A stretch of 64,000 nt of DNA from NCBI GenBank assembly GCA_949484645.1, contig CASYOT010000002.1, forward strand, positions 2,912-66,911. Reading direction: 5' to 3'. The notes under the pieces were generated by a model. It was given only the letters and a program-made list of their open reading frames with translations. It did not search any database and was not told the origin of the DNA. Source of the stretch: an uncultured Lachnospiraceae bacterium (GTDB lineage Bacteria > Bacillota > Clostridia > Lachnospirales > Lachnospiraceae). The translations under genes and the position numbers were made by a program. This document shows, piece by piece, positions 1 to 64,000 of the stretch (the first letter of the stretch is position 1; the number at the start of each line of letters is the position of its first letter).

Positions 1-2
1 AC

Positions 3-173
3 TTAGACAACGTATCTGAGAATACACAGGCAGCAGAATCCCGTATCCGTGATACAGATATGGCTTCTGAAATGGTAGAATACAGCAAGAACAACATTCT
101 TGCGCAGGCTGGACAGTCTATGTTAGCTCAGGCAAACCAGTCAAATCAGGGTGTATTATCATTGTTACAGTAA
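3..173 (+). CDS. flagellin, C-terminal fragment (gene starts upstream of window)
   Basis: Frame-3 translation ...[46 protein letters not shown] matches the conserved C-terminal D0 helix of Hag/FliC flagellins; stop at 171-173. Confidence 0.9.
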
Positions 174-192
174 TATTGAATTATTTAATAAA

Positions 193-222
193 AAAGAGCC
201 GGCGTTTGCCGGTTCTTTTTTA
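193..222 (+). terminator. rho-independent terminator of flagellin gene
   Basis: GC hairpin agagccggc-gttt-gccggttct followed by a T6 run, 20 nt after the flagellin stop. Confidence 0.8.
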
Positions 223-397
223 TATAAAATCTAAAGTTTTTGTATGTATGTCCGATATATACTATAATGAAATCAACATTTTTAAAATCTATTGTAGCAA
301 GGAAGCTGCGCCAAATTCAGGGAGGAAAATTCATGGCATTCAAAATCTGGAATTATTTTACCTAAGTATAATTGAACATTGAATAAGAAAAATATAG

Positions 398-426
398 GTT
401 GACAAATGTCAGCTTTTTATTATAAT
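398..426 (+). promoter_or_regulatory. sigma-A-like promoter (TTGACA-N16-TATAAT) driving the first island genes
   Basis: ttgacaaatgtcagctttttattataat: perfect -35 and -10 hexamers with 16-nt spacer, about 40 nt upstream of the RBS and ATG at 465. Confidence 0.6.
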
Positions 427-464
427 ACAAAAAAATATTGCTGGGCAATATGGAGGGGTATAGT

Positions 465-806
465 ATGGAGGAATTTTCAAATTTATTGTGGCACAATATT
501 GAAATTGTTCAGTGCATTTGTAATAAAATCGAGAATCAGGAAGCGTACATTGAGGATATTCGGGGATACCTTCCTTCTCTTAATCAAATGATTACATCAA
601 TATTTACAAATATGCAGCAAGGGCAAATTTCTTTGGAATTGAATCAAGGCTTTATTATTCAGGCGCTAAATGATATTCTATATGGAATAGAAAATGAAGA
701 TTCTGTATTTTTGCTTGATGTATTGCGATATGGGTTATTAGAAATTTATGGATACATAAGTAGTGAACTGCAAAGTGAGGGCTGTTATGAATCAGTTAAT
801 ATATAA
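465..806 (+). CDS. hypothetical small protein (113 aa), first gene of island
   Basis: ORF with GGAGGGG RBS 7 nt upstream of ATG 465; overlaps the Maf-like gene start by 20 nt, which suggests translational coupling; no recognisable domain. Confidence 0.45.
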   Translation: MEEFSNLLWHNIEIVQCICNKIENQEAYIEDIRGYLPSLNQMITSIFTNMQQGQISLELNQGFIIQALNDILYGIENEDSVFLLDVLRYGLLEIYGYISSELQSEGCYESVNI

Positions 807-2685
807 AAAAAATCTGGAGGCGTTAAATGCGAAATATCCTATATGGGCGGCTCTTATAGACGGGGTAAAACGTAAAAAACGAAATTTCAATGTTGAAGCA
901 GAGCAGAGTTTCATGGGAGAAACTATTTTGAAAGTAACTCAAGATGGGAAAATGCGTTACTTAAATGGAAAATATGCTCCTTCGGCAGTAGTGGAACGTT
1001 GGTTTGAAAAACAGGGAAAAATAGAAGAATACGCGCCAATTGTGATAATAGGCATTTCAAATGGAGAACATATACGACAAATTATAGAACGCTCCCCAAA
1101 GACTTCTAATATTTTAATTTATGAGCCATCTTTTGAATTATTCCGCAGGGCGATGCAAGAAGTGGATTTAACATTTCTTTTTGAGATGGATATTCCGGTA
1201 GGGATTATTGTTGAGGGATTAAATGAAGATGAGTTAGAAGCTTTCCTTTATTTATTTATATCTTATGACAATATGGCTTTTCTTCGGTGGTATATTTCAG
1301 GGAATTATCAGGAATTATTTCCAAAAGAAGTGGAAGAATTTGTAGGACGTTTAAAGAATCATGTGTCACAAATCCATATTGGCTGGAATACAAAATTACG
1401 TTATACAAATGTCAGGGCAGTAAATGTATTTGTCAATCTGCCATATTTAGCAGATGGATACAGCATTCGGGAATTGTATGGAATGCTTCCGGAAGACGTT
1501 CCGGTTATTGTCGTTTCAGCAGGCCCATCTTTAAATAAAAACATTATGGAATTGAAAAAAGCAGTCGGGAAAGCCTGTATTATTTCAACAGATACTGCGA
1601 TAAAGCCTCTCTTAAATGCAGGAATCGTGCCGAATTTCTTTATTATTATAGATGGGTTAAAGCCGGAAGTGCTATTTCAACATAAGGATATATCTAAAGT
1701 TCCTATGGTGACTATGACGGCGGTTTCCACAGAGCCGATGTCATGCCATAAAGGGAAAAAATTCTTTTATGGCGCGGAGTCTGCATTTGAAGATGAACTT
1801 ACGGGAGATATAAAGAGGAGCCGTGACGAAGACAGTGACAGAGTGATACCGTTTCTTGTAACTGGCGGTTCTGTTGCGACTTCGGCATATGCGCTGGGTT
1901 TAAATATGGGAGCTAAGACAGTGATATTAGTGGGTCAGGATCTTGCAATGACCGGGAATAAAACGCATGCAGACGGTACATTTCAGGCGCAGATGGATCA
2001 GATTGACAAAAATAGCGGCGAATACTTTGAAGTGGAAGCTATAGATGGCGGCAAGGTTTTGACGAGACTTGATTTTGATATGTACCGTAAATGGTTTGAA
2101 GACCATTTTAAGCAGTGGAATCATGTCACAGTCGTAGATGCGACAGAAGGCGGAGCATTAATTCATGGAACGAAAGTAATGACTTTAAAAAAGGCAGTTC
2201 AAAAATATTGTGTGCATGAATTTAATGTAAAGTGGCATACGGATCGCTGCAAAAAATTATTTCAAGATGAACAGCGGGAAGTTGTGTTGGATTATTTTGC
2301 AAATTCCCTAAAAAAATTACAGGAAGTGAAGAAAAAAGCGACAGAAGGGATTCGTTTCTATGAACGTCTGGAGAAGATGGCGAAAAAAAGCTCGGTATCA
2401 GATCAGGAGCTTGGAAAGGCTTTGAAAAAAATCAAGAAATTAAATCATTATATGGAAACTGACTATATGGCGCGCACTGTTATGGATAGTTTAGATGGTC
2501 TAAATTTTACGTTAAGGCCGCTTGCTTATCAATTAAGAGAGGATAAACGGAGCGAGCTTTTAGATGTGGCTAGTCAGGGAAAAGTGCTACTTTACGGGGT
2601 GGCAGTTGCAGTAGATGAAGTATCTGAGATAGCGGAAAAGACGATTGTGCAGTACGCCAATTCCAACAGGACGAAACGGAAATAA
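787..2685 (+). CDS. Maf-family (motility accessory factor, DUF115/MptE-like) putative flagellin nonulosonic-acid glycosyltransferase
   Basis: N-terminus MNQLIYKKNLEALNAKYP resembles the Maf N-terminal signature; VIVVSAGPSLNKN matches the DUF115 GPSL motif; about 630 aa, typical Maf length; located next to flagellin. Confidence 0.7.
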   Translation: MNQLIYKKNLEALNAKYPIWAALIDGVKRKKRNFNVEAEQSFMGETILKVTQDGKMRYLNGKYAPSAVVERWFEKQGKIEEYAPIVIIGISNGEHIRQIIERSPKTSNILIYEPSFELFRRAMQEVDLTFLFEMDIPVGIIVEGLNEDELEAFLYLFISYDNMAFLRWYISGNYQELFPKEVEEFVGRLKNHVSQIHIGWNTKLRYTNVRAVNVFVNLPYLADGYSIRELYGMLPEDVPVIVVSAGPSLNKNIMELKKAVGKACIISTDTAIKPLLNAGIVPNFFIIIDGLKPEVLFQHKDISKVPMVTMTAVSTEPMSCHKGKKFFYGAESAFEDELTGDIKRSRDEDSDRVIPFLVTGGSVATSAYALGLNMGAKTVILVGQDLAMTGNKTHADGTFQAQMDQIDKNSGEYFEVEAIDGGKVLTRLDFDMYRKWFEDHFKQWNHVTVVDATEGGALIHGTKVMTLKKAVQKYCVHEFNVKWHTDRCKKLFQDEQREVVLDYFANSLKKLQEVKKKATEGIRFYERLEKMAKKSSVSDQELGKALKKIKKLNHYMETDYMARTVMDSLDGLNFTLRPLAYQLREDKRSELLDVASQGKVLLYGVAVAVDEVSEIAEKTIVQYANSNRTKRK

Positions 2686-2715
2686 TAGGATCACATGATA
2701 CAGGGCATTACAAAA

Positions 2716-2756
2716 AGCAGCGGGCGGCTGAAAATCAAATTTCAGCCGCCCGCGTT
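2716..2756. terminator. bidirectional rho-independent terminator between convergent genes
   Basis: Long perfect hairpin gcgggcggctgaaa-atcaaa-tttcagccgcccgc flanked by A and T runs, between the Maf stop (2685) and the minus-strand gene end (2766). Confidence 0.75.
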
Positions 2757-2765
2757 ATGTATCTT

Positions 2766-3749
2766 TTATTTTAGGTACTTGAACCAATCTTCCGTGGCAT
2801 CGACAATGGTATCCGGCGTCCATACAGGAGCTTTCCGCCAATAGTCAATGTTTTCAAGGACTTTGCTAACGCCATCTTCAAATGAGATTTTAGGCTCCCA
2901 TCCCAGAACATCATGAATTTTTGAAGTGTCAGCAAATGTGCAGTCGGGTTCTCCGGGTCTTTTTGGGATATTTGTGATTTCACCGCCCAATAGTTCACAC
3001 AGCCTGTTTATAGAGTAGGTTCCTCCGCTTCCAACGTTGAATGTGTCTTGTTTGATATCCGACATAGCGGCTGTATAAAAAGCGTCGACAATATCTGTTA
3101 CATATGTAAAGTCCCTTGTTTGAGTTCCATCTCCTACAACGGTAAATGGTTTGTTGGCTAGTTTTTGGGCTAAAAATACGCCAAATACAGCCCCATAAGT
3201 GCCGGAAGTCCTCGATCTTGTGCCATATACGTTGAATAGTCTCAAAGTAATCACAGGAAGACCGTAGACTTGCCCCCAGTGCAAGATGGTTTCTTCCCCT
3301 AATCTTTTTGTAAGGGCATAAGGATACTGTGGCCTGATTTCGGCTGTTTCTCTGGTAGGGTATTGGTCAGGAATGCCATAACAGGAAGATGAAGCGGCAT
3401 AAAGCAGCTTTTTGATATTTGTGTTTTTCGCGCATTCCACTACATTAAACGTTCCTAGGACATTAGAGGAGTAATAATCTTGAGGCCTCTGAATAGATGG
3501 AACGATGTCGGCTAATGCCGCAAAGTGGAAAATGTAGTCCACATCTTTAAAAATAGGCTGGATTTCCTCCTTATTTCGAATGTCCATTTGATAGATGCTG
3601 AGATTTTTGTGGCCTTTGAGGTGATCTAGGTTTTCTAATCTTCCAGTGCTTAAATTATCAATTACGCGGACGTCATGCCCTTCAGATAAAAGCCTATCCA
3701 CCATATGGGAGCCAATAAATCCGCACCCGCCTGTAACCAGTGACGTCAT
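2766..3749 (-). CDS. NAD-dependent epimerase/dehydratase family (extended SDR) nucleotide-sugar modifying enzyme
   Basis: N-terminal TGGCGFIGSHMVDRL Rossmann motif, catalytic YxxxK (YPYALTK), 327 aa; last gene of a gmhA-gmhB operon, so possibly a heptose epimerase or reductase. Confidence 0.75.
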   Translation of the reverse strand: MTSLVTGGCGFIGSHMVDRLLSEGHDVRVIDNLSTGRLENLDHLKGHKNLSIYQMDIRNKEEIQPIFKDVDYIFHFAALADIVPSIQRPQDYYSSNVLGTFNVVECAKNTNIKKLLYAASSSCYGIPDQYPTRETAEIRPQYPYALTKRLGEETILHWGQVYGLPVITLRLFNVYGTRSRTSGTYGAVFGVFLAQKLANKPFTVVGDGTQTRDFTYVTDIVDAFYTAAMSDIKQDTFNVGSGGTYSINRLCELLGGEITNIPKRPGEPDCTFADTSKIHDVLGWEPKISFEDGVSKVLENIDYWRKAPVWTPDTIVDATEDWFKYLK

Positions 3750-4309
3750 ATACTGTTTCCTTCCTTTCTTTCTAATATTTTAATAAAGTCCCTCAAATCT
3801 TTCAATGTATAATCGGGAACTACTATTTCTTCTAGGCGCGCAACTCCATAACCGGAATCAAGCAATACCGTTTTTAAGTTCGCATTTTCGCCAAGCCGTA
3901 TATCACATGCGCGATCTCCAACTACATAAGAGCCATTCATAGTTATTTGAAAATCTGAACAGGCTTTTTCTAACATACCTATAGCGGGTTTGCGGCAATT
4001 ACAATTAAAGGCATAGCCTTGTATCACGCCTTTTTGATGATGTGGGCAGTAATACACAGCATCAACTCCTGTCTCTTGTATGAGATATTGATTCATGGAG
4101 AGAAGCGTTTCTTCCGTGAAATAACCGCGCGCAATCCCGCTTTGGTTAGAAACGACAATCGCATAGTAACCATAAGTATGTATTTTTTCTATACAGCTTT
4201 TGGAGTATGGGAAAATTTCCAGCTCATTTGTGGAACGGATATAGCTTTTTTCTTTAGTAAGAACGCCATCTCTATCAAGGAAAATAGCGGGTTTTGCTTT
4301 CTTTTTCAA
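3746..4309 (-). CDS. gmhB: D-glycero-D-manno-heptose 1,7-bisphosphate phosphatase-like HAD-IIIA phosphatase (GmhB-like)
   Basis: FLDRDGVL HAD motif I, SNQSGIARG motif, about 187 aa, same pattern as GmhB/histidinol-phosphatase family; overlaps gmhA by 4 nt. Confidence 0.75.
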   Translation of the reverse strand: MKKKAKPAIFLDRDGVLTKEKSYIRSTNELEIFPYSKSCIEKIHTYGYYAIVVSNQSGIARGYFTEETLLSMNQYLIQETGVDAVYYCPHHQKGVIQGYAFNCNCRKPAIGMLEKACSDFQITMNGSYVVGDRACDIRLGENANLKTVLLDSGYGVARLEEIVVPDYTLKDLRDFIKILERKEGNSI

Positions 4310-4887
4310 ATGGATGCCCCTTCACTTTCTAATATCATATCTACTATTTGTTGTAAAATTAAATTATGGGCTGATTCCACAATGCCATATTTACTGCAAG
4401 GAGTATAGACGTTAATATCGCCTAATTGCCTTGCCTTATTGTCAGGGCTAAAACCTGTAAATGTAATGACTTTTGCATTTTTTGCTTTGGCTGTTTGAAT
4501 TGCATTGATAATATTTTGTGAATTGCCTGAACTGCTGATTGCCACGACTAAATCATCTTTTTTTACAAGAAAATCCATTGGTTTTGAAAATATATATTCA
4601 TAACCATAATCGTTGCCAATGCAGGTTGTCAAAGCGTTATCATACAGGTTATATGCGTTCATTTTTCCGTTTTTCATAAAATCTGCCGCCATATGGCTGG
4701 CAATGGCAGCGCTGCCGCCGTTTCCTACGAAAAAGAGATTTGAGCAGAAACGTTTATGTTCAAGAAAAACATCAAAAAGCATTTGGATGCCTTCTGTGTA
4801 GGTTTCGTGGTATGAACCGTCTTTTTTTTGTATTTTCGTTGATTCTAATGTTTGTATAAATGTGTTAATATAATTATTTTGCAGCAT
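4306..4887 (-). CDS. gmhA: phosphoheptose (sedoheptulose-7-phosphate) isomerase, SIS domain (GmhA-like)
   Basis: SIS-domain signature FFVGNGGSAAIASHMAADF, 193 aa, typical GmhA size; 4-nt overlap with gmhB. Confidence 0.8.
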   Translation of the reverse strand: MLQNNYINTFIQTLESTKIQKKDGSYHETYTEGIQMLFDVFLEHKRFCSNLFFVGNGGSAAIASHMAADFMKNGKMNAYNLYDNALTTCIGNDYGYEYIFSKPMDFLVKKDDLVVAISSSGNSQNIINAIQTAKAKNAKVITFTGFSPDNKARQLGDINVYTPCSKYGIVESAHNLILQQIVDMILESEGASI

Positions 4888-5496
4888 AATAATCGCTTCT
4901 TTCTGATAATTATTTATAATGTATTAGTATATCACAGGAGTATAGCATGTAACAAGAATTTTTTGTAATGATTCCTGTTATTGATTTCTGTTATAAATAA
5001 TAGAAATGGTTAGAATGAAATAATTCGTAAATGATTGTATTTAATATGTATAAAGTTAAATTAAGGATAAGCCGATAAAAAGAATAAGAGTTAAATTGCG
5101 TTTTCTATCAGCATGGAAGCTGTATTTTATTCAGGGAGGAAGAAGAAATGACGAAAAGGAAAGACATGCAGCGAAAAATTGCATGGGGGGGGAAAATCAG
5201 AATCTACTAAAAAGTGGAAAAAAATTCAAACTTTATATGGATTATCTCAAGAGACGTTAGGGGCAATTTTTTTGTTGCCTTTTTTTTGGTGTCTGCCGTT
5301 TGATCCGGTTATGGCTTGTAAAGGATATAAGTGTGTTGGGATAAGAATGGATAAGAATTGTTGGAAGGACGCCTATGTTTGAAACAAAGACAGCATGGGA
5401 AACGCAGTGAATATACTACAATTCTTTTTTTGCGTTTTATAACATTTTTTGCAACAGAAGATAATATGCCAAAATAGCTGGGAAGAAGGAATTAAA

Positions 5497-7077
5497 ATGA
5501 ATTTAGAAGCTGAATTTGAACGGTTAAAAACATGTTCCCGTATTTTGATTTGGGGCGGCGGTTATCATACGAAAGAGGCGCTAAGGTTTTATAAATCTTT
5601 TTTTAGGGAACGGGACATACAGATTGTAGATAAGAATAAGGCAGGCCAAAGCATAGAAGGATATAAAATTATTGCTTCAGATGAAGCAGATTATTCGATT
5701 GATTATGTTGTGATTATGTCGTCAATATACCATGATGAAATTGAATATGCTTTGCGGAACAGACATGGTTATCAAGGGGCAGTGATAGGTTTATATGCGT
5801 TTCGGAGAGTTCTTTTAAAACTGGATTCATATGAAGAATGTATTGGGCATATGGAAGATTTTGTGTCTCATATGGAACAAGGCATAGCAAGTTATTCTTA
5901 CGACTATATATTTCAAGAAAACTATAGCGTATATAAAAAAATAAGGCTATATGCGTTTTGGGCGTCTTCTATTGGTGAATCAGTCCGGTATTTATCGGCA
6001 TATTATGAAACTGTTTTTAAGGATAAGGCAGAAGATGAATACTGCCTGTTAATTCCCTATATAAAAGGGAATGATTTCGCGAATGGGCAATTTATAGAGG
6101 TTGTTTCCCGTACAGTTCCTATGGTTACATATTGCAACTGTCATTTTTGGGAGTATGCGGTGAAAAAGTACAGAGAGCGTTTTGATTTGACGTCTTATAA
6201 TGAATTTAACGGTATTTTAGTGGATGCATATAATCAATTTGATGAACGGATTATAAACAGGACGTTTTGTGATAAAAAGTTTCCTTTGATTGCCTATACG
6301 CCGGAAGAACGTAAGATGGCGGAATATAAATTAAGGCAAATGGGCGTTTTTGGAGATTTCGTGTGTATATTTGCAAGAGATAACCACTATTTGCAGCATC
6401 AGTATGGACAGGCTTATGGAATTAATGAAATAAGAAATATGGATATCAATTCTTTTAAATCTGCAGTGGATTATTTGGAGGGACAGGGAGTAAAGGCAGT
6501 CCGCATGGGAAAAGTTGTCAACGGGCCGGTCAATCTGCCAAACTGCATAGATTATGCGGCGGATTTCCATAGCGACTTTATGGATTTATATTTATGCGGT
6601 AATTGCAAGTTTTATGCAGGGAGTTTGTCTGGGATTGTTGCGCTTGCCCAGCTTCAAAGCGCGCCTGTGGTTTTGCTCGGGGTGGTTCAGCTGGGGATTC
6701 ACAATTCAATACCATATAGGAGCAGAGATATTTACGTCCCAAAGAAAATATATGACAAAAATAAGAAACGTTTTTTAAATTTTACGGAAATATGGGATGC
6801 GGAAATGGCCGCTAAGGACAAAATATCAAAATATTATGGGGAACACGGGCTTGAGTTTATAGAGCTTGGCAAAGAAGAAATAAAAGAAGCGATAGTGGAG
6901 ATGAACGATAAATTAGATGGAGTGTATCAGGAAGACGAACAGGAAAAAGAACTTCAAAAGAAATATCATTTGCTGTTGGAAAACTGGATATTAGAGAATG
7001 GATACCAGTATTCTTATTTCTTGCATATTGACATAAGCGGCAGTTTTATTAAAAAGAATACATTTATGCTTGCATAG
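5497..7077 (+). CDS. hypothetical protein with PglD_N-like Rossmann N-domain and large uncharacterised C-terminal domain (possible transferase)
   Basis: Start chosen at MNLEAEF with GAAGGA RBS (track start 5449 also possible); N-terminal RILIWGGGYHTKEAL...IVDKN resembles the N-domain of paralogs at 26583, 28033 and 30528; no confident family. Confidence 0.4.
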   Translation: MNLEAEFERLKTCSRILIWGGGYHTKEALRFYKSFFRERDIQIVDKNKAGQSIEGYKIIASDEADYSIDYVVIMSSIYHDEIEYALRNRHGYQGAVIGLYAFRRVLLKLDSYEECIGHMEDFVSHMEQGIASYSYDYIFQENYSVYKKIRLYAFWASSIGESVRYLSAYYETVFKDKAEDEYCLLIPYIKGNDFANGQFIEVVSRTVPMVTYCNCHFWEYAVKKYRERFDLTSYNEFNGILVDAYNQFDERIINRTFCDKKFPLIAYTPEERKMAEYKLRQMGVFGDFVCIFARDNHYLQHQYGQAYGINEIRNMDINSFKSAVDYLEGQGVKAVRMGKVVNGPVNLPNCIDYAADFHSDFMDLYLCGNCKFYAGSLSGIVALAQLQSAPVVLLGVVQLGIHNSIPYRSRDIYVPKKIYDKNKKRFLNFTEIWDAEMAAKDKISKYYGEHGLEFIELGKEEIKEAIVEMNDKLDGVYQEDEQEKELQKKYHLLLENWILENGYQYSYFLHIDISGSFIKKNTFMLA

Positions 7078-7126
7078 CATTCTGGCGGGAACAAAATTTG
7101 ATGAATAAACAGGGGGAATTTGAATT

Positions 7127-8188
7127 ATGGCAGATAAAATCCGAATGGATTCGCACAAATTAATTTATCATCCAGAGAGGGTTGCGGCTTGGAAGCGTGG
7201 AGAAAATATATATCCGATTGAATTGGAAATAGGATTAACAAACGCCTGTAATCATAGATGCATTTTTTGCGCAGTGGATTATACAGGTTACAAACCGACA
7301 ATGCTTGAGGCGGATCTTTTAAAATTAAGGATCAGTGAGTTTGCAGAAAAAGGAGTGAAATCTATTATATATGCCGGAGAAGGGGAACCGCTTTTAAATA
7401 AAGACGCGGCAGATATTATTAATTTCACGAAAAAAAGCGGAATAGATGCGGCGTTATCTACAAATGGAGCATTGCTTACGCCGGAAGCATCGAGAGACTG
7501 TCTGGCTTCTTTGACATGGATTCGTTTTAGTACGGCCGCAATTAGAGAAAAAACGTATGAGAAAATCCATCAATGCCGGAAAGGAGAGCTTAAAACTGTT
7601 TTAAATAATATTCAGGAAGCAGTCCGGACGAAAAAAGATCAAGGGCTCAAAACGACGATTGGCGCGCAATTATTGCTTCTGCCGGATAATAAAGATGAAG
7701 TTGTGGAGATGGCGAAGGAAATGAAAAAAATAGGAGTGGATTATTTTACGGTAAAACCATTTTCGCAGCATCCGTCAAGCGGCAATATCTTGCAAGTGGA
7801 TTATCAGGAATTACTGGAATTGGAACGGGAATTAGAAGGAATTGGAACGGAAGAATTTAAAATATATTTCCGGGCGCATTCTATGAAGAAATTGGCATGT
7901 GAGCGCGGTTATAAGCAATGTCTGGCGCTGCCATTTATGGTATACATTGATGCGAAGGGGAATTTATGGCCCTGTATTGTGTTTATGGGGCAGGAACAGT
8001 TTAGTTATGGAAATTTATATAATGCATCATTTGAAGAAATATGGGAAGGAGAGCGGAGGAAGAAGCTGATTCAAGAGTTTTCCCAGATGGATTTAGAGAA
8101 AAATTGCAGGGAGTTGTGCAGGCTGGATGAAATGAATAAGTATCTCAATGATTTGAGAAATCCCGGACTTCATGTAAATTTTATATAG
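7127..8188 (+). CDS. radical SAM enzyme (paralog A) with Cys-rich C-terminal region
   Basis: CNHRCIFC (CxxxCxxC) 40 aa from N-terminus; GEGEPLL glycine-rich SAM motif; C-terminal cysteines suggest an auxiliary cluster; ends in ...HVNFI like the paralog at 9995. Confidence 0.8.
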   Translation: MADKIRMDSHKLIYHPERVAAWKRGENIYPIELEIGLTNACNHRCIFCAVDYTGYKPTMLEADLLKLRISEFAEKGVKSIIYAGEGEPLLNKDAADIINFTKKSGIDAALSTNGALLTPEASRDCLASLTWIRFSTAAIREKTYEKIHQCRKGELKTVLNNIQEAVRTKKDQGLKTTIGAQLLLLPDNKDEVVEMAKEMKKIGVDYFTVKPFSQHPSSGNILQVDYQELLELERELEGIGTEEFKIYFRAHSMKKLACERGYKQCLALPFMVYIDAKGNLWPCIVFMGQEQFSYGNLYNASFEEIWEGERRKKLIQEFSQMDLEKNCRELCRLDEMNKYLNDLRNPGLHVNFI

Positions 8189-8238
8189 TATCCGTTTATT
8201 CCAATAGGAGAATAAATTTTAAGAGTTAGGAGAGAACG

Positions 8239-9084
8239 ATGGATTTAAAAGAGCGGGCGGCTGAAATAAGAAAAATGATTTTTAAAATGGCATACCGGGG
8301 AGGGAGCGGGCATTTGGCATCGGCTTTTTCGATTGTGGAAATTTTAACGGTTTTATATTTTGGGGGAATTTTAAATATAGATCCGAAAAATCCGGATTGG
8401 GCGCAAAGGGATAAATTGATATTAAGCAAGGGACACGCGAGTTTGGCATTATATAGTGTATTGGGTATGAAGGGATTTTTTCCACAAAAAGAGTTACAGA
8501 CTTTTTGCAAGCCGGGTTCAGAATTCGGAGGAGAACCCAGAATGGGGCATATAACGGGCGTAGAGGCGACTACAGGCTCGCTTGGGCATGGGCTTTCATT
8601 TGGCGTGGGGATTGCAATGGCGCATAAGATGAATGGGGAAGCGAACAGGACATATGTGATAATTGGAGATGGCGAATGCCAAGAAGGAAGCATATGGGAA
8701 GCTGTAATAGCGGCGCCGCACCACAAACTAGACAATTTGACAGTGATTTTAGATAATAACAGGCTACAGGCAATGGGGAAAGTGGAGGATATTCTTGCGT
8801 TGCGCCGCCTGCGGGAAAGCTGGGAAAATTTCGGCTGGGGCATCGCAACAGTAGATGGGCACGATATAGAAAAGCTTTGTAAATGTCTGGATAAGGACAG
8901 ACAAACGGAGGATGGCAGACCGCATTTAATTTGTGCGGATACAGTGAAAGGAAAAGGCGTTTCCTTTATGGAAAGCGAGCCCATCTGGCATTATCGGATG
9001 CCGAATGAACAGGAATTAGAAATTGTATTGCAAGATTTGGGCATGACAAGAGAGGAGCTGATTCAATGCGAAATGAATATTTAG
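8239..9084 (+). CDS. transketolase, N-terminal (TPP-binding) subunit
   Basis: GGSGHLASAFS, GSLGHGLSFGVGIAMA and IIGDGECQEG motifs of the split transketolase N-subunit; 281 aa. Confidence 0.9.
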   Translation: MDLKERAAEIRKMIFKMAYRGGSGHLASAFSIVEILTVLYFGGILNIDPKNPDWAQRDKLILSKGHASLALYSVLGMKGFFPQKELQTFCKPGSEFGGEPRMGHITGVEATTGSLGHGLSFGVGIAMAHKMNGEANRTYVIIGDGECQEGSIWEAVIAAPHHKLDNLTVILDNNRLQAMGKVEDILALRRLRESWENFGWGIATVDGHDIEKLCKCLDKDRQTEDGRPHLICADTVKGKGVSFMESEPIWHYRMPNEQELEIVLQDLGMTREELIQCEMNI

Positions 9085-9989
9085 CGGAACTATATCATCT
9101 TGCAAAAAATGATCGGAATGTGCTTTCTTTAGTGTCCGATAATGGCATGATTGTATATGATGAATTTCGGGCGGCTTTTCCAGAGCAATATTTTAATTTT
9201 GGCATTTCAGAATGCCATATGATTGCGGCGGCGGCAGGAATGGCGACATGTGGGAAAATTCCTTTTGCATATACAATTAGTTCATTTTTGGCGTACCGGG
9301 CATACGAATTTTTAAGGCTGGACGTATGTCTGGAAAATTTGAATGTAAAGATAGTTGGAATAGGCACAGGCGTATCTTATGGCTATTTAGGCCCTACGCA
9401 TCATACGACAGAGGATTTGGCTCTTTTGCGATCACTGCCTAATTTGACTATATTTTCTCCGGCAAGCCCAATGGAAGCGCGCGAGGCGGTACGGGCTGCA
9501 TATCAAATAAAGGGACCTGTCTATATCCGGCTTGGCAGCAGCGGGGAACCGGAGGTTCATACGGAAAAATTTTCTTTTGAAATTGGGAAAGGGCAGGTCA
9601 TATTTGACGGGCATGACATTGCGCTGATAACTTCAGGGGCAATCACGGCTGAAGCGAAAATAGCGGCGGAGCGGCTTATGGAAGAAGGAATATCAGTTAA
9701 GCTGATTAGTATGCACACGATAAAGCCTTTTGATGAGGATCTTATAGCAAAAACGGCTGAAAAGGTTTCTAAATTAGCTGTAATAGAAGAACATAATATT
9801 ATCGGCGGGTTAGGAAGCGCAGTGGCTGAGACATTAGCAGACAGGCAGATTGCAATTCCTTTTTATAGAATTGGGTTATATGATCAATTTGCAAAAGGCT
9901 ATGGAACGGGACAACAGGTACGGATGCAAAATAGGCTGGACAGTGAAGGGATTTATCAACAAATCAGCCAATATGTAAAGGAAGGATGA
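9066..9989 (+). CDS. transketolase, C-terminal (pyrimidine-binding) subunit
   Basis: FNFGISECHMIAAAAGMA and PTHHTTEDLALLRSLPN motifs of the split transketolase C-subunit; overlaps the N-subunit gene by 19 nt. Confidence 0.9.
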   Translation: MRNEYLAELYHLAKNDRNVLSLVSDNGMIVYDEFRAAFPEQYFNFGISECHMIAAAAGMATCGKIPFAYTISSFLAYRAYEFLRLDVCLENLNVKIVGIGTGVSYGYLGPTHHTTEDLALLRSLPNLTIFSPASPMEAREAVRAAYQIKGPVYIRLGSSGEPEVHTEKFSFEIGKGQVIFDGHDIALITSGAITAEAKIAAERLMEEGISVKLISMHTIKPFDEDLIAKTAEKVSKLAVIEEHNIIGGLGSAVAETLADRQIAIPFYRIGLYDQFAKGYGTGQQVRMQNRLDSEGIYQQISQYVKEG

Positions 9990-9994
9990 CAAAA

Positions 9995-11104
9995 ATGGAG
10001 TCAGAAAAATTAATATTAGACGGCAGTAAAGTATTATGGCACAAAGATAGAATAGAGCAATGGAAAAGGGGGGAGCGTTTTGCGCCTGTTACGATTGATT
10101 GCGCGCTGACTACGAAATGCAGTTACCGCTGTGTGTATTGTTATGGAAAAATGCAGTGCATAAACCAGTCGGATAATCTTGACGAAGAAACAATTTTACG
10201 CTTTTTAGAGGATGCGGCGGAAATAGGAGTAAAAGCGGTTAGTTTTGTAAGCGATGGAGAAAGCACATGTAACCCACATTTGAAAAAAGCGGTTTTACAT
10301 GGCAAGAGCCTTGGATTAGATATGGCTCTTGGCACAAATGGCTTTTTGTTAAAAGATGAGGAATTAGAGGAAATTTTGCCGGCGCTTACTTATCTGCGTT
10401 TTAATATATCGGCTGGGGAGAGGGAACGATATGCCGAAATTCATGGCTGCGCCTTAAAATGCTATGATAAAGTAATTGAAACGATGAAAAAAGCGGTAGA
10501 TATTAGGGAGAAGAAAGATCTGGCGGTTACAATTGGAATGCAAATGGTTTTAATGCCGGATTTTGCAGATCAGATTCTTCCGCTTACAAAGTTAGGCAGA
10601 GAGATTGGCGTGGATTATCTCGTGATTAAACATTGTAGTGATGATGAGGAAGGCACGCTTGGCGTAAATTACGAAAAATATGATGCCGTGATTCCGGTTT
10701 TAAAGGAAGCGGAAACTTATTCTACGGATAAGTATCAGGTTTCGGCAAAATGGTCAAAGATTTTAAGCCATGGGAAGAAAAGTTACTGTAAGTGTTTTGG
10801 AGCCCCCTTTATTCTTCAAATGTCGGGTACGGGCCTTGTGGCTCCTTGTGGAATGTTTTTCAATGAGAAATACAGTAAATACCATATTGGAAATATTAAG
10901 GAAAAGAGATTTAAAGAGATATTTGAAAGCGACAGGTATTGGGAAGTTATGAAAATGATAACAGACGAAACTTTTGATCCAAACCGCGATTGCGGTACGC
11001 TCTGTCTTCAGCATAAAACAAATGAGGCATTGTGGAAGATCTATCAAACAGGGACAATTCCAAAGAGTCCGGAAATTGAACCGAATCATATTAATTTTAT
11101 ATAA
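9995..11104 (+). CDS. radical SAM enzyme (paralog B of 7127..8188)
   Basis: CSYRCVYC CxxxCxxC motif; aligns along its length with the 7127 protein (KRGE..P..IDCALT..C.YRC..C, shared C-terminal ...INFI); start set to ATG 9995 for better RBS spacing (track 9986). Confidence 0.8.
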   Translation: MESEKLILDGSKVLWHKDRIEQWKRGERFAPVTIDCALTTKCSYRCVYCYGKMQCINQSDNLDEETILRFLEDAAEIGVKAVSFVSDGESTCNPHLKKAVLHGKSLGLDMALGTNGFLLKDEELEEILPALTYLRFNISAGERERYAEIHGCALKCYDKVIETMKKAVDIREKKDLAVTIGMQMVLMPDFADQILPLTKLGREIGVDYLVIKHCSDDEEGTLGVNYEKYDAVIPVLKEAETYSTDKYQVSAKWSKILSHGKKSYCKCFGAPFILQMSGTGLVAPCGMFFNEKYSKYHIGNIKEKRFKEIFESDRYWEVMKMITDETFDPNRDCGTLCLQHKTNEALWKIYQTGTIPKSPEIEPNHINFI

Positions 11105-11143
11105 ATTTCAGAAATCTGGAAAAATAAGCATGGAGGCTGAAAA

Positions 11144-12673
11144 ATGGCACTTGTTGTGACAAAAGCGGAATTTAGGAATATAAGAAAGGAATTGCGGGCG
11201 GAAGGGAAGAAAGTGGTTCTCTGCCATGGCGTATTTGATTTAGTGCATCCCGGCCATATCATTCATTTTGAAGAAGCAAAAAAGATGGGGGACGTTTTAG
11301 TGGCGTCTGTCACGGCGGCAAAATATGTGAGAAAAGGTCCGGATAGGCCGTATTTTGGAGATGAGATGCGTCTGAAATTTTTATCTTCGATTGCGTATAT
11401 TGATTATATTCTTTTGTCAGAGGGCTTTACTGTAGATGATATTATTGAAGCGGCGGAGCCGGACTTGTATGTAAAAGGCTCGGAGTATCAGGCGCAAGAA
11501 GATGACATTACCGGAAAGATTGCCGGAGAAATAGAGCTGGTCCGTAAACATGGAGGGGAAATTGCTTATACAGGCGGGCAGGTGTTTAGTTCAACGAAAC
11601 TAATCAACCATGCTTTTCCATCACTTTCTGAGGAAGTGAAACAATTTATGAAATCATTTTCAGATAAGTATAGTTTATCTGAAATCAGAGCGCTGGCGGA
11701 AAAAATTTCGGGCTTTAAGATAGCGGTAATTGGAGACGTAATTATAGATGAATATATTTATTGCAATGTACAGGGGTTAATGTCGAAAGACAGGGGATAT
11801 TCTGCCCGTTATAGATATGTGGAGCAGTATTTAGGCGGTTCGTTAGCCGTGGCGAGGCATATTGCCTCATTTTGTGACGACGTCACTCTTTTGAGCGTTG
11901 TAGGGAAAGAGGAGGCGGTACATAGCCGGATGTTAGACGAACTTGGCGATAAGATGAGGATAGACGTAACGTTTAGCGATGTTTTTGAAACCATTATAAA
12001 AACACGGTACGTTTCCATGAATGAAAAACGGGAAGAGCTTGATAAAATTTTCGCTGTAAATAACCTTCCTGTATATATGCGCATTGATAAACCTGCATTA
12101 GATAAGTTTAAAGAAAAAATAAAAGAGAAAATAGAACAGTGTGACGTGGTTATTTTGTGTGATTTTGGGCATGGGCTGATAGATGAAGAAGTGATGGATT
12201 TGATTCAGTCTAAGGCGAAGTTTTTAGCGTTGAACTGCCAGACTAATTCATCGAATTATGGAAAAAATTTAATTACAAAATATAAACGGGCAGATGTATT
12301 TGCGATTGACCAGAAAGAATTGGGGCTGGCATTTGCGAATTACCGTTTAGATGAGCAAGAGCTTCTTCAGAAGTTAGAAAAACATTTGGACTGCCATGGG
12401 TGGCTGACACAGGGATCCCAAGGGGCAGTTTCGATTGAAGATGGAGAAATAAAACATTGTCCGGCATTTGTTTTAAAAGTGAAAGACACCATTGGAGCAG
12501 GGGATGCGTTCTTTTCCATTGCAAGCTTATTTGCGGCAGCAGGCGCTTCCATGGAGATGGGAACATTTATGGGAAATATTGCGGGGGCATTGGCGACAAA
12601 TATCGTAGGAAACAAAAAAGGCATTGATAAAGTAGATGTACTGAAGTACGCTTCTACTTTACTTAATATATGA
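11144..12673 (+). CDS. bifunctional sugar-phosphate nucleotidyltransferase / PfkB-family sugar kinase (HldE-like with reversed domain order)
   Basis: N-terminal cytidylyltransferase-fold domain with the HxGH motif (CHGVFDLVHPGHIIHF), as in RfaE domain II; C-terminal PfkB ribokinase-like domain ending with the GAGDAF anion-hole motif; GGAGG RBS. Confidence 0.7.
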   Translation: MALVVTKAEFRNIRKELRAEGKKVVLCHGVFDLVHPGHIIHFEEAKKMGDVLVASVTAAKYVRKGPDRPYFGDEMRLKFLSSIAYIDYILLSEGFTVDDIIEAAEPDLYVKGSEYQAQEDDITGKIAGEIELVRKHGGEIAYTGGQVFSSTKLINHAFPSLSEEVKQFMKSFSDKYSLSEIRALAEKISGFKIAVIGDVIIDEYIYCNVQGLMSKDRGYSARYRYVEQYLGGSLAVARHIASFCDDVTLLSVVGKEEAVHSRMLDELGDKMRIDVTFSDVFETIIKTRYVSMNEKREELDKIFAVNNLPVYMRIDKPALDKFKEKIKEKIEQCDVVILCDFGHGLIDEEVMDLIQSKAKFLALNCQTNSSNYGKNLITKYKRADVFAIDQKELGLAFANYRLDEQELLQKLEKHLDCHGWLTQGSQGAVSIEDGEIKHCPAFVLKVKDTIGAGDAFFSIASLFAAAGASMEMGTFMGNIAGALATNIVGNKKGIDKVDVLKYASTLLNI

Positions 12674-12711
12674 TGATTCTAAAGATATATTTATAAAATG
12701 GAGGGTAAGAA

Positions 12712-14352
12712 ATGAAGATTTTGTTGGTGGTTCCGCAATACTATAGCCGGAAAGAACGATATTATCAAATGCCATTAGGCTTAGCGTATGTGAATGCAGC
12801 TCTGCGGGAAGCAAATTTAGATGTGCAATGCCTGAATATGAACCATATTGAAGCAGAAGACGCCTATTCAGTTTTAGCTGAACGGGTAGTAAATTCCAAT
12901 ATTGACGTTGTCCTTTGCGGCGGAATAAGCCCGCTTTGGAAAACGATTGAAAAAGTGTTTGATACAGTTAAAAGGGCAAAAGCTTCCATAATTACTGTGG
13001 GGGGGGGTGGAGCCTTTACGTCGGAGCCTCTTATTTCAGCGGAACTTCTTGAAGTAGATTATGCTGTAATTGGAGAAGGGGAGATTACAGATGTAGAGCT
13101 TATTCAAACGTTGATGGCGAATCAGAATGTAAGCAATGTAAAAGGAATTGTATATAAAACGCCGGACGGATATAGGCAGACGGCTCCGAGGGAAGAAATT
13201 GCCGATGTGGATTCCATTCCATTTCCATGCTATGAGGGGTTTGACATGGATTTATATTTAGAAAATCAAATGGTGAGCGATGAATATTATTCTTTTTATT
13301 CGGACAAGCCGAGAATTATGCCGATGATTTTAGGCAGGTCATGCCCTTATCAATGCAAATTTTGTTTTCACCCTATAGGAAATAAATACAGGGTGCGAAG
13401 TCTGGATAATTTTTTTATGGAACTGGATCAATGGAAGAATAAGTATGCTCCAACCTGTATTTTGATATTAGATGAATTATTTAGCGCAAGCGTTGAAAGA
13501 GTGTATGAGTTTTGTGAAAGAATAAAAGGATATGAGATAAAATGGATTGTCCAAATGCGGGTGGATATTATCACGAAAGAGTTATTGCAGACAATGCGGG
13601 ACGCCGGATGCCTCAGCATCAGTTATGGACTTGAAAGTTTTAGCCCTGCAGTTTTGAAAAATATGAGAAAACATATCTCTTTAGCAGACATAGAAAACGC
13701 TTTAAAATTGACTTATGAAGCAAAAATAGACATTCAGGGCAATTTTATTTTTGGAGACGAGTTAGAAAATGAGCATACGATATATGAAACATTGCGGTTT
13801 TGGTTTCAGCATCCAGAATATAAAATTAATTTGGGGTGGATAGAGACATATCCGGGATGCGGCTATTATCAGGAATTATCAAAAAATTGGAGCGTTGAGG
13901 AGAAAAAAGCATTTTTAGAAATGAGTGAATGGCTGACAAATTTAACAAAGATGCCAGATGAAGAATATGGGAAATATAAAGTTGTGATTCAACTGCTTAC
14001 ATTTTATTATAACCCAGATTGTGTGAAAGAAAAAGAGACGCGGACAGACGAAAATGGCGATGGGATTATTGAAGCGAAGTGCGTGCATTGCGGTTCGGTA
14101 AATCGGTGGGCAGGAGTTAAAAAATATCTGCTAAATCAATCGTATTTTAAATTATGCTGCCGGAAATGCAATCATAGGAATGTGATTTACAGCAGGAAAG
14201 AAAGGTTAAAAAATTGGGATTTAATTCTGCCATTATGTGAGAAAATGGCTTTGGCAACAAAGGAAGATGAATTTATTAAAGCGGTAAACGCTTTATATGA
14301 GACGTATATGGTGACGCATGACCCAGAAAATCCATTTCCTGTTTTGTTTTAG
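12712..14352 (+). CDS. B12-binding (class B) radical SAM enzyme, putative sugar C-methyltransferase or related
   Basis: N-terminal B12-binding-like region (MKILLVVPQYY...PLGLAYVNAAL) followed by CPYQCKFC radical SAM motif; 546 aa; contains an in-frame G9 tract at 12999..13007. Confidence 0.75.
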   Translation: MKILLVVPQYYSRKERYYQMPLGLAYVNAALREANLDVQCLNMNHIEAEDAYSVLAERVVNSNIDVVLCGGISPLWKTIEKVFDTVKRAKASIITVGGGGAFTSEPLISAELLEVDYAVIGEGEITDVELIQTLMANQNVSNVKGIVYKTPDGYRQTAPREEIADVDSIPFPCYEGFDMDLYLENQMVSDEYYSFYSDKPRIMPMILGRSCPYQCKFCFHPIGNKYRVRSLDNFFMELDQWKNKYAPTCILILDELFSASVERVYEFCERIKGYEIKWIVQMRVDIITKELLQTMRDAGCLSISYGLESFSPAVLKNMRKHISLADIENALKLTYEAKIDIQGNFIFGDELENEHTIYETLRFWFQHPEYKINLGWIETYPGCGYYQELSKNWSVEEKKAFLEMSEWLTNLTKMPDEEYGKYKVVIQLLTFYYNPDCVKEKETRTDENGDGIIEAKCVHCGSVNRWAGVKKYLLNQSYFKLCCRKCNHRNVIYSRKERLKNWDLILPLCEKMALATKEDEFIKAVNALYETYMVTHDPENPFPVLF

Positions 14353-14369
14353 GAAAAGGATTTCCGCCA

Positions 14370-15068
14370 TTAAATTGTGACATTAAAGTATTGTTGGGCC
14401 TTACAGTATTTTTTCTGCCTGTTTCTGATTAAGACACTGCCGTCAGGGTTACGCAGCACAACGGAATCATCGGAGACCGGCTGTCCATATACAAACGCAT
14501 CTACTCCAATGGATACACGGTTTCCGATTGGTTCATTGCCTATAATTTTAGCTCCGGCGGCTAAGTAGAGCCCTTTTCCGAGTTTTGGGACAGTTTCGCC
14601 GACAGGGCTTTCACCGGTATTGATGGTGACATTTTGGCCTATTACAAGAAAATCACTGTAAGCTGCATTGCCAATTACGCTTCCTACCGGATGTGTAAGG
14701 AAGAATATTTCCGGCAGTTTGCCTTTGTAAGAGATAAAAAAACTATGTAAAGTTTTATTCAAGTAAATTAATTTGTCACAGACAGATTTGTTTGCGGAAA
14801 GCTCCCACAGTGAGTTAGCCCAAAAATATAAAAACTGGGCATACTGGTCAGAATGCAGATGCGAGAAAAATGTTTCGCCTTGGTTATCTGAATATGCGGA
14901 ATTTTTAATAAAACGGAAGCAATGCTCTGTCCGTTCTAAGGCGCGTTCAAAAGCGGCGTCAACGTCGCTGCCTTTTAGAGTATGAGTATTGCGATCCGGA
15001 AAAAAAAGCTCTAACTGATGCAGCGTATATGTTTGAAGTTCTTGTTTCGGTAATGATAGGTTCATTTC
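14370..15068 (-). CDS. hexapeptide-repeat (left-handed beta-helix) acetyltransferase, serine-acetyltransferase-like
   Basis: C-terminal LbH repeats (VIGQNVTINTG...AGAKIIGNEPIGNRVSIGVDAFV) preceded by a helical N-domain as in CysE-like O-acetyltransferases; start set to the internal MNLSL with GGAAG RBS (track start 15182). Confidence 0.65.
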   Translation of the reverse strand, partial: EMNLSLPKQELQTYTLHQLELFFPDRNTHTLKGSDVDAAFERALERTEHCFRFIKNSAYSDNQGETFFSHLHSDQYAQFLYFWANSLWELSANKSVCDKLIYLNKTLHSFFISYKGKLPEIFFLTHPVGSVIGNAAYSDFLVIGQNVTINTGESPVGETVPKLGKGLYLAAGAKIIGNEPIGNRVSIGVDAFVYGQPVSDDSVVLRNPDGSVLIRNRQKKYCKAQQYFNVTI

Positions 15069-16033
15069 TTCTTCCTTTTTTGAATATAAATTGGCTCTAA
15101 AATAAAACGTGGGAGAATTGCGTATGGCCATACATGGAACCATATCGTAGGATATTTGTATGTATTTAAAAATAATATCCATTTATCGTCCATATCATAC
15201 TGATTATCCTCTACGCTGTATTTTAGGATAGAATCTTTAATAAATCCTTTCATGTCAGTAAGAAAGATTTTTTTCATCTGGCTTTTTGGAAAACCGGCTT
15301 TTACGGCTGTTTGGAGCAAAAGTCTTTTATATTGCTTTACCCAGACTTCAAATAAATTAAATCCGCCGCTGTTATTATTTTTTGCGGCTAAATAGGGGGC
15401 TTTTGTCAGGATCATTTTAGTATTTTTGCCTGAGAGAATGTGAAATACGATATGCGCGTGTAGAAAATGGGTTCCAAAATATTTCTCAGGATGCTTTATT
15501 TGTTTAAATTTGCTCATTTTCAGAACGGTTGCAGATATATACGTTACATAAACGCCAATGTAATTCATCAGAAGGGTTTTATCGTAAGTAATCAGATCGT
15601 TTGTTTCCCTAAGTTTTATTCTTGGCGCTTTTCTAATGTCCGGATTGAATGTCTGTGTTGAATATGTAAAAGAATTTATATTAATATAGGCTGGTCTTTC
15701 TGTTTTTATCAGATATAATATTTTTTTTATCGCTCCGGGCAGCAATATGTCATCGTCCGAGAGAAACTGTATATATTCGCCGTTCGCTTTTTGGAAACAG
15801 TTAAAAAAATTTTTATCCATACCCAAATTTTTTGAATTACGATAATAACGTATCTTATGTTCTTTGCAATATTTTTTCATTACTTTTGGGGTCTCGTCTG
15901 TGGAAGCGTTATCTGATACAAGGATTTCAACGCCGTCTTCCAACTGCCCTAGCGCGCTTTCTAATGACTGGCATAATAAATGACAGCGGTTATAGGTAGG
16001 GATAGCGACTGTCAGTATAATTTTTTGTCCCAT
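15062..16033 (-). CDS. family 2 glycosyltransferase (GT-A fold)
   Basis: IPTYNRCHLLCQSLESALGQ...VSDNASTDET...DDD motifs typical of GT2; start set to MGQKIIL with RBS (track start 16138 overlaps the upstream gene). Confidence 0.8.
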   Translation of the reverse strand: MGQKIILTVAIPTYNRCHLLCQSLESALGQLEDGVEILVSDNASTDETPKVMKKYCKEHKIRYYRNSKNLGMDKNFFNCFQKANGEYIQFLSDDDILLPGAIKKILYLIKTERPAYININSFTYSTQTFNPDIRKAPRIKLRETNDLITYDKTLLMNYIGVYVTYISATVLKMSKFKQIKHPEKYFGTHFLHAHIVFHILSGKNTKMILTKAPYLAAKNNNSGGFNLFEVWVKQYKRLLLQTAVKAGFPKSQMKKIFLTDMKGFIKDSILKYSVEDNQYDMDDKWILFLNTYKYPTIWFHVWPYAILPRFILEPIYIQKRKKK

Positions 16034-16037
16034 GATC

Positions 16038-16970
16038 TTACCTCTTTCTTTTGGTTTCATAATACTGGATTGTTTTTTGGATGCCTTCTTCAAAGGGAAT
16101 TTCAGGCTTCCAGCCGGTATCTCTTGTAAGAGGTTCAATATTGATACAAGAACTTGGCATTATGCCGGGGGAGCTGATTTTTCTTTCGGGAGGGGGAGTT
16201 TTTTCTCCAATGCCTAAAGGAAGCGATGGGTTTATCATGTCCCGAATAGTTAAGACGTATTCCCGAAGTGTTTTGTGCGTTCCGCTTCCTATTCCATATG
16301 TAATATTATGCCTGCCTTTCTCTCCAATTTTAATAATTGCTTTTGCTACATCTGATACATAGACAAAATCCCAATTAGACTGGAGATTGCCATAGACAGG
16401 GTATTTGCCATCTAAAAGAGTGGTAATCGTATAAGTCAGGATATTGTCTTCTGTTCTTCCTTCCCCATATGTGCTTGGAAGAACAGTCCAAATCATATCC
16501 TGCCCTAATTGCGCGGCAACGGCTTCTAACAGATAGTGGACGGAAGTTTTTGTGGCTCCATAGATGTCAATGGGCGTCTGTTTCCTTGAAAAATCAATGA
16601 CGCATACATTATAAACATATTCTGCCACTGTGCCTGCGGCCAGAAATAGTTTGCATTTTAAATATTTAGAGAGACGTAACATATCCAGAGAAGTTTCGAT
16701 ATTGCTTAATTGCAAAGGAATGTTGTTTTTTTCTTTCCCAGAAACGCCTGCCCAGCCAAGATGATAAAATATATCATATGTTTTTCCAGACAGCCTTTGC
16801 GCCAGTTCTTTAAATTGATAGCCGGCAGTTATTGTTTTTACGGAAGAATTATGAAATGGCATAGAGGAGGGGGAGGAGGTCAGGACGGTTACGTTAGCGC
16901 CTGATTTTAATAATTCCGCAACAACATATCTGCCGATAAATCCGGTTCCTCCTGTAAGAATGGCTTTCAT
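16038..16970 (-). CDS. NAD-dependent epimerase/dehydratase family (SDR) sugar reductase/epimerase
   Basis: MKAILTGGTGFIGRYVVAELL Rossmann motif; YGATK catalytic YxxxK; 310 aa. Confidence 0.75.
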   Translation of the reverse strand: MKAILTGGTGFIGRYVVAELLKSGANVTVLTSSPSSMPFHNSSVKTITAGYQFKELAQRLSGKTYDIFYHLGWAGVSGKEKNNIPLQLSNIETSLDMLRLSKYLKCKLFLAAGTVAEYVYNVCVIDFSRKQTPIDIYGATKTSVHYLLEAVAAQLGQDMIWTVLPSTYGEGRTEDNILTYTITTLLDGKYPVYGNLQSNWDFVYVSDVAKAIIKIGEKGRHNITYGIGSGTHKTLREYVLTIRDMINPSLPLGIGEKTPPPERKISSPGIMPSSCINIEPLTRDTGWKPEIPFEEGIQKTIQYYETKRKR

Positions 16971-16980
16971 ATTCTTCCTC

Positions 16981-17994
16981 CTACTGTTCCATGCGTTTTA
17001 GAATGATGTCTGCATAGCTGTCTATATCGTCGGTTGTATTCGCCGACAGGCTTTCGCAATGTCTGCAGATTGGTATATCGTCTTTCCTCTTTTTTAAGTG
17101 GAGTTTTTGGTACTGGCAAAGTTTTTCGCCATTCCAAATATCCGCAATTTTTTCGGTTTTTAAATCGCCTAAAATATATTCTGTTTTCCAGTCTACACAG
17201 CACAGATGCGCAATGCCGGAATGGTTTATTACCATCGTAGTAAATAAAAATGGGCAGACTTCTTTTGGTTGTAGCTCCTGGCCGTAAGTGCCTTTATGGG
17301 CGTTGTTTATTTTTGCGCCGATATTTGTGTCCTGCCAAAGGGTGGAAGAAATGGTTTCTACAAATATTTCGTCAGACACTTTTTCAAATGTCTGGTAAAA
17401 ATTCTGTTTTTCTGTTTCGGTATAACCAATATCGCTGTATTTAATAAAGATTTTACAATTCTGTTTATTTTTATAGAAAAACTCGATTTTTTTATAGAAA
17501 TCCTGAAAGTCCATTTCGTATTGGCATACGTCTTTGTACTGTTGTTCATTAATTCCATTTACTGAAATATTTAATATGTCAAGACCTGCCTCAATAAGCT
17601 CAAGGCTGAGCGTTTCGTTTAGAAGCGTGCCGTTGGTCGTGATTTCAATACATTCTGCGGCCTCTGCTTTTTTGGCATAGGCTGCCATTTGGGCAATCTT
17701 GGGATTCATCAAGGGCTCTCCGATTTTAAACAGCCTTAATTTTTTGATTTTTTGTCTGCCCCAGCAAGAGACAATGTCGTCTATGATTTTTTGGAAAAGT
17801 TCCAAAGACATTGCGCCAAATGTTACATTAGATTTTTTTATGGTTTCCATGTCTGAGTGGAAACAAAAATTGCATTTTAAATTACAGGCGCTGCATACGT
17901 CAATTTGAATTGCAAAGGGCGCGGAAAGCGGCAGAACTTCCTGTAACGGGGTTCTTTCCCTTGCGTAAATTTTGGCTCTTCTTATTGCGCTCAT
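16981..17994 (-). CDS. radical SAM enzyme with C-terminal SPASM/twitch-like Cys cluster
   Basis: CNLKCNFC motif near N-terminus; C-terminal CPFLFTTMVINHSGIAHLCCVDW...C cysteine cluster; GGAGGT RBS; paralogous to 29444..30469. Confidence 0.75.
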   Translation of the reverse strand: MSAIRRAKIYARERTPLQEVLPLSAPFAIQIDVCSACNLKCNFCFHSDMETIKKSNVTFGAMSLELFQKIIDDIVSCWGRQKIKKLRLFKIGEPLMNPKIAQMAAYAKKAEAAECIEITTNGTLLNETLSLELIEAGLDILNISVNGINEQQYKDVCQYEMDFQDFYKKIEFFYKNKQNCKIFIKYSDIGYTETEKQNFYQTFEKVSDEIFVETISSTLWQDTNIGAKINNAHKGTYGQELQPKEVCPFLFTTMVINHSGIAHLCCVDWKTEYILGDLKTEKIADIWNGEKLCQYQKLHLKKRKDDIPICRHCESLSANTTDDIDSYADIILKRMEQ

Positions 17995-18020
17995 CGTTGT
18001 ACCTCCGTGTGGTCTGCTTT

Positions 18021-19805
18021 TTAAGGCAGCATAAGTTTTTTTATTTCATCTTCTTCTAAGAAAGGATACATATCATGTAAAGCGGGAGTTTTCATTTTGC
18101 CGTTTTCATCTATGCGTGACATGACTTTTGGAATAACAGGATCGTCAAATGCCTGCAATACTTCCAGTATCATATGCTTTGTTGTCTGCATAAAAGCATG
18201 TAAGCAGGAATCCACTTCGCCATTATTATGGCAGCAAAGATATTTAAACCCGAATGTGTCTGCAATTTTTTTAAAATCAGGGAAACTTACTCCGGTATCC
18301 GGCGTACAGCCAATGTATTCTCCTTGAAAGAAGTTTTTTGAAGTCTGCCGGATTGCCCCATAACCTTCATTTGAAAAGATAACGATTGAAATTGGAAGAT
18401 CGTACTGGGCAATCGTTTGAAGTTCTTGTAGGTTCATCATTATGCTTCCGTTTCCTGTAATGCAGTATACGCCGGATTTGGAGGAGATGGCGGCGCCTAT
18501 GGCCGCGGGAATATCGTATCCCATAGATCCGCAAGTATAATTTGTAAGAATCCGTTGGTTTCTCTTTTGGGTTCCAATTTGTAATTTTGCAGTATTTGCG
18601 CTGTTGTTGCCAAGCGCTAAAATGCTGTTATCCGGTTCATGTGAATGGAACTGTTTCCAAAAATAGTAGGAAGAAACCCTGTCTGACAAATGAACGCCAT
18701 GCCGGATTGCTTCATATGGAGAAAAGCGTTCTTTTAGGTTTTGGCAGTAGGAAAGCCATTCTTTATGCGGCATACAGGGGATGACGCTCTGTCTGGCAGT
18801 TTCAAAAAACTGATTTAGGTCTATATGGAGGCTCTTTTGGATTTTAAGCCCCGGTTTTAGGGCTTCGTTTTTGTCAGCGTCTATCATATAGATTTTTGCA
18901 TTTGGGGCGAAGCCGTCTTGGTTAAACCCTGTCTGCCGGAATCCCAAACTATTTCCTAAAGTTAAGATTGCATCTGCGTTTTGCAAAATAAAATTTCCGG
19001 ATCTTGATCCCACATTTCCGGAGGAGCCGAAATAAAGGGGATGCTCCATATAGAGGTTATCGGCTACCCATGCGCCTCCAATTACAGGGAGCCGCATAGA
19101 ATCAATAAAACTTAAAAACGCTTCCATACAGTTTCCGCTTCTAATGCCGGAGCCTGCAAGGATGCAAGGGCGTTTTGCAGACTGGAATTGTTGCAGAACA
19201 GATTCTATATCTTCTTTGGGAAGATGAGGGAGGGCGCTTTGATATTCTTCCGGTTCATATAATTCGCTTTCTTCGATATTTGCGCTCTGGATATCCTGTG
19301 GGACGTCTAACCAAACGGGTCCCCGCCTTCCGTCCATAGCGATATGAATTGCTTTAACCAATTCTCTCTTTACGGCGTATGGATTAGTCAGCATTGTGGC
19401 ATATTTAGTCATATTTTGAACAGATGGGATAATTTCAAATTCTTGCAAGCCACGATAACGTAAAGGAAGGCCTGATTTTGGGACGGAAATTTCATAACGG
19501 ACTTGTCCAGACAACACAATCATGGGCAGACTGTCCTGCCATGCTCCCATCACGCCTGTTATGGCGTTGGTGGAACCGGGGCCAGAGGTGACGCAGACCG
19601 CCGCCATTTTTCCGCTGTATCTTGCATAGGCTTCTGCCGCCATGGCGCACGCCTGTTCGTGGTGGTTAAAGTATTTATTCATTTTCGGACATTTTAGCAA
19701 AGCGTTGTCTAAAAACATCGCGCCTCCGCCAACGACAGCAAAACAGTCTATAATTCCGTATTCTGTCAGTGTGTCCATAATGATGTCAGCCACTCGTTTT
19801 AACAT
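18021..19805 (-). CDS. ThDP-dependent acetolactate-synthase-like enzyme (YerE-like two-carbon branching enzyme candidate)
   Basis: 594 aa with ALS/POX family architecture; ThDP-binding GDG...N-type region in the C-terminal third (CITGNGSIMMNLQEL); N-terminal VGGGAMFL...VCVTSGPGSTNAITG; GGAGGGG RBS. Confidence 0.75.
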   Translation of the reverse strand: MLKRVADIIMDTLTEYGIIDCFAVVGGGAMFLDNALLKCPKMNKYFNHHEQACAMAAEAYARYSGKMAAVCVTSGPGSTNAITGVMGAWQDSLPMIVLSGQVRYEISVPKSGLPLRYRGLQEFEIIPSVQNMTKYATMLTNPYAVKRELVKAIHIAMDGRRGPVWLDVPQDIQSANIEESELYEPEEYQSALPHLPKEDIESVLQQFQSAKRPCILAGSGIRSGNCMEAFLSFIDSMRLPVIGGAWVADNLYMEHPLYFGSSGNVGSRSGNFILQNADAILTLGNSLGFRQTGFNQDGFAPNAKIYMIDADKNEALKPGLKIQKSLHIDLNQFFETARQSVIPCMPHKEWLSYCQNLKERFSPYEAIRHGVHLSDRVSSYYFWKQFHSHEPDNSILALGNNSANTAKLQIGTQKRNQRILTNYTCGSMGYDIPAAIGAAISSKSGVYCITGNGSIMMNLQELQTIAQYDLPISIVIFSNEGYGAIRQTSKNFFQGEYIGCTPDTGVSFPDFKKIADTFGFKYLCCHNNGEVDSCLHAFMQTTKHMILEVLQAFDDPVIPKVMSRIDENGKMKTPALHDMYPFLEEDEIKKLMLP

Positions 19806-19897
19806 CTTAACGCCCCTCCAAATTTAGCTTTCGATAATTCATAACATAATTTTATATTGTTATATGGGAATTGTAAATATATATTTCTGAAAATTGT

Positions 19898-20785
19898 TTA
19901 ATAGAGTAACTGGAATAAATCTATTTCATCTTCATGTTCCAAATACCATTGATATAACTGGCGGACGGAATCTTCTATAGGCGTATATTCAAAACCGGTA
20001 AGTTCTTCCATTAAACGGGCGTTTGAAGCGGTATATTCTTTTGCCAGCCCTTCTTTACAAATGTAAATGGGGAGCTCTTTTCCGCTGATTTTTAGGACAA
20101 GGCGGCAGAGCTTTTCTAAACTGATTTTCTTTCCCGAGACGGCGTTATAGGTATGGCGGGTTGGGGCGTGATGCAAAAAATATTCTATGATCCGGCAAAA
20201 GTCTTCTACCCAGATGTAATCGAAATACACATTCTGCCGTATAGATAACGGCAGGTTTTTTATCGCTTTACAGCAGATATTTGAAATGAACTTCACGGGA
20301 TAATATTCATATTTCCCGAATATTCCGAAAAGCCGGAAGTTATAAACGTTGTCTGATTTTTCAATTAATTCCCCTATTGTATATTTCATCAAACCGTATT
20401 GGTCAGTCGGAAGGCTTTTGCCTAAATCTGTTTCCGCTACATTGGCAATGTCGAACCGTTTGTCATATTCTGCGCCTGAGCCAGAATAATACATCCTGCC
20501 AAAGAGATGGGAATTTTTATAGAAATTAAAAAAGATCCGCATATTATATTCAAATATTTTCGAACCGTCTTTCGATTTGTCTATGCTGTCGCCATATGAG
20601 GCAAAATGGAGGATGTAATCAAATCTGTGGGCTTTTAAATATTGTAATGTTTCCGTTTCTTCTATGCAGTTTAGCTCTTTGCTTGACGGAGTGTATATAT
20701 CATAATTACGGTCGTTTTTCTGGAGATATTCTTTTACGTTTCTGCCAACAAAACCGCTGGCTCCGGTAATTAATATTTTTGGCAT
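19898..20785 (-). CDS. short NAD(P)-dependent epimerase/reductase (SDR, RmlD/GDP-fucose-synthase-like size)
   Basis: MPKILITGASGFVGRNV Rossmann motif; 295 aa; paralog of 24661..25542 (shared ISNCCCKAIK...YFDY.W.EDFCRI segments). Confidence 0.7.
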   Translation of the reverse strand: MPKILITGASGFVGRNVKEYLQKNDRNYDIYTPSSKELNCIEETETLQYLKAHRFDYILHFASYGDSIDKSKDGSKIFEYNMRIFFNFYKNSHLFGRMYYSGSGAEYDKRFDIANVAETDLGKSLPTDQYGLMKYTIGELIEKSDNVYNFRLFGIFGKYEYYPVKFISNICCKAIKNLPLSIRQNVYFDYIWVEDFCRIIEYFLHHAPTRHTYNAVSGKKISLEKLCRLVLKISGKELPIYICKEGLAKEYTASNARLMEELTGFEYTPIEDSVRQLYQWYLEHEDEIDLFQLLY

Positions 20786-20955
20786 AATGTCCTCTTTTCC
20801 GAATATACAATTTTAGTTACATTTAGGGGGATGCAGCAATTAAAAAACCCTAATACTATATCGGCAATTTTTGGGGAAACATGAGAAGCGGTTGTTACGG
20901 AAAAGTTATATTTGTCCGATATAAAAATAAAGTATGGGAAAGGATGAGGGGGAAA

Positions 20956-22641
20956 ATGAGAGAAGATGAGCTTTTAGAATATGGAATACAGCAGTTTGAG
21001 AAAGAAATATACGAGGAAGCTTTAGAAGCGTTCGTTTTATTACATATGAGAGAATATAACCAAGAGGAAATCTTAAAGAATATCTATTCGTGTTATATGG
21101 AAGGGAATGAGGGGCAGTTTCGGGAGACATATGGACGTTGTAGTATTTTTAAGGAGATTCCCTATGAAGAATGTTTGCTCGATTTTGTTCCATATAAAGA
21201 AGGGGAATATTTTATTTATGATAAATTAAAAAGGGGGTTTTTGGGAACTCTTTCTTTGCCTGAAATTGAGCGTGAAAAAGAGCTGAATAGAGAATTTGAT
21301 GATATTGCGGTAGAACTTGACTGGGACTGGCGGTTGTTTAAGCCTGCTTTGAAGTGGACGGGCAAACATAAACTATACGCCATATGCCATGACAAACGGC
21401 GCTCGGTTTCATTCTGTAAGATCCCTGAAATGGAAAAATATTTTCAGAAGGTGTTTGCGTTTGGGGATCGAGAAGAATACCGGCAATATTTCCATACAAA
21501 TACCAGCGTATTTTTGCCACGTTTTTTTTGGGGGAATCAGGATGACAAACTTGCTTTGGCGCATATATGGGAGGAGGAGCACGCTTACCGTCTTACGCCT
21601 CAGGGAAGGAATACAGAGAATGTTGTGTTGTCAATCGGGATACCGACGCATGACCGTGGGAATTTAGCTTTGGAAAAAGTGGTAAATTTGCTGACGATGT
21701 GTTATGACGCAGAAATAGAAATACTGGTTTCTAAAAATGGTATGGCGTTATATCAAGAGGAATATCGTAAAATTGCCGCAATTTCTGATGCGAGGCTTCG
21801 TTATGTGGATCATAATAAGGAACTGACGGCGGATATTTCATGGATAAAAACGGTTGAGCTGTCGAAAGGACGGTTTACGTTGCTGGTCAGTGATGAGGAT
21901 AGTGTGATTATTGAAGCGCTTGATCACTATCTTTCAATGCTTTTGGAAAATCCGGAATTGATTTTTGTAAGGGCAAAAACGGCGCTGCAATATAGTTTTA
22001 TCACGACAAAGGAGATGAAAAAAGGAATAGACGCCTTTTCTCAGGTTTTTCTCCAGAATAATTATTTATCCGGCGCAATTTTAAGACGGGAGGCTTTTAT
22101 GCGGCTTCCATTTGAAAAAATTAAAGAGGAGGCCAAAAGCAATGCGTATTATATTTCATATACGCATGAATGGTGGTTTTGCTTTTTAAGTTTCGAAGGA
22201 GATTGCCGTTTGGATGGAGAATGTCTTGTTGAAGAAGGAGACTCTGTACGGGAGAAACAGGGGGAGCAGTACAAAAAACGGGGAGAAGACGCATTGTCTG
22301 CCGGATATGATTCAGATGGGGGCCTGCAAAGTTATGCCACATATGAGAGCAGGCTGGAACAATTTAAAGGATACATTGAGTTTATTCACTATATAGAGGG
22401 AAAAGGCGGGGGAAATCTGGCGCAAAAAGGGGTTAAACTTGCAATCAACAAAACAATCAGTCTGATTAAATTGGCGTATTTTGGATTTCATTATAAGACA
22501 GATGAGATTATGGAAGTGTTGGACAAGTTTAGCAGGCTTTGCATATCAGCAGTGGAAGAATTTGCTTTTACTGCGGAGGAGAAAGAGTCGCTGCTTCGGA
22601 TATTGCTTCATCAAATTCAAAATGGTGGATGGGAAATATAA
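20956..22641 (+). CDS. large GT2-domain protein with helical N-terminal domain (paralog 1), candidate glycosyltransferase
   Basis: Central VVLSIGIPTHDRGNLALEKV...LLVSDED segment resembles a GT2 Rossmann/DxD region; start set to M26 (ATG 20956) with GGATGAGGGGG RBS; 562 aa. Confidence 0.55.
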   Translation: MREDELLEYGIQQFEKEIYEEALEAFVLLHMREYNQEEILKNIYSCYMEGNEGQFRETYGRCSIFKEIPYEECLLDFVPYKEGEYFIYDKLKRGFLGTLSLPEIEREKELNREFDDIAVELDWDWRLFKPALKWTGKHKLYAICHDKRRSVSFCKIPEMEKYFQKVFAFGDREEYRQYFHTNTSVFLPRFFWGNQDDKLALAHIWEEEHAYRLTPQGRNTENVVLSIGIPTHDRGNLALEKVVNLLTMCYDAEIEILVSKNGMALYQEEYRKIAAISDARLRYVDHNKELTADISWIKTVELSKGRFTLLVSDEDSVIIEALDHYLSMLLENPELIFVRAKTALQYSFITTKEMKKGIDAFSQVFLQNNYLSGAILRREAFMRLPFEKIKEEAKSNAYYISYTHEWWFCFLSFEGDCRLDGECLVEEGDSVREKQGEQYKKRGEDALSAGYDSDGGLQSYATYESRLEQFKGYIEFIHYIEGKGGGNLAQKGVKLAINKTISLIKLAYFGFHYKTDEIMEVLDKFSRLCISAVEEFAFTAEEKESLLRILLHQIQNGGWEI

Positions 22642-22938
22642 CATTTTATTTTGTTCTAAAGTTTCTATAGGAAATATCCGATATATATTTATAGCAGTGA
22701 TTTCGGGCGTATTGTAAAAACCCAAAAATCATGGGGGGGGGGGGTAAACAGAATGAATAATTTTGTTTTGGATCGTTTTTCCAATTATATAAATAAAGAG
22801 TTTTGTATTGCCCTTCCGGGTGGTTTTTCAAAGAATTATTACTGGGCATCTATGATGCGTAAATAAAAAGTTGACATTTGCCAACTTTTTTGTTTTATAG
22901 AACACAAGTAAAATTAAGAAGGGGATGAAGGGCTTTTA

Positions 22939-24654
22939 ATGGGAAATAGAATATTAGATTATGCTTGTGAACAGTTTGAGAGCCGTAATTATTGTGAAGC
23001 GTTGGAAGCGTTTGTTTTAGCTTATATGAAAGGTTATGAGCCGGAATGGGTGATTGAAAACATTTATAATTGTTATGTGGCTTGTAATGAGCCGGAATTT
23101 CGCAATGCTTATGGAAAGTGTGGGGCAGAGGTAAGCTATGAGGATTGCGTGTTGGACTTTATGCCTTATAAAGAAGGGGAATATTATATTTTTGATAAAG
23201 AGCGAAAGCAATTTATTGGAAAGTTCTTAGTTTCAGAACTAAAGATGGTTTCATCAGAGGAAGCATTAAATGAAATCGAGTTTGGCGCGGTGGCGGAAGC
23301 GTTCCATTGGAATCTGAAGGAAGAATATCAACTGCTTGCGGCGGCAAAAGACAAGAAAGTGTATGCAGTCTGCCATGAAATCAATTATATTTCTTCCTTT
23401 TATAAAATACCGGAGTTAGAAGAATATAATAAAAATGTGAAATTGTTTCAGGATTTCAGTCAGTTTCAGCAATATTTCCATAAAAATACGGGAGTTTATC
23501 TGCCCCGGATTTTGTCAGGGGATTTAGAGAGTGTAAAAGAATTAAATGAAATAGTTGAAGCGGAACATCAATTTAGATTAACTCCGGAGGGACGCAATAC
23601 AGATCACGTATTGCTTACGATTGGGATACCTTCACGGAATAGAGGGAATCTTTTGTTAAAACGGCTGGAAAATCTGCGGAACATAAAACTGGATGCGGAA
23701 ATTGAAATTGCAATTTCGAAAAACGGCGTGGATTTCTATCAGGAAGAATATGATCAAGTGAATCAGGCGCAGGATTCCAGAATTTGTTATTATGATCATC
23801 ATAAGGATTTGGTGGCGCCTGAGAATTGGCATTTTGTGGTAGAAATGGCGCATGGGAAGTTTGTATTGCTGGTTTCGGATGAAGATGACATTATTTTAGA
23901 TTCTTTAGGGCATTATCTAAAGCTGATAACGGAGTATCCGCAAGCGAGTGTGATAAGGGCAAAGTCCTGCATATTTTATTCACGTTTATCGGAAAGATTG
24001 TATGCGGAAGGGACGGATGCATTAAAAAAAGGATTTTTGAAGCAAAATTATTTGTCAGGGTTGATTTTTAACAGGGAAAAGTTTCTAAAGCAAAATTTGC
24101 TGCGGTTAGAAAAATTCCGGGAAGATAATTTATATTATTGCCTGTATCCGCATGAGTGGTGGTGCGCCATTTTGTCAAAAAACGGCGTTTATATGGAAGA
24201 ACCGTTTTTGTTGGTTCAGGAACGTGAGTCTGTGATTCAGGAAGAAAACTCAAAATATATTGAAAAAGGAGTGATAGAAGAAGGAGAGCATATTGCAAAG
24301 GGAACAAGTCTGCCGGCGTATTCCACATATGAAAGCCGCTTACAGCAGTTTTTGGGCATGATGGAATTTGTGCGTTGGATTGCAGATGGGGATAAGGAGC
24401 TTGCTTTTTTTTGCGTTGCAAGTTGTATAAGTAAAATTTTATTTCTATTGCTGCTGGCAAGGGAGAGGGGGTATGAAGTCTCAAACTTTATGAATATAGT
24501 TGATAAATTTTGCAAAATGTCTATTGAAGCAATCCGTGAGTTTGATTTTTCTGAGGAACAGCAAGTGAAGTTATTATCAATATTAAAAACAAGCGCAATA
24601 GAAACATATGGGCAAGAGAGGGAGATTTTTGAAAAAGAACAGAATGCAGGATAG
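22939..24654 (+). CDS. large GT2-domain protein (paralog 2 of 20956..22641)
   Basis: Aligns with paralog 1 over its whole length (EALEAFVL..M..Y...I.NIY.CY......F...YG.C; GIP..NRGNL; LLVSDED; HEWW); AAGGGGATGAAGGG RBS. Confidence 0.55.
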   Translation: MGNRILDYACEQFESRNYCEALEAFVLAYMKGYEPEWVIENIYNCYVACNEPEFRNAYGKCGAEVSYEDCVLDFMPYKEGEYYIFDKERKQFIGKFLVSELKMVSSEEALNEIEFGAVAEAFHWNLKEEYQLLAAAKDKKVYAVCHEINYISSFYKIPELEEYNKNVKLFQDFSQFQQYFHKNTGVYLPRILSGDLESVKELNEIVEAEHQFRLTPEGRNTDHVLLTIGIPSRNRGNLLLKRLENLRNIKLDAEIEIAISKNGVDFYQEEYDQVNQAQDSRICYYDHHKDLVAPENWHFVVEMAHGKFVLLVSDEDDIILDSLGHYLKLITEYPQASVIRAKSCIFYSRLSERLYAEGTDALKKGFLKQNYLSGLIFNREKFLKQNLLRLEKFREDNLYYCLYPHEWWCAILSKNGVYMEEPFLLVQERESVIQEENSKYIEKGVIEEGEHIAKGTSLPAYSTYESRLQQFLGMMEFVRWIADGDKELAFFCVASCISKILFLLLLARERGYEVSNFMNIVDKFCKMSIEAIREFDFSEEQQVKLLSILKTSAIETYGQEREIFEKEQNAG

Positions 24655-24660
24655 GAAGAT

Positions 24661-25542
24661 ATGAAAACGATATTAATTTTAGGATCAACCGGATTTATAG
24701 GGAGAAATTTAAAGGAATGGTTTGAGAAAAAGAAACAGTACACAGTTTTATGTCCTAATCGCAAAGAACTGGATTTGCTCGATGAAAATATGGCAGATTC
24801 CTTTTTGGCGGCGCATAAAATAGATGTGGTTTTTAATTGCGCAATATTTTCTCCAAAGTCGGAAATGGAAGAATTGGAAGTGATTGAAAAGGATTTGCGT
24901 ATGTTTCTGAACCTTGAAAAAAATAAAGATAAATTTGGCAAAATGTTTTATTTTGGCTCTGGGGCGGAATATGATAAGACAAAGCCTATTGTACAAGTGA
25001 AAGAGACGGATATTGGGAAAAGCATTCCGAAAAGCAGATATGGCATGGTAAAATATGTAATTGGACAAATGATAGATGGATCGGATAATATCTATAATAT
25101 ACGGATATGGGGTCTGTTTGGGAAGTATGAAGACTGGTGGACGACATTTATATCGAATTGCTGTTGTAAAGCAATTAAGGATTACCCAATTTCCATTCGA
25201 AAAGACACGTATTTTGATTATCTTTGGATAGAGGATTTTTGCAGAATTGCCGAATGGGCAGTTGGACATGAATTTGAGAGCCATACATACCATGCAGGGA
25301 GCGGACGGCGTATCTTACTGTCAGAAATTGCAAAAATAGTAAGGGACGTCAGCGGCAGGGAATTAGACATTGTTATTTGCAATGAGGGGTTGGGCAATGA
25401 ATATACGGCGGACAGCTCACGTCTGATGAAGGAATATGGAAAAGACTATGTTACCCCTATGGAAACGGCAATCAGGGAATTGTATACATGGTATGAAACG
25501 CATCCGGAAATTATCAGTATGCAGAAATTAATATATGGTTAA
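24661..25542 (+). CDS. short NAD(P)-dependent epimerase/reductase (SDR), paralog of 19898..20785
   Basis: MKTILILGSTGFIGRNLKEW Rossmann motif; 293 aa; conserved blocks shared with the minus-strand paralog. Confidence 0.7.
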   Translation: MKTILILGSTGFIGRNLKEWFEKKKQYTVLCPNRKELDLLDENMADSFLAAHKIDVVFNCAIFSPKSEMEELEVIEKDLRMFLNLEKNKDKFGKMFYFGSGAEYDKTKPIVQVKETDIGKSIPKSRYGMVKYVIGQMIDGSDNIYNIRIWGLFGKYEDWWTTFISNCCCKAIKDYPISIRKDTYFDYLWIEDFCRIAEWAVGHEFESHTYHAGSGRRILLSEIAKIVRDVSGRELDIVICNEGLGNEYTADSSRLMKEYGKDYVTPMETAIRELYTWYETHPEIISMQKLIYG

Positions 25543-25570
25543 AACTTTTAGAGATTGAGAGGAATTTAAA

Positions 25571-26572
25571 ATGAACGATATTTTTGAAAACAAGTCAGTG
25601 CTGATTACCGGAGGGACGGGTTCTTTGGGAAAGTATTTTACAAGATACATTCTGACGCATTTTAATCCGCATCGGGTAGTGATATTTTCGCGTGATGAAT
25701 ATAAACAGAGCATGATGAAACAGGAATTTGCGCAGTATGGGGATAAGCTGAGATTTTTTATCGGTGACGTGAGGGATAAAGACAGGCTTCTAAGGGCGTT
25801 CGACAGAGTGCAGATTGTAATTCATGCAGCAGCGATTAAACAGGTGCCGACTTGTGAATATAACCCGATAGAGGCTATTAGGACGAATATTAATGGGGCG
25901 ATGAATGTCATTGACGCCGCGATTGACCGGAAGGTGGAGTGTGTTGTGGCGTTGTCAACGGACAAAGCGGTGAACCCGGTAAACTTATATGGCGGAACAA
26001 AATTAGTTTCGGACAAGCTTTTTGTGGCGGCGAATGCCTATGCAAAAATTTCAGGGACAAAATTTAGCGTTGTCCGGTATGGAAATGTGGCGGGCAGCAG
26101 GGGAAGCGTGATCCCGTTTTTTGAGAAACTTATGGCGGAAGGAAAGACAACGCTTCCGGTGACGGACGTGCGCATGACGCGGTTTTGGATTGATTTGGAG
26201 CAAGGGGTTAAATTAATTTTAAAAGCTTTATATACGGCTGTTGGCGGCGAAGTTTTCGTTTCTAAAATACCTTCTTTTAAAGTGACGGATTTGGTAAAAG
26301 CCATGAATCCGGATGGTTCCATTGAGGAAGTCGGTATCCGTGAAGGGGAAAAGCTGCATGAAGTAATGATTACAGATGTAGATTCAAGAAGGACGGTTGA
26401 ATTAGGGGACTGTTATGTGATTATGCCGGAATTTTCATGGTATAAGCCAAATGAAGAAATAAAAGCGGGGAAAAAGCTTCCAGATGAATTTGTTTATAGT
26501 TCAGATAAAAATACGAGCTGGCTTTCTGTGGAACAGCTTCAGGAAAAATTAAAATTATATCGAAAGAAATAG
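25571..26572 (+). CDS. pseB: UDP-N-acetylglucosamine 4,6-dehydratase (inverting), PseB/FlaA1/CapD family
   Basis: VLITGGTGSLGKYFTRYIL...HPHRVVIFSRDEYKQ...FFIGDVRD signature of the PseB/FlaA1 polysaccharide-biosynthesis family; 333 aa. Confidence 0.85.
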   Translation: MNDIFENKSVLITGGTGSLGKYFTRYILTHFNPHRVVIFSRDEYKQSMMKQEFAQYGDKLRFFIGDVRDKDRLLRAFDRVQIVIHAAAIKQVPTCEYNPIEAIRTNINGAMNVIDAAIDRKVECVVALSTDKAVNPVNLYGGTKLVSDKLFVAANAYAKISGTKFSVVRYGNVAGSRGSVIPFFEKLMAEGKTTLPVTDVRMTRFWIDLEQGVKLILKALYTAVGGEVFVSKIPSFKVTDLVKAMNPDGSIEEVGIREGEKLHEVMITDVDSRRTVELGDCYVIMPEFSWYKPNEEIKAGKKLPDEFVYSSDKNTSWLSVEQLQEKLKLYRKK

Positions 26573-26582
26573 AGGGATTCAT

Positions 26583-28040
26583 TTGGAACGGTTTGAATTA
26601 ACGGAAAAAACTAAACTATGGATTTACGGGGCAGCTTTTGGAGGGACGCTCTTATATGAAAAACTGCATAAGAATCATTATCAGGTGGAAGGGTTTATAG
26701 ATAAAAGGGCAGAGGAAATAGAGAGTTTATGCGGGCTTTCCGTCTATAGCGTAAAACAAGCCAAAGAACGTATGGGACGTGGGCAGCTAACAGTCATTAT
26801 TTCAGTGAAAAATGTGTTTGAACATAGCGGCATTGCCAGAGAGTTAATAAAAAATGGAATTACAAACATCATTTATAAGCCATATGCGGCTCTGAAAGGA
26901 TTTGCAGACGAATCAGCAAAAGAAATGTTTGAGCTTCATAATCAGTTGATTGATTGCGGCTTTTGTAAGGGCGGCAGGTTTTGCAGGGCGGACGAAATAG
27001 AAAAGAATTGGGAAATCCCAAAAGAATATCTGCTGGCCAAAGATTCCAAAATGCAGACAGTTTTTCTGCCTCTGCCTATGCTGTTTGAAAACCAAAGCGT
27101 TACGGGCGGATATAAGGAACGGAATGTTTGTTTTTTATATCCGCACATACAATTCTTCCGGTATCTTCAAGGAGAAGCCGGCGCTTCCTGCCAGCGCTAT
27201 CTGGAGTATTGTGAGATGGCAGTGGAAGAATTGGATTCTTTTCAAGTTACGGAAGCGTGGAAAGAAAATGTGATCCGAAACAGGGCAGATGTGTTTTACC
27301 AGATGAACCATGCGTTTTTGTTCCAGAAAGATTTTTTTGTCAGAAATTCGCCAGAGGCGGAATGGAATGAGGACGGATACTTTAACTTGAAAAGCGGGAA
27401 GCACAGAGCGGCATTTTTTGCCGCCCGCCGTCAGATGTATATTCCCGTAAAGATCACTCATTCGGATGCAGAAAAATGGATTTCTGAGGATAGGGCAAAT
27501 GAGGTGAAAAAAGAGCTTTTACAACAGGGCGTATTTGAATTAAAAGCTCCGGTTGAGCATCCATTTTTTTATCAGATGCCATGTACGGCAGAGAATTTTT
27601 TCTATGGCGTATGCTGTGCGTTGGCAGATGAACTCGGCGGGTTGTATTATCAAACGCCAATGGATCATGTACTGAAAGGCAAAAAGATATATTTGAATGT
27701 AGATGATTATGGGTTTGTCAGCCGTTTTTTCAGGAGAAGCGGGGCTATGGCATACGATGCCGATGAGAGGGACCGGAAATTGAAAGAAGCGTTAGAAAGG
27801 TTGTTTTCGCTTCGTTTTGGGAGGCTTGTCGCCGCTCAGGAACATTACGACTTGGCGGTGTTCAAAACAGACTGCCCGCAAAATTTGAAGCAATGTCTGG
27901 AAACTATTTTTGCGGATCATTATTTTATCCTTGCCCCAGAGAGTATTTTGTTGGAAACTGAGCGGATAAAAAGAGTTTATTGCGGGGCTGCGTGGGGAAA
28001 AAGCATGGTTTTGTGGCATTTGGAGAAATGTAATGTTTGA
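26583..28040 (+). CDS. uncharacterised protein family member 1 (PglD_N-like Rossmann N-domain + central DGHHR-type motif)
   Basis: TTG start after AGAGGGA RBS; N-domain KLWIYGAAFGGTLLYEKL...VEGFIDKRAEEI; central YFNLKSGKHRAAFFAARRQMYIPVKI; paralogs at 28033 and 30528. Confidence 0.5.
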   Translation: MERFELTEKTKLWIYGAAFGGTLLYEKLHKNHYQVEGFIDKRAEEIESLCGLSVYSVKQAKERMGRGQLTVIISVKNVFEHSGIARELIKNGITNIIYKPYAALKGFADESAKEMFELHNQLIDCGFCKGGRFCRADEIEKNWEIPKEYLLAKDSKMQTVFLPLPMLFENQSVTGGYKERNVCFLYPHIQFFRYLQGEAGASCQRYLEYCEMAVEELDSFQVTEAWKENVIRNRADVFYQMNHAFLFQKDFFVRNSPEAEWNEDGYFNLKSGKHRAAFFAARRQMYIPVKITHSDAEKWISEDRANEVKKELLQQGVFELKAPVEHPFFYQMPCTAENFFYGVCCALADELGGLYYQTPMDHVLKGKKIYLNVDDYGFVSRFFRRSGAMAYDADERDRKLKEALERLFSLRFGRLVAAQEHYDLAVFKTDCPQNLKQCLETIFADHYFILAPESILLETERIKRVYCGAAWGKSMVLWHLEKCNV

Positions 28041-29463
28041 CATTCAAAAAGAGAGCAGGATAGTCCTTTACGGGCATTCGCAATTTGACATTGTGAAAGA
28101 TAAATTCCGGGAACTAAAAGAACGTGGATATCAGGTGCTTGGATATATAGATCAAAGGGCAAAAGAGATTGAAACGTATGTACAGGCGCCTTGTTGGACA
28201 GTAGAAGATTTTCCAGTTGGGCTAAAAGAACGCCAAGACATCGTAATTATACTGTTATTGCAAAATGCGCGGATGCATGAGTCCGTTGTATCTTCACTTT
28301 GCGGCAGGGGATTTAAAAAATTTTTATTTATACCAGAAAAAGCGGATACATCTGAGAAAACATGTATGGTGCAAAAGTACAATGCCTTTATACGGTCAGA
28401 ATATGATGAGTTGATGGGGATTCCTGAATGGGACAGCTTGTGTTTAAATTCTGTAAAAGGTGGAAAGCGGTTTTTGAAATGTGGAAAAGAACGCTGTACG
28501 CTTTTGGTTCCGGTGGAAATGCTGTTTCTTTATGAACAGGAGCAGTCTTTAGAAGAAAACATCGCGTTTGCAGAGGATTATCTGGAGTTATTTGCGGTAT
28601 TGGAAGGAAAGGCATTTGAATGCGGCCGTTATTTTGATTTCATGGGAGCGGTGGAGAAGGAAGAAAAAGAAAAATTACTGGCTGACCGTTTGGCGTTATA
28701 TTGTTTGTGGGAACATTACAGACACTGCGATATAAATTATTTTATAGAAGCGGCTGCGCTTGTTTCATGGAACCGGAGAGGATATTTTAATATTATTGAC
28801 GGGCATCATAGAGTGATTTATCTGATGGCAAAGGGGTATAAGAAGATTCCCGTATCCATGCCGCTTAAAGATTATGATAAGTGGATAGGAGAGGCAGATC
28901 AGGCATTGTCCGCTGCGCTGCGCAGATTGCGCGTCCCAATTCCACATCCGTTTTTTTTGAATGAAGAATGTATCTATGAAACGCACTGGCAGAAAGTGAT
29001 TCATTATTTATATGCGGCAGGACAAAGCAGGGACTGCAGGTTTGTGGAAATAGATACTTATATGGGATATTATGCGGGGGCTTTCCAGAGAATTGTAAAA
29101 AAAGAAGCTCTGATAGTTTTAGAGAATGAGACGGATAAACGCTTATGTGAAAGTATGCAAAGGCTCATGCATCAAAAAATACCCATTTTGAACTATCCAG
29201 AAATTATGTTTCGCGAAACCGATCTTGTCTATCTGAAATTGGCTGGAAATGAGGAAGCGTCTTTTATGCGTTTTATAAAGGACGTAACTGGACAGTGTAT
29301 TTTGCTGGATATTCCTTGGGAAGAAGAAGGGAAGACGTTAAAAGAGGCTGTCCGCATTCTTGGGGGAGATTTGAAACAGATAGGCAGTTATCATAGAGAT
29401 AAGGCGTATGGAATTTATGTGATTGAAAGGAGTGTTGGCAATTATGGCAGAGGTGACGACTAG
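28033..29463 (+). CDS. uncharacterised protein family member 2
   Basis: RIVLYGHSQFDIV...VLGYIDQRAKEIE N-domain; YFNIIDGHHRVIYLMAKGYKKIPVSM motif (ParB/sulfiredoxin-like DGHHR); 8-nt overlap with member 1. Confidence 0.5.
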   Translation: MFDIQKESRIVLYGHSQFDIVKDKFRELKERGYQVLGYIDQRAKEIETYVQAPCWTVEDFPVGLKERQDIVIILLLQNARMHESVVSSLCGRGFKKFLFIPEKADTSEKTCMVQKYNAFIRSEYDELMGIPEWDSLCLNSVKGGKRFLKCGKERCTLLVPVEMLFLYEQEQSLEENIAFAEDYLELFAVLEGKAFECGRYFDFMGAVEKEEKEKLLADRLALYCLWEHYRHCDINYFIEAAALVSWNRRGYFNIIDGHHRVIYLMAKGYKKIPVSMPLKDYDKWIGEADQALSAALRRLRVPIPHPFFLNEECIYETHWQKVIHYLYAAGQSRDCRFVEIDTYMGYYAGAFQRIVKKEALIVLENETDKRLCESMQRLMHQKIPILNYPEIMFRETDLVYLKLAGNEEASFMRFIKDVTGQCILLDIPWEEEGKTLKEAVRILGGDLKQIGSYHRDKAYGIYVIERSVGNYGRGDD

Positions 29464-30469
29464 AAGCCTTAAAAATGAAAGGACAATACTGCGGGACGTT
29501 GTCCCGGTGGACACGCCTTTTTTATTAGGCATATTTTTAGGCGATATATGTAATTTTAAATGTAAATACTGCATTCAGTCTGCAGATGAATCCGTTGAGG
29601 AGAAAAAACAGTTAGTAAGGAAATTTTTAGAGTGGGAAACATTTCTTAAAATTGCAGATTCTGCAAAACAATTTCCGAAGAAAATTAAAACGGTATTGCT
29701 GACAAGCATCGGGGAGCCTTTACTGCATCCGGAAATTGTAAAGATGTTAGAGTATATGAACCGGATTGGGCTGGCGGATAACTATGAAATCATTACAAAT
29801 GCATCTATGCTTTCTGTAGATTTGGGAAGACAATTAGTGGATGCAGGGCTTACAAGATTATGCGTTTCGCTTCAGGGGCTGACGGCGGAAAAATATAAAG
29901 ACGTCTGCGGTGTAGAGATAGACTATGATGCATTTTACCAAAATTTAAAGAGTTTTTACGAATACAGCAGGGGAAAGTGCAGCGTACATATTAAGACAGT
30001 GGATCTTTCGTTAGAGGACGGTGAAGAAGACGCATTTCTAAAACTCTATGGTCCGGTATGCGACACGATTTACATTGATAAAGTCGCTCCGGTGTTTAAA
30101 GGCGTAGATTATAGCGGCATTGTGCTTGACGGGGAGCCTTATACAGAAGATAAATACAGGCAAAATGCGGCTGTGTGCTGTAGTTCTATTTTTTATACAT
30201 TGTATACGCTTGCGGACGGACGGATCGCTCCTTGTTGTGACCATCCGCAGCCGGTTATTTATGGGGACATTAACCAGACTGGGCTTGTGGAAGCATGGTC
30301 TTCTGAAAATAGAAAACGGTTTTTAAGACAGCATTTGACCCATAAAAGATGCGAAAACGGCATTTGCGCACAGTGCGCCGCGCCGCTTGTAAGAGAGTTT
30401 GACAGTGATAAGTTAGATGGCTGTGAGGAAGCAATCTTGGCCCGTTTAGAGGGGGGTATTTTTCATTAA
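29444..30469 (+). CDS. radical SAM enzyme with SPASM/twitch-like C-terminal Cys cluster (paralog of 16981..17994)
   Basis: CNFKCKYC motif; C-terminal CCSSIF...CCDHPQ...C...C cysteines; start set to ATG 29444 after GAAAGGAG (track TTG 29423). Confidence 0.75.
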   Translation: MAEVTTRSLKNERTILRDVVPVDTPFLLGIFLGDICNFKCKYCIQSADESVEEKKQLVRKFLEWETFLKIADSAKQFPKKIKTVLLTSIGEPLLHPEIVKMLEYMNRIGLADNYEIITNASMLSVDLGRQLVDAGLTRLCVSLQGLTAEKYKDVCGVEIDYDAFYQNLKSFYEYSRGKCSVHIKTVDLSLEDGEEDAFLKLYGPVCDTIYIDKVAPVFKGVDYSGIVLDGEPYTEDKYRQNAAVCCSSIFYTLYTLADGRIAPCCDHPQPVIYGDINQTGLVEAWSSENRKRFLRQHLTHKRCENGICAQCAAPLVREFDSDKLDGCEEAILARLEGGIFH

Positions 30470-30527
30470 CGAGAAGAAATTTAGTTTTCAAGATGCAGAA
30501 GAAGTTTATATATATGGCGCATCTTAT

Positions 30528-31757
30528 ATGGGTTCCGTCACAGGAAAAGCTTTGTTGGAAAATGGAAAGCGGATATGTGGGTTTATAGACAAACGGGCAA
30601 AGGACATACGACAATGCATCGGGTATCCGGTCTATGACATTGAGACATTGAAAAAGAAAGCGGGCAGACACGCTGTGATTTTTGTGGCGGTGAAAAATGT
30701 TTTTTATCATATGGACATTGCAGTGGAATTGTACGCAAATGGCTTTGAGAGAATTATATATAAGTCATGCCATGCCATTCATGGAACGATGTCAGGGGAA
30801 GAACAGTTATTAGATAAGGCGTATGAACTGATATATAAAACAGGGGACATTCCGGATTTTGAGATACCTATTGTACTGCCAAAACAGGAATTTCAATGGA
30901 CGCCAAGCAGGATTCTTTTAGAAACAGAGGAATATGTGACATTGAACGCGCCGTTAGAACAGATTTATACGGGAGTGACTGCGGCGAAATGGACAAATAC
31001 GCCCGTTTTGTCATTAATTCCGTATATTGAACTGTTCCGTTATTTTGAAGGGGACAGCCAGTGCAGGCCAGATGATTATATTGCGCTTTGTGAGGAAGGG
31101 GCGCGGAGTGAACAGATTGAAATAACGGATAGTTGGAAGCAATATGCGCTCGAAAACCGGTTTCATATTTTCGGGCAAATGCGGTGGCAGTATGAACATG
31201 AACCTGAGTTTTTTACCGTACAGGCGCCAGAGGCGGCATGGGACAAAAGGGGATATTTCCGCCTGCTGACCGGCAAGCACAGGATTTGTTTTTTGATTGC
31301 GATGGGAAAGACAAGCGCGCCGCTGAAAATTCGCAAAGACACGTGGAGGGCGATCTGTGAAGATCCTAAATTACATGAAATCCGCCAGATCTTAGAACGC
31401 AGCCCAAATGCGCAAATGCCGCTTCCGCATGTTTATTTTCAGGGAAACCGGCAGTTTCATTGTATATTCTATCAAAAAAAGCTGAGAGAACTTTATTGGC
31501 AGATGTACAAAACCGGAAAAATGTGTGGGCAGGAAAGAGAAACTTTAGAAATTCTCGATCAGACGCAGGACAGCGGATATTTTTCCCTGATATTTTCACA
31601 GATGGGCTTTTGCGTCTACAGGGATTTCAGACTGTCTTCTGATAAGAATGAAATTTATCAGAAATTGGGAATGAAAATTTCAGAACGGGCAAATAGCGCT
31701 TCAAAAACGCGGATAAGGCTGGATGGGGAGGGGAATTTTCAAAATGAAAACGACTGA
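30528..31757 (+). CDS. uncharacterised protein family member 3 (annotated start probably N-terminally truncated)
   Basis: YFRLLTGKHRICFLIAMGKTSAPLKI motif and GFIDKRAKDI N-domain; the conserved N-terminal segment ...AEEVYIYGASY is in frame upstream of ATG 30528 with no in-frame ATG, GTG or TTG before it. Confidence 0.45.
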   Translation: MGSVTGKALLENGKRICGFIDKRAKDIRQCIGYPVYDIETLKKKAGRHAVIFVAVKNVFYHMDIAVELYANGFERIIYKSCHAIHGTMSGEEQLLDKAYELIYKTGDIPDFEIPIVLPKQEFQWTPSRILLETEEYVTLNAPLEQIYTGVTAAKWTNTPVLSLIPYIELFRYFEGDSQCRPDDYIALCEEGARSEQIEITDSWKQYALENRFHIFGQMRWQYEHEPEFFTVQAPEAAWDKRGYFRLLTGKHRICFLIAMGKTSAPLKIRKDTWRAICEDPKLHEIRQILERSPNAQMPLPHVYFQGNRQFHCIFYQKKLRELYWQMYKTGKMCGQERETLEILDQTQDSGYFSLIFSQMGFCVYRDFRLSSDKNEIYQKLGMKISERANSASKTRIRLDGEGNFQNEND

Positions 31758-33288
31758 TTTAGAGTTTGAATACAATGAGCGGGCAGACGGCTATATTTAT
31801 GTGAATGAAGACAAGTTAGAAACAGAGGTAAAAGAATTGCTCCGGTCGGGAAAAGACGTTGAAGCGCTGCGCATGAACGAAGAAATTTCAAGGGAGGCCT
31901 ATCTGTGCCTTACAAAAAAACGGGAAGCTGTTTTAAAGTGGTACCATTTCAAAGAAGAATCTGAGATTTTAGAGATTGGAGCCGGATACGGGGAACTGAC
32001 AGAATATCTTTGCCGCCACAGCAGGCATGTGACGAGTTATGAGAGGAAAACCGAGCGCGCCGACATTATTAAAATGCGCTGCCAGCCATATGGGAATTTG
32101 GACTGCCATTCCGGTTTATTACAAGATATGCGTTGGCAAAAGACATATGATTATATATTTTTGCATGATATTTTAGCATTATCCCGAAAGTTTTTTAAAG
32201 GGGAAGATGCAAGCGTAGAGATGCTTAAGTTTTTGCTTCCATATCTTAAAGAAGACGGAAAATTTATCATAACGGTTGAAAACCGTCTTGGGCTTAAGTA
32301 TTTTGCCGGGGCGGCAGAAGAAATTTCCTCACAGTTTTTTTGGGGGCTTAATCTTTTTGACGAAGATGAAAGAGGCAGGACATTTTCAAGAAAAGAATTG
32401 GAACGGGTTCTGCAAAAAAGTGGTTTAGAAAATATAAATTGGTTTTATCCGTATCCTGATTTGGCATATCCGTTAGAGATTTATACAGATGAAGTCATGG
32501 ATAAAATGGGATATGGGATCTCTATGCCGGATTATGAAATTGTTTCAGACCGTTATCAGTTTTTTGATGAGCAGAGAATGTTTTGGGCTTTAAGGAACGA
32601 GGGGATTGCAAATCGGTTTGTGAATGCGTTTTTTGTGGAATGTTCCAGAAAAGAATCCGGCAAACAGCTTTTATTTGCGGATTTAAAAAATGGATTTACC
32701 ATAAAGGAACAGACAGAACAAGGCTTTATAGACGGGAGTGGGAATCTTCTTCCTAAAGGGGAACGTCTCGATGTGTATCTGGCAGGAAAACTTCAGGAAA
32801 CCGTGAATTGCAATCTGGGCGGCAAGAATCCATTTATATCTGAAATTTATGATGTGTTCCGTGAAATATATTTGTATTTACAGAAGTCTTTTTGCAGGAT
32901 ACAGGATTTCTATTATTCAGACGGCAAGATTGCGCTGCATGAACAAAAGCAAGAGAAAAAACCGGCGTCGGAGTATTGGCGCTGGGAATTGGTTTATGAA
33001 TGGTATTTCAGGCATGTCATGTTTTACAGAAACGCAAAAAGAAGAATTTTGCTGGAAGATTTGCTGGAGATTGTACAGGTAAACACCGGGCATATTGCAG
33101 AATATTTGAAGGTTTGGAAAGATAAGTCAGAGAAGCATTATATTACGCCGAGATTGTCGCAGAATATGTTTGATTTTGAAGCGGAAGCGGCAAAGGATGC
33201 GAGGTATTTTGGGCAGGAACTAATAAATAAAAGGACATTAAAAGATAAATTGGAAAGTATGTGGAGCATAGGCGGGGAAACGGAATGA
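31744..33288 (+). CDS. class I SAM-dependent methyltransferase domain protein with large C-terminal extension
   Basis: ILEIGAGYGELTEYL methyltransferase motif I; start set to MKTTDLEF with GGAGGGGAA RBS; 514 aa. Confidence 0.65.
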   Translation: MKTTDLEFEYNERADGYIYVNEDKLETEVKELLRSGKDVEALRMNEEISREAYLCLTKKREAVLKWYHFKEESEILEIGAGYGELTEYLCRHSRHVTSYERKTERADIIKMRCQPYGNLDCHSGLLQDMRWQKTYDYIFLHDILALSRKFFKGEDASVEMLKFLLPYLKEDGKFIITVENRLGLKYFAGAAEEISSQFFWGLNLFDEDERGRTFSRKELERVLQKSGLENINWFYPYPDLAYPLEIYTDEVMDKMGYGISMPDYEIVSDRYQFFDEQRMFWALRNEGIANRFVNAFFVECSRKESGKQLLFADLKNGFTIKEQTEQGFIDGSGNLLPKGERLDVYLAGKLQETVNCNLGGKNPFISEIYDVFREIYLYLQKSFCRIQDFYYSDGKIALHEQKQEKKPASEYWRWELVYEWYFRHVMFYRNAKRRILLEDLLEIVQVNTGHIAEYLKVWKDKSEKHYITPRLSQNMFDFEAEAAKDARYFGQELINKRTLKDKLESMWSIGGETE

Positions 33289-34151
33289 AAGAGTTGACAA
33301 AGGAGATTATCCAATATATCGGCGCGGTCAAAAAGGAGTATGAAAAGAGGTATCATATCCAGATTTTAATGTGGACAGTGAGAAAATCATTTCTGAGGGG
33401 CTTGGAACGAAAGACAAGTGATTTGGACGTTGTGTTTGTGTTCCAAAATTTAGATTCAAAGAAGAAAAAAATTATCTTTGAGCGCGCAGACCGCAGAATT
33501 GAGCTGCAATGCTGGGACATACAGGATATATTGGAAATCATTGCTGAGAATAAAAGGCGATCTTTACAGGAAAAGAAGTTTTTCCCATACTATAAAAGCA
33601 ATGAGTTGAAACATTATATTTTGGATTATTACCATGGCTTTTATGCCGGCTGGGATTCTGCGCTGATGAAAGATGAGTATGGATTTTGCCAAAATTGCGG
33701 GAAACATATCTTTCATCTTTATGAACCGTTTGTTGTGGCAAATATGTTGTATTTGGATTTAAAAGGGCAGTGTAAACGCGTCGAAATGGGGTATTGGTTG
33801 TCTTTAAATGAATACATTAATGCTATCTGGTCAGGGTTAGCGGGGCTTCATGCGCTTTCAAATGGCAGGCCTTCCGATACGCAGATACGGTTTTTGGCGG
33901 AAACGTATCTGAACGGGGAGGAGGCCAAAATGCTACTAAGCTATGTTGCGCATTTTAAACAGACAGTCCAAAAGCAGAGTAATTACTGCAATATGGAAGC
34001 GTTAAACCAAATGCTTTTGGATCTTAAGCTTAGGCTGGAGAAAAAAATGAAACAGTTTAACATACAAGAGATTGACATAGAAAAAGAACTTTTGGATATC
34101 CAAGGTCAATTAAAGGAAATGAGGAATGTTTATGAAAATTCAAGTTGCTGA
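33285..34151 (+). CDS. putative nucleotidyltransferase-fold (Pol-beta-like) protein
   Basis: RGLERKTSDLDVVFVF resembles the GS-x(n)-DxD minimal nucleotidyltransferase motif; ATGA overlap with the upstream stop; otherwise unrecognised. Confidence 0.35.
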   Translation: MKELTKEIIQYIGAVKKEYEKRYHIQILMWTVRKSFLRGLERKTSDLDVVFVFQNLDSKKKKIIFERADRRIELQCWDIQDILEIIAENKRRSLQEKKFFPYYKSNELKHYILDYYHGFYAGWDSALMKDEYGFCQNCGKHIFHLYEPFVVANMLYLDLKGQCKRVEMGYWLSLNEYINAIWSGLAGLHALSNGRPSDTQIRFLAETYLNGEEAKMLLSYVAHFKQTVQKQSNYCNMEALNQMLLDLKLRLEKKMKQFNIQEIDIEKELLDIQGQLKEMRNVYENSSC

Positions 34152-35937
34152 TTATGTTGCGCAGTTTTTAATGGAAAAAGGAATTACGGATCTTTTTTCA
34201 GTAGTAGGCGGCGGCTCGATGTTTCTAAATGATGCGTTTGGGAGGGCAAAAGGCATACGCTGTATTTATAACCATCATGAGCAGGCCTGCGCCATGGCGG
34301 CAGAAGCTTATTTTAAGTATAAAAACCAAATGGCGGCTGTCTGCGTGACGTCAGGGCCGGGCGGGACAAATGCTCTGACAGGGGTTCTTGGCGCATGGCA
34401 GGATAGCATCCCGTTATTTATTATTTCCGGACAGGTTCGTTATGAGACAACGGTAGACAGTGCAGGACTTCCTTTGCGGCAGTTTGGGGGACAGGAGCAC
34501 CAAATTGTGGATACTGTCAAAAATATAACGAAGTATGCGGCAATGGTGAAAAAAGCGGAAGACGTCAGATGGCATTTGGAAAAAGCGTATGATATGGCAA
34601 TGGATGGAAGACGGGGTCCGGTTTGGCTGGATATTCCATTAAATGTGCAGAGCGCTGAAATTGAAACGGAATCGTTAAAAGGGTTTCAGAAACCTGAGAA
34701 AGACAGAGAAAAGGTTAGAGGGTATGCAGACTCTATTTTGGAGGAAGTAAAGAAGGCGGAACGGCCGTTAATCATAGCTGGTTCCGCAGTACGGTCTTCA
34801 GGCGCGCAAGACGTTTTTCTCAGGCTGTTGGAACGGCTGCATATTCCGGTGACATATCCTCTGGTCGTGTCTGATTTGGTAAGCAATGAGAATCGTCAGG
34901 CGGTAGGCTGTTTTGGAGGGGCAGGGACGAGAGCCGGAAATTTTGCAGTCCAAAATGCGGATCTACTGCTTGTGTTTGGATGCAGAATGGCATTTTCCCA
35001 TATTGGGTTTAATTATGAAAAATTTTCTCCGGCTTCCAGAAAGATTGTAGTAGACATAGATGAGGCGGAACAGTCAAAACCCACGATGAAACGCGATATA
35101 AAAATATTGGCAGACGTACGGGATATACTTGAAGAAATGGAAAAGCGTGATTTATGCGGTATGCCTTCCTATCCAAAATGGAATGCGTATTGTCAGGAAT
35201 TAAAGAAAAGATTTCCGATCTATCAAAAGCATCATGAAACAAGCGAAGATGGAAGGGTCAATCCTTATTTTATGGCAAAAGCATTGTCGGATCGTATGGA
35301 TGAACATGGCATTATCGCGCTTGGCAATAGTTCGGGATTAGATCCAAAACTTCAGTATGGCATAGAGAAACAAGGGGAACGGGTTATTTTAAATTGTAAC
35401 TGCGGTTCTATGGGATACTGCCTTCCGGCAGGCATTGGCGCCGCGGCGGCTTCGGGCAGACGGGTGGTTGTATATACAGGGGACGGATGTATGCAGATGA
35501 ATATACAGGAGCTTTTAACCATTTCTCACAATAAACTTCCGGTAAAAATCATTGTGCTGAATAATAAAGGATATGGCGGAGTGGTCGCTACGCAGACTAA
35601 TTTTTTCGATGGGCATCTGTGCGGCTGTACGGAGGAATCCGGCATCAGTATGCCGGACTTTGAAAAGCTTGCGTATGCGTATGGATTTCAATATGTCAGG
35701 GCCGAGAACCATGAGCAGGTAGAAAAGGCTTTGGATGCATTATTATGTGATGACGCCCCGGCAATATGTGAGGTGTATCAAGATATGATTCAGGGGATTG
35801 AACCTAGGGTTTCAAGCAGGAAGTTAGAAGATGGGACATTGGTTTCAACCGGAATTGATGACTTAGCCCCATTCCTTCCTTTAGAAGAATATGAAGCCTG
35901 CCAATATGAGAATTGGGTGAAAGGCGGAAAAGAATGA
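34132..35937 (+). CDS. ThDP-dependent acetolactate-synthase-like enzyme (second YerE-like paralog)
   Basis: Aligns with the 18021..19805 protein (DLFSVVGGGSMFLNDAF, HHEQACAMAAEAY, VCVTSGPGGTNALTG, GRRGPVWLDIP, C-terminal ThDP motif YTGDGCMQMNIQEL); start at ATG 34132 after GAGGA. Confidence 0.75.
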   Translation: MKIQVADYVAQFLMEKGITDLFSVVGGGSMFLNDAFGRAKGIRCIYNHHEQACAMAAEAYFKYKNQMAAVCVTSGPGGTNALTGVLGAWQDSIPLFIISGQVRYETTVDSAGLPLRQFGGQEHQIVDTVKNITKYAAMVKKAEDVRWHLEKAYDMAMDGRRGPVWLDIPLNVQSAEIETESLKGFQKPEKDREKVRGYADSILEEVKKAERPLIIAGSAVRSSGAQDVFLRLLERLHIPVTYPLVVSDLVSNENRQAVGCFGGAGTRAGNFAVQNADLLLVFGCRMAFSHIGFNYEKFSPASRKIVVDIDEAEQSKPTMKRDIKILADVRDILEEMEKRDLCGMPSYPKWNAYCQELKKRFPIYQKHHETSEDGRVNPYFMAKALSDRMDEHGIIALGNSSGLDPKLQYGIEKQGERVILNCNCGSMGYCLPAGIGAAAASGRRVVVYTGDGCMQMNIQELLTISHNKLPVKIIVLNNKGYGGVVATQTNFFDGHLCGCTEESGISMPDFEKLAYAYGFQYVRAENHEQVEKALDALLCDDAPAICEVYQDMIQGIEPRVSSRKLEDGTLVSTGIDDLAPFLPLEEYEACQYENWVKGGKE

Positions 35938-36845
35938 AACTTTGTTTAGGGACTGTCCAACAGGGATTGGAATATGGGATTAATAATAAGTATGGAAAGC
36001 CTTCAAAAGAGTATAGCCAAAAAATCTTTTACGAAGCGGTAAAGCATGGGATTACAATGTTTGATACGGCAAGGGCATATGGAGATGCAGAATTGCTTTT
36101 GGGGGAATATTTAAAAGAACATGGGAATCGAAATGAAATCAAGATCATATCAAAACTCCGTCCGAACATACTAGAAGGTTGTAAGGATATATACGATACG
36201 ATATGCCGGGAATGTGAAGGCACTTTAAAGCGGATAGGCGTAGAATCCTTAGACGGATATTTGCTCCATACGCCGGAGTACATCCGAGATCCCAAAGTCG
36301 TTTCGGCTCTTTTAAAATTAAAGGAGGAGGGATATGCTTCGCATATAGGCGTATCCATTTACAATATAGAAGACGGGGACGTTGCAATCAATACGGGGGC
36401 AGTTGACTATATACAGCTTCCTTTTAGCATATTTGACCAGCGCGGAAAAAACAGCGGATTTCTCCGGCGGGCAAAAGAAGCCAAAATTACGGTATTTGCA
36501 AGAAGCATATTTTTGCAGGGATTGTATTTTATGGATGCGGGCAGTCTGCCGGAAAAAGTGAAACGGGCAGAGCCTATGCTGCGGAACTGGGAGCTGATTT
36601 TAGAGGAGCGTCACGCCAATCGGGAAGAAGTCTTAATTGAATTTGTGAAACAGTCCAAAGAGATTGATTATCTTGTGTTTGGAGTAGACACAGTGGAACA
36701 GTTACAAAGAGATATTTCTGTATTCGAAAGCGAAAGTAAATTAGATGAAACTATTTGGAACATAATCGGAGAAAAATTTTCCGATGTGGAGGAAAGCATT
36801 ATAATACCAAGTTTATGGGCGAAACAAGAAAGGAAGGGAAAATGA
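35934..36845 (+). CDS. aldo/keto reductase family oxidoreductase
   Basis: MKLCLGTVQQG...FDTARAYGDAELLLGEYL and IGVSIYN AKR signatures; ATGA overlap with the upstream stop. Confidence 0.75.
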   Translation: MKLCLGTVQQGLEYGINNKYGKPSKEYSQKIFYEAVKHGITMFDTARAYGDAELLLGEYLKEHGNRNEIKIISKLRPNILEGCKDIYDTICRECEGTLKRIGVESLDGYLLHTPEYIRDPKVVSALLKLKEEGYASHIGVSIYNIEDGDVAINTGAVDYIQLPFSIFDQRGKNSGFLRRAKEAKITVFARSIFLQGLYFMDAGSLPEKVKRAEPMLRNWELILEERHANREEVLIEFVKQSKEIDYLVFGVDTVEQLQRDISVFESESKLDETIWNIIGEKFSDVEESIIIPSLWAKQERKGK

Positions 36846-37544
36846 TGGGAGCAAAAAACATTTTTTTAACGACAGAAGGGGACGCATGGTATAGGAGAAA
36901 CCGTGAAAAGTTAGAAGAAGAAAGTGGATTTTCGGCGGTGGATTTAATGATTGATTTTCTAAATAGACAAAAAAAATCTCTGGGGGGGGGTAAATGGCTT
37001 TTCGTGGGATAAGCTGAATATTTTGGAAATCGGGTGTAGTTATGGATATAATCTGGCAAAGTTTTGCGAATCATTTTCTTGTCAATGTTATGGAATTGAA
37101 CCGTCAAAAGAAGCGGTAGAAGATGGAAATAGAAGATATAAGGATCTGCCAATTCAATTAACTCAGGGAACAGGGGATCTTTTGCCGTATGAGGCGGAAT
37201 CTATGGATGTGGTTATAATGGGATTTTGCATGTTGTGGATGGAGCGGAAAGACATATTGCAGGCATACGCGCAAGCAGACAGAGTTTTGAAAACAAATGG
37301 GATTATGATGGTTTATGATTTTGATGCGAAAATGCCATATCTTAGGGATAATATCCATAATAGAGAAGTGTTTACATATAAAATGGATTATGCGCAGCCG
37401 TTCATGGCTTTTCCAAACTATTATTTAATGGATAAGACCGTATTTTGCCATATGGGAAATTTTTTTGACAAAAGAATACAGGAAAGAATATCTTTGCAGA
37501 TTTTATATAAAGAGTCTTTGGAGGATGCGTATAGGAAAGGATAA
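36842..37544 (+). pseudogene. SAM-dependent methyltransferase, frameshifted at an A8-G9 homopolymer (candidate phase-OFF copy)
   Basis: Two consecutive ORFs (36842..37006 and 37023..37544) together align to the intact paralog 37571..38266 (about 85% nt identity); the reading frame breaks at the G9 tract 36982..36990; an 8-G version restores ...SLGGVNGFSWDKLNILEIGCSYGY.... Confidence 0.7.
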
Positions 37545-37570
37545 AGGACCAGAGAAAGGCAGGCGGTAAA

Positions 37571-38266
37571 GTGGAGGCAAAGGAGATATTCTTAACGACA
37601 GAAGGGGACGCATGGTATAGAAGAAATCGTGAAAAACTGGAAGAAACAAAAAATTTTATTGCGGCAGAGATAATCATAGAATTTTTAAACAGACAAAAGA
37701 GCGGTATGGGAATGAATGGCTTTGCATGGGAGCGTTTTAAGATTTTAGAAGTCGGATGCAGTTATGGTTATCATTTGGCAAAGTTTTGTGAAGCGTTTCC
37801 CTGCCAGTGCTATGGAATTGAGCCGTCAAAAGAAGCGGTGGAAGACGGCAGTCATAAATATAAAGGCCTGCCTATGCAGTTAGTTCAGGGGACAGGTGAT
37901 TCTCTGCCATATGAAGCGGAATCTATGGATATTGTCATTATGGGGTTTTGTATGTTTTGGATGGATAGAAATCATCTGCTGCAGGCGTATGCGGAAGCGG
38001 ACAGGGTCTTAAAACCAAAGGGATTGCTTATAATTTATGATTTTGACACGAAGCTTCCCTATGTCAGAGACAATGCGCACAGTAAAGATGTGGATACATT
38101 TAAAATGGATTATGCAAAAGCGTTGACGGCTCTGCCGCATTATTACTTAATGGATAAAACGGTGTTTTGCCATAAAGGAAATTATTTTGATGAAGATATA
38201 CAGGAAAGGATTTCCATGCAGATTCTTTATAAGGAGGATTTCAAAGATGCATATATCAGAGGGTGA
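37571..38266 (+). CDS. class I SAM-dependent methyltransferase (intact tandem paralog)
   Basis: ILEVGCSYGYHLAKF motif I and VIMGFCMFWMD; 231 aa; GTG start at 37571 as in the track, with no in-frame ATG before it. Confidence 0.65.
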   Translation: MEAKEIFLTTEGDAWYRRNREKLEETKNFIAAEIIIEFLNRQKSGMGMNGFAWERFKILEVGCSYGYHLAKFCEAFPCQCYGIEPSKEAVEDGSHKYKGLPMQLVQGTGDSLPYEAESMDIVIMGFCMFWMDRNHLLQAYAEADRVLKPKGLLIIYDFDTKLPYVRDNAHSKDVDTFKMDYAKALTALPHYYLMDKTVFCHKGNYFDEDIQERISMQILYKEDFKDAYIRG

Positions 38267-39038
38267 ACGGCCGGATGTTTTGATTATGATACAGGCGAGG
38301 ACGGGGTCTTCTAGGCTGGCGAATAAAGTTCTGCATAAAATAAAAGGAATCACGGTATTGGAACATGTGATTAACCGGATGCAAAAGTGTGAAAATGCGG
38401 ACGAAGTGATTGTTGCGACAACTGTTGAACAAAATGATTTAGAGATTGTAAAAATTTGCGCAGAAAAAGGCGTGCGGGTTTATTGCGGTTCAGAACAGGA
38501 TGTGCTTGACAGGTATTATCAGGCGGCGCGTTTATTTGGACGAGACGGGGAAAAACATATTGTAAGAATTACGGCGGATTGCCCTATGCACGATTTTAGG
38601 ATTGTAGACAGAGTAATTAAAGAGCATTTTGCCCATCATGCAGATTATACCTCTAATGCTGAGAGTGAGACATTCCCAGATGGGTTAGATGTGGAAGTCT
38701 TTCGGTTTGAGGCATTAGAACAGGCATGGCGGGAAGCTAAATTGGCATCGGATCGTGAGCATGTGACGCAATATATCAGAAGATGTGAAACAATGACGAA
38801 ATATTCCGTAGAAAGCGCGGTTAATTACAGAGAGGAACGCTGGACGCTTGATGAGCCGGAAGACGAAGCGTTTATAAAAGAAATTTTTGACAGGTTATAT
38901 GAGAAAGACCCATTCTTTGGAATGGAGCAGGTATTGGAGACGGAACGAAAAGAGCCGGAATTAAAGAAAATAAATGCCGCTTTAATTCGAAATGAAGGGT
39001 TATTGAAATCATTAGACCGGGATTATATTGTGAAATAA
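38247..39038 (+). CDS. SpsF/CMP-sugar cytidylyltransferase family (CTP_transf_3), putative CMP-pseudaminic acid synthetase
   Basis: IMIQARTGSSRLANKVL motif typical of SpsF/KdsB-type cytidylyltransferases; start at MHISEG with AAGGAGGA RBS; upstream of pseI/G/C/H. Confidence 0.6.
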   Translation: MHISEGERPDVLIMIQARTGSSRLANKVLHKIKGITVLEHVINRMQKCENADEVIVATTVEQNDLEIVKICAEKGVRVYCGSEQDVLDRYYQAARLFGRDGEKHIVRITADCPMHDFRIVDRVIKEHFAHHADYTSNAESETFPDGLDVEVFRFEALEQAWREAKLASDREHVTQYIRRCETMTKYSVESAVNYREERWTLDEPEDEAFIKEIFDRLYEKDPFFGMEQVLETERKEPELKKINAALIRNEGLLKSLDRDYIVK

Positions 39039-39051
39039 GGAGGGGTAAAGT

Positions 39052-40362
39052 ATGGGAAAATCCCAAAAACTTTATCAAAGGGCGAAATCAATGATTCCGG
39101 GCGGGACGCAGTTATTGAGCAAGCGCCCTGAAATGTTTTTGCCGGAATACTGGCCGGCATATTATAAGAAGGCAAAAGGATGCTATGTATGGGATCTGGA
39201 TGACCGTAAATATATGGATGCAAGTTATATGGGAATAGGCGCGAATGTCCTTGGATATGCAGATGAGGATATAGATCTTGCCGTTAAATGGGCCATTTCT
39301 AACGGGAGTATGTGTACATTAAATGCGCCGGAAGAAGTGGCTTTGGCGGAAAAAATTATAGAATTACATCCGTGGGCAACGCAGGTCAGATATGCAAAAA
39401 CAGGCGGTGAAGCATTGGCGGTTGCAGTCCGCATTGCGCGGGCATATGCAAAAAAGGACATGATTCTATTTTGTGGGTACCATGGCTGGAGTGATTGGTA
39501 TCTGGCTGCAAATTTAAGTGAGGATTCGGCGCTGGACGGTCATTTGATTCAGGGATTAGAGCCGGCGGGCGTACCGCGGGGATTGGCGCAGACAGCGTTT
39601 CCATTCCGTTATAATGACATAAACAATTTTTTAGAGCTTATTGAAGCATACAAAGGGAGGATTGCGGCAGTCGTTTTAGAGCCGATTCGGAATATTTATC
39701 CGAAAAATGATTTCTTGCAGACTGTCCGGGAAGTGACGAAAAGAGAGGATATTGTCTTGATAGCGGACGAGGTGTCTGCCGGATTCCGTTTGAATTGCGG
39801 AGGGGCGCATCTTACATTAGGATTTGAACCGGATATGGCAGTGTTGGCGAAGGCGTTAGGCAACGGGTATCCGATGTCTGTTATTTTTGGGAAAGCCGGA
39901 TATATGGAATCTGCGCAGAGCACATTTATCAGCAGCACTTACTGGACGGAACGGACGGGACTTTGCGCGGCGCTGGCCGTTATCAAAAAATACCAAACAG
40001 AGCATGTAGAAAAACATCTTGACAGAATAGGGAAGATGGTTTTAGGGGGCTGGAAAGATGCGGCCAACCAATATGGGGTAAAGATAAAGCTTTCCGGCAT
40101 ACCGCCGCTGGCCCACTTTGAATTTGAATTGGACAGCCCGCTTGCATACAATACTTACTTTACGCAAGAAATGTTGAAAAAAGGATTTTTGGCAACGAAT
40201 GCGTTTTATGCGTCGTATGCGCATAAGGAAACGGATATTTTGGAATATTTGAATGCGGCAAACCAAGTGTTTCGGCAAATATCGGAAATTACAGCATCGT
40301 CAGATATTATGCGGCATTTAGACGGCCCATTGCGCCAGACCGGATTTCAAAGGCTTACCTGA
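39052..40362 (+). CDS. class III (glutamate-1-semialdehyde aminomutase-like) PLP aminotransferase
   Basis: N-terminus SQKLYQRAKSMIPGGTQLLSKRP... and internal ...EPI...NDFLQ..REV...IVLIADEV..GFR resemble HemL-family enzymes; AAGGAGGGG RBS. Confidence 0.7.
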   Translation: MGKSQKLYQRAKSMIPGGTQLLSKRPEMFLPEYWPAYYKKAKGCYVWDLDDRKYMDASYMGIGANVLGYADEDIDLAVKWAISNGSMCTLNAPEEVALAEKIIELHPWATQVRYAKTGGEALAVAVRIARAYAKKDMILFCGYHGWSDWYLAANLSEDSALDGHLIQGLEPAGVPRGLAQTAFPFRYNDINNFLELIEAYKGRIAAVVLEPIRNIYPKNDFLQTVREVTKREDIVLIADEVSAGFRLNCGGAHLTLGFEPDMAVLAKALGNGYPMSVIFGKAGYMESAQSTFISSTYWTERTGLCAALAVIKKYQTEHVEKHLDRIGKMVLGGWKDAANQYGVKIKLSGIPPLAHFEFELDSPLAYNTYFTQEMLKKGFLATNAFYASYAHKETDILEYLNAANQVFRQISEITASSDIMRHLDGPLRQTGFQRLT

Positions 40363-40386
40363 CACTGGAAGTAGGAGAAAGGGAAT

Positions 40387-41427
40387 ATGGAAATGAAAAT
40401 GTATCAGCTTATGAAAGAGCGCGCCTATGTAATTGCGGAAATGTCGGCAAATCATGCGGGCTCGAAAGAAACCGCGGTAAAACTAATTCATGCAGCGAAA
40501 ATGGCGGGAGCGGACTGTGTGAAAATACAGACTTACACGGCGGATACGATGACGTTAGATTGTGATAACGCATATTTTCATATTGGAGATGGGACATGGA
40601 AAGGCGATACACTGTATTCTTTGTATGAAAAAGCGTATATGCCATGGGAATGGCAGGCGGAATTAAAGGAGGTCACAGAGACATTAGGCATGGATTTTTT
40701 GTCCACTCCATTTGATAAGACGTCGGTGGATTTTTTGGAAAGCCTTGACGTGGCGGCGTATAAGATTGCATCGTTTGAGCTGACAGATCTTCCGCTGATT
40801 CAGTATGTGGCATCGAAAGGAAAACCGGTGATTCTGTCGACGGGCATGGCGGAGTTGTATGAAATAGACGAAGCTGTAAAAACAATCCAGAGGGAACATA
40901 ATTCTCAAATTATTTTAATGCACTGCGCAAGCGCGTATCCGGCGATTACAGAGGATATGAATTTGTATACAATGCAAAATCTAAAAGAGGTTTATCAAGT
41001 TCCGGTCGGGCTGTCCGATCATTCCATGGGTTCTGTCGGAGCCATTACAGCGGTGGCGTTAGGCGCGCAAATTATTGAAAAACATTTTTGCCTTGACCGG
41101 GCCATTGAAACGCCGGATTCCTCATTTTCCATGAACCCTGCTGAGTTTCGGCAGATGGTATGTGACATACGGCAGGCGGAAAAAGCGTTAGGATCGGTCC
41201 GGTATGGGGTGAAAAGCCAAGAAAATCCAAATCTTGGCTTTAGGAGGTCTATTTTTGTCACCCAAGACATTAAAAAGGGGCAGAAGCTGACAGAAGAAAA
41301 TATCCGGGTGATTCGGCCGGGATATGGGGCGCCGCCTAAATTTTATGGGGAAGCCTTGGGACAGACGGCTTTAAGTGACCTGAAAAGAGGCACACCTCTT
41401 AAGATTTCGGATATAGGAAGTGTGTAA
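40387..41427 (+). CDS. pseI: nonulosonic acid synthase, NeuB family (pseudaminic acid synthase candidate)
   Basis: YVIAEMSANHAGSKETAVKLIHAAKMAGADCVKIQTY NeuB N-terminal TIM-barrel signature and C-terminal SAF domain (IFVTQDIKKGQKLTEENIRVIRPG); syntenic with pseG/C/H. Confidence 0.8.
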   Translation: MEMKMYQLMKERAYVIAEMSANHAGSKETAVKLIHAAKMAGADCVKIQTYTADTMTLDCDNAYFHIGDGTWKGDTLYSLYEKAYMPWEWQAELKEVTETLGMDFLSTPFDKTSVDFLESLDVAAYKIASFELTDLPLIQYVASKGKPVILSTGMAELYEIDEAVKTIQREHNSQIILMHCASAYPAITEDMNLYTMQNLKEVYQVPVGLSDHSMGSVGAITAVALGAQIIEKHFCLDRAIETPDSSFSMNPAEFRQMVCDIRQAEKALGSVRYGVKSQENPNLGFRRSIFVTQDIKKGQKLTEENIRVIRPGYGAPPKFYGEALGQTALSDLKRGTPLKISDIGSV

Positions 41428-41442
41428 AAAGAGGGGCGGCTT

Positions 41443-42447
41443 ATGAAAAAAAGAGTGTATATCCGGGCGGACATGAACCCTCAAATAGCGACCGGCCATA
41501 TCAGGCGCTGCCTTGCAATTTCAGACGCGGTCAGGGAACTTGGGGGAGAGGCGGTTTTTTTGACGGCGGATTTTAATGCAAAACGGCTGTTAGAAGAACA
41601 TGGGCTAAGATATTATGTTTTAAACAGCAGATGGGATAGGATGCAAGATGAATTAGAGACATTGTATCAGATAATCCAGAAAGAAAATATAGATACATTA
41701 TTAATTGACAGTTATCAGGTTACAAAAAAGTATTTGGAAAATCTTAAGAAAGCTGTTAAAATTGTATTGCTGGATGATTTATTTTTGTTTGATTATCCGG
41801 CAGACGAAATCATATGTTACGCAAATTACTGCCATCAGTTTCCCTATGATAAAAAAAGATATGAAAACTTATATTTGGGCATGGACTATACACCCCTGCG
41901 GCGTGTGTTTTGGAAGCCCGAAAAGAAGGAAATCCGAAAAGAAATCAGGCGGGTTTTGGTCTGTTCCGGTGGCAGTGATATGTTTGGGGCGATAGAAACG
42001 ATAGTGGGGAAATTAAAAGATCGGTATGAGTGTATCGATGCAGTTTGCGGATTGTATTCTGATTCGTATGAAAAGCTGTTGGAAACTTATGGAGGATATA
42101 AAAATATCCGAATCGTAAAAGACGTAAAAGATATTGAAACTTATATGCTTCAGGCAGATGTGGCAATTTCTGCGGGCGGGACTGCGTTGTATGAATTATG
42201 CGCAGTTGGCGCGCCGGCCATTTCTTATGCAATAGCGGACAACCAGCTTAAAAATGTTATGCAGTTTGAAAAAGACGGTCTCATTTCATATGCCGGGGAC
42301 ATACGGCGGGAAGATATTAGTGAAAACGTTTTAACTTATTTAGAGAAATATGAGAGCCAAACGACGCGCAGCGAATTGTCACGGAAAATGCAAAGCGCTG
42401 TTGATGGAAAGGGCGCGGTTAGGATTGCAAAGGCTCTCATGGAATAG
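41443..42447 (+). CDS. pseG: UDP-2,4-diacetamido-2,4,6-trideoxy-beta-L-altropyranose hydrolase (PseG, GT-B/MurG-like)
   Basis: RADMNPQIATGHIRRCLAISDAV matches the PseG N-terminal signature (R.D.s..iG.GH..R.L.La); 334 aa. Confidence 0.75.
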   Translation: MKKRVYIRADMNPQIATGHIRRCLAISDAVRELGGEAVFLTADFNAKRLLEEHGLRYYVLNSRWDRMQDELETLYQIIQKENIDTLLIDSYQVTKKYLENLKKAVKIVLLDDLFLFDYPADEIICYANYCHQFPYDKKRYENLYLGMDYTPLRRVFWKPEKKEIRKEIRRVLVCSGGSDMFGAIETIVGKLKDRYECIDAVCGLYSDSYEKLLETYGGYKNIRIVKDVKDIETYMLQADVAISAGGTALYELCAVGAPAISYAIADNQLKNVMQFEKDGLISYAGDIRREDISENVLTYLEKYESQTTRSELSRKMQSAVDGKGAVRIAKALME

Positions 42448-42453
42448 AAGCAG

Positions 42454-43584
42454 GTGATGAAAATGTATATTCCATATGGAAAGCAGTTTATAGATGAAGA
42501 AGATATAGCGGCAGTGGTTGAGACGCTGAAAAGCGATTGCATTACGACAGGCCCTAGGATAGCGGAGTTTGAGCAGGCTGTGTGTGAGTATACAGGGGCG
42601 AAATACGCGGTGGCGGTTTCGAGTGGAACGGCGGCTCTGCATATTGCCTGTCTGGCGGCAGGCATAGGAAAAGATGACGAAGCAGTTACGTCTCCGATGA
42701 CATTTGCGGCATCTGCAAATTGTGTGTTGTATTGTGGGGGAAGGCCTGTTTTTGCGGACATTAAACCAGATACCTATAACTTAGATCCGAATGACGTTAG
42801 AAGGAAAATAACGAATAAGACGAAAGCGGTCATTGCGGTAGATTATACAGGGCAGCCGTGTGAGTTGGAAGAATTAAAACAAATTGCAAAAGAACGTCAG
42901 TTGTATTTGATTGAAGATGCGGCTCATGCCATAGGGGCGGAATACAAGGGCAGGCGGGTAGGCTCAATTTCTGATATGACGACATTCAGTCTGCATCCGG
43001 TTAAACATATTACGAGCGGAGAGGGCGGCATTGTAACGACAAATAATAAGGAACTCTATAAAAAATTGATTTTATTCCGGAATCATGGTATAACAAGAGA
43101 GAGAGAAGCTATGACGAAAATGGAAGGCGGCTGGTATTACGAACAGTTAGATTTGGGGTATAATTACCGGATTACTGATTTTCAGTGCGCGCTTGCCGCA
43201 TCACAGCTTAAAAAATTAGATCGGTTTATACAAAAAAGGACGGAACTTGCCGGACGCTATGAGTATGCGTTTCAAGATATGGAAGATGTCGTTTGCCCGT
43301 ATCAAAAAGAAGGATGCAAAAACAGTTGGCATTTATATGTGATACAGGTGAAAAACAGGGCAGAGACATTCCGGAAAATGAGAGAAGCCGGGATTGGCGT
43401 AAATGTGCACTATATTCCGGTTTATAAGCATCCGTATTATCAGAGCCTTGGATATGGAAATGTAGAATGTAAAAATGCAGAATCGCTATATCAGCATATT
43501 ATCAGTTTGCCTCTCTATTATATGCTTACATATGAACAGCAGGATTATGTGATTGGGCAGTTAAAGAAAATTTTAATGGGATAA
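42454..43584 (+). CDS. pseC: DegT/DnrJ/EryC1-family PLP aminotransferase (PseC-like UDP-4-keto-6-deoxy sugar aminotransferase)
   Basis: IPYGKQFIDEEDIAAVVETLKSDCITTGPRIAEFEQAV...AVSSGTAALHIA typical of PseC/DegT; 376 aa. Confidence 0.8.
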   Translation: MMKMYIPYGKQFIDEEDIAAVVETLKSDCITTGPRIAEFEQAVCEYTGAKYAVAVSSGTAALHIACLAAGIGKDDEAVTSPMTFAASANCVLYCGGRPVFADIKPDTYNLDPNDVRRKITNKTKAVIAVDYTGQPCELEELKQIAKERQLYLIEDAAHAIGAEYKGRRVGSISDMTTFSLHPVKHITSGEGGIVTTNNKELYKKLILFRNHGITREREAMTKMEGGWYYEQLDLGYNYRITDFQCALAASQLKKLDRFIQKRTELAGRYEYAFQDMEDVVCPYQKEGCKNSWHLYVIQVKNRAETFRKMREAGIGVNVHYIPVYKHPYYQSLGYGNVECKNAESLYQHIISLPLYYMLTYEQQDYVIGQLKKILMG

Positions 43585-43594
43585 GGGGCATTTT

Positions 43595-44047
43595 ATGGAA
43601 GGTTATTTGAAAGCGGCGGAAGAATCAGATATGGATATTTTGTTTGAATGGGCGAATGACCCCATTGTCCGCCAAAATTCTTTCCATTCAGAAAGAATAC
43701 TTTATGAGGATCATAAGAAATGGTTTTATGGCATATTAGAGGGCAGTGGATGCAGGCAATATATTTATATTTGTAATAATGAAAAAATCGGACAGGCGCG
43801 TATTACAGTAAACGGATTTGAAGCAGAAATTTCGTATAGCATATGTCCGCAAAAAAGAAATCAGGGGCATGGGGCAAAGTTATTACAGTTAATCTATCGG
43901 CAAGTGAAAGAGGAGTTTCCTCAGATTCGGAAATTGATAGGAAAAGTCAAACCAGAAAATATTGCGTCTGCCAAAGCGTTTCTTCACGCAGGTTATGGGG
44001 AGCAGTATTCTGTTTATGAAAGGCAGATGGAGTTACAGGCAGAGTAA
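43595..44047 (+). CDS. pseH: GNAT-family N-acetyltransferase (PseH-like)
   Basis: 150 aa; ILFEWANDPIVRQNSF N-terminus and GNAT core (RNQGHGAKLL); position directly after pseC. Confidence 0.65.
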   Translation: MEGYLKAAEESDMDILFEWANDPIVRQNSFHSERILYEDHKKWFYGILEGSGCRQYIYICNNEKIGQARITVNGFEAEISYSICPQKRNQGHGAKLLQLIYRQVKEEFPQIRKLIGKVKPENIASAKAFLHAGYGEQYSVYERQMELQAE

Positions 44048-44128
44048 AATATTGGAAAAACGGAACCGTTTTCGGCAAATATGTGGTAAGGTGAGAGACG
44101 AAAATAGGAGAAAAGCAGAGGTGTCTAA

Positions 44129-44908
44129 ATGAAAGTGATTATTTTGGCAGGCGGGCTGCCAAGCACATTAATTGAAGAAGATGAAAAAATGCCGAAACCT
44201 ATGGCGGAAATTGGCGGAAGGCCGATGCTTTGGCACATTATGAAACAATATTCGTATTATGGCTACAATGAATTTATTATTTGCACCGGTTATAAGGGTG
44301 ACGTGATCAAAGAGTATTTTATGAATTTTTATATCTATCAATCGGACATCACGGTGGATTTACAGACGAATGCCGTTAAACTGCATAGAAAACAAACGGA
44401 AGATTGGAAAGTGTCTATTATAGATACGGGATTGTCTTCTTCTATTATTGACCGCTTGTATATGATACGGGACTATATTGAGCAGGAAGCCGCTCTGGTT
44501 TCTTATGGAGACTGCCTTTCAGATATCAACATTGCGAAAATGGCAGAAGAACATAAAAGACACAAAAAAGCCGCGACATTTGCCGCCGCGCATCCAACTG
44601 GGAGAAATGAGATTCTGCCGATGAATGACATTGGGGAATATCACAGTTTACAGCAAAGCGGGATAAAGGAAGATGCGTGGGTAAACGCCTGCAATATGAT
44701 TTTAGAGCCACAGGCGTTTGATTCTATAGGAAACAGCATAAAACAGTCTATGCCCCTGCCCTTGATTGACTGTCTGGCGACTCAAGGGGGGATACATATG
44801 TACCGCCATAGTGGTTTTTGGTCTCCGGTTGAGACGGTAAGGGATAAAACTTGGCTGGAAGGTTTGTGGGCTCAGGGACAAGCACCGTGGAAGGTTTGGG
44901 AAGACTAG
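44129..44908 (+). CDS. glucose-1-phosphate cytidylyltransferase-like protein with degenerate nucleotide-binding loop
   Basis: Aligns with the RfbF-like protein at 46012 (MKVIILAGG...KPMAEIGGRPMLWHIMKQYSYYG..EFIICTGYKG..IKEYF.N.Y) but the G-loop reads GGLPSTL instead of GGKGTRI. Confidence 0.6.
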   Translation: MKVIILAGGLPSTLIEEDEKMPKPMAEIGGRPMLWHIMKQYSYYGYNEFIICTGYKGDVIKEYFMNFYIYQSDITVDLQTNAVKLHRKQTEDWKVSIIDTGLSSSIIDRLYMIRDYIEQEAALVSYGDCLSDINIAKMAEEHKRHKKAATFAAAHPTGRNEILPMNDIGEYHSLQQSGIKEDAWVNACNMILEPQAFDSIGNSIKQSMPLPLIDCLATQGGIHMYRHSGFWSPVETVRDKTWLEGLWAQGQAPWKVWED

Positions 44909-44953
44909 CCCAAGGTTAGTTTTATGCACAATACATAAAAGGAGGGCTGAAAA

Positions 44954-46015
44954 TTGAGTATATTGGATTTTTACCGGGATAAAACTGTTTTAGTCACGGG
45001 CCATACCGGATTTAAAGGAAGCTGGCTGTGCGTGATGCTTCAAATGGCAGGCGCAAATGTAGTAGGTTATGCGTTAAAGCCGGAAAGGGAATCACTGTAT
45101 GCGTTATCAAAAGCGGGCAGGCAGATGGAGTCCGTTGAAGGAGATGTCCGTGATTTAAACCATTTAAAGTCTGTATTCCGGCAATATCAGCCGGAGCTGG
45201 TATTTCATTTAGCGGCTCAGCCTATTGTACGGACAAGTTATGAAGATCCTGTCTTTACCTATGAAACAAACGTAATGGGAACGGTCAATCTGTTAGAGAG
45301 CGTAAGAACAGTTTCAAGCGTTGCCGCAATTTTAAATGTCACAACCGATAAAGTTTATGAAAACAGGGAATGGGAGTGGGGCTACCGTGAAACAGATCCG
45401 TTAGACGGATATGATCCTTACTCAAACAGCAAATCCTGTTCGGAATTGGTAACGCACAGCTACAAGAAATCTTTTTTCGATTCCATGGGAACCGCAGTTT
45501 CTACGGCAAGGGCAGGAAATGTCATTGGCGGCGGGGATTTTGCAAAAGACCGGATTATTCCGGACTGCATACGGGCGGCAATGGAAGGGAAAGAAATTGT
45601 AATCCGCAACCCATACTCGATACGGCCGTTCCAGCATGTGTTAGAGCCGCTTGGCGCCTATTTAATGATTATGCAACAGCAGGCGCGTTTTCCGGAAAAA
45701 CAGGGATATTATAATGTGGGGCCAGAGGAAGGAGACTGCATTACGGTAGGCGCATTAGCGGATTTGTTTTGTGAAGAATGGAAAGACGGCGCTTCTTGGA
45801 AAAATATTTGTGACGAAGGCCCTCACGAAGCGGCCTATTTAAAACTGGACTGTTCTCACATAAAACATAACATCGGCTGGAAACCCCGCTGGAATATCCA
45901 AAAGGCAGTGGAAAAAACGGTGGAATGGACAAAGGCATACCAGTCGCATGGAGACGTCAGGGCGTGTATGGAACGCCAGATTCATGAATTTTACAAAGGA
46001 AGAACAACGATATGA
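44954..46015 (+). CDS. rfbG: CDP-glucose 4,6-dehydratase (RfbG/DdhB-like)
   Basis: FYRDKTVLVTGHTGFKGSWL signature of CDP-glucose 4,6-dehydratase; TTG start after AAAGGAGGG RBS; 353 aa. Confidence 0.8.
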   Translation: MSILDFYRDKTVLVTGHTGFKGSWLCVMLQMAGANVVGYALKPERESLYALSKAGRQMESVEGDVRDLNHLKSVFRQYQPELVFHLAAQPIVRTSYEDPVFTYETNVMGTVNLLESVRTVSSVAAILNVTTDKVYENREWEWGYRETDPLDGYDPYSNSKSCSELVTHSYKKSFFDSMGTAVSTARAGNVIGGGDFAKDRIIPDCIRAAMEGKEIVIRNPYSIRPFQHVLEPLGAYLMIMQQQARFPEKQGYYNVGPEEGDCITVGALADLFCEEWKDGASWKNICDEGPHEAAYLKLDCSHIKHNIGWKPRWNIQKAVEKTVEWTKAYQSHGDVRACMERQIHEFYKGRTTI

Positions 46016-46785
46016 AAGTAGTCATTTTAGCGGGCGGAAAAGGGACGAGAATCAGTGAGGAGTCAAGGCTGCGTCCAAAACCAATGGTGGAAATTGGCGG
46101 AAAACCAATCCTTTGGCACATTATGCGCCAATATGCCGCATATGGATTTTGCGAGTTTATTATTTGCTGTGGCTATAAAGGGCATATGATAAAAGAATAT
46201 TTTGTCAATTATTACCGGAATAACAGCCAAATCGAAATTAGCCTGAAAAACCAGCAAGCACAGGTGTTAGTGAAAAACAGCGAGCCATGGAAAGTGACAT
46301 TGGTGGATACGGGACTTGAAACGCTGACCGCCGGCAGGATATTAAAGGTGAGGGACTATATCGGAGACGAGCCGTTTTTTCTGACGTATGGAGACGGCGT
46401 GTCCAATGTAAATATCCATGAGTTGTTGAAATTCCATAAGGAGCAAAAGAAAACCGTAACGATATCAACGACACAGCCGGAAGGCAGGTTTGGGGCATTA
46501 CAGCTCGATGGATCGGGGACGCAGATTCTTGGGTTTAAGGAAAAAGCAAGGGCGGATCAAGCTTGGGTCAACATTGGTTTTATGGCGTTAGAGCCGTCCG
46601 TTTACCCATATTTGGGAGATGGAAACGCAATGTTAGAAGCCCTTCCGTTTGAGCGGTTAGCCAGAGACGGACAAATGGCGGCATATAAACATACCGGATT
46701 TTGGTCTCCGATGGACAATATCCATGACAGGGAATATTTGGAAAAACTATGGAACAGCGGCAGCGCGCCTTGGAGAGTAGGATAG
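46012..46785 (+). CDS. rfbF: glucose-1-phosphate cytidylyltransferase (RfbF/DdhA-like)
   Basis: MKVVILAGGKGTRISEESRLRPKPMVEIGGKPILWHIM signature; 257 aa; 4-nt overlap with rfbG. Confidence 0.85.
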   Translation: MKVVILAGGKGTRISEESRLRPKPMVEIGGKPILWHIMRQYAAYGFCEFIICCGYKGHMIKEYFVNYYRNNSQIEISLKNQQAQVLVKNSEPWKVTLVDTGLETLTAGRILKVRDYIGDEPFFLTYGDGVSNVNIHELLKFHKEQKKTVTISTTQPEGRFGALQLDGSGTQILGFKEKARADQAWVNIGFMALEPSVYPYLGDGNAMLEALPFERLARDGQMAAYKHTGFWSPMDNIHDREYLEKLWNSGSAPWRVG

Positions 46786-46801
46786 AAAGGATAGGGGTAT
46801 T

Positions 46802-48145
46802 ATGTTTGAACAGAAAACAGAAGCAGAGGCAAGGGAAGAAATTCTTACAATGGTGACAGAGTATTGCAAAACATTTCATATGACGAAAAAGGAATATCAG
46901 GAAGGAGACAGGATTTCGTATGCCTCCCGCGTATATGATGAAGCGGAAATGTGGAATCTTGCAGACAGCGCATTGGAATTTTGGCTGACTTCCGGCAGGT
47001 ATACCGAGCGGTTTGAAAAAGAATTCGCAGAGTATATCGGCGTATCTTACTGTTCTCTCGTTAATTCCGGCTCGTCCGCGAATCTGCTTGCGTTTATGGC
47101 TCTTACGTCTCCGTTATTAAAAGAAAGGCGCATATGCCGCGGCGATGAAATTATTACGGTGGCGGCAGGATTCCCGACGACGGTCACGCCCTATCTGCAA
47201 TATGGCGCAGTCCCTGTTTTTTTGGATTTAACGGTTCCGCAGTATAATATCGATACGGAACAATTAGAGCGGGCATTGTCAGATAAGACAAAGGCAGTGA
47301 TGATTGCGCATACACTTGGGAATCCATTTGATTTAAAAACGGTAAAAGAATTTTGTGAGAAACATACGCTATGGCTGATAGAGGACAACTGCGATGCGCT
47401 GGGAAGCGAATATTGTTTGGATGGAGTTTGGAAAAAAACAGGCAGTGTGGGGGATATAGGAACCAGCAGTTTTTACCCGCCGCATCATATGACGATGGGG
47501 GAAGGCGGGGCGGTTTATACTGACAACCCGCTTTTACATAAAATTATCCGTTCGATGCGCGATTGGGGGCGGGATTGTATGTGCCCGTCCGGTCAGGATA
47601 ATCTATGTGGGCATCGGTTTGATAAACAGTATGGCGAATTGCCATTAGGCTATGACCATAAATATGTATATTCCCATTTTGGCTATAATTTAAAAGCGAC
47701 TGATATGCAGGCGGCAATCGGCTGCGCCCAGCTTCAAAAACTGCCGGAATTTACGAAACAAAGGAGAGCAAATTTTAAGCGGTTAAAGGAGCGGTTATCG
47801 GATTTGCAGGATAAACTGATTTTGCCGGAAGCGTGTCCGGATTCAAACCCGTCATGGTTTGGTTTTTTAATTACCTGTAAAGAAGGCGTGGATAAAAATC
47901 AAATCGTTTCTTATTTAGAAGAACATGGCGTACAGACCAGAATGTTATTTTCCGGAAACTTAACGAAACAGCCTTGTTTTGATGAATTGCGTAAGTCAAA
48001 AGAGGGCTACCGGATTGTGGATACGCTGAAACAGACAGACATTATTATGGAAAGAAGTTTTTGGATTGGCGTATATCCCGGAATGACGGATAAGAAGATT
48101 GACGCTATGGCAAAACTGTTAAAGGAAGCGGTGGCGTCCATTTGA
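46802..48145 (+). CDS. rfbH: CDP-6-deoxy-D-xylo-4-hexulose-3-dehydrase (E1, RfbH/DdhC-like, PMP-dependent)
   Basis: 447 aa DegT-fold protein with the RfbH-type N-terminus (...YASRVYDEAEMWNLADSALEFWLTSGRY...EFAEYIGVSYCSLVNSGSSANLLAF). Confidence 0.8.
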   Translation: MFEQKTEAEAREEILTMVTEYCKTFHMTKKEYQEGDRISYASRVYDEAEMWNLADSALEFWLTSGRYTERFEKEFAEYIGVSYCSLVNSGSSANLLAFMALTSPLLKERRICRGDEIITVAAGFPTTVTPYLQYGAVPVFLDLTVPQYNIDTEQLERALSDKTKAVMIAHTLGNPFDLKTVKEFCEKHTLWLIEDNCDALGSEYCLDGVWKKTGSVGDIGTSSFYPPHHMTMGEGGAVYTDNPLLHKIIRSMRDWGRDCMCPSGQDNLCGHRFDKQYGELPLGYDHKYVYSHFGYNLKATDMQAAIGCAQLQKLPEFTKQRRANFKRLKERLSDLQDKLILPEACPDSNPSWFGFLITCKEGVDKNQIVSYLEEHGVQTRMLFSGNLTKQPCFDELRKSKEGYRIVDTLKQTDIIMERSFWIGVYPGMTDKKIDAMAKLLKEAVASI

Positions 48146-48185
48146 CAGGCATTCTATCCATAGGCGGGAAGGAATTAAAAGAAAA

Positions 48186-48845
48186 ATGAATGATATTATC
48201 CTAATCGGCTCTGGAGGCTGTATGCGGGAGCTGGTCTGGCAGATACAGCAGTTGAACGGGGAATGCCGTGTATGGAATATTTTAGGCTATGTTGACAAAG
48301 CCGATCGGTCCGGCGTTTCCGACATAAAAGTTTCCGGCCAGAGCATTCCCTATCTTGGCGGAGATGACTTCCTTTTACGCCGGACCGAACAGACGAATGC
48401 CGCTATATGTGTCGGGAATCCTTCCTTACGGAAAAAAATTGCCAAGAACATACAGAAAAACCCGCATATCTGTTTTCCTAATTTAATTTTAGGCAATGTA
48501 AAAATCTGCTCTGACGTACAAATCGGGAAAGGCTGTATTATCAGTATGGACGCCCGTATTTCTACGAATGTTGCATTGGGGGATTTTGTTTTTTTAAATA
48601 TGGGAAGCGGGATCTGCCATGACGGAAAAATTGGAAATTATGTCACATTAAGCCCAGATGTGCGTCTTGCCGGAAACGTAACCGTGGAAGAAGGCTGTGA
48701 CATTGGCATGGGAGCAAAGATTATACAGGGCAGGCATATCGGCGCAAATGCAGTGATCGGGGCAGGAAGCGTCGTCATCACTGACATAGCGGCTGGCTGC
48801 ATGGCGGCCGGCGCGCCGGCAAAGGAGAAGAAGAAAAAAATATGA
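48186..48845 (+). CDS. NeuD/PglD-family hexapeptide sugar N-acetyltransferase (LegH-like)
   Basis: N-terminal Rossmann-like ILIGSGGCMRELVWQI...LGYVDKAD followed by LbH repeats (GNYVTLSPDVRLAGNVTVEEGCDIGMGAKI). Confidence 0.75.
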   Translation: MNDIILIGSGGCMRELVWQIQQLNGECRVWNILGYVDKADRSGVSDIKVSGQSIPYLGGDDFLLRRTEQTNAAICVGNPSLRKKIAKNIQKNPHICFPNLILGNVKICSDVQIGKGCIISMDARISTNVALGDFVFLNMGSGICHDGKIGNYVTLSPDVRLAGNVTVEEGCDIGMGAKIIQGRHIGANAVIGAGSVVITDIAAGCMAAGAPAKEKKKKI

Positions 48846-49831
48846 GCGTCACTATTATCGCCGAAGCAGGCGTAAACCATAATGGCAGTTTCACGCTTGC
48901 GAAGAAAATGGCAAAAGCCGCAAAAGATTCCGGAGCGGATTATGTCAAGTTCCAGACATTTAAACCGGAAAATTTAGTTTCAAAATATGCCGCAAAAGCT
49001 GATTACCAAAAAGCATCTGGCAGTCAGGACGAAAACCAGTTGCAAATGTTAAAAAAGCTTGCCTTAACGGAACAGGATTTTTTGGCATTAAAGCGGTACT
49101 GTGAAAGCATCGGGATCGGATTTTTGTCTACACCGTTTGATTTGGACAGCATAGAATTTCTAGATACCATAGGCATGGATTTCTGGAAATTGCCGTCTGG
49201 GGAAATTACAAATTATCTTTATTTAGAAAAAATTGCAAAGACGAAGAAAAAAATCGTTTTGTCCACGGGCATGTGTGAGATTTCAGAAATTCGGGACGCT
49301 ATAACTGTTTTGAATAAAAACGGCGCAGCGGATCTTACGCTTTTGCATTGCAATACGGAATACCCGACGCCTTTTGCAGACGTAAATTTGCTCGCTATGC
49401 ATCATTTAAAACGGGAATTTCAAATGCCTGTCGGATATTCTGACCATACGATTGGCATTGAAGTCCCCATTGCCGCCGCCGCGCTTGGCGCAGTTGTAAT
49501 AGAAAAGCATTTTACGCTTGACAGAAATATGGAAGGCCCGGATCAGAAAGCCAGCTTAGAGCCCAAAGGGCTTCGTCAAATGATACGCGCAATCCGCAAT
49601 ATAGAACTCAGCATGGGCGATGGTTATAAACGCCGCTCGCCTTCCGAAGAAAAAAACCTTGCCGCCGCCAGAAAAAGTCTTGTCGCAAAACGCGCGATCC
49701 GCAAAGGAGAGCTTTTTACAGCGGAGAACCTGACTGCAAAACGTCCGGGAAATGGGATAAGCCCGATGAAATGGAACGAAGTTTTAGGCATGGCGGCCGA
49801 AAAAGATTATGAGGTGGACGAACTGATATGA
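48842..49831 (+). CDS. legI: nonulosonic acid synthase, NeuB family (legionaminic acid synthase candidate)
   Basis: TIIAEAGVNHNGSFTLAKKMAKAAKDSGADYVKFQTF NeuB signature plus C-terminal SAF domain; adjacent to the NeuC- and NeuA-like genes. Confidence 0.8.
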   Translation: MSVTIIAEAGVNHNGSFTLAKKMAKAAKDSGADYVKFQTFKPENLVSKYAAKADYQKASGSQDENQLQMLKKLALTEQDFLALKRYCESIGIGFLSTPFDLDSIEFLDTIGMDFWKLPSGEITNYLYLEKIAKTKKKIVLSTGMCEISEIRDAITVLNKNGAADLTLLHCNTEYPTPFADVNLLAMHHLKREFQMPVGYSDHTIGIEVPIAAAALGAVVIEKHFTLDRNMEGPDQKASLEPKGLRQMIRAIRNIELSMGDGYKRRSPSEEKNLAAARKSLVAKRAIRKGELFTAENLTAKRPGNGISPMKWNEVLGMAAEKDYEVDELI

Positions 49832-50979
49832 AAAAAATTGCAGTGGTTACAGCGACGCGGGCAGAATATGGGATCTTGCGGCCTTTACTGGAACGTTTGG
49901 AAAAAGAGCCGGAATTTCAGCTTTTACTTTATGTAACGGGAACCCATCTGGTTTCCCAATACGGAAATACACAGACAGAAATAGAAGCTGACGGCATAGC
50001 GGTTCACAGAAAAATCCCAATCTTAGAAAGCGGGAACACGCCATATGCGGTGTCCCTGACAATGGCAAACGCAATCCGTGGATTTGCGGATGCGTTTGCG
50101 CAGGATAAACCCGATTTTTTAGTGGTCTTAGGAGACCGTACAGAATTGCTTGGGATATGCAGCGCGGCTATGAACGAACGAATCCCAATCGCCCATCTGC
50201 ATGGCGGGGAATTGACCGAAGGGGCTGTAGACGATTGCGTCCGCCATGCCGTCACGAAAATGAGTTACCTGCATTTTGCGGCGGCGGAGCCTTACCGGCA
50301 GCGGATTATCCAGATGGGGGAAGCGCCGGAACGCGTATTTAACGTTGGCGCGCTTGGCGTGGAAAATACATTAAACGTTCCGCTTTTCAGCCGTGAAGAA
50401 CTTTGTGAAGAAATCGGGATTCCTGCTAATCTCAGGTATGCAGTCGTTACCTTTCACCCAGTTACATTAGAAGCGGAATGCGCCGTTGAACAGACGAAAG
50501 CATTGTTAGATGCGATTCAGGAAGAAAACCAATTTTTCTATCTGATTACAAAAGCGAACGCAGACGTCGGCGGTGAAATAGTCAATACATTGTGTGAACA
50601 GTTCGCAAAACAAAACAGCCATGTGAAACTGACTGCTTCGCTTGGCATGAAGCGTTATTTAAGCGCAGTCAAATACAGCGCATTCGTACTGGGCAATTCA
50701 TCAAGTGGAATTATTGAAGCTCCCGCGCTTGGCGCGCCTGCCGTCAACATTGGGAACCGCCAGAAAGGAAGGCTTATGGCGGATACTGTAATTTCCTGTG
50801 GAAATACAAAAGATGAAATAGCGGCCGCTATGAAAAAAGCCATTCGGACGGAACGGAAAAAATCCATTCTCTATGGAAGCGGGGGAACTTCTGAGAAAAT
50901 AATAAAAACGCTTAAAGAAGTGTTACAGGGCGGGAACATAAATCTGGAAAAACAGTTTTACGATTGGAGAATGAAATGA
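49828..50979 (+). CDS. legG: hydrolysing NDP-N-acetylhexosamine 2-epimerase (NeuC/LegG-like)
   Basis: KIAVVTATRAEYGILRPLLERL N-terminus typical of NeuC-type 2-epimerases; 383 aa. Confidence 0.8.
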   Translation: MKKIAVVTATRAEYGILRPLLERLEKEPEFQLLLYVTGTHLVSQYGNTQTEIEADGIAVHRKIPILESGNTPYAVSLTMANAIRGFADAFAQDKPDFLVVLGDRTELLGICSAAMNERIPIAHLHGGELTEGAVDDCVRHAVTKMSYLHFAAAEPYRQRIIQMGEAPERVFNVGALGVENTLNVPLFSREELCEEIGIPANLRYAVVTFHPVTLEAECAVEQTKALLDAIQEENQFFYLITKANADVGGEIVNTLCEQFAKQNSHVKLTASLGMKRYLSAVKYSAFVLGNSSSGIIEAPALGAPAVNIGNRQKGRLMADTVISCGNTKDEIAAAMKKAIRTERKKSILYGSGGTSEKIIKTLKEVLQGGNINLEKQFYDWRMK

Positions 50980-51662
50980 AGCAAATCGCAGTCATTCCGG
51001 CAAGAAGCGGCTCGAAGGGATTGAAAGATAAAAACATTAAAGTCTTAAACGGAAAACCAATGATGGCGTATACCATAGAGGCGGCATTAAACTCCAAATT
51101 ATTTGACTGCGTCCACGTTTCTACAGACAGCGCGCAGTACGCTTCCATAGCAAAACAGTATGGCGCAGACGTTCCTTTTTTACGGGATAAGGAGCTGGCA
51201 GATTCAAAAGCCAGCACATGGGACGCCCTTCGGGATGTCATTCAAAAGTATAAAGAAGCAGGGCGGGAATTTGACGCTGTGACGCTGTTACAGCCTACGT
51301 CTCCGTTAAGGAGCGCTGCAGACATTAGGGAAGCACACTGCATTTTTCAGGAGAAAAACGCTGATTCCGTCGTAAGCGTCTGTCAAATGGAGCACCCAAT
51401 ACAGATTTGCAATACACTTGGAGAAAACGGCTCTCTCTATCAGTTTCTTGACAGCAACCGAATCGGAGCAAGGCAGGATCAGGCTGTTTACTACCGTATC
51501 AATGGCGCAATTTATATTTTGAAATTATGGATGCTTTTGGAAAAAGAAAATATTTATAATAAAAACTCATACGCATATATTATGAGTAAAGCGCATTCGG
51601 TCGATATTGATGATTATTTAGATTTTAAATTGGCGGAAATTCTGGCAAAGGAAAATTTCTAA
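50976..51662 (+). CDS. legF: CMP-nonulosonic acid synthetase, NeuA family (LegF-like)
   Basis: IAVIPARSGSKGLKDKNI motif of acylneuraminate cytidylyltransferases; start at MKQIAV (ATGA overlap with the legG stop). Confidence 0.8.
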   Translation: MKQIAVIPARSGSKGLKDKNIKVLNGKPMMAYTIEAALNSKLFDCVHVSTDSAQYASIAKQYGADVPFLRDKELADSKASTWDALRDVIQKYKEAGREFDAVTLLQPTSPLRSAADIREAHCIFQEKNADSVVSVCQMEHPIQICNTLGENGSLYQFLDSNRIGARQDQAVYYRINGAIYILKLWMLLEKENIYNKNSYAYIMSKAHSVDIDDYLDFKLAEILAKENF

Positions 51663-51739
51663 GAGAATCGAGCGCGTATGCCGATATAAAAGGCAGAGAC
51701 CTATCAGGGAGGATATGGAACAAACATGGAGGTTGCCCT

Positions 51740-52813
51740 ATGAATGCAGAAAAATTGACGTCATTTTTAATCTCCCCCGATCATACTGTGGTAGAAGCTA
51801 TGCAGAAAATCGACAGTAACGCGAGGGGAATTTTATTTGCGGCAGATGAGAGCCGGAAATTATTAGGCGTTGTGACGGATGGAGATATCCGCAGATGGCT
51901 GATTAAAACGGGAGAATTAAAAGGTTCTATAGAAAGCGTGATGAACCGCAGCCCGAAAACCATACGTCCGGATAAAGTTTCCGCTTCCAGAGAATACATG
52001 GAAAAATTAGTGATTACGGCGTTGCCTGTCGTAAACGAAAGCGGGATTATCTGCGATATTATATTTCGGGAGCCAAAGGAAGGCAGATGCATCAAACGGA
52101 AAGGCCATTTGGATAGCGTTTCCGTTGTAATTATGGCGGGAGGAAAAGGGACAAGGCTGTATCCTTTTACAAAAATACTTCCGAAACCGCTTATTCCGAT
52201 CGGGGATATTCCAATAATGGAACGTATTATAAATAAATTCCGCGAGTTTGACGTCAAAGATTTCTATGTTACGGTGAATTACAGGAAAAATATGATTAAA
52301 TCATATTTTTCGGAAATCAGCTCGGACTATTCGATCTCTTATGTAGAAGAAGACAAGCCGCTTGGAACGGCGGGAAGCCTTGGGCTGATTCCGGCAAATT
52401 TTGAAAAACCGTTTCTGATTACAAATTGCGATATTTTAATCCATGCGGATTATAGCGATATATACCGCCATCACATAGAATCTGGAAATGAACTTACAAT
52501 AGTAACTGCTTTAAAAAATATTGTAGTTCCATATGGCGTGATACATTCAGGAGAAAATGGAGGAATCGAGCGGCTTGAAGAAAAGCCGAAGCTTTCTTAT
52601 TTTGTTAATACCGGAATGTATATTTTAAATCCGGATATACAACATGAAATTCCGCAAGAAACATTTTTCCATATGACTGATTTGGCGGATAAATTGTTAA
52701 AAGAAAACCGGAAAGTGGGTATGTACCCTATCAGCGAAGATTCCTTTTTGGATATGGGGGAATTTGAGGAAATGCGCCGTATGGAAGAAAAATTAAATAT
52801 GAAGACGGAATAA
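51740..52813 (+). CDS. CBS-domain sugar-phosphate nucleotidyltransferase (PtmE-like GlcN-1-P guanylyltransferase candidate)
   Basis: N-terminal CBS pair (VVEAMQKIDSNARGILFAADESRKLLGVVTDGDIRR) fused to an NTP-transferase domain (VVIMAGGKGTRLYPFTKILPKPLIPI). Confidence 0.7.
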   Translation: MNAEKLTSFLISPDHTVVEAMQKIDSNARGILFAADESRKLLGVVTDGDIRRWLIKTGELKGSIESVMNRSPKTIRPDKVSASREYMEKLVITALPVVNESGIICDIIFREPKEGRCIKRKGHLDSVSVVIMAGGKGTRLYPFTKILPKPLIPIGDIPIMERIINKFREFDVKDFYVTVNYRKNMIKSYFSEISSDYSISYVEEDKPLGTAGSLGLIPANFEKPFLITNCDILIHADYSDIYRHHIESGNELTIVTALKNIVVPYGVIHSGENGGIERLEEKPKLSYFVNTGMYILNPDIQHEIPQETFFHMTDLADKLLKENRKVGMYPISEDSFLDMGEFEEMRRMEEKLNMKTE

Positions 52814-52839
52814 GCAGGAGGAAAAAGGAGGCATTTAAT

Positions 52840-53820
52840 ATGAAGAAAGCGCTTGTAACAGGTGCGGACGGGTTTATCGGGAGCCATTTGACGGAAAGCC
52901 TTTTAGAAAAAGGCTATCAGGTAAAAGCATTTGTTTATTATAATTCATTTAATAACTGGGGGTGGCTGGATACGCTGCCCAAAGAGAAGTTAAGCCAGAT
53001 TGAAATTTTTTCAGGCGACGTCAGAGATCCGAATGGCGTGCGGGAAGCGATGAAAGGCGTAGATTTGGTATTTCATTTAGCAGCGCTTATCGCAATCCCA
53101 TTTAGCTACCATTCTCCGGATTCTTATGTGGATACGAATATTAAGGGGACACTAAACGTTTTGCAGGCGGCAAGGGAGCTAAACACGGAGCGTCTGCTTG
53201 TCACGTCCACTTCAGAAGTGTATGGAACTGCGCAGTATGTTCCTATTGACGAAAAGCATCCGTATCAGGGGCAGTCGCCATATTCCGCGACCAAAATTGG
53301 GGCAGACCGTCTGGCAGAGAGTTTTTACCGCAGTTTTAAGCTTCCGGTGACGATTGTGCGCCCATTTAACACATACGGGCCAAGACAGTCTGCAAGAGCG
53401 GTGATCCCAACGATTATTACCCAGCTTTTGGCGGGGAAAGATGAGATCAAACTGGGTTCTTTGGCCCCGACAAGAGATTTCAACTATGTCAAAGACACTG
53501 CGGCAGGCTTTCTTGCAATCGCTAAATCCCAAAAAACGATCGGCGAAGAAATCAATATAGCGACGCAACAGGAGATTTCCATTGGAGATTTGGCAAACGA
53601 AATTATTTCTCAAATCCGTCCGTCCGCTAAAATCATTTGCGATGAAGCAAGGCTGCGGCCTGAAAAAAGCGAAGTCAACCGTTTGCTTGGCTCAAATGAA
53701 AAAATTATGCGGCTCACGGACTGGAAACAGCAATACACGTTTGCCCAAGGGATTTCCGAAACCATTGAATGGCTCCGCCATCATATGGATGCTTATAAAA
53801 CAGATATTTATAATGTATAG
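52840..53820 (+). CDS. legB: NDP-N-acetylglucosamine 4,6-dehydratase, retaining (LegB-like SDR)
   Basis: KALVTGADGFIGSHLTESLL Rossmann motif; YSATK catalytic motif; 326 aa; position in the leg-like block. Confidence 0.7.
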   Translation: MKKALVTGADGFIGSHLTESLLEKGYQVKAFVYYNSFNNWGWLDTLPKEKLSQIEIFSGDVRDPNGVREAMKGVDLVFHLAALIAIPFSYHSPDSYVDTNIKGTLNVLQAARELNTERLLVTSTSEVYGTAQYVPIDEKHPYQGQSPYSATKIGADRLAESFYRSFKLPVTIVRPFNTYGPRQSARAVIPTIITQLLAGKDEIKLGSLAPTRDFNYVKDTAAGFLAIAKSQKTIGEEINIATQQEISIGDLANEIISQIRPSAKIICDEARLRPEKSEVNRLLGSNEKIMRLTDWKQQYTFAQGISETIEWLRHHMDAYKTDIYNV

Positions 53821-53832
53821 GGGAGAAATGTT

Positions 53833-55020
53833 ATGAGCCGTTATATACCATTGTCTATTCCGAATTTTGAAGGAAATGAAAAAAAATATGTTCTCGATGC
53901 AGTTGAACAAGGCTGGGTTTCTACGGGAGGGGCGTATATTACAAAACTTGAACGGATGCTGGCGGATTATCTGCATACGGAGGAGGCTGCCGCCTGTCAA
54001 AGCGGCACAAGCGGGATACATCTTGCGTTAATAGAATGTGGGGTTTTGCCGGGCGACATGGTTTTAGTTCCGACTCTAACATTTATTGCGGCTGTGAATC
54101 CGGTGCGTTACCAGTTTGCAGAGCCTGTGTTTTTGGACTGTGATAAGAGTCTGTGCGTCGACCCTGTCAAACTGCGTCAATTTTGCGAACAAGAGTGTAC
54201 GTTAAAAGAAAACCGCCTTGTCCATAATCTGACCCAAAAAACCGTAAAAGCGCTGATCGTTGTGCATGTTTTTGGAAATTTTGCCGATATGGAAGCGATT
54301 ATGGAAATAGCGGAAACGTACCATATTAAAGTGATTGAAGATGCGACGGAAAGTTTGGGAAGCCGGTACGAAAAGGGGCGTTTTGCCGGAAAGTATGCTG
54401 GCGCGATAGGGGATTTCGGTGTATTCTCCTTCAATGGAAATAAAATTATTACAACGGGCGGGGGCGGCGCAGTCACTGCAAAAAATGCGGAAACAGTCCG
54501 CCATATCCGCTATCTGTCCACACAGGCAAAAGATGATCCGCATTTTTATATACATGATGAAGTCGGTTATAACTACCGCATGACGAACTTACAAGCGGCG
54601 CTTGGAGTGGCGCAAATGGAAAAATTAGAAGAATTTATTGAGCGGAAGCATAAAAATTATGAGCTGTACCGTGAATTGTTTTCTGATTTTGCATATGGGA
54701 AACTGCTTGGGTTCCGTGAAGACACGTATTCCAATCAGTGGTTTTATGCGTTAGAGTTAAATGGAAAACTAAAGTTTCCGCTTCGGAATCTGATTGAACG
54801 GCTGGAGACTTTCGGCGTGCAGACAAGAGCAGTCTGGGGGCTGATTCACAGGCAAAAGCCGTATCAGAATTGCCTTGCCTATGAAATGGAACGGGCGCCT
54901 TATTATAGCGGCTGTATTTTAAATCTGCCTTGCAGTACGCAAATTACAGAAGAAGAAATCCGTTATGCGGCGCAGACCATACAAAGAGAAATAGAATCAT
55001 GGAGGATAACAGATGATTGA
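53833..55020 (+). CDS. legC: DegT/DnrJ/EryC1-family aminotransferase (LegC-like)
   Basis: IPLSIPNFEGNEKKYVLDAVEQGWVSTGG...FNGNKIITTGGGGAV DegT-family signatures; 395 aa. Confidence 0.75.
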   Translation: MSRYIPLSIPNFEGNEKKYVLDAVEQGWVSTGGAYITKLERMLADYLHTEEAAACQSGTSGIHLALIECGVLPGDMVLVPTLTFIAAVNPVRYQFAEPVFLDCDKSLCVDPVKLRQFCEQECTLKENRLVHNLTQKTVKALIVVHVFGNFADMEAIMEIAETYHIKVIEDATESLGSRYEKGRFAGKYAGAIGDFGVFSFNGNKIITTGGGGAVTAKNAETVRHIRYLSTQAKDDPHFYIHDEVGYNYRMTNLQAALGVAQMEKLEEFIERKHKNYELYRELFSDFAYGKLLGFREDTYSNQWFYALELNGKLKFPLRNLIERLETFGVQTRAVWGLIHRQKPYQNCLAYEMERAPYYSGCILNLPCSTQITEEEIRYAAQTIQREIESWRITDD

Positions 55021-55375
55021 AAATAGAGATGAGCAAAAAGAGGCATTGGAAGTTTTGCTTGGGTTTAATGAACGTTTGGTGAAAAACATGAAATTAGTTG
55101 CAAAGGAGTTAAAAGACGGAAGGTTAGACGATACCGAAGCGTTTTTAAATGACATTACGCAAGCGATGAATTGGGAGATTCAAGTTGTCAATGGGACGTT
55201 GGATTTGCTGAATGAAGGAAAAGAGCGTCTGGATAAAGTAAGATTTAATGAGAAGATCCAAGCGTTAAGCGGCGCAATCGCATCCAAAGACGACAAACAA
55301 ATGGCGGAAACGTTTCTGGAGGCTGTTTCTGTGTTTGAGGAGCTTGGCGCTGCGGCGAAAGAGGTTGTTTCCTAA
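55013..55375 (+). CDS. hypothetical small acidic helical protein, last gene of the island operon
   Basis: 120-aa ORF overlapping the legC stop by 8 nt; no recognisable motif. Confidence 0.4.
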   Translation: MIENRDEQKEALEVLLGFNERLVKNMKLVAKELKDGRLDDTEAFLNDITQAMNWEIQVVNGTLDLLNEGKERLDKVRFNEKIQALSGAIASKDDKQMAETFLEAVSVFEELGAAAKEVVS

Positions 55376-55408
55376 GTAAATAATGATAGAATCGGATAAG
55401 TATTAGAA

Positions 55409-55458
55409 ATAGCGTATTTTATTTATATTTTGATAAATAAAATACGCTATTTTTTTCT
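55409..55458 (+). terminator. rho-independent terminator ending the island operon
   Basis: Inverted repeat aaatagcgtattttattta / taaataaaatacgctattt followed by T7. Confidence 0.7.
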
Positions 55459-55629
55459 CGTGATTTAGAAAAGTTTAAAAATGTTTTCTGAAATTTATAG
55501 AATACAACTTACAGTTTTCTTAATTCTTTAAAAAAAACGAAATATTTTACCATATATGGAAGTATATATTAAGTTAAAAATAGTAAAATTATGCTAAAAA
55601 AATATATTGAATACGAAAGGATAATCAGT

Positions 55630-55872
55630 ATGAAAGAACAAAAGATAGTGGCTGAAAGAATTAAGTATCTGTGTGAACAGGAAGGGATTTCTTATTACGA
55701 ATTGTCTTATAAAGCTGCAGTGCCGATTACAACATTGATACATATTATTAATTGTTCCACAAAAAATCCCGGAATATTTACAATTATCAAAGTGTGCAAT
55801 GGATTAAATGTAACGATACAGGAGTTTTTCAATTCGAAAGAATTTATTGATATTGAGTATGAACCGGAATAA
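55630..55872 (+). CDS. XRE-family helix-turn-helix transcriptional regulator (small)
   Basis: IKYLCEQEGISYYELSYKAAVPITTLIHII fits the Cro/C1-type HTH pattern; start chosen at MKEQ with GAAAGGA RBS. Confidence 0.6.
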   Translation: MKEQKIVAERIKYLCEQEGISYYELSYKAAVPITTLIHIINCSTKNPGIFTIIKVCNGLNVTIQEFFNSKEFIDIEYEPE

Positions 55873-55974
55873 TGTGTTCGGGAAAGGGAAGTTTTTAAGT
55901 CGTTTTTATTGTATTTGACAGATGTTTTGGCATATGCTATTCTTGTCATAGAAAAACTGCATAAGAATCTTCAG

Positions 55975-56140
55975 GGCAGGGTGACTTTGCAAAGCAGGGG
56001 ATTCCCTACCGGTGGTAAAGCCCACGAGCCGCAAGGCATGATTCGGTGACTCTTATCAAACGGCAAAAGTCGGATAAGCGGGATTCCGAAGCCGACAGTA
56101 TAGTCTGGATGAAAGAAGGTAAATGTCGTATCGTTTTTAG
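55975..56140 (+). ncRNA. FMN riboswitch (RFN element) aptamer
   Basis: Conserved RFN blocks: cagggcagggtga...ggattccctaccggtggtaaagcccacgagcc...gattcggtga...cggcaaaagtcggata...gggattccgaagccgacagtatagtctggatgaaagaagg; lies upstream of ribD. Confidence 0.85.
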
Positions 56141-56207
56141 GCGCTTCCTGTATGCCATTTGGCTTTAAAAGACGGCATATATAAGACGAGGGACATGGTT
56201 TGCATTG

Positions 56208-56245
56208 TGGGAGAACCGGCTCTGAAATAGATTGTTTCAGCGCCG
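56208..56245 (+). terminator. riboswitch expression-platform terminator
   Basis: Hairpin ccggctctgaaa-tagattg-tttcagcgccgg followed by T6, between the aptamer and ribD. Confidence 0.65.
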
Positions 56246-56354
56246 GTTTTTTGATGGCAGAGTTTTTGCGCAAGCCAGAGTTTTTGCGCAAGCCAGAGTT
56301 TTTTTGACAGGGCAGTGTTTTTTGGGGATTGAAAAAGGGAAGGGAAGTGACAAG

Positions 56355-57455
56355 ATGGAAGATAGGGACTATATGCGGATTGCAATAAAAGAAGCAAAAA
56401 AGGGAGAAGGCTTTACGAATCCAAATCCGATGGTTGGGGCCGCGCTTGTGAAAGACGGGCGGGTAATTGGCAAGGATTTCCACCATAGATACGGTGGATT
56501 CCATGCTGAGCGGAATGTAATTTTAAATTGCAGGGAGCCTGTGGAGGGAGCAAAACTTTATGTGACATTAGAGCCATGCTGTCATTATGGAAAAACGCCG
56601 CCCTGTACGGATATTATCATTGAAAGTGGCATTCGGGAGGTATATATTGGCTCAATGGACCCAAATCCGCTTGTCGCGGGAAAAGGCGTAAAGCAGTTAA
56701 AAAAGCATGGCATAAAAGTTGTGACGGGCGTTTGCGAAGCGGAGTGCCTAGAACTTAACCGCGTGTTTTTTCATTATATAAAACATAAAACGCCCTATGT
56801 TATCATGAAATATGCGATGACGGCTGATGGGAAAATTGCGACGCGGACGGGAAAGTCAAAGTGGATTACTTCAGAAGCTGCCAGAGGACGCGTTCAGGAA
56901 AGCCGCCATAAATATATGGGGATTATGGCAGGGGTTGGCACTGTGCTTTTGGACAATCCGAGATTAACGTGCAGATTGGAAGGGAAAAGAAGTCCGGCGC
57001 GGATTATTTGCGATACGCATCTGCGGACGCCGCTTACGGCAGAAGTGGTACAGACGGCGCGTGAGATTCCGACAATTCTTGCAACGGCAGAAACAGACAG
57101 TAAAAAGATGGAGCCTTATCATGCAAAGGGGGTTCAGATGCTTGCCGTTCCCTTAGAAGGGGAAAGACTGGATTTAAAAATCTTAATGCAAAAATTGGGC
57201 GAACAGGGGATCGACAGTATATTGTTGGAAGGCGGGGCAATACTGAATTATAGCGCATTAAAAAGCGGGATTGTCCATGCGGTTGAGATGTACATTGCGC
57301 CGAAACTGTTTGGCGGGACACAAGCGAAAACGCCCGTGGAAGGGCTTGGCGTAGAACTGCCGGATCAGGCGTTTCAACTGTGTGATCCAAAGATTTCCCA
57401 GATCGGGGAGGATATTTTAATTGAATGGAAGGTGGGTGTATGTTTACAGGAATAA
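56355..57455 (+). CDS. ribD: bifunctional riboflavin biosynthesis deaminase/reductase RibD
   Basis: MEDRDYMRIAIKEAKKGEGFTNPNPMVGAALVKDG...HAERNVILNC...TLEPCCHYGKTPPC deaminase zinc motifs, then reductase domain; start set to ATG 56355 (the track start 56232 would run through the terminator). Confidence 0.9.
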   Translation: MEDRDYMRIAIKEAKKGEGFTNPNPMVGAALVKDGRVIGKDFHHRYGGFHAERNVILNCREPVEGAKLYVTLEPCCHYGKTPPCTDIIIESGIREVYIGSMDPNPLVAGKGVKQLKKHGIKVVTGVCEAECLELNRVFFHYIKHKTPYVIMKYAMTADGKIATRTGKSKWITSEAARGRVQESRHKYMGIMAGVGTVLLDNPRLTCRLEGKRSPARIICDTHLRTPLTAEVVQTAREIPTILATAETDSKKMEPYHAKGVQMLAVPLEGERLDLKILMQKLGEQGIDSILLEGGAILNYSALKSGIVHAVEMYIAPKLFGGTQAKTPVEGLGVELPDQAFQLCDPKISQIGEDILIEWKVGVCLQE

Positions 57456-58078
57456 TAGAAGAAATCGGCACAGTGCGGAGGATTGGATCGGGCAGAATCC
57501 ATATTCGGGCAAAAACGGTTTTAGAAGGCGTGAAAATTGGGGACAGTATTGCCGTTAATGGGGTTTGCCTGACGGTGACGGAATTGGGCGCGGATTTTTT
57601 TGCCGCAGACGTTATGCCGGAGACTTTTCAGAGAAGCTCTTTGGGAAAGCTTAAGACGGGAAGCGGCGTGAATTTAGAGCGGGCGATGGCGGCGGACGGA
57701 CGGTTTGGCGGGCATATTGTTTCCGGACATATTGATGGGACGGGGAAAATCCAGTCTATTACAAAAGACGGGAATGCGGTCCGTTACCGGATTGACACAT
57801 CGAAAGAGCTTTTGCGTGGGATTGTGGAAAAAGGGTCGGTGGCTGTAGACGGCATTAGCTTAACAGTTGCCGCAGTGGCATCGGATTGGTTTGAACTTTC
57901 GGTGATTCCCCATACGCTTCATGAGACGGTTTTGGAGAAGAAACGGATAGGGGAAATTGTGAATCTGGAAAATGATATGATCGGAAAATATGTAGAGCGG
58001 CTGTTGTCTTTGAATCAGGAAGAAGAAAAAAAGCCGTCTGCGTTGACAAAAGAATTTTTGCTTCGGGCAGGATTTTAG
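57440..58078 (+). CDS. ribE: riboflavin synthase alpha subunit
   Basis: [12 protein letters not shown]...two lumazine-binding repeats ([13 protein letters not shown] / [12 protein letters not shown]). Confidence 0.9.
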
Positions 58079-58089
58079 GAGGGAAAAAC

Positions 58090-59295
58090 ATGCAGGCATT
58101 TAGTTCGGTGAAAGAAGCGTTAGAAGATTTAAGGCAGGGAAAAATTATTCTTGTCACAGATGATGAGGATAGGGAAAATGAAGGGGATTTTATTTGCGCG
58201 GCGGAATTTGCGACGACGGAAAATGTTAATTTTATGGCGATGCATGGCAAAGGGCTGATTTGTATGCCGATGGGGAAGGCGCTTGTGGAAAAATTAATGC
58301 TTCCGCAAATGGTTTCGAATAACACGGATAACCATGAAACGGCGTTTACGGTTTCGATTGATGCGGTGGAAACGACGACAGGGATTTCAGCGAAAGAGCG
58401 TGGGATTACCGCCAGAAAGTGCGTCGATGAAAACGCCGTTCCTGAGGATTTCAGAAGGCCGGGGCACATGTTTCCGCTTTTAGCGAAAAAGAACGGCGTG
58501 CTGGAGCGTAACGGGCATACGGAAGCGACAGTCGATTTGATGCGGCTTGCGGGATTAAAGGAATGCGGCTTGTGCTGTGAAATTATGCGGGAAGACGGAA
58601 CGATGATGCGGACAGAGGAATTGATGGGTCTTGCGAAAGAATTTCAAATTAAGATGATTACGATTCAGGCAATTCAGGAATACAGGAAAGTGCATGAAAA
58701 GCTGGTAGAGGAAGTTGCAATTACGAAAATGCCGACGCGTTATGGGGAGTTTTTGGCGCATGGGTATGTCAACCGCTTAAATGGAGAGCATCATGTGGCA
58801 TTGGTAAAAGGAGAGATTGGAGACGGAGAGCATTTGCTTTGCCGCGTCCATTCGGAGTGCTTGACGGGCGATGCGTTTGGCTCGATGAAGTGTGACTGTG
58901 GGCAGCAGCTTCAATCGGCGATGAAGCAAATTGAAAAAGAAGGCCGTGGGATTTTGCTTTATCTGCGGCAGGAGGGCCGCGGGATTGGGCTTATCAATAA
59001 ACTTCGGGCGTATGAATTGCAGGATCGGGGAATGGATACGGTGGAAGCGAATTTGGCGCTGGGCTTTGAGGAGGATTTGCGGGAGTATTATATTGGGGCG
59101 CAGATTCTCAGGGATTTGGGCGTAAAAAGTTTGCGGCTTTTGACAAATAATCCGAAGAAGATTGACGGCCTTTCGGAGTTTGGGCTTAGCATTGAACAAA
59201 GAGTGCCGATTCAGATGGAGCTGACGCCGTTTGATGCGTATTATATGAGGACGAAGAAGAAGAAGATGGGGCATATGTTGGAGGGGGAGTTTTAG
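58090..59295 (+). CDS. ribBA: bifunctional 3,4-dihydroxy-2-butanone-4-phosphate synthase / GTP cyclohydrolase II
   Basis: [16 protein letters not shown] synthase motif; C-terminal GTP cyclohydrolase II with [21 protein letters not shown] zinc motif. Confidence 0.9.
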
Positions 59296-59678
59296 CGGAC
59301 GCTGCCCAGCAGATACAATTTTCCGCTGGGAGCGCTTTTGCTTGTTGACGCTCGCAGCGGCGCTAAGACGCCAAAATACGGCGTCTAAGAGCCGGCGGCG
59401 TCAAGAATCCCTGCGGCTAATTGTATCTGCTGTTCATCTGGCATTGGGGGACGGTAGGTTTGGTGGGCATTAATGGGTATTGGGTTAGGGAGGAATTTCA
59501 TGTTGGAAAGCGGGGGCTTGTGTTTGAAGCGCAGTGTAGTGGGGGTTGAATAATGGAGAATTGGACTATGGCAGGTTTAGTTTTGGGAAACTGGCTGGTT
59601 TTATCTGCTGTTTAACGGGGGATTGACGGACGGTAGGTTTAGGCGGCTGTAAAATAATAGTTAAGGAGATGGAATGAG

Positions 59679-60146
59679 ATGAATGTATTTGAGGGAAAGA
59701 TTGTTGCGAAGGATATTAGAATTGGGATTGTGGTGGCTAGGTTTAATGAGTTTATTACGGATAAGCTTCTGGGGGGAGCGGTTGACGGGCTTAAGAGGCA
59801 TGAAGTGTCTGAGGATTTGATTGATGTGGCTTGGGTTCCGGGAGCGTTTGAGATTCCGTTGGCGGCGAAGGCTATGGCGGAAAGTGGAAAGTATGATGCG
59901 GTGATTTGTCTTGGCGCGGTGATTCGGGGGGCGACTTCACATTATGATTATGTTTGTAGTGAGGTTTCGAAGGGAGTCGCTCAGGTGGCGCTTCAGTCGG
60001 GGCTTCCGGTGATGTTTGGCGTGTTGACGACGGATACGATTGAGCAGGCGATTGAGCGCGCAGGAAGCAAGGCTGGCAATAAGGGATTTGACTGTGCGAC
60101 GGGCGCGATTGAGATGATTAATTTGCTGCGGGGGATTCGCGGTTAG
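59679..60146 (+). CDS. ribH: 6,7-dimethyl-8-ribityllumazine synthase
   Basis: [33 protein letters not shown]...VPGAFEIP lumazine synthase signature; 155 aa. Confidence 0.9.
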
Positions 60147-60321
60147 TGGGTGTTTGGAAATGAAATCAGGCATTCTTTTGCTTTTGGGCAGGAGGATGCC
60201 TGATTTATTTTTGGGTTTATTGTAAACTTATTTTTGTGATTGGTTGACAATCTGGAAGGGGTATTATAGAATTGGAAATGGATATTATGGAGGGGAGGGG
60301 TATGGGACGATGGGTTTATCG

Positions 60322-62229
60322 TTTTATAGTGTGAAAATGAGGGCAAGTGAACAGGGAAAGCATATTTCAGGGGCGGAGCGTCTTGTTTTGGAGCGGGAAG
60401 TGGACGTTTGCGTGGAGCAGATGCTTGGGCGTGGGCGGAATCATTCGAAGGGGAAGGCGGATTTGCTGAATATTAAAATGGAAAAGATTGAGGAGAATGA
60501 GATTTTATATTTGGATACACTTCCGGTTTCTACGGTTGAAGTGAAGGATTTCAGAGACGGGCTTAAGGAAGTCAGAAATTGTTTGTTGGAATTGGGGATT
60601 GTGAACGTAGAGGGGATCTTGGGGCGTTTGCCGGAAACGTATGCGATGCGTGGGGCTATGTTGTTAGATGTGGATACGCTGAAACGGTTAGAGCCGGACA
60701 GGGAGCGTGGGGTTAGGGCTACTTATATGGACGGAGTAAGGACGGGGGAAGCTGTTTTTACGAAGGGGAAACATCATTTTCAAGAGGCGGTTGTGCTGGC
60801 GGCGAAGGTGGCGAATGCGCCGAATATTATTGGGGAAATTTGTATTTCGGACGATCCGGATTATGTGGCGGGGTATGTCGCATCGAAGGTGTTTGGGTAT
60901 CGGCGGATTACGAAAGTGAAGGAAGCTGGAAGTGAATTGGGCGGGAGGATTTTTTTGTATCGGGGGCGGGAGGAGGATGTGGCGGAGACGGTTGGCTTTT
61001 TGGAGCATCAGGCTGTGCTTGTGAGGAATGCGCCGGAACTTTTTTCGAGGAACCATAGCGAGGGGAAGTTTGGGTTTCTTAATGAGGAGCTTAAACGTCT
61101 GCGGGAGGATTTTTTATTTCGGAGTATGAAGACTATGCAGTCTGCGCAGTCCTCGTCGGTTTTATGTGATGGAAGGCGTGTGCTTTTGCTTGCTTCAAAT
61201 CATTATTTGGATTTGGCCCGCCGTAAGGATGTGAAGGAGTCTGCGGAGCGGGCGCTTGACTTGTATGGAACGGGTTCGGGAGGTTCGCGGCTTACGACGG
61301 GCAATACGGTTCTGCATGAAAAATTGGAAAGCAGGATTGCAGAGTTTAAAGGGGAGGAGTCTGCGCTGCTGTTTAATTCGGGTTATGTTGCGAATCTTGC
61401 CGCAATTTCTGCGCTTATGGGAAAAGGGGACGTGATTTTCAGTGATGAATTAAATCATGCGAGCATTATTGACGGCTGCCGTCTAAGCGGGGCGGAGATT
61501 GTAATATACCGGCATAATGATATGAGGGATTTGGAGCAAAAGCTGGCCAAGTGTCCGTTTCGGAGGGGGCTTGTGGTGAGTGATGCGGTGTTTAGCATGG
61601 ACGGGGATATTTTAAATCTGCCGGAGTTTGCGCAGCTTGCGGATCGGCATCAGGCGTTGTCGATGGTAGATGAGGCGCATTCGACGGGAGTGATTGGAAG
61701 GACGGGGCGTGGGATTGTGGAGCATTATCATGGCGTATGCAGGCCGGATATTTTGATGGGGACGCTTAGTAAGGCGATTGGCAGTGAAGGCGGGTTTGTT
61801 TGTGGGAGCAGGGCGCTGACGGAATTTTTAAGGCACAAGGCTCGGGGGTTTGTCTTTTCCACTTCACTTTCTCCGGCTGTGGCGGCGGCTTCAATTCAGG
61901 CGCTTGAGGCATTGGAGGAGAATCCGCAGTTGGTTTTAAGGCTTAGGGAAAATGTGTTGTTTTTTTGTGGCTGTTTACGCGAGGGAGGGATTTTGGCTGA
62001 TTCAAAAAGCGCGGTGATACCGATTATGATTGGAGACGAGAAAAAGGCGATTGAGATTTCGGAGGAGCTTTTTTCGGAAGGGTATTTTATCCCTGCAATT
62101 CGTTACCCTACAGTGAAAAGAGGGAGCGCAAGATTGCGGGCGGCGCTTATGTCGGAACATTCGAAAAAAGATCTTAGGGAAGCGGCAGAAGCAATTTTGA
62201 GAGTGTGCGGAAAATATGGGATTGTATGA
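60322..62229 (+). CDS. bioWF: fused 6-carboxyhexanoate-CoA ligase (BioW) / 8-amino-7-oxononanoate synthase (BioF)
   Basis: N-terminal about 250 aa FYSVKMRASEQGKHISGAERL...SDDPDYVAGYVASKVFGYRRITKVKE matches BioW; C-terminal about 390 aa LLLASNHYLDL...GSGGSRLTTGN...FNSGYVANLAAIS...TLSKA matches BioF; single uninterrupted ORF. Confidence 0.75.
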   Translation, partial: FYSVKMRASEQGKHISGAERLVLEREVDVCVEQMLGRGRNHSKGKADLLNIKMEKIEENEILYLDTLPVSTVEVKDFRDGLKEVRNCLLELGIVNVEGILGRLPETYAMRGAMLLDVDTLKRLEPDRERGVRATYMDGVRTGEAVFTKGKHHFQEAVVLAAKVANAPNIIGEICISDDPDYVAGYVASKVFGYRRITKVKEAGSELGGRIFLYRGREEDVAETVGFLEHQAVLVRNAPELFSRNHSEGKFGFLNEELKRLREDFLFRSMKTMQSAQSSSVLCDGRRVLLLASNHYLDLARRKDVKESAERALDLYGTGSGGSRLTTGNTVLHEKLESRIAEFKGEESALLFNSGYVANLAAISALMGKGDVIFSDELNHASIIDGCRLSGAEIVIYRHNDMRDLEQKLAKCPFRRGLVVSDAVFSMDGDILNLPEFAQLADRHQALSMVDEAHSTGVIGRTGRGIVEHYHGVCRPDILMGTLSKAIGSEGGFVCGSRALTEFLRHKARGFVFSTSLSPAVAAASIQALEALEENPQLVLRLRENVLFFCGCLREGGILADSKSAVIPIMIGDEKKAIEISEELFSEGYFIPAIRYPTVKRGSARLRAALMSEHSKKDLREAAEAILRVCGKYGIV

Positions 62230-62248
62230 TTAGAAAGGGTGTGAAACT

Positions 62249-62929
62249 ATGGGGAAAGGGCTTTTTATTACGGGCACTGGCACAGATGTTGGAAAGACAT
62301 ATGTTTCCGCTTTGATTGTAAAAAAACTGCGGGACGCTGGTTTTCGCAGTGGCTATTTTAAAGCGGCGGCCAGCGGCAGCCAAAGAACCCAAAGTGGTCT
62401 GGCGCCGGAAGATGCGGAATATGTAAAGGCTGTTGCGGGGATTGGCGGGAAGCTGTCTGAAATGGTTCCATATGCGTATGAACATGCGTATTCTCCGCAT
62501 TTGGCGGCTCAGATTGAGGGGAATCCGGTGGAAATGGACGTTGTCTGTGGGAAATATGAAGCTATGTTGGAACGGTATGAGTATGTGACTGTGGAAGGCA
62601 GTGGAGGAATTGTCTGTCCGATTCGTTTTGACACGCAGGTGATTTTACTGGAAGATGTGATAAAGAAACTGAACCTTGGCGTTTTGGCTGTTGCAGATTC
62701 AGGGCTTGGGGCGATTAATCGGAGTGTCTTGACGGTGAGTTATTTAAGGAGCAGGGAAATAGAGGTGAAGGGGATTGTATTGAATCGTTTTCGGGACAGC
62801 ATTGTGGAAATGGATAATAGGAAGATGATCGAGTATCTGACAGGCGTTCCGGTAGTGGCTGCCTTGCGTGAAGGTGAAATGTGTCTGGATATTGGGATAG
62901 AGAGGCTGGCGGGATTTTATGACGAATGA
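62249..62929 (+). CDS. bioD: dethiobiotin synthetase
   Basis: MGKGLFITGTGTDVGKTYVSA P-loop signature of BioD; 226 aa. Confidence 0.85.
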   Translation: MGKGLFITGTGTDVGKTYVSALIVKKLRDAGFRSGYFKAAASGSQRTQSGLAPEDAEYVKAVAGIGGKLSEMVPYAYEHAYSPHLAAQIEGNPVEMDVVCGKYEAMLERYEYVTVEGSGGIVCPIRFDTQVILLEDVIKKLNLGVLAVADSGLGAINRSVLTVSYLRSREIEVKGIVLNRFRDSIVEMDNRKMIEYLTGVPVVAALREGEMCLDIGIERLAGFYDE

Positions 62930-63395
62930 ACGGGGGGATTCGGTTAAAAAACTTGTAACGGACGGTATGCTGGCGGCGGTTCTGCTGGTTACGGGAATGT
63001 TTAAAATCCCATCGTTTCTACCGGGCGCGGAATTTCAGATTTCGGCTCCGTTTGCGGTGGCGGTTGCAAAGATTTTGGGATTTAAAAGGTATCTTATGAT
63101 TGGCCTTGCGGCAAGTGTCTGTGGGTTTGCGGTTGGCGCGCAAAATTTGTTAAATATCATGGTTGCCATGGTTTACAGAGTTGTAGTTGGACTTTTGCTG
63201 GATCTGTTTCCAGACAGCAAAGCCGCGGTGGCGCTTTGCGGGCCTTGCGGCACGTTTGTTTCCAGACTTTTGCTGGCGCAGGTTTTGGGCGTTGACTGGG
63301 TTCTGTTGGTTTTGTATGCGCTTCCGGGCATGGCGTTTACGGCGGTTTTGGCTCCGGTGTTTATAAAAGCGGGAAGGAGGTTTGGTTTGCAATGA
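62919..63395 (+). CDS. bioY: biotin transporter substrate-binding component BioY (ECF-type)
   Basis: 158-aa hydrophobic protein with 4-5 predicted TM helices and BioY-like GMLAAVLLVTGMFKIP N-terminal pattern; located inside the bio operon. Confidence 0.6.
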   Translation: MTNERGDSVKKLVTDGMLAAVLLVTGMFKIPSFLPGAEFQISAPFAVAVAKILGFKRYLMIGLAASVCGFAVGAQNLLNIMVAMVYRVVVGLLLDLFPDSKAAVALCGPCGTFVSRLLLAQVLGVDWVLLVLYALPGMAFTAVLAPVFIKAGRRFGLQ

Positions 63396-64000
63396 AGATG
63401 CAAGAGGATTTTGCAAAGAGGGATTTAAGGCATATTTGGCATCCATGTTCGCAGATGAAGGATTATGAAGAACTTCCCCCAATGATTATTGATCATGGGA
63501 AGGGCGTTTATTTATACGATGTGAACGGAAAGGAGTATATGGATATTGTAAGCTCTTGGTGGTGTAATCTGCTGGGGCATTGTAATCCTAAGATAAATGA
63601 AAGCATAAAACGGCAGTTGGACAAGTTAGAGCATGTGATTTTCGCAAATTTTTCACATGAACCGGCGATCCGGCTTTGTGAGGAATTAAAAGAGGAGCTT
63701 CCGGAAGGATTAGAAAAATTCCATTTTTCGGACAATGGTTCTGGGGCGGTGGAGTGCGCGCTTAAGATGGCGTTTCAATACCAGTATCAGACGGGGAATC
63801 CGCAGAAGAAAAAGTTTATGTGCTTTACGGATGCGTATCATGGAGAGACGATTGGGGCGCTGTCTGTCGGATGCATGGATTTGTATGCAAAAATTTATCA
63901 GCCGATGCTTATGGATACGATTCGGGTACAGGCGCCGGACTGTTACCGCTGCCCTTTTGGGTTAAACAGGGATTGTTGTAATGCGGAGTGTTTTGTATAT
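63392..64000 (+). CDS. bioA: adenosylmethionine-8-amino-7-oxononanoate aminotransferase, N-terminal part (runs off window)
   Basis: MKMQEDFAKRDLRHIWHPCSQMKDYEELPPMIIDHGKGVYLYDVNGKEYMDIVSSWWCNLLGH matches the BioA N-terminus; open to the end of the window. Confidence 0.8.
   Translation, partial: MKMQEDFAKRDLRHIWHPCSQMKDYEELPPMIIDHGKGVYLYDVNGKEYMDIVSSWWCNLLGHCNPKINESIKRQLDKLEHVIFANFSHEPAIRLCEELKEELPEGLEKFHFSDNGSGAVECALKMAFQYQYQTGNPQKKKFMCFTDAYHGETIGALSVGCMDLYAKIYQPMLMDTIRVQAPDCYRCPFGLNRDCCNAECFVY

Follow-up and report, generated by a model that had tools for sequence, protein, structure and literature searches.

The window, the whole 64,000-nucleotide stretch of DNA that was analysed, opens on the 3′ end of a flagellin gene. 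Positions 3-173 (plus strand, as are all genes and promoters below unless marked minus) hold its last 56 codons and its stop codon (171-173). The translation of 3-170 scores 65 bits with PF00700 (Flagellin_C) and shares 55 of 56 residues with the C-terminus of the flagellin that another locus, L031, carries in full length; the window does not reach the body of the protein or its acceptor sites. The gene’s intrinsic terminator, a GC hairpin (CCGGCGTTTGCCGG) followed by a T-run, was located at 199-226 by sequence reading and a hairpin scan, and a perfect sigma-70 consensus promoter (TTGACA-16-TATAAT, 12/12 match) occupies 399-426. Directly 3′ of the flagellin gene follow 50 ORFs (465-55375), all encoding soluble proteins; those on the plus strand form three operons, and those on the minus strand two blocks. 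The right border is a terminator hairpin (55406-55453, plus strand; 20-bp stem, then a T-run) that ends a 32-kb operon whose last gene (55013-55375) encodes a 120-aa protein with no significant family match and a 65% identical homologue in locus L006. Beyond it lie an FMN riboswitch (55963-56124) and the rib and bio operons, where the GC content rises to 0.47-0.50 from the island’s value of about 0.41. Families were called by HMM search at curated NCBIfam cut-offs, and domains at Pfam thresholds.

The sequence-only reading had placed a Maf/DUF115 gene at the island’s head, behind the flagellin end, terminator and consensus promoter, and all of these were borne out. The gene (763-2685, likely start ATG 787) matches PF01973 (MptE-like) with 120 bits and a PseD-domain model with 106 bits, with weaker matches to Maf_flag10_N and the Maf structure 5mu5, and encodes a putative flagellin nonulosonic-acid transferase. 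A bidirectional terminator (2720-2753, both strands; 14-bp stem, 10 GC pairs) separates it from a convergent minus-strand operon. Directly 5′ of Maf is a small soluble ORF of 113 aa (465-806) that found no match in Pfam and NCBIfam searches; small ORFs of 109-123 aa with a common C-terminal motif also precede Maf in L006, L016 and L031. A conserved small ORF in this position has GlfM-like placement (bioRxiv 10.1101/2023.12.03.569772), and we consider this one a candidate GlfM-like specificity factor. Pattern search and consensus match identified three sigma-28-type promoters: a sigma-28/SigD-type site at 232-258 (TAAAGTTT-N11-TCCGATAT) and further sites at 5051-5078 (TAAAGTTA-N12-GCCGATAA) and 22657-22684 (TAAAGTTT-N12-TCCGATAT). 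The pattern TAAAGTT-N12-14-CCGATA occurs at three sites against 0.02 expected by chance, a number reached in none of 100 shuffles; the sites lie only in intergenic regions 5′ of plus-strand operons, one per operon, and fit the Butyrivibrio/Lachnospiraceae sigma-28 form (PMC3720852).

The island combines known sugar pathways with several enzyme sets that have no prior description. A pseudaminic-acid route is represented by PseB (25571-26572, inverting UDP-GlcNAc 4,6-dehydratase; TIGR03589, 505 bits, cut-off 408), PseI (40387-41427, pseudaminic acid synthase; TIGR03586, 468, cut-off 340), PseG (41443-42447, UDP-sugar hydrolase; TIGR03590, 167, cut-off 154), the aminotransferase PseC (42454-43584; TIGR03588, 492, cut-off 424), a PseH-like GNAT acetyltransferase (43595-44047, GNAT Pfam match) and a CTP_transf_3 cytidylyltransferase (38187-39038; PF02348, 101 bits; KdsB and PseF models weakly) that is an SpsF/PseF-like candidate. 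A class-III aminotransferase resembling glutamate-1-semialdehyde aminomutase by HMM lies at 39052-40362. The legionaminic-acid-type route comprises enzymes in the LegH role (48186-48845, NeuD/PglB-type N-acetyltransferase; TIGR03570, 162, cut-off 161), the LegI role (48842-49831, NeuB-type nonulosonic acid synthase; TIGR03569, 483, cut-off 400) and the LegG role (49828-50979, NeuC-type hydrolysing 2-epimerase; TIGR03568, 432, cut-off 236), a LegF/PseF-like CMP-nonulosonate synthetase (50964-51662; PF02348), a PtmE-like sugar-1-phosphate nucleotidyltransferase with CBS and NTP_transferase domains (51740-52813, Pfam), the 4,6-dehydratase LegB (52840-53820; TIGR04180, 515, cut-off 475) and the aminotransferase LegC (53833-55020; TIGR04181, 447, cut-off 420). 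The first three steps towards a CDP-3,6-dideoxyhexose are covered by RfbF (46012-46785, glucose-1-phosphate cytidylyltransferase; TIGR02623, 357, cut-off 300), RfbG (44954-46015, CDP-glucose 4,6-dehydratase; TIGR02622, 435, cut-off 278) and RfbH (46802-48145, E1, CDP-6-deoxy-4-keto-glucose 3-dehydrase; NF011936, 709, cut-off 423); a second RfbF-like enzyme (44129-44908), 42% identical to that at 46012, scores 281 with TIGR02623, below the cut-off. These three sets, proposed from the sequence alone, thus stand in the members that pass their cut-offs, but the PseH-like protein (35, cut-off 93) and the LegF/PseF-like synthetase (188 with the PseF model, cut-off 206) fall short, the PtmE-like enzyme has no equivalog, and the E3 reductase (RfbI) required in the classical 3,6-dideoxy route was not found in the island.

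What had been read as a heptose module with a split transketolase proved to be part of a cassette of eight genes, for which we found no describing paper. The transketolase is indeed split into an N-terminal subunit (8239-9084; PF00456, 154 bits) and a C-terminal subunit (9066-9989; PF02779 and PF02780), and it is accompanied by two radical SAM/SPASM enzymes, A1 (7127-8188; PF04055, 68 bits; SPASM, 36 bits; no equivalog) and A2 (9986-11104, Pfam). On the minus strand are a GalE/HldD-like SDR epimerase/dehydratase (2766-3749; PF16363/PF01370, no equivalog passed; 71-85% identity across Lachnospiraceae cassettes), a GmhB-like phosphatase that passes the HAD-IIIA domain models (3746-4309) and a GmhA-like SIS sugar-phosphate isomerase (4306-4887, SIS Pfam match). 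The eighth gene (11144-12673, Pfam) fuses an N-terminal nucleotidyltransferase to a C-terminal PfkB sugar kinase, the reverse of the domain order in HldE. Because the equivalog cut-offs for GmhA (87, cut-off 209), GmhB (145 and 123, cut-offs 178 and 150) and HldE (148, cut-off 521) were all failed, ‘heptose’ is used here by analogy only. The cassette occurs in many Lachnospiraceae and in other phyla, usually with a B12-binding radical SAM gene as companion, and A2 is strongly conserved across phyla, with homologues of 51-89% identity in Lachnospiraceae, Desulfovibrionaceae, Sulfurimonas, Myxococcales, Omnitrophota and Nanoarchaeota. The companion gene here (12712-14352, Pfam) has AprD4 (6fd2) as its best PDB match. 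The island’s radical-SAM count of five, one of them B12-dependent, was confirmed, each enzyme having CxxxCxxC and a Pfam match above threshold and that at 12712 a B12-binding domain; the SPASM-type members number four (7127, 9986, 16981 on the minus strand, and 29423), however, not the two first proposed.

Two further sets are paralogous, each consisting of a YerE-like ThDP carboligase, an SDR, a radical SAM/SPASM enzyme and a large GT2. The carboligases (18021-19805, minus strand, with three TPP_enzyme domains and, in its translation, a GNG variant of the GDG motif; and 34126-35937, best PDB match JanthE, 8rph) are 42% identical, and both are nearer to JanthE (E 2.8e-100), which is YerE-like (PMC12188165), than to any acetolactate synthase (2.8e-68). 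Their proposed identity is upheld; as to their proposed grouping with rfbFGH, they lie within Pse-associated blocks that do not adjoin those genes. The RmlD-like SDRs (19898-20785, minus strand, and 24661-25542; both by Pfam) share 46% identity, radical SAM/SPASM B1 (16981-17994, minus strand; SPASM region matching BtrN) and B2 (29423-30469) share 29% (both by Pfam), and the large transferases at 20881-22641 (GT2-like; WcaA and TIGR04440 weakly) and 22939-24654 (PF00535) share 41%. Other likely transfer or tailoring genes encode a putative glycosyltransferase with a TIGR04372 C-terminal domain (5449-7077; 173 bits, cut-off 45; likely start ATG 5497, called as 526 aa in L042), and, on the minus strand, a hexapeptide-repeat acetyltransferase-like protein (14370-15182; CysE/EpsC weakly, 42 bits), a GT2 glycosyltransferase (15062-16138; PF00535, 97 bits) and an SDR epimerase/reductase (16038-16970; PF01370, 109 bits). 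An aldo/keto reductase (35913-36845; PF00248, 114 bits) and a class-I methyltransferase (37571-38266, Pfam) are on the plus strand. Three paralogs belong to an uncharacterised family with a Rossmann-ParB/Srx-methyltransferase fold: that at 26583-28040 joins a PglD_N-like Rossmann domain, a ParB/Srx-fold core with an invariant SGKHR motif and a class-I methyltransferase-like fold, and those at 28033-29463 (PFIN, ParB/Srx-type, weakly) and 30528-31757 are 24% and 28% identical to it. A 521-aa methyltransferase (31723-33288, Pfam) belongs to a family that in some genomes is fused with this one; the fusion protein P0406 matches it at 34% identity over 277 aa (E 1e-44). A Pol-beta-type nucleotidyltransferase-like protein lies at 33261-34151 (NTP_transf_2, RlaP weakly); RlaP-like paralogs are also present in a Treponema locus (L032).

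From these gene assignments, we consider it probable that the island at 176-55458 serves to glycosylate flagellin and belongs to a Lachnospiraceae-type Firmicute; database entries for identical proteins carry the label ‘Eubacterium sp.’ MAG. We propose that the cell synthesises nucleotide-activated sugars in its cytoplasm and that flagellin, before it is exported, receives a nonulosonic acid on Ser/Thr from Maf, probably with the help of the GlfM-like product of the small gene immediately 5′ of the Maf gene. Transferases of the GT2 and TIGR04372 types would add or extend further sugars, a yersiniose-like C-branched dideoxyhexose and a radical-SAM-tailored heptose-like or higher sugar, and the methyltransferases, acetyltransferases and the three Rossmann-ParB/Srx-methyltransferase-fold proteins may tailor what has been added. 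Points against this explanation include the single Maf for two nonulosonic-acid pathways, the missing E3 reductase, the failed equivalog cut-offs of the cassette proteins and the cassette’s occurrence in loci away from flagellin and Maf.

Pseudaminic and legionaminic acids, dideoxyhexoses and heptoses are all known from capsules, O-antigens and S-layer glycans, so the island might instead serve the cell surface, producing a capsule, S-layer or wall polysaccharide, and lie beside flagellin by coincidence; in Lachnospiraceae XBB1006 the cassette is flanked by GT1/GT4-type transferases, and the nearest 10 kb hold no flagellin gene. We consider this highly improbable. Each of the 50 ORFs has one hydrophobic segment at most, which leaves no candidate for Wzx, Wzy, an ABC transporter or a phosphoglycosyl transferase, and thus no flippase, polymerase, exporter or lipid-carrier transferase. 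This lack of membrane and export genes, together with Maf, the three sigma-28-type promoters, the GlfM-like ORF and the recurrent flagellin-Maf synteny in relatives, supports a flagellar role, and the family search as a whole upheld the core reading of a flagellin-linked island. A narrower alternative limits the flagellin role to the Maf/Pse core (465-2685 and 22939-44047), perhaps with the Leg block; the insert at 2766-22641 (cassette, B12-binding radical SAM, second ThDP set and its glycosyltransferases) would then yield some other soluble product or serve to glycosylate proteins other than flagellin. The comparison of loci, suggested in the sequence-only reading, bears on this in both directions. 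In L031 the order is flagellin, a 109-aa ORF, Maf and then a block collinear with 22939-38266, so that Maf joins the 22939 homologue directly and the roughly 20-kb block is missing; the cassette also occurs in other phyla and, as in XBB1006 and Omnitrophota, with neither flagellin nor Maf within 10 kb. Yet modules do keep company with flagellin and Maf in relatives, the cassette adjoining one or both in five other Lachnospiraceae loci (L006, L009, L011, L014 and L016), the cassette operon has its own sigma-28-type promoter at 5051, and the 2766-22641 block brings its own GT2 and TIGR04372 transferases and no export genes. We consider a division of this kind unlikely.

Homopolymer tracts of variable length run through the island. 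The B12-binding radical SAM gene holds an in-frame G9 tract (12999-13007) that is G8, G9 or G10 among assemblies, and its protein exists as 546-aa forms on about 300 contigs and 412-413-aa forms on about 110; the GT2 gene at 15062-16138 has a coding-strand A8 tract (15721-15728) that is A7, with a truncated gene, in three near-identical assemblies. Two leaders carry poly-G tracts, that of operon 2 (5185-5192, G8; G11 in L042) and that of the 32-kb operon (22733-22744, G12; G11 in two other assemblies). Reading-frame analysis shows a methyltransferase gene (36842-37544) split by a G9 tract (36982-36990); with G8 or G11 it would encode an intact 233/234-aa protein, 71% identical to the product of the next gene. 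We predict that slipped tracts switch the B12-binding radical SAM and GT2 genes between near-identical strains, and slipped-strand changes in poly-G and poly-A may do the same for the methyltransferase and possibly the two operon leaders. The differences could instead have arisen in sequencing or assembly, or be fixed between strains, with the island expressed constitutively and the split methyltransferase an ordinary pseudogene: the compared sequences are all short-read assemblies from different samples, and the methyltransferase tract showed no variation, with G9 in all three copies (the window, L040 and L041). We consider this explanation rather unlikely. Over 7.2 kb of 99.6-99.9% identity, the assemblies differ by indels only at the radical SAM G tract and the GT2 A/T tract, two N-run scaffold gaps aside; alleles both shorter (G8) and longer (G10) occur, and in the B12-binding radical SAM protein cluster the split form accounts for roughly one contig in four. 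The G tracts, moreover, share a strand and are confined to the island, whose GC content is about 41%; A or T runs of at least 10 are absent from the window, and comparable tracts reach G23 in related islands. The variable tracts give a concrete basis to the prediction of a heterogeneous glycan, since with tract switching the cells of one strain would show different flagellar glycans. The tracts resemble the contingency loci of Campylobacter, which provide a precedent for phase variation (PMC3068675).

A flagellin gene (PF00700, 65 bits) ends at the left edge of the window, which contains its last 56 codons and the stop codon (171–173); a GC hairpin with a T-run follows at 199–226. Both the flagellin end and its terminator had been named in an earlier sequence-only reading of this DNA, as had a consensus promoter, which we place at 399–426, where it matches 12/12. 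The island begins 60 bp past the flagellin end at 173 and is gene-dense, with 50 ORFs of at least 100 amino acids between 465 and 55375. On the right the block closes with a hairpin terminator (55406–55453, 20-bp stem); beyond it lie an FMN riboswitch, ribDEBAH, a bioW-bioF fusion and bioD, and GC content changes from ~0.36–0.45 in the block to 0.47–0.50 downstream. The limits first drawn, 176–55458, are therefore natural ones, given by the flagellin end with its terminator, the right-hand terminator, the downstream housekeeping genes and the change in GC. The riboswitch (55963–56124, 82 bits) precedes ribD-ribE-ribBA-ribH and marks the return to higher-GC housekeeping DNA; the fusion joins BioW (6-carboxyhexanoate-CoA ligase) to BioF (8-amino-7-oxononanoate synthase) in a single 661-aa ORF (60244–62229), with BioD next.

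A pattern search with TAAAGTT-N12-14-CCGATA found three matches, all on the plus strand, at 232–258, 5051–5078 and 22657–22684. Each of these sigma-28-type sites is intergenic and stands ahead of one plus-strand operon: a small ORF with Maf (operon 1), 5449–14352 (operon 2) and 22939–55375 (operon 3). Three sites were observed where 0.02 were expected, and 0 of 100 shuffles gave three. All three agree with the sigma-28 form TAAA-N16-17-MCGATAa, reported in Butyrivibrio and used for Roseburia and Eubacterium flagellin genes (PMC3720852); they are consensus matches and hence predicted promoters. Tandem sigma-28 and housekeeping promoters have been reported for one Butyrivibrio flagellin gene (PMC3720852). 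A sigma-70-like site ahead of 22939 failed the scan criteria and is not claimed, and a fourth sigma-28-like match (5992–6019, minus strand) lies within gene 5449 and was lost under the extended pattern; we attribute it to chance. The leaders of operons 1 and 2 have in common GCA(A/T)GGAAGCTG and ATTCAGGGAGGAA, and these may be CsrA-type GGA sites.

The island encodes a dedicated flagellin glycosyltransferase, Maf (763/787–2685), whose earlier identification is borne out by PF01973 at 120 bits, along with two large GT2 paralogs, another GT2 and a protein with a TIGR04372 glycosyltransferase domain (173 against a cut-off of 45). Because no ORF among the 50 carries two or more 19-residue hydrophobic segments, the island lacks any polytopic membrane protein that could serve as flippase, polymerase, ABC exporter or lipid-carrier transferase, and this speaks against a route to a capsule or S-layer. 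Immediately ahead of Maf is a 113-aa ORF (465–806), and related ORFs of 109–123 aa with a common C-terminal motif precede Maf in three relatives (L006, L016 and L031). GlfM, the specificity factor of Maf-2-type enzymes, is encoded directly beside Maf (bioRxiv 10.1101/2023.12.03.569772), and by gene position the product of 465–806 is a candidate GlfM-like factor. As in the tripartite GlfM–Maf-2 system of flagellin sialylation in Shewanella and Kurthia (bioRxiv 10.1101/2023.12.03.569772), a small soluble protein lies beside a Maf without evident TPR domain in a Pse/Leg island; GlfM, however, has 89 residues and a predicted four-helix bundle, whereas the island ORF has 113 residues. The 120-aa ORF that closes the island (55013–55375) has no detectable relationship to 465–806 and no family match, and its homologues in L006 (2671–3030) and L010 are 65% and 38% identical.

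Linkage to flagellin is found likewise in L006, L014, L016 and L031. The last of these runs flagellin, 109-aa ORF, Maf, GT2, SDR, PseB, two unknowns, radical-SAM/SPASM, another unknown, methyltransferase, 288-aa ORF, ThDP enzyme, aldo/keto reductase, methyltransferase and cytidylyltransferase, colinear with window positions 1–2685 and then 22939–38266. The window segment 2766–22641, absent in L031 between Maf and the homologue of 22939, therefore represents an insertion of ~20 kb behind Maf; this emerged from the comparison of related genomes that the sequence-only reading had proposed. In addition to adjacency and Maf, four independent lines (the lack of membrane genes, the predicted promoters, the small ORF and the synteny) point to flagellin as the probable target of the island. 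A locus in a Treponema MAG (L032, GCA_051883255.1) carries NeuB, an SDR, a YerE-like ThDP enzyme, a member of an uncharacterised family discussed below, several RlaP-like nucleotidyltransferase paralogs and two polysaccharide pyruvyl transferases.

To assign the sugar pathways, Pfam was run on all ORFs and NCBIfam on concatenated pairs mapped back by coordinates, so that the families proposed from the sequence could be compared with curated equivalog cut-offs (score vs cut-off throughout). The pseudaminic-acid set stands in its core, with PseB (505 vs 408), PseC (492 vs 424), PseI (468 vs 340) and PseG (167 vs 154); its remaining members fall below, namely a PseH-like GNAT protein (35 vs 93) and two CTP_transf_3 cytidylyltransferases that are candidates for the PseF role, 38187 (19 bits) and 50964 (188 vs 206). 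The legionaminic-acid set (legB/C/H/G/I/F roles) also held: LegB (515 vs 475), LegC (447 vs 420), a NeuD/PglB-type acetyltransferase (162 vs 161), a NeuC-type hydrolysing epimerase (432 vs 236) and a NeuB-type synthase (483 vs 400) all pass, and together with a CMP synthetase, the cytidylyltransferase 50964 already named, which scores just under its cut-off, they make up a legionaminic route. From the GDP-GlcNAc starter set (PtmE, PtmF, PtmA, PgmL) a PtmE-like protein with CBS and NTP_transferase domains alone is present, and the island has no PtmF or PtmA homologue. The island has a single Maf beside two nonulosonic-acid routes. The proposed CDP-3,6-dideoxyhexose set passes in all three members, glucose-1-phosphate cytidylyltransferase (RfbF, 357 vs 300), CDP-glucose 4,6-dehydratase (RfbG, 435 vs 278) and RfbH (709 vs 423); a second glucose-1-phosphate cytidylyltransferase paralog is below cut-off. 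The iron-sulfur flavoprotein reductase E3 (RfbI/DdhD) is absent from the window, no ORF of which has a ferredoxin-reductase-type match. An exact look-up of the aldo/keto reductase gave no match; its called start codon probably differs.

The proposed heptose-type module (gmhA/gmhB/HldE-like) forms part of a cassette of eight genes (2766–4887 and 7127–12673). GmhA-like (87 vs 209), HldE-like (148 vs 521) and GmhB-like (145 vs 178) proteins all score under cut-off, and because every equivalog test failed we do not assign the cassette to the ADP-heptose pathway. It has the same chemistries as the ADP-/GDP-glycero-manno-heptose pathway (GmhA, HldE or HddA/HddC, GmhB, HldD), that is, an SIS isomerase, a PfkB kinase, a HAD-IIIA phosphatase, a nucleotidyltransferase and an SDR epimerase. 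Unlike that pathway, it scores below the cut-offs, its HldE-like protein has the nucleotidyltransferase domain before the kinase domain, in reverse order, and it always includes a split transketolase and two radical-SAM/SPASM proteins. The dedicated split transketolase of the original claim is real. By analogy, the cassette should convert a transketolase-derived ketose phosphate to an NDP-aldose that is modified by the two radical-SAM enzymes. A literature search linking transketolase, radical SAM and heptose or GmhA and HldE found nothing relevant.

All eight genes recur in ~15 Lachnospiraceae genomes, where the order (radical-SAM/SPASM, two transketolase halves, radical-SAM/SPASM, nucleotidyltransferase-kinase, SDR, SIS, HAD) is nearly always kept, and reduced cassettes occur in Omnitrophota, Desulfovibrionaceae, Sulfurimonas, Myxococcales and a Nanoarchaeota MAG. 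Homologues of the radical-SAM protein 9986 are 51–89% identical across these very different lineages. The cassette adjoins flagellin and/or Maf in five loci (L006, L009, L011, L014, L016) and nonulosonic-acid genes in three (L005, L013, L026), and often has a B12-dependent radical-SAM gene within or beside it (L007, L008, L011, L014); in the Lachnospiraceae bacterium XBB1006 and several other genomes, no flagellin, Maf or nonulosonic-acid genes are seen within 10 kb of it. The HldE-like gene looks split in L034 and L036, but the breaks are N-run scaffold gaps and not frameshifts, and neither case is used as evidence. Just upstream of the cassette in XBB1006 (L002/L004 1–5079) are a DHQ-synthase-like enzyme, an FGGY kinase, a HAD phosphatase, an epimerase and an NTP-transferase, which together resemble an activation route for a sugar-phosphate cyclase product (cyclitol).

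JanthE (8rph) is described as a ThDP enzyme of the YerE-like kind, joining 2-oxoacids to ketones (PMC12188165). The ThDP ORF 34126 matches it at E 2.8e-100 (340 bits), compared with 2.8e-68 (234 bits) for the best acetolactate synthase, and 18021 is 42% identical to 34126; the description of both as YerE-like, made from the sequence, is therefore supported by sequence similarity. In the translation of 18021–19805, GNG replaces the canonical GDG metal-binding motif, for which JanthE is reported to have CDG. The count of five radical-SAM enzymes was likewise right, as all five have a Radical_SAM domain above the Pfam threshold and, in translation, a CxxxCxxC motif. One is of the B12 type, as proposed (12712, B12-binding domain at 46.7 bits vs 32.1); the number of SPASM-type members had been put at two and is four by Pfam (7127, 9986, 16981 on the minus strand, and 29423; 28–51 bits, cut-off 21.5). 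The B12 enzyme scores 128 bits with the BchE model, well under its cut-off, and has AprD4 as its best PDB match; it is left unassigned, and its chemistry may be that of a methyltransferase or of a dehydratase.

All-against-all BLASTP of the window ORFs revealed extensive internal paralogy. The radical-SAM genes form the pairs 7127/9986 and 16981/29423, and further pairs are ThDP 18021/34126, SDR 19898/24661 (46% identical), large GT2 20881/22939 (41%), glucose-1-phosphate cytidylyltransferase 44129/46012 (42%) and methyltransferase 36842–37544/37571 (71%); the uncharacterised family forms a trio. The duplicated pairs thus define two related 'ThDP + SDR + radical-SAM + GT2' modules in the island, which would fit two related branched sugars, each with a transferase of its own.

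The trio (26583–28040, 28033–29463 and 30528–31757) has no Pfam and no NCBIfam match, and its homologues, which come from Roseburia, Lachnospiraceae and Treponema, all lack a name or are annotated 'hypothetical'. An exhaustive profile search recovered 553 cluster representatives at E <= 1e-30 among 1.84 billion. The confident AlphaFold model of the 26583 family (pLDDT 93) predicts three domains: a Rossmann fold, a core of ParB/Srx fold in which an SGKHR motif is invariant, and a fold like that of methyltransferases. The modelled N-terminus is similar to the N-domain of PglD/VioB and to Rossmann folds of the Rex type, and no solved chain matches the model over its whole length. Some genomes encode the family as a fusion with a homologue of the adjacent 521-aa methyltransferase 31723 (34% identity, E 1e-44). 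Since CTP or ATP is the ligand of ParB/Srx proteins, these predicted folds could plausibly tailor CMP-activated nonulosonic acids in a nucleotide-dependent way.

Four runs of at least eight G occur in the window, all with G on the plus strand and all within the island. Two are in leaders, G8 at 5185–5192 in that of operon 2 (G11 in L042) and G12 at 22733–22744 in that of operon 3 (G11 in L037 and L038). A third, G9 at 12999–13007, is in frame in the B12-radical-SAM gene and is G8, G9 or G10 in different assemblies; the fourth, G9 at 36982–36990, splits a methyltransferase gene and is G9 in all 3 copies examined; G8 or G11 would restore a protein of 233/234 aa. A fifth tract, T8/T7 at 15721–15728, reads as A8/A7 on the coding strand of GT2 15062. 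Four of the five tracts thus vary in length between near-identical assemblies, with altered reading frames in the B12-radical-SAM and GT2 genes. In the 90% cluster of the former, 546-aa forms are found on ~300 contigs and forms of 412–413 aa on ~110.

The differences in tract length could alternatively be assembly errors. Four short-form contigs bear on this: they are 99.6–99.9% identical to the window over 7.2 kb, and, two N-run scaffold gaps aside, their indels are confined to the B12-radical-SAM G tract (G8 in two, G10 in two) and the 15721 run, whose A7 allele truncates GT2 15062 in three of the four. Runs of at least eight G are present in related islands as well (L006, L008, L012, L014, L020), and the Treponema locus, which shares the ThDP, SDR and uncharacterised-family genes, has seven G tracts of up to G23. 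What we find, length-variable and frame-changing tracts in near-identical genomes, is what identifies contingency loci, and the pattern is that of the contingency loci in the Campylobacter flagellin glycosylation locus (PMC3068675, PMC8355987).

Our functional statements on the island rest on sequence, structure prediction and gene context. Joining them, we tentatively propose, with limited confidence in the whole, that a Lachnospiraceae species present on hundreds of metagenome contigs diversifies its flagellin glycans by a system that is phase-variable, co-regulated through sigma-28 and comparable to that of Campylobacter, and that it uses undescribed sugars: a radical-SAM-tailored heptose-like or higher-carbon NDP-sugar from a cassette conserved from Firmicutes to Omnitrophota and Nanoarchaeota, C-branched YerE-type sugars, and nonulosonic acids tailored by a new Rossmann-ParB/Srx-methyltransferase-fold family. 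In gut inflammation, Lachnospiraceae flagellins act as TLR5 ligands and as major targets of antibodies. They have been shown to be pro-inflammatory (PMC3720852), and their glycosylation appears unstudied, as a literature search on it, including Maf, returned nothing. If the island works in this way, a metagenome-recurrent organism would coat its filament with a complex, switchable glycan, and this would matter for immune recognition, for phage adsorption and for strain typing. The enzymology would also be without described counterpart in three respects: a widely conserved cassette in which two radical-SAM/SPASM enzymes are coupled to a transketolase and heptose-like activation, carbon-branching enzymes of the YerE-like kind beyond O-antigen synthesis, and a three-domain family with a predicted ParB/Srx nucleotide-binding core.

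The literature searched yielded no description of the transketolase/radical-SAM cassette or the three-domain family, nor, for a flagellin island, of YerE-like enzymes or a set of five radical-SAM enzymes (a search on flagellin glycosylation and radical SAM gave nothing relevant); homopolymer switching in the flagellin island of a Firmicute was likewise not found described. The closest parallel for the ThDP genes is the yersiniose A pathway of Yersinia pseudotuberculosis (DdhA-D, YerE, YerF), with which the island shares DdhA/B/C (RfbF/G/H) homologues and JanthE-like ThDP enzymes; neighbouring SDR and aldo/keto reductases could take the YerF role. Unlike that pathway, the island has no DdhD/E3, and its ThDP genes lie within Pse-associated blocks, while those of Treponema stand beside NeuB; the acceptor may therefore be another keto-sugar.

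The flagellar glycosylation islands, or hypervariable region, of Clostridium butyricum and C. botulinum (PMC13317340) are likewise Firmicute, flagellin-linked, strongly modular and strain-variable, with Maf, GlfM and Pse and/or Leg. Such Pse/Leg islands with Maf and GlfM are widespread in Clostridium, and C. butyricum DSM 10702 has a predicted RfbF/G/H(+RfbS) set (PMC13317340). They place 4–30 genes between flgB and fliD, whereas here ~50 lie between the flagellin gene and the rib operon; that account of the Clostridium islands makes no mention of radical-SAM, ThDP or heptose-like genes and describes no homopolymer switching, the word appearing there only in a cited title (PMC13317340).

The Campylobacter jejuni/coli locus (Cj1293–Cj1342 type) has in common with the island its place next to flagellin, ~50 genes, Maf, a Pse as well as a Leg route, further tailoring genes, and poly-G tracts as switches of genes that modify the glycan (PMC3068675, PMC8355987). 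The island differs in its Gram-positive, Lachnospiraceae-type host, in having one Maf in place of a family of seven, and in its sigma-28-type promoters. To our knowledge the Campylobacter locus has no RfbF/G/H, YerE-like ThDP enzymes, radical-SAM set, transketolase cassette or three-domain family, and it is these, with five radical-SAM enzymes and the heptose-like functions of the cassette, that the island has in addition. Its general kind is already known, from Campylobacter with Pse and Leg, Maf paralogs and poly-G switches, and from Clostridium with Pse/Leg, Maf and GlfM.

Follow-up and report, generated by a model that had tools for sequence, protein, structure and literature searches.

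A split transketolase-like enzyme and paralogous radical-SAM proteins beside a heptose-type toolkit in a Lachnospiraceae flagellin-glycosylation island

What does a split transketolase (TK) do between two radical-SAM (rSAM) enzymes, in a gene module equipped for making a nucleotide-activated heptose? The question arises from the window, a 64,000-nucleotide stretch of DNA from an uncultured Lachnospiraceae bacterium. A preliminary description had the TK supply a ketose phosphate to the isomerase GmhA; across 167 TK-like relatives, however, the ThDP machinery is retained and the sugar-phosphate-binding residues are replaced. The module is best explained as a self-contained, widely conserved cassette whose product, judging from its sequences, would be a modified nucleotide-activated heptose destined for the flagellin glycan. 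In our preferred reading, which we consider about as probable as all others together, NDP-heptose is made, a first rSAM enzyme (rSAM1) introduces a carbonyl, a two-carbon (C2) unit is attached by the ThDP enzyme, and a second (rSAM2) and a B12-type rSAM enzyme finish the sugar. Such carbonyl-to-C2 remodelling of NDP-heptose would be a variant of known NDP-sugar tailoring logic, and we found no account of such a cassette or pathway in the literature.

Gene content and genomic setting

Open reading frames and domain searches recovered the ten genes of the module that had been described previously, at the same coordinates. They follow a context gene and a terminator:

763..2685, plus strand: Maf-like flagellin glycosyltransferase, context gene (PF01973 MptE-like, 119.8 bits; weak Maf_flag10_N)
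2720..2753, strand ".": bidirectional intrinsic terminator, 14-bp stem with 10 GC pairs, called on both strands
2766..3749, minus strand: SDR1, epimerase/dehydratase-family SDR (Pfam Epimerase and GDP_Man_Dehyd)
3746..4309, minus strand: GmhB-like HAD-IIIA phosphatase, homologue of heptose 1,7-bisphosphate 7-phosphatase (NF006506, 149.5 bits)
4306..4887, minus strand: GmhA-like SIS sugar-phosphate isomerase (TIGR00441, 90.8 bits; Pfam SIS and SIS_2)
5449..7077, plus strand: TIGR04372 glycosyltransferase (174.1 bits, cut-off 45)
7127..8188, plus strand: rSAM1, twitch-type rSAM (Radical_SAM and SPASM)
8239..9084, plus strand: TK-like ThDP enzyme, N-terminal (PP-domain) subunit, tktN (Transketolase_N, 154.4 bits)
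9066..9989, plus strand: TK-like ThDP enzyme, C-terminal subunit, tktC (Transket_pyr and Transketolase_C)
9986/9995..11104, plus strand: rSAM2, twitch-type rSAM paralog (Radical_SAM and SPASM)
11144..12673, plus strand: HldE-like bifunctional enzyme (N-terminal CTP_transf_like, C-terminal PfkB)
12712..14352, plus strand: B12-binding rSAM enzyme (PF02310 and PF04055)

The host setting of the whole module is a flagellin-glycosylation island of a gut Lachnospiraceae bacterium. The Maf-like gene marks it as such; maf homologues adjoin the cassette in related loci (L005, L008, L041, L071 and L082), and flgB/C-fliE/F/G directly border it in L106. The terminator divides maf from the convergent SDR1-gmhB-gmhA operon. 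On the opposite strand, tktC starts, behind a GAGGAG site, in overlap with the tktN stop codon, and the most likely start of rSAM2 is 9995, five bases past the tktC stop and preceded by GGAAGG at 9980-9985.

Every toolkit protein scores below its NCBIfam equivalog cut-off, which leaves room for a sugar other than a heptose. The GmhB-like protein (cut-off 178) does pass the TIGR01656 and TIGR01662 domain cut-offs; the GmhA-like protein (cut-off 209) has a GNGGS motif and a C-terminal His; and the HldE-like protein falls short of NF008454 (150.5 bits), TIGR02198 (119.7) and TIGR02199 (91.3), with heptose 7-P kinase 4E84 and cytidylyltransferases as its PDB matches. SDR1, the most conserved gene of the cassette (78-85% identity among Lachnospiraceae), best matches UDP-hexose 4-epimerases and UXS in the PDB; its motif ASSSCYG...YALTK, and a motif check that found no TDE dehydratase motif, suggest an NDP-sugar epimerase of GalE/WbpP-like type. 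The TIGR04372 glycosyltransferase is a candidate transferase of the cassette product, and a large glycosyltransferase also lies immediately upstream of rSAM1 in L001, L002, L103 and L106.

A transketolase-like enzyme without the phosphate-binding residues

Among solved structures, the nearest relative is a working enzyme, the split transketolase of Carboxydothermus hydrogenoformans (N subunit against the 6YAK N chain, E 1e-70; C subunit against the 6YAJ C chain, E 5.8e-67). With it and with canonical TKs the window enzyme shares the two-subunit architecture, the ThDP/Mg motif, the activating Glu and H26, H66, H261 and H473. Its N subunit retains H26, H66, GDG-D, N185 and H261, and its C subunit E411 and H473; among relatives, 57/57 N subunits have the GDG Asp, N185 and H261, while E411 is present in all 167 C subunits and H473 in 166. 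The family nevertheless differs from these TKs by replacing S385, H461, D469 and R520 throughout, and GHPG by GH(L/I/M)A. In the window C subunit, H461 is G, D469 is L, R520 is S and the loop DADLSKST reads SDNGMIVY; among the 167 C subunits, G replaces H461 and L replaces D469 in 166 each, N/T/S replaces R520 in 155, and a hydrophobic residue (M/L/A) takes the place of S385. S385, D469 and R520 are the positions altered to shift E. coli TK from phospho-sugars, and S385 touches the substrate phosphate (PMC5073344). Of four phosphate-binding residues the family has lost three, as well as the Asp responsible for reading the C2-OH of the acceptor. The fourth, R358, seems to survive in the motif MRNEYL; with one phosphate ligand perhaps left, a phospho-ketose could still serve as donor. 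The residue H100, which is E in the window enzyme, varies within the family (32 H, 17 E), leaving a ketol or a pyruvate as donor type.

Dozens of loci, spread over several phyla, carry this gene set too, so the genes are not neighbours by chance. rSAM1 served as the seed for collecting these loci, some of which are near-duplicates, and their counts are not independent events. Among the 35 long loci (related loci with at least 6 kb on both sides), the HldE-like gene occurs in 32 and the TK-like pair in 27, and in 27/27 of the latter a second twitch-type rSAM is present. Reverse look-ups ended in the same cassette from TK-C homologues (3/3) and rSAM2 homologues (2/2); this confinement to a glycan cassette in 5/5 look-ups sets the enzyme apart from 6YAK/6YAJ and canonical TKs. 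It is no housekeeping copy. The strict sandwich rSAM-tktN-tktC-rSAM is one order of several: of 53 loci in which the ThDP pair is complete (some near-duplicates), 15 have it between two rSAMs and 28 read rSAM1-rSAMX-tktN-tktC.

In seven loci, the slot of the TK-like pair holds a pyruvate-dehydrogenase-type E1α (PF00676, 207-232 bits), followed wherever the contig continues by an E1β (NF006667, 258 bits), as in rSAM1-E1a-E1b-rSAM2 of L074. To our knowledge, E1 enzymes of this type are unable to make ketose phosphates. A further protein, P0404, combines an acetolactate-synthase-like (ALS-type) ThDP enzyme with an rSAM1-like domain in one fusion; nucleotidyltransferases (P0390, P0401, P0425) and an SIS domain (P0413) are also fused to rSAMs. 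Other cassettes lack the TK-like enzyme, retain GmhA, HldE and SDR1 at similar identity and read gmhA-SDR1-hldE-rSAM1-DegT-Hexapep; there rSAM1 is followed by genes for a DegT aminotransferase and an acyltransferase, the usual sequel to a keto-sugar.

These data bear on the original model, in which the split TK acts upstream to make extra sedoheptulose-7-P, or octulose-8-P from hexose phosphate, GmhA, HldE and GmhB process it as in LmbR/N/P/K/O, and the rSAMs tailor the heptose or octose independently. The enzyme's intact catalytic His/Glu and ThDP residues, its nearest solved relative, the seeming R358 equivalent and a toolkit divergence that leaves chain length unfixed speak for that model; we nonetheless judge it quite unlikely, given the residues lost, the E1 and ALS-type counterparts, a pair that co-varies with the second rSAM and not with GmhA or HldE, and a module with no LmbR-type transaldolase. 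Unlikely, too, is a scheme with no carbonyl-capture relay, in which rSAM1 and rSAM2 epimerise or deoxygenate the NDP-sugar and the TK-like enzyme works apart from them, either making an acyl or glycolyl C2 group that decorates the glycan (as QncN/L) or acting on a non-sugar substrate: neither the module nor its relatives have an acyl carrier protein, lipoyl or E2 partner, ThDP enzymes are fused or translationally coupled to rSAMs, and DegT follows rSAM1 where the TK-like enzyme is missing. That the enzyme instead strips a C2 unit from a heptose oxidised by an rSAM, shortening the chain, seems most improbable. TK chemistry is reversible and a 6-keto-heptose side chain would resemble a ketol donor, but the C5 ring oxygen prevents the usual donor geometry, the E1α/β replacements are decarboxylating, not ketol-cleaving, carboligases, and a heptose built only for trimming has no clear purpose.

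Radical-SAM enzymes and the proposed pathway

rSAM1 and rSAM2 are paralogs, as proposed before: they share 27% identity over their full length (E 3e-53), CX3CX2C, four further invariant Cys (C265, C283, C327, C331) and a conserved H(V/I)NFI end, NFI closing both proteins. They belong to no curated non-sugar family. The structures nearest to models of both (that of rSAM1 of moderate quality, pLDDT 78.8) are the sugar-modifying DesII, a TDP-4-amino-4,6-dideoxyglucose deaminase/dehydrogenase, and BlsE, a cytosylglucuronate decarboxylase, radical enzymes working on the ring of a nucleotide-linked sugar. In contrast to these, with which they share only 15-17% identity, the window rSAMs carry the four extra C-terminal Cys, which lead us to expect a twitch-type auxiliary cluster, and the conserved end. 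DesII dehydrogenates or deaminates its TDP-sugar via a C3' α-hydroxyalkyl radical (PMC11434129).

Fold, fusions and context suggest that rSAM1, the universal cassette member, forms the carbonyl on NDP-heptose; rSAM2 is the paralog coupled to the ThDP enzyme. With no dehydratase motif in SDR1, rSAM1 is the sole candidate carbonyl maker, but SDR1-type enzymes of some families can release a 4-keto product, which counts against an rSAM1-only origin. A stricter analogy, which we find very unlikely, would make rSAM1 a deaminating lyase on a DegT-made amino-deoxy NDP-heptose, giving a 3-keto-4-deoxy sugar that the ThDP enzyme then branches. DesII is the top structural match, DegT genes adjoin TK-less and many X-type cassettes, and aldgarose offers a precedent, a DesII product followed by E1α/β; however, the window module and other rSAM2-type cassettes have no aminotransferase, SDR1 lacks the 4,6-dehydratase motif required for feeding DesI, and TIGR04426 (rSAM_desII), whose cut-off of 450 bits both window rSAMs fail to reach, scores 38 bits.

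The B12-type rSAM is a recurrent accessory of the cassette and a candidate C-methylase or AprD4-like dehydratase. Its best NCBIfam matches, BchE (130 bits) and HpnJ (112 bits), lie below cut-off, and its best PDB match is AprD4 (6FD2, E 4.3e-14). Homologues sit between tktN and tktC in L103/L104, and also in L027; the L108 cassette contains a 639-aa protein of the B12-binding rSAM class.

From gene content, paralogy, residue substitutions, co-occurrence, fusions and fold similarities we infer the chemistry of carbonyl formation, C2 addition and finishing. The GmhA-like isomerase would convert sedoheptulose-7-P to heptose-7-P. C1 would be phosphorylated by the PfkB half of the HldE-like protein, after which the GmhB-like phosphatase would take off the 7-phosphate and SDR1 epimerise the sugar. 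rSAM1 would then abstract a carbinol hydrogen of NDP-heptose and, by dehydrogenation or diol dehydration (DesII- or AprD4-like), leave a keto or aldehyde group, onto which the ThDP enzyme could place its two-carbon unit, giving by analogy with YerE and AviB1/AviB2 a branched or chain-extended C9 sugar. TK-type enzymes usually accept aldehydes, not ketones, which counts against addition to a ketone. rSAM2 and the B12-type enzyme may carry out further radical tailoring (e.g., deoxygenation, epimerisation, decarboxylation or C-methylation) before the glycosyltransferase hands on the product. An octose looks less likely than a C2-extended or C2-branched C9 product; the heptose suggested earlier, C-methylated, deoxygenated or epimerised, may still be what is made.

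Comparison with known systems

Of the earlier interpretation, the island stands, and so does a GmhA/GmhB/HldE-like toolkit accompanied by the two rSAM paralogs, the B12-type rSAM and a split TK-like enzyme specific to the cassette; the TK as source of GmhA's ketose phosphate is not supported. The ADP-heptose pathway GmhA-HldE-GmhB(-HldD) has four activities in common with the module: an SIS isomerase, a PfkB kinase, a HAD-IIIA phosphatase and a cytidylyltransferase-like nucleotidyltransferase. The module differs in its sub-cut-off members, its reversed HldE domain order (nucleotidyltransferase first, kinase second), a GalE/WbpP-type SDR instead of HldD, and a Gram-positive host with flagellin, not LPS, as destination. 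The STTR5 motif (PMC11573728) is absent, the sequence reading VFSSTK. In the lincosamide octose pathway LmbR/N/P/K/O, GmhA-, HldE- and GmhB-like enzymes likewise handle a higher ketose phosphate, but that pathway requires the transaldolase LmbR, missing here, and the window TK-like enzyme has lost the residues that bind phospho-sugars and goes with rSAMs instead of GmhA.

The precedents for ThDP-dependent C2 branching of NDP-keto-sugars are YerE, an ALS-like flavoenzyme, and the E1α/β-like AviB1/AviB2 and Pau11/Pau12 (PMC4753412), which place a C2 unit on a nucleotide-sugar carbonyl, the role proposed here. Both types have counterparts among the cassette relatives, E1α/β in the equivalent slot and ALS-like fused to an rSAM. 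The window enzyme differs in being transketolase-type and in its presumed heptose-derived substrate, and a radical-SAM enzyme, not an NAD-dependent 4,6-dehydratase, would provide the carbonyl.

Gene content and distribution of the cassette

An ORF map combined with Pfam and NCBIfam scans recovered all of the genes named in the preliminary description of the heptose-like cassette (2766-14352), together with a flagellin glycosyltransferase gene (maf) upstream of it:

763-2685, upstream of the module, Maf-type flagellin glycosyltransferase
2766-3749, minus strand, SDR (SDR1)
3746-4309, minus strand, GmhB-like HAD-IIIA phosphatase
4306-4887, minus strand, GmhA-like SIS isomerase
5449-7077, plus strand, TIGR04372 glycosyltransferase
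7127-8188, plus strand, twitch-type radical-SAM enzyme rSAM1
8239-9084, plus strand, transketolase (TK) N subunit (tktN)
9066-9989, plus strand, transketolase C subunit (tktC)
9986/9995-11104, plus strand, twitch-type radical-SAM enzyme rSAM2
11144-12673, plus strand, bifunctional nucleotidyltransferase/PfkB kinase (HldE-like)
12712-14352, plus strand, B12-binding radical-SAM protein (B12-rSAM)

The tktN stop codon is overlapped by tktC and the start of rSAM2 most likely lies at 9995, 5 bases past the tktC stop, an arrangement that suggests translational coupling. An Rfam scan of the window returned no TPP, cobalamin or SAM riboswitch near the module, and a promoter scan of the window gave no excess over chance (58 found vs. 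52.7 expected). A perfect sigma-70 consensus (TTGACA-16-TATAAT, 399-426) is located upstream of a small ORF and maf, and maf is separated from the convergent SDR1 operon by a strong bidirectional terminator (2720-2753).

Related loci (L-numbers) were collected in two scans, of rSAM1 against one genome per species and of an rSAM1 alignment against metagenome contigs. Together these yielded 96 loci with an rSAM1 orthologue, a number that, like the counts that follow, does not represent independent events, as cassette genes served as the search seeds and some of the contigs are nearly identical. Gene content was counted in the 35 loci flanked on each side by 6 kb or more of sequence: the HldE-like gene is present in 32, SDR1 and GmhA in 27 each, and the TK-like pair in 27, all 27 of which carry a second twitch-type radical-SAM gene, either of the rSAM2 type or rSAM-X. 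The window order (rSAM1-tktN-tktC-rSAM2) occurs in nine loci, three with a B12-rSAM, and rSAM1-rSAMX-tktN-tktC in 28. The B12-rSAM, which is encoded between tktN and tktC in L103/L104 (8334-9980) and also in L027, is a recurrent accessory of the cassette and not a chance neighbour. A B12-binding radical-SAM protein heads the cassette at L108 (2200-4119).

Reverse look-ups placed homologues (P-numbers) of the TK C subunit (P0156, P0236 and P0138) and of rSAM2 (P0386, from an Omnitrophica MAG, and P0335) within the same cassette. Given this recurrence, we regard the arrangement as a real module and not an isolated one. It is distributed across Bacillota, Omnitrophota, Planctomycetota, Myxococcota and Bacteroidota, and rSAM2 is 65% identical even to its Omnitrophica homologue. 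At one locus (L106) the cassette abuts flgB/C-fliE/F/G. Proteins identical to rSAM1 (MCI9426231.1) and the HldE-like enzyme (MCI9426227.1) were found in a 'Eubacterium sp.' MAG; the former occurs on 420 public contigs and the latter on 367. Close homologues carry Lachnospiraceae, Roseburia and Butyrivibrio annotations.

In most cassettes the place of rSAM2 is taken by rSAM-X (L004-L093), a third paralogous family of 40 members that end in HINFI and are ~25% identical to rSAM1 and rSAM2. Most rSAM-X cassettes (28 loci; for example, L105, 4742-5809 and 8966-9628) encode a 220-residue class I methyltransferase after tktC, DegT is also common in them, and a small cupin-like protein is often present. 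Given the methyltransferase and DegT, different end products are expected from these cassettes.

The radical-SAM and ThDP enzymes

That rSAM1 and rSAM2 are paralogues, as first described, is borne out by a full-length alignment (27% identity, E 3e-53) and by a shared CX3CX2C motif, four further invariant cysteines and a C-terminal NFI. Both match the Pfam SPASM model, and C41, C45 and C48, together with C265, C283, C327 and C331, are invariant in the four window paralogues and in the families; because the C-terminal region has only four cysteines, and not the seven of the SPASM motif, one twitch-like auxiliary Fe-S cluster is expected. The NCBIfam scan found no curated family that captures the radical-SAM enzymes, the TK-like enzyme or the B12-rSAM. 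Matches of rSAM1 and rSAM2 to the DesII family (TIGR04426; 38.0 and 33.9 bits) fall under the cut-off of 450. The B12-rSAM combines an N-terminal B12-binding domain (PF02310, 46.7 bits) with a radical-SAM core (PF04055, 62.3 bits), and all of its NCBIfam matches are under cut-off (BchE 130, HpnJ 112, PhpK 97). Its best match in the PDB is AprD4, a non-methylating diol dehydratase, so that methylation is not assured.

The SDR1 signature is of the epimerase type (ASSSCYG...YALTK), and SDR1 was rejected as a candidate 4,6-dehydratase for want of the TDE motif, which leaves rSAM1 as the only candidate for making a carbonyl. Where the cassette lacks a ThDP enzyme (L006, L007, L009, L032 and L044), a DegT-type aminotransferase directly follows rSAM1, and a hexapeptide acyltransferase comes next or lies one or two genes beyond. 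This pair of enzymes is the standard follow-up to a keto-sugar, and its position provides independent support for carbonyl formation by rSAM1. DesII and BlsE are the nearest folds to both rSAM1 and rSAM2, and the C3' alpha-hydroxyalkyl radical formed by DesII is converted to a ketone (PMC11434129). A DesI/DesII-type deamination would draw on the same relationship; it is very unlikely here, as the window module encodes neither a DesI-type 4-aminotransferase nor a 4,6-dehydratase, and DegT occurs only in variant cassettes.

The closest solved relatives of tktN and tktC are the two chains of a functional split transketolase from Carboxydothermus hydrogenoformans (6YAK/6YAJ; E 1e-70 and 5.8e-67). 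We read active-site residues from alignments to 6YAK/6YAJ, human TK and E. coli TktA and counted them across the family (57 N-subunit and 167 C-subunit sequences). The cofactor site is preserved: the GDG aspartate and N185 of the ThDP/Mg2+ motif are intact in 57/57 N-subunits, as are H26 (56/57), H66 (55/57) and H261 (57/57), and the C-subunits retain the cofactor-activating glutamate E411 (167/167) and H473 (166/167). H100 varies within the family (His in 32, Glu in 17) and is Glu in the window enzyme. We take H461 and R520, like S385, to bind phosphate, and D469 presumably reads the acceptor C2-OH. H461 is replaced by Gly and D469 by Leu, each in 166/167 C-subunits, R520 by Asn, Thr or Ser in 155/167, and S385 by Met, Leu or Ala, such that of the phosphate-binding set (R358, S385, H461 and R520) only the R358 equivalent seems to be retained. 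S385 of E. coli TK contacts the substrate phosphate, and the mutations that shift that enzyme from phospho-sugars to non-phosphorylated, non-hydroxylated acceptors target S385, D469 and R520 (PMC5073344).

Both subunits also score under the cut-off (488) of the transketolase equivalog NF004559 (262.8 bits for N, 202.9 bits for C). With substrate-recognition residues replaced family-wide, the pair is, judged by its sequence, not a housekeeping TK but a ThDP carboligase built on a TK scaffold for another substrate, and is most likely not a maker of sedoheptulose or octulose phosphate. If so, nature has retuned a TK scaffold at the positions chosen by engineers, plus H461, which would be useful for biocatalysis.

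The ThDP slot of the cassette is not always filled by a TK-like enzyme. A pyruvate-dehydrogenase-type E1alpha (PF00676, 207-232 bits) occupies the TK position in L014, L015, L074, L076, L084, L090 and L101, followed by E1beta (NF006667, 258 bits) wherever the contig continues, as in L074 (rSAM1-E1a-E1b-rSAM2). Moreover, an exhaustive search of 1.84 billion representatives (502 rSAM1-family clusters at 50% identity, E <=1e-30) uncovered an acetolactate-synthase (ALS)/YerE-type ThDP enzyme fused to an rSAM1-like domain (P0404). The E1 replacements and the ALS fusion indicate that three unrelated ThDP architectures (TK-like, E1 alpha/beta and ALS-like) partner with the rSAM1 family. Other fusions join the radical-SAM domain to a cytidylyltransferase-like nucleotidyltransferase (P0390, P0401 and P0425), tying it physically to a nucleotide-sugar-making enzyme, to a SIS domain (P0413) or to a class I methyltransferase (P0399). 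One rSAM1-family member of this set, which also includes P0500, carries an intein-splicing domain.

These observations weaken the Lmb-like logic of the preliminary description, in which the split transketolase would make a ketose phosphate (sedoheptulose-7-phosphate or octulose-8-phosphate) upstream for GmhA. Residues for such substrates are lost, the enzyme is coupled to the radical-SAM proteins and not to GmhA, relatives substitute E1 or ALS-like enzymes, and no ORF of the module or the island contains a transaldolase domain, whereas in the lincosamide octose pathway (LmbR/N/P/K/O) it is the transaldolase LmbR that makes octulose-8-phosphate. We therefore consider this feed-in role quite improbable. 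A decoupled arrangement, with the radical-SAM enzymes acting as epimerases and the ThDP enzyme making a separate substituent, is also unlikely: it leaves the fusions unexplained, and neither the module nor the intergenic stretch at 4888-5448 encodes an ACP or E2 protein that could serve a QncN/L-like glycolyl transfer.

The surrounding glycosylation island

The island runs ~50 kb downstream of the module and includes complete pseudaminic-acid and legionaminic-acid-like sets (25571-26572, 38187-44047 and 48186-55020). The former comprises PseB, PseF, NeuB/PseI, PseG, PseC and PseH-like proteins, and the latter a hexapeptide transferase, NeuB, a 2-epimerase, a CMP-transferase, a CBS-nucleotidyltransferase and LegB- and LegC-like proteins. 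The island has an additional NDP-hexose dehydratase/aminotransferase set at 44129-48145. A second module on the minus strand (14370-20785) repeats the pairing of radical-SAM and ThDP enzymes in a YerE-type architecture, with a radical-SAM/SPASM enzyme (16981-17994), an ALS-like ThDP enzyme (18021-19805), two SDRs, a GT2 and an acetyltransferase-like protein. At 29423-36845, embedded among pseudaminic-acid genes, a third radical-SAM/SPASM enzyme (29423-30469) lies upstream of another ALS-like ThDP enzyme (34126-35937), with three ORFs between them and an aldo-keto reductase and methyltransferases nearby. The island thus holds three ThDP enzymes, two directly beside a radical-SAM enzyme and one three genes off. 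rSAM3, the radical-SAM/SPASM enzyme of the second module, is only about 20% identical to rSAM1.

Four large ORFs of the island (485, 476, 409 and 586 aa; 26583-29463, 30528-31757 and 20881-22641) have no Pfam or NCBIfam match, and a relative 28% identical to the 586-aa ORF is encoded next to the cassette in Butyrivibrio (L005). The island ends at an FMN riboswitch (RF00050, 55963-56124, plus strand, 82.1 bits), the sole Rfam match in the window; from their position behind it, the ORFs at 56232-59295 are presumably a riboflavin operon. GC content is ~0.38 in the island and 0.47-0.50 past 56 kb. All 2-kb bins of the window show positive GC skew (cumulative 7.7) and the plus strand carries most genes, consistent with a leading-strand location.

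Proposed pathway and comparison with known systems

The heptose genes are assigned by homology, as all of their equivalog scores fall under cut-off. The GmhA-like protein matches the Pfam SIS domain but scores 90.8 bits against TIGR00441 (cut-off 209.45) and is best described, on sequence grounds, as a homologue of GmhA and not an assigned equivalog. The GmhB-like protein passes the HAD-IIIA and histidinol-phosphatase-type domain cut-offs but scores 149.5 bits against NF006506 (cut-off 178). Both domains of the HldE-like protein best match rfaE domains I and II (119.7 and 91.3 bits, both under cut-off), in reversed order and with the GAGD kinase motif. It lacks the STTR5 motif of nucleotide promiscuity (PMC11573728), and no nucleotide can be assigned to the NDP-heptose on this basis.

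We propose that the GmhA-, HldE- and GmhB-like proteins would build an NDP-heptose, which SDR1 may epimerize; rSAM1 would convert a carbinol of this sugar to a carbonyl, to which the TK-like enzyme would add a C2 unit, giving a C9 branched or extended sugar; and rSAM2 and the B12-rSAM would tailor the product further before its use by the adjacent glycosyltransferase. We hold this sequence of steps at about even confidence. A chain-shortening role for the TK-like enzyme, being chemically awkward, is extremely unlikely.

A more specific and distinctly tentative version is that rSAM1 generates an aldehyde from the terminal C6-C7 diol or C7 alcohol, followed by ketol extension by a phosphate-blind TK-like enzyme to a linear, aldolase-independent C9 NDP-sugar, which rSAM2 and the B12-rSAM would then deoxygenate, cyclize or methylate, much as is seen in higher sugars such as caryose or erwiniose. 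To our knowledge, all known nonulosonic acids arise by NeuB-type aldol condensation, and we know of no established biosynthesis for caryose or erwiniose. If true, such a linear C9 product would be carried on the flagella of Lachnospiraceae that are very abundant in the human gut. More generally, proteins identical to those of the window are encoded on about 400 public contigs of a gut 'Eubacterium sp.', so a dominant human commensal probably displays the product on its flagellin. Both flagellin glycans and NDP-heptoses, which are ALPK1 agonists, matter for host recognition.

Full-text literature searches found no description of this cassette, which points to a phylum-spanning route for remodelling nucleotide-activated heptoses, with a radical-SAM enzyme paired with a ThDP carboligase. 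Like DesII and BlsE, whose substrates are nucleotide-linked and are attacked at the sugar, rSAM1 would work on an activated sugar. E1alpha/beta-like enzymes (AviB1/B2, Pau11/12) and the ALS-like YerE carry out, in some cases demonstrated and in others proposed, two-carbon branching of NDP-keto-sugars from pyruvate (PMC4753412); the window enzyme is of the TK type and not a member of the YerE or AviB1/B2 families, but is proposed to work like them. The individual chemistries (NDP-heptose synthesis, radical tailoring of NDP-sugars and ThDP-dependent C2 branching) have precedents, and the new elements would be the phosphate-blind transketolase scaffold, its obligatory partnership with radical-SAM enzymes and the heptose substrate.

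Follow-up and report, generated by a model that had tools for sequence, protein, structure and literature searches.

The 509-aa protein encoded at positions 11144 to 12673 carries the two domains of HldE/RfaE, the bifunctional enzyme of heptose nucleotide synthesis, in the opposite order, and it raises the question of which reactions such a protein would catalyze and for what product. The sequence and its genomic context were analyzed within the window, the whole 64,000-nucleotide stretch of DNA. Judged by homology, the protein is probably a bifunctional enzyme of a nucleotide-heptose pathway, built as nucleotidyltransferase, linker and kinase, in which steps 2 and 4 would have been fused for co-expression and stoichiometry in an event separate from that of HldE.

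Gene structure and domain order

The open reading frame starts with ATG and lies inside a tight co-directional gene run (5449 to 14352), with 39 to 40 nt separating it from both neighbors (Table 1). A scan for promoters and terminators gave matches at chance level only. In the 509-aa protein, Pfam placed CTP_transf_like (PF01467) at residues 27 to 118 (E = 1.6e-12; 48.2 bits against a gathering threshold of 21 bits) and PfkB (PF00294) at residues 192 to 485 (E = 7e-15; 55.5 against 25.8 bits). The N-terminal half thereby belongs to the cytidylyltransferase-like HxGH family, the segment CHGVFDLVHPGH (residues 27 to 38) ending in an invariant HPGH, and the C-terminal half to the PfkB/ribokinase-like family with a ribokinase fold. 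This mapping, proposed as a check in the first-pass annotation, agreed with its description of an N-terminal HxGH domain and a C-terminal GAGDAF kinase.

Alignment by BLASTP to E. coli K-12 HldE paired each half with the opposite half of HldE, residues 4 to 140 with HldE 322 to 453 (35% identity, E = 2e-20) and residues 193 to 490 with HldE 13 to 300 (22% identity, E = 2e-15). The domain order is the reverse of that in HldE/RfaE, where the PfkB domain is N-terminal and the nucleotidyltransferase C-terminal, and the Pfam, NCBIfam and BLASTP results bore out the initial reading of an HldE-like bifunctional protein with inverted domains. The whole-protein AF2 model was confident (pLDDT 89.6, pTM 0.84), with helices at residues 163 to 175 and 178 to 188 (pLDDT 64 to 95) forming the interdomain linker. 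An assembly or frameshift artefact as the source of the fusion was ruled out: homologues that are full-length and collinear number in the hundreds, and the ribosome-binding site is good.

Table 1. Position of the fusion gene, its domains and motifs, and the neighboring genes in the window
Feature	Coordinates	Strand	Evidence
3' end of presumed flagellin, conserved C-terminal D0 segment	3..170	+	Frame translation
Maf (motility accessory factor, MptE-like), putative flagellin glycosyltransferase	763..2685	+	PF01973, E = 1.3e-34
Conserved SDR (GalE/UXS-like), most constant partner	2766..3749	-	Synteny, motifs, PDB neighbors
GmhB-like HAD phosphatase, predicted step 3 partner	3746..4309	-	NCBIfam, PDB
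GmhA-like SIS isomerase, predicted step 1 partner	4306..4887	-	NCBIfam gmhA, PDB matches, synteny
Split transketolase (N subunit 8239-9084, C subunit 9066-9989)	8239..9989	+	Pfam, NCBIfam
Radical SAM/SPASM enzyme, directly upstream	9986..11104	+	Pfam
Shine-Dalgarno GGAGG, 8 nt 5' of ATG	11131..11135	+	Direct sequence reading
CDS, 509-aa nucleotidyltransferase-kinase fusion, reversed HldE-like	11144..12673	+	ORF list, Pfam, NCBIfam, full-length homologues
N-terminal HxGH nucleotidyltransferase domain, residues ~1-160	11144..11623	+	PF01467, rfaE_dom_II, HldC 5x9q, BLASTP against HldE
HxGH motif HPGH, residues 35-38, NTP-binding signature	11246..11257	+	H35, G37, H38 invariant
KGPDRP, residues 64-69	11333..11350	+	KGxxRP alignments
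FSST, residues 148-151, family variant of HldE (F/L)xxGxSTT	11585..11596	+	MAFFT alignment with HldE domain II
Two-helix linker between domains, residues ~161-190	11624..11713	+	AF2 model
C-terminal PfkB (ribokinase-like) kinase domain, residues ~191-509	11714..12670	+	PF00294, rfaE_dom_I, HldA 4e84
DFGHG, residues 340-344, family-specific (DYAKG in HldA/HldE)	12161..12175	+	Alignment with HldA
NCQTNSSNYG, residues 364-373, NxQTNSxNxG, insertion relative to HldA 'VDPKG'	12233..12262	+	Alignment with HldA
DQKE, residues 389-392, ribokinase-family NxxE counterpart	12308..12319	+	Aligns with HldA 'NRAE'
GAGDAF, residues 451-456, PfkB anion hole and catalytic Asp D454	12494..12511	+	HldA/HldE GAGD alignment
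B12-binding radical SAM enzyme, directly downstream	12712..14352	+	Pfam, NCBIfam

Relationship of the two halves to heptose enzymes

The NCBIfam models that best matched the 509-aa protein were rfaE_dom_II (TIGR02199) at residues 14 to 155 (91.3 bits against a cut-off of 181.5), rfaE_dom_I (TIGR02198) at residues 186 to 490 (119.7 against 345 bits) and the HldE model NF008454 (150.5 against 521 bits), each far below its equivalog cut-off. Across 32 diverse family members, the HldE, rfaE_dom_I and rfaE_dom_II models were the best for every member (best E values 8e-54, 1e-41 and 2e-33), and other kinase and nucleotidyltransferase models were far weaker. Searches of the PDB with the family profile gave HldC (5x9q, E = 3.4e-29) as the best match of the N-domain and HldA (4e84, E = 7e-27) as that of the C-domain. 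HldA 4e84 was also the best Foldseek match of the C-domain (E = 1.5e-21, target-normalised TM 0.83), ahead of the next kinase at 1.5e-16; the fold matched YihV, PfkB and ribokinase too.

The N-domain is thus a genuine HxGH nucleotidyltransferase nearest to rfaE domain II and HldC, and the C-domain a PfkB-type, heptose-kinase-like domain nearest to rfaE domain I and HldA. The possibility raised in the first-pass annotation that the N-domain is no nucleotidyltransferase, for example an FAD-synthetase-like protein, was rejected; rfaE_dom_II and HldC ranked best, and neither a RibL nor an FAD synthetase model appeared among the matches. Because the scores of the 509-aa protein and of its GmhA-like partner lie far under the equivalog cut-offs, the substrate could differ from that of HldE.

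Catalytic and family-specific motifs

Motif conservation was scored across the 32 diverse members. Catalytic motifs of the HldE/RfaE type (HxGH, the GAGD aspartate and an NxxE-type glutamate) were present in both domains and conserved in the family. KGxxRP, found in 120 of 135 full-length representatives, is common to the family, E. coli HldE (KGDSRP) and HldC (KGDDRP). In the kinase, G451 of GAGDAF and E392 of DQKE were invariant, and G453, D454 and A455 were conserved in at least 90%. We take DQKE to be the equivalent of the PfkB-family NxxE motif.

A scaffolding or regulatory protein with one catalytically dead domain is hardly tenable, since HxGH, R76 and the SS pair of the N-domain and GAGD and E392 of the C-domain are invariant or nearly so in relatives at 30 to 56% identity; the RefSeq name, taken from one domain only, would fit a monofunctional protein and is not direct evidence for it.

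Other motifs were specific to the family. Within DFGHG, D340 and G342 were invariant and H343 and G344 conserved in at least 90% of members, as were N364, Q366, N368 and N371 of NxQTNSxNxG. The MAFFT alignment set FEDGCSTT of HldE opposite G-QVFSST of the 509-aa protein, for which the family consensus is phi-F-S-S-[ST] with S149 and S150 invariant. The signature by which heptose nucleotidyltransferases (HENases) are defined, (F/L)xxGxSTT with Arg for STTR5, was absent from the 509-aa protein; F148 sits where the STTR5 Arg would be, and Arg occurred there in none of 13 aligned family members.

Distribution of the reversed-order family

All of the best 120 database matches (507 to 516 aa) showed the Pfam order of nucleotidyltransferase followed by PfkB and full-length collinearity. 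With clustering at the 50% identity level, the 150 top-ranking representatives were nearly all full-length collinear relatives. The family comprises hundreds of sequence clusters, and reversed-order relatives include Lachnospiraceae, Elusimicrobia, SAR11, Waddliaceae, Azospirillum and Solidesulfovibrio. One cultured carrier is the Lachnospiraceae isolate XBB1006 (L013). A rare or unique architecture, which the first-pass annotation had implied, was therefore rejected. That annotation had also reckoned with an order both common and annotated; common it is, and its annotation consists of generic names ('PfkB family carbohydrate kinase', 'adenylyltransferase/cytidyltransferase family protein', 'rfaE bifunctional protein nucleotidyltransferase chain/domain'). 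The literature searched, including one paper on Vibrio HldE, yielded no characterised or assayed member and no paper on the reversed order.

Natural fusions with further pathway partners were found, HAD-NT-PfkB in P0176 and NT-PfkB-SIS in P0234. An apparent stand-alone domain (P0129) was a contig-end fragment, and a real stand-alone kinase (P0138) had an unrelated gene upstream, so these cases offer too little to trace how the fusion arose. A split NT-PfkB gene pair of cyanophage Sf-FS3 was rejected as a member because its kinase reaches only 23% identity and carries a DYNKG-type motif. The reversed order, a sequence distinct from HldE (identities of 35% and 22%) and the broad phylogeny make a fusion independent of HldE, as suggested at first, a reasonable inference short of proof.

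Gene neighborhood

Synteny was compared over 20 genome loci. The island starts with an open reading frame end that we take to be the C-terminus of flagellin, followed by the Maf gene. Maf also gave a weak Maf_flag10_N match and was found near homologues of the target in 7 of 20 loci. Genes of the GmhA and GmhB types adjoin the target homologues in most loci. The SIS protein matched NCBIfam gmhA best, under its cut-off (90.8 against 209 bits), and its top 13 PDB matches were all phosphoheptose isomerases; such a gene stood beside target homologues in 15 of 20 loci and is the one fused in P0234. The HAD protein scored 149.5 against 178 bits with the beta-specific GmhB model and 100 against 250 bits with the alpha-specific one. 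Its best PDB match was E. coli GmhB (1.4e-29), and a GmhB-like domain is the one fused in P0176. In the available flanks of loci L026 and L017, no SIS or HAD gene was found. The partners expected of an HldE-like enzyme thus occur in the window, in synteny and in fusions, which is evidence from context.

The SDR was the most constant partner, with an orthologue in 17 of 20 loci, usually abutting the target homologue (54% identity in SAR11). It contains SSS and YxxxK, and its PDB neighbors were GalE, UXS and Pal; a role as 4,6-dehydratase was rejected because the TDE dehydratase triad is absent, and one as HldD because HldD is absent from the top 60 PDB matches. The SDR probably acts on the NDP-heptose product. 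A transketolase was frequent and non-obligatory (12 of 20 loci); in other loci, an E1 alpha/beta pair or a ThDP enzyme of the ALS-like type stands in its place. Orthologues of the radical SAM/SPASM enzyme (53 to 54% identity) lay near target homologues in Elusimicrobia and SAR11, and those of the B12-binding radical SAM enzyme in L009 and L012. The same module, with WP_149200362.1 among its proteins, is present in Azospirillum oryzae KACC 14407 according to the RefSeq annotation.

Predicted pathway and alternative substrates

From homology and gene context, the following route is inferred. The GmhA-like SIS isomerase would perform step 1, and the C-terminal PfkB domain would use ATP to phosphorylate O1, yielding the beta-1,7-bisphosphate (step 2). 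The GmhB-like HAD phosphatase would then remove the 7-phosphate (step 3), and the N-terminal nucleotidyltransferase domain would catalyze step 4. The activated heptose may later be modified by the SDR, ThDP enzymes, aminotransferases and radical SAM enzymes of the island and transferred onto flagellin by Maf and the island's glycosyltransferases. The fusion protein would in this way feed a large flagellin glycosylation island, and its product is most likely an activated seven-carbon sugar for flagellar decoration.

In the known pathway, the reactions of the kinase and the nucleotidyltransferase are separated by that of the GmhB phosphatase (Kneidinger 2002, as summarised in PMC10948575). This intervening step speaks against the different substrate channeling suggested in the first-pass annotation. 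As the fused activities would be steps 2 and 4, which are non-consecutive, the fusion would serve co-expression and stoichiometry rather than direct channeling, and the domain order would have no obvious consequence for channeling and should not matter mechanistically; the domain swap alone is a modest evolutionary curiosity.

Several observations sit less easily with this heptose route, namely, the scores far under cut-offs, the DFGHG and NxQTNSxNxG changes, the lack of (F/L)xxGxSTT, an SDR that is not HldD-like and the loci L026 and L017, whose available flanks showed neither SIS nor HAD gene.

In an alternative patterned on the lincosamide octose route, the same anomeric kinase and nucleotidyltransferase chemistry might act on another substrate, an octose or modified heptose whose ketose precursor would come from the transketolase or E1-like ThDP enzyme of the cluster. 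The recurrence of one of the three ThDP types near the module, the distance of the target and the GmhA-like protein from the equivalog cut-offs and the family-specific substrate-side motifs of the kinase are consistent with such a substrate. However, L002 and L003 have the core module with no transketolase gene within 10 kb, the three interchanging ThDP types are unrelated and would fit better with a C2 unit added late to an NDP-keto-sugar than with the making of a single ketose phosphate, and each of the four core proteins has heptose enzymes as its best relatives. We consider this alternative unlikely; nothing specific was found for the octose or other ketose-derived sugar proposed at first. 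The partners are GmhA- and GmhB-like, and the module can stand without a nearby transketolase.

Very improbable, also argued by analogy, is an N-domain with an activity of the TagD, ECT or CCT kind, directed at a non-anomeric phosphate, with the kinase supplying a phosphate ester, the product being an NDP- (probably CDP-) heptose, heptitol or polyol phosphodiester donor and the SDR then acting as a reductase. Phospho-alcohols are the substrates of most PF01467 enzymes, the STT-type motif is divergent, and ECT nearly equals HldC against the family profile (4e-27 against 3e-29), but the ECT score adds two domains and its best single domain reaches 69 bits compared to 105 bits for HldC. The TagD-type glycerol-3-phosphate cytidylyltransferase model TIGR01518 scored 39.1 against a cut-off of 165.4 bits and fell 16 orders of magnitude behind rfaE_dom_II, and the KGxxRP motif shared with HldE and HldC likewise argues for the heptose enzymes. 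Such a route would parallel the synthesis of CDP-glycerol or CDP-6-glucitol, and the pairing of a nucleotidyltransferase with an SDR resembles CDP-6-D-glucitol synthesis, yet the enzyme of the CDP-glucitol pathway belongs to another fold (PF01128), for which reason the C. jejuni CDP-6-glucitol cytidylyltransferase was rejected as a relative. A non-anomeric phosphate would also leave no role for the conserved, sometimes fused GmhB-like bisphosphate phosphatase.

Comparison with known systems

HldE/RfaE is the closest known relative half by half, with the same two folds, HxGH, KGxxRP and GAGD in common and likewise GmhA and GmhB partners. The 509-aa protein differs in its reversed order, two-helix linker and scores far under the equivalog cut-offs, and its family in DFGHG in place of DYAKG, the NxQTNSxNxG insertion and FSS[ST] in place of GxSTT. 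Its context is a flagellin/surface-glycan island in a Gram-positive-type genome, compared to the LPS core for HldE, and its partner SDR is not HldD. The monofunctional heptose kinase HldA and adenylyltransferase HldC of Burkholderia (4e84 and 5x9q), the best solved-structure relatives of the C- and N-domain, are separate proteins, whereas the target unites both in one chain that begins with the nucleotidyltransferase; its motif changes are the same as those relative to HldE.

HddA and HddC, a GHMP kinase and a GDP-heptose pyrophosphorylase, supply the alpha-anomer of GDP-heptose for the S-layer and capsule in Aneurinibacillus and Campylobacter. They share with the proposed role of the target an activated heptose for non-LPS surface glycans and differ in their alpha anomer and in their GHMP kinase and NTP_transferase-type folds, which are unrelated to PfkB and HxGH of the target.

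HENases are described, in the commentaries on the study, as mono-, di- (kinase/NT) and tri-domain (isomerase/kinase/NT) enzymes with the motif (F/L)xxGxSTT and its STTR5 variant, in which Arg at position 5 marks promiscuity for CTP and UTP (Tang et al. 2024). The predicted reaction would be shared, and fusions with pathway partners occur in the target family too (HAD-NT-kinase and NT-kinase-SIS). In contrast to the kinase/NT and isomerase/kinase/NT orders, the only ones given in these commentaries, the target is reversed, and its phi-F-S-S-[ST] has neither the Gly nor the promiscuity Arg.

Implications for annotation and for sugar tailoring

The NCBIfam HldE/rfaE models miss a large reversed-order family, and annotation consequently overlooks what is probably a heptose-nucleotide pathway in Lachnospiraceae and in further contexts that do not involve LPS. 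Nucleotide-activated beta-heptoses are building blocks of LPS and potent innate-immune agonists sensed by ALPK1, as stated in commentaries on Tang et al. 2024. Assignment of the function would name a family of hundreds of sequence clusters, show whether Gram-positive gut commensals can produce ALPK1 ligands and give access to unusually many enzymes for sugar tailoring (radical SAM, ThDP and SDR) in flagellin glycosylation islands.

A further-reaching reading, speculative and somewhat doubtful, is that the family provides the entry enzyme of a conserved, uncharacterised pathway that crosses phyla (Lachnospiraceae, Azospirillum, SAR11 and Elusimicrobia). There, an NDP-beta-heptose would be oxidised by the SDR, receive C2 from a ThDP enzyme, be aminated by DegT and tailored by radical SAM enzymes, giving a branched or chain-extended sugar, formally C9, which Maf-type enzymes would place on flagellin. 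On this reading, abundant Gram-positive gut commensals would make NDP-beta-heptoses, known ALPK1 agonists usually ascribed to Gram-negative bacteria. For the C2 step, ThDP enzymes of the three types (split transketolase, E1 alpha/beta or ALS-like) appear interchangeable.

An HldE-like protein with reversed domain order

The 509-aa ORF carrying an N-terminal nucleotidyltransferase (NT) and a C-terminal PfkB kinase is real, confirming the earlier observation: its ATG has a GGAGG ribosome-binding site 8 nt upstream, and it belongs to a co-directional, tightly packed gene run (5449-14352). The top NCBIfam models were HldE, rfaE domain I (residues 186-490) and rfaE domain II (residues 14-155). In direct protein comparison with E. 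coli K-12 HldE, residues 4-140 aligned with HldE 322-453 (35% identity) and residues 193-490 with HldE 13-300 (22% identity). The halves are crossed, so the domain order is genuinely reversed, as the first-pass annotation had claimed and as Pfam and NCBIfam agree.

The proposed identities of both domains were likewise borne out by Pfam, NCBIfam, and the closest solved structures by family profile, HldC (5x9q, 3.4e-29) and HldA (4e84, 7e-27). The rfaE models were the best matches for all 32 aligned family members, with other kinase and NT models far weaker. In the AlphaFold model (pLDDT 89.6, pTM 0.84), two helices join the domains, and the best fold match was HldA (Foldseek E 1.5e-21, target-normalised TM 0.83); the next kinase trailed it by five orders of magnitude.

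The protein nevertheless fell far below every equivalog cut-off of the HldE/rfaE models. DYAKG of HldA and HldE is replaced by DFGHG in its family, which also carries a QTNS insertion absent from both. Commentaries on heptose nucleotidyltransferases give '(F/L)xxGxSTT' as a signature and an Arg as the mark of CTP/UTP promiscuity; HldE FEDGCSTT aligned with G-QVFSST here, so the family lacks both. The protein is a domain-swapped variant of HldE, distinct in sequence.

Features of the window, the NT-kinase protein and other loci (L numbers); motif conservation is from an alignment of 32 family members with 30-56% identity
Feature	Position	Strand	Remarks
Flagellin gene 3' end (presumed)	3-170	+	frame translation; opens window
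Maf (MptE-like)	763-2685	+	directly after flagellin 3' end
SDR, GmhB-like HAD phosphatase, GmhA-like SIS isomerase	2766-4887	-	three genes, opposite to NT-kinase
TIGR04372-domain protein	5449-7077	+	542 aa
Radical SAM enzymes	7127-8188, 9986-11104, 12712-14352, 16981-17994, 29423-30469		four SPASM-type, one B12-binding
Split transketolase (ThDP)	8239-9989
NT-kinase CDS	11144-12673	+	ATG start
CysE-like acetyltransferase ORF	14370-15182		overlaps 15062-16138
GT2 and SDR ORFs	15062-16138, 16038-16970	-	GT2 with TTG start
Other ThDP enzymes	18021-19805, 34126-35937
BioW-BioF fusion (apparent)	60244-62229	+	661 aa
NT domain, PF01467	residues 27-118		cytidylyltransferase-like, HxGH
HPGH	residues 35-38		NT; HxGH invariant
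KGPDRP	residues 64-69		NT; KGxxRP, common to HldE and HldC
R76	residue 76		NT; invariant
FSST	residues 148-151		NT; S149, S150 invariant
Kinase domain, PF00294	residues 192-485		PfkB
DFGHG	residues 340-344		kinase; D340, G342 invariant
NxQTNSxNxG	residues 364-373		kinase; at least 90% conserved
DQKE	residues 389-392		kinase; NxxE counterpart, E392 invariant
GAGDAF	residues 451-456		kinase; G451 invariant, predicted catalytic D454 at least 90% conserved
HAD-NT-PfkB fusion P0176	L022 8001-10100		699 aa
NT-PfkB-SIS fusion P0234	L024 3749-6043		764 aa
ThDP enzymes, other loci	L022 12005-14054, L032 12144-14193
Radical SAM/SPASM orthologues	L016 12535-13710, L018 19102-20259
Stand-alone kinase P0138 with radical SAM/SPASM genes	L031 838-4008		kinase 340 aa
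Phage Sf-FS3 gene pair with nearby genes	L033 4998-8187

Distribution and origin of the fusion

The first-pass annotation had raised the case that the order is common and annotated. The architecture is very common, whereas annotation is limited to the generic names 'PfkB family carbohydrate kinase', 'adenylyltransferase/cytidyltransferase family protein' and 'rfaE bifunctional protein nucleotidyltransferase chain/domain'. All of the best 120 matches in a 5.8-billion-protein collection (507-536 aa, 66-100% identity, mostly Lachnospiraceae, Roseburia, Ruminococcus and Clostridiales assemblies) had the Pfam order PF01467 to PF00294. Exhaustive HMMER against 1.84 billion cluster representatives at the 50% identity level gave 938 matches at E <= 1e-30; among the 150 strongest, almost all were about 500 aa, with a single collinear alignment at 31-56% identity. 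Several phyla were represented, the loci including Elusimicrobia, Pelagibacteraceae (SAR11) and Waddliaceae, and the fusion was also present on complete RefSeq plasmids of the cultured species Azospirillum oryzae and Solidesulfovibrio carbinolicus. The protein is a member of a large family already in databases; our literature search returned no study of the reversed order and none that characterised a member. Two commentaries on heptose nucleotidyltransferase classification name only mono-, kinase/NT and isomerase/kinase/NT types. One sequence (P0103) goes under 'Bacteroidales bacterium' in one MAG and under 'Lachnoclostridium sp.' in a second; inconsistent binning or taxonomy is the probable cause, and the taxon labels of close matches should therefore be read with care.

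Judging by the reversed order, low identity to HldE and broad spread across phyla, the fusion is probably old and separate from the event that gave HldE. A stand-alone kinase of the same clade (P0138), 49% identical to the C-terminal domain, has two radical SAM/SPASM genes downstream, and its upstream gene is not an NT. In Synechococcus phage Sf-FS3, a cytidylyltransferase-like gene (135 aa) abuts a small PfkB gene (261 aa) in NT->kinase order, near carbamoyltransferases and a phosphoheptose isomerase, and the NT domain was matched by many other cyanophages; the pair was rejected as a relative because the kinase falls outside the family.

Partner genes and proposed function

The GmhB-like HAD protein of the window scored 149.5 against 178 bits on the beta-specific NCBIfam model, below the cut-off, and its best PDB match was E. 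coli GmhB (1.4e-29); the top 13 PDB matches of the GmhA-like SIS protein were all phosphoheptose isomerases. Across 20 genome loci with homologues, an orthologous SDR was present in 17, usually abutting the fusion, a GmhA-like gene in 15, a split transketolase in 12, a GmhB-like gene in 9 (a count limited by flank length) and Maf in 7. Several Lachnospiraceae loci had the plain order [NT-kinase]-SDR-SIS-HAD, and the GmhB-like HAD and the SIS domain each occur in natural triple fusions (P0176 and P0234). The P0176 locus resembles that of the A. oryzae plasmid (SDR-SDR-[NT-kinase]-SIS-SDR-E1alpha-E1beta-DegT-DegT-hypothetical-radical SAM-NUDIX). The Lachnospiraceae MAG MGBC164316 had two paralogous module copies on different contigs, 71% and 70% identical to the protein studied here, and a separate set of transketolase, radical SAM, SDR and SIS genes accompanies each copy.

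The beta-heptose route has four steps (isomerase, anomeric kinase, 7-phosphatase, nucleotidyltransferase), of which the protein most likely performs the second and the fourth, the kinase domain acting as the anomeric kinase and the NT domain as the final nucleotidyltransferase. Folds, motifs, synteny and fusions are shown directly; substrate, anomer and product we infer. The earlier interpretation is supported in part. Its suggestion of different substrate channeling was not supported, since in the established pathway a phosphatase step separates the kinase and NT steps (PMC10948575), so domain order has no evident channeling consequence. The octose substrate it also offered would suit a divergent family with transketolase frequent nearby, but found no specific support, and the core module occurs in two loci (L002, L003) without a nearby transketolase. 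In a less likely alternative, a TagD-like NT would act on a phosphate that is not anomeric; the bisphosphate phosphatase, conserved and in some cases fused, would then have no role.

The domain swap alone is of modest interest, its setting of more. One aspect is a probable nucleotide-heptose pathway in gut commensals that are Gram-positive, with a bearing on ALPK1 sensing. The other is the set of SDR, ThDP, DegT and radical SAM enzymes that recurs beside the module across phyla, a pattern suggestive of a higher sugar derived from heptose and not yet described.

Flagellin glycosylation island

What we take to be a flagellin 3' end and the adjoining Maf are followed by about 55 kb of sugar-biosynthesis genes, and the region of about 1-55 kb was therefore assigned as a flagellin glycosylation island. 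It contains five radical SAM enzymes, unusually many for one sugar pathway, a split transketolase, two ALS-like ThDP enzymes, many SDRs, DegT aminotransferases, a PseB-like enzyme and glycosyltransferases. The radical SAM/SPASM gene just upstream of NT-kinase has orthologues near the homologues in Elusimicrobia and SAR11 with 53-54% identity, compared to 36-39% for NT-kinase itself, and this higher conservation suggests a tightly linked, conserved function. Three unrelated ThDP kinds, split transketolase, E1 alpha/beta pair and ALS-like, recur beside the module in different organisms, which hints at two-carbon transfer onto an NDP-keto-heptose, for which we assume YerE and AviB1/B2 as analogues.

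The protein at 5449-7077 had no Pfam match but matched a TIGR04372-family glycosyltransferase domain strongly (E 2.4e-51), and it has orthologues in L009 and L012. About 100 nt of the GT2 ORF are shared with the SDR ORF upstream of it, and the real GT2 start is probably further downstream than the listed TTG. The apparent fusion of 6-carboxyhexanoate-CoA ligase and 8-amino-7-oxononanoate synthase-like aminotransferase sits at the window's far end, a stretch with G+C rising to about 0.48-0.50.
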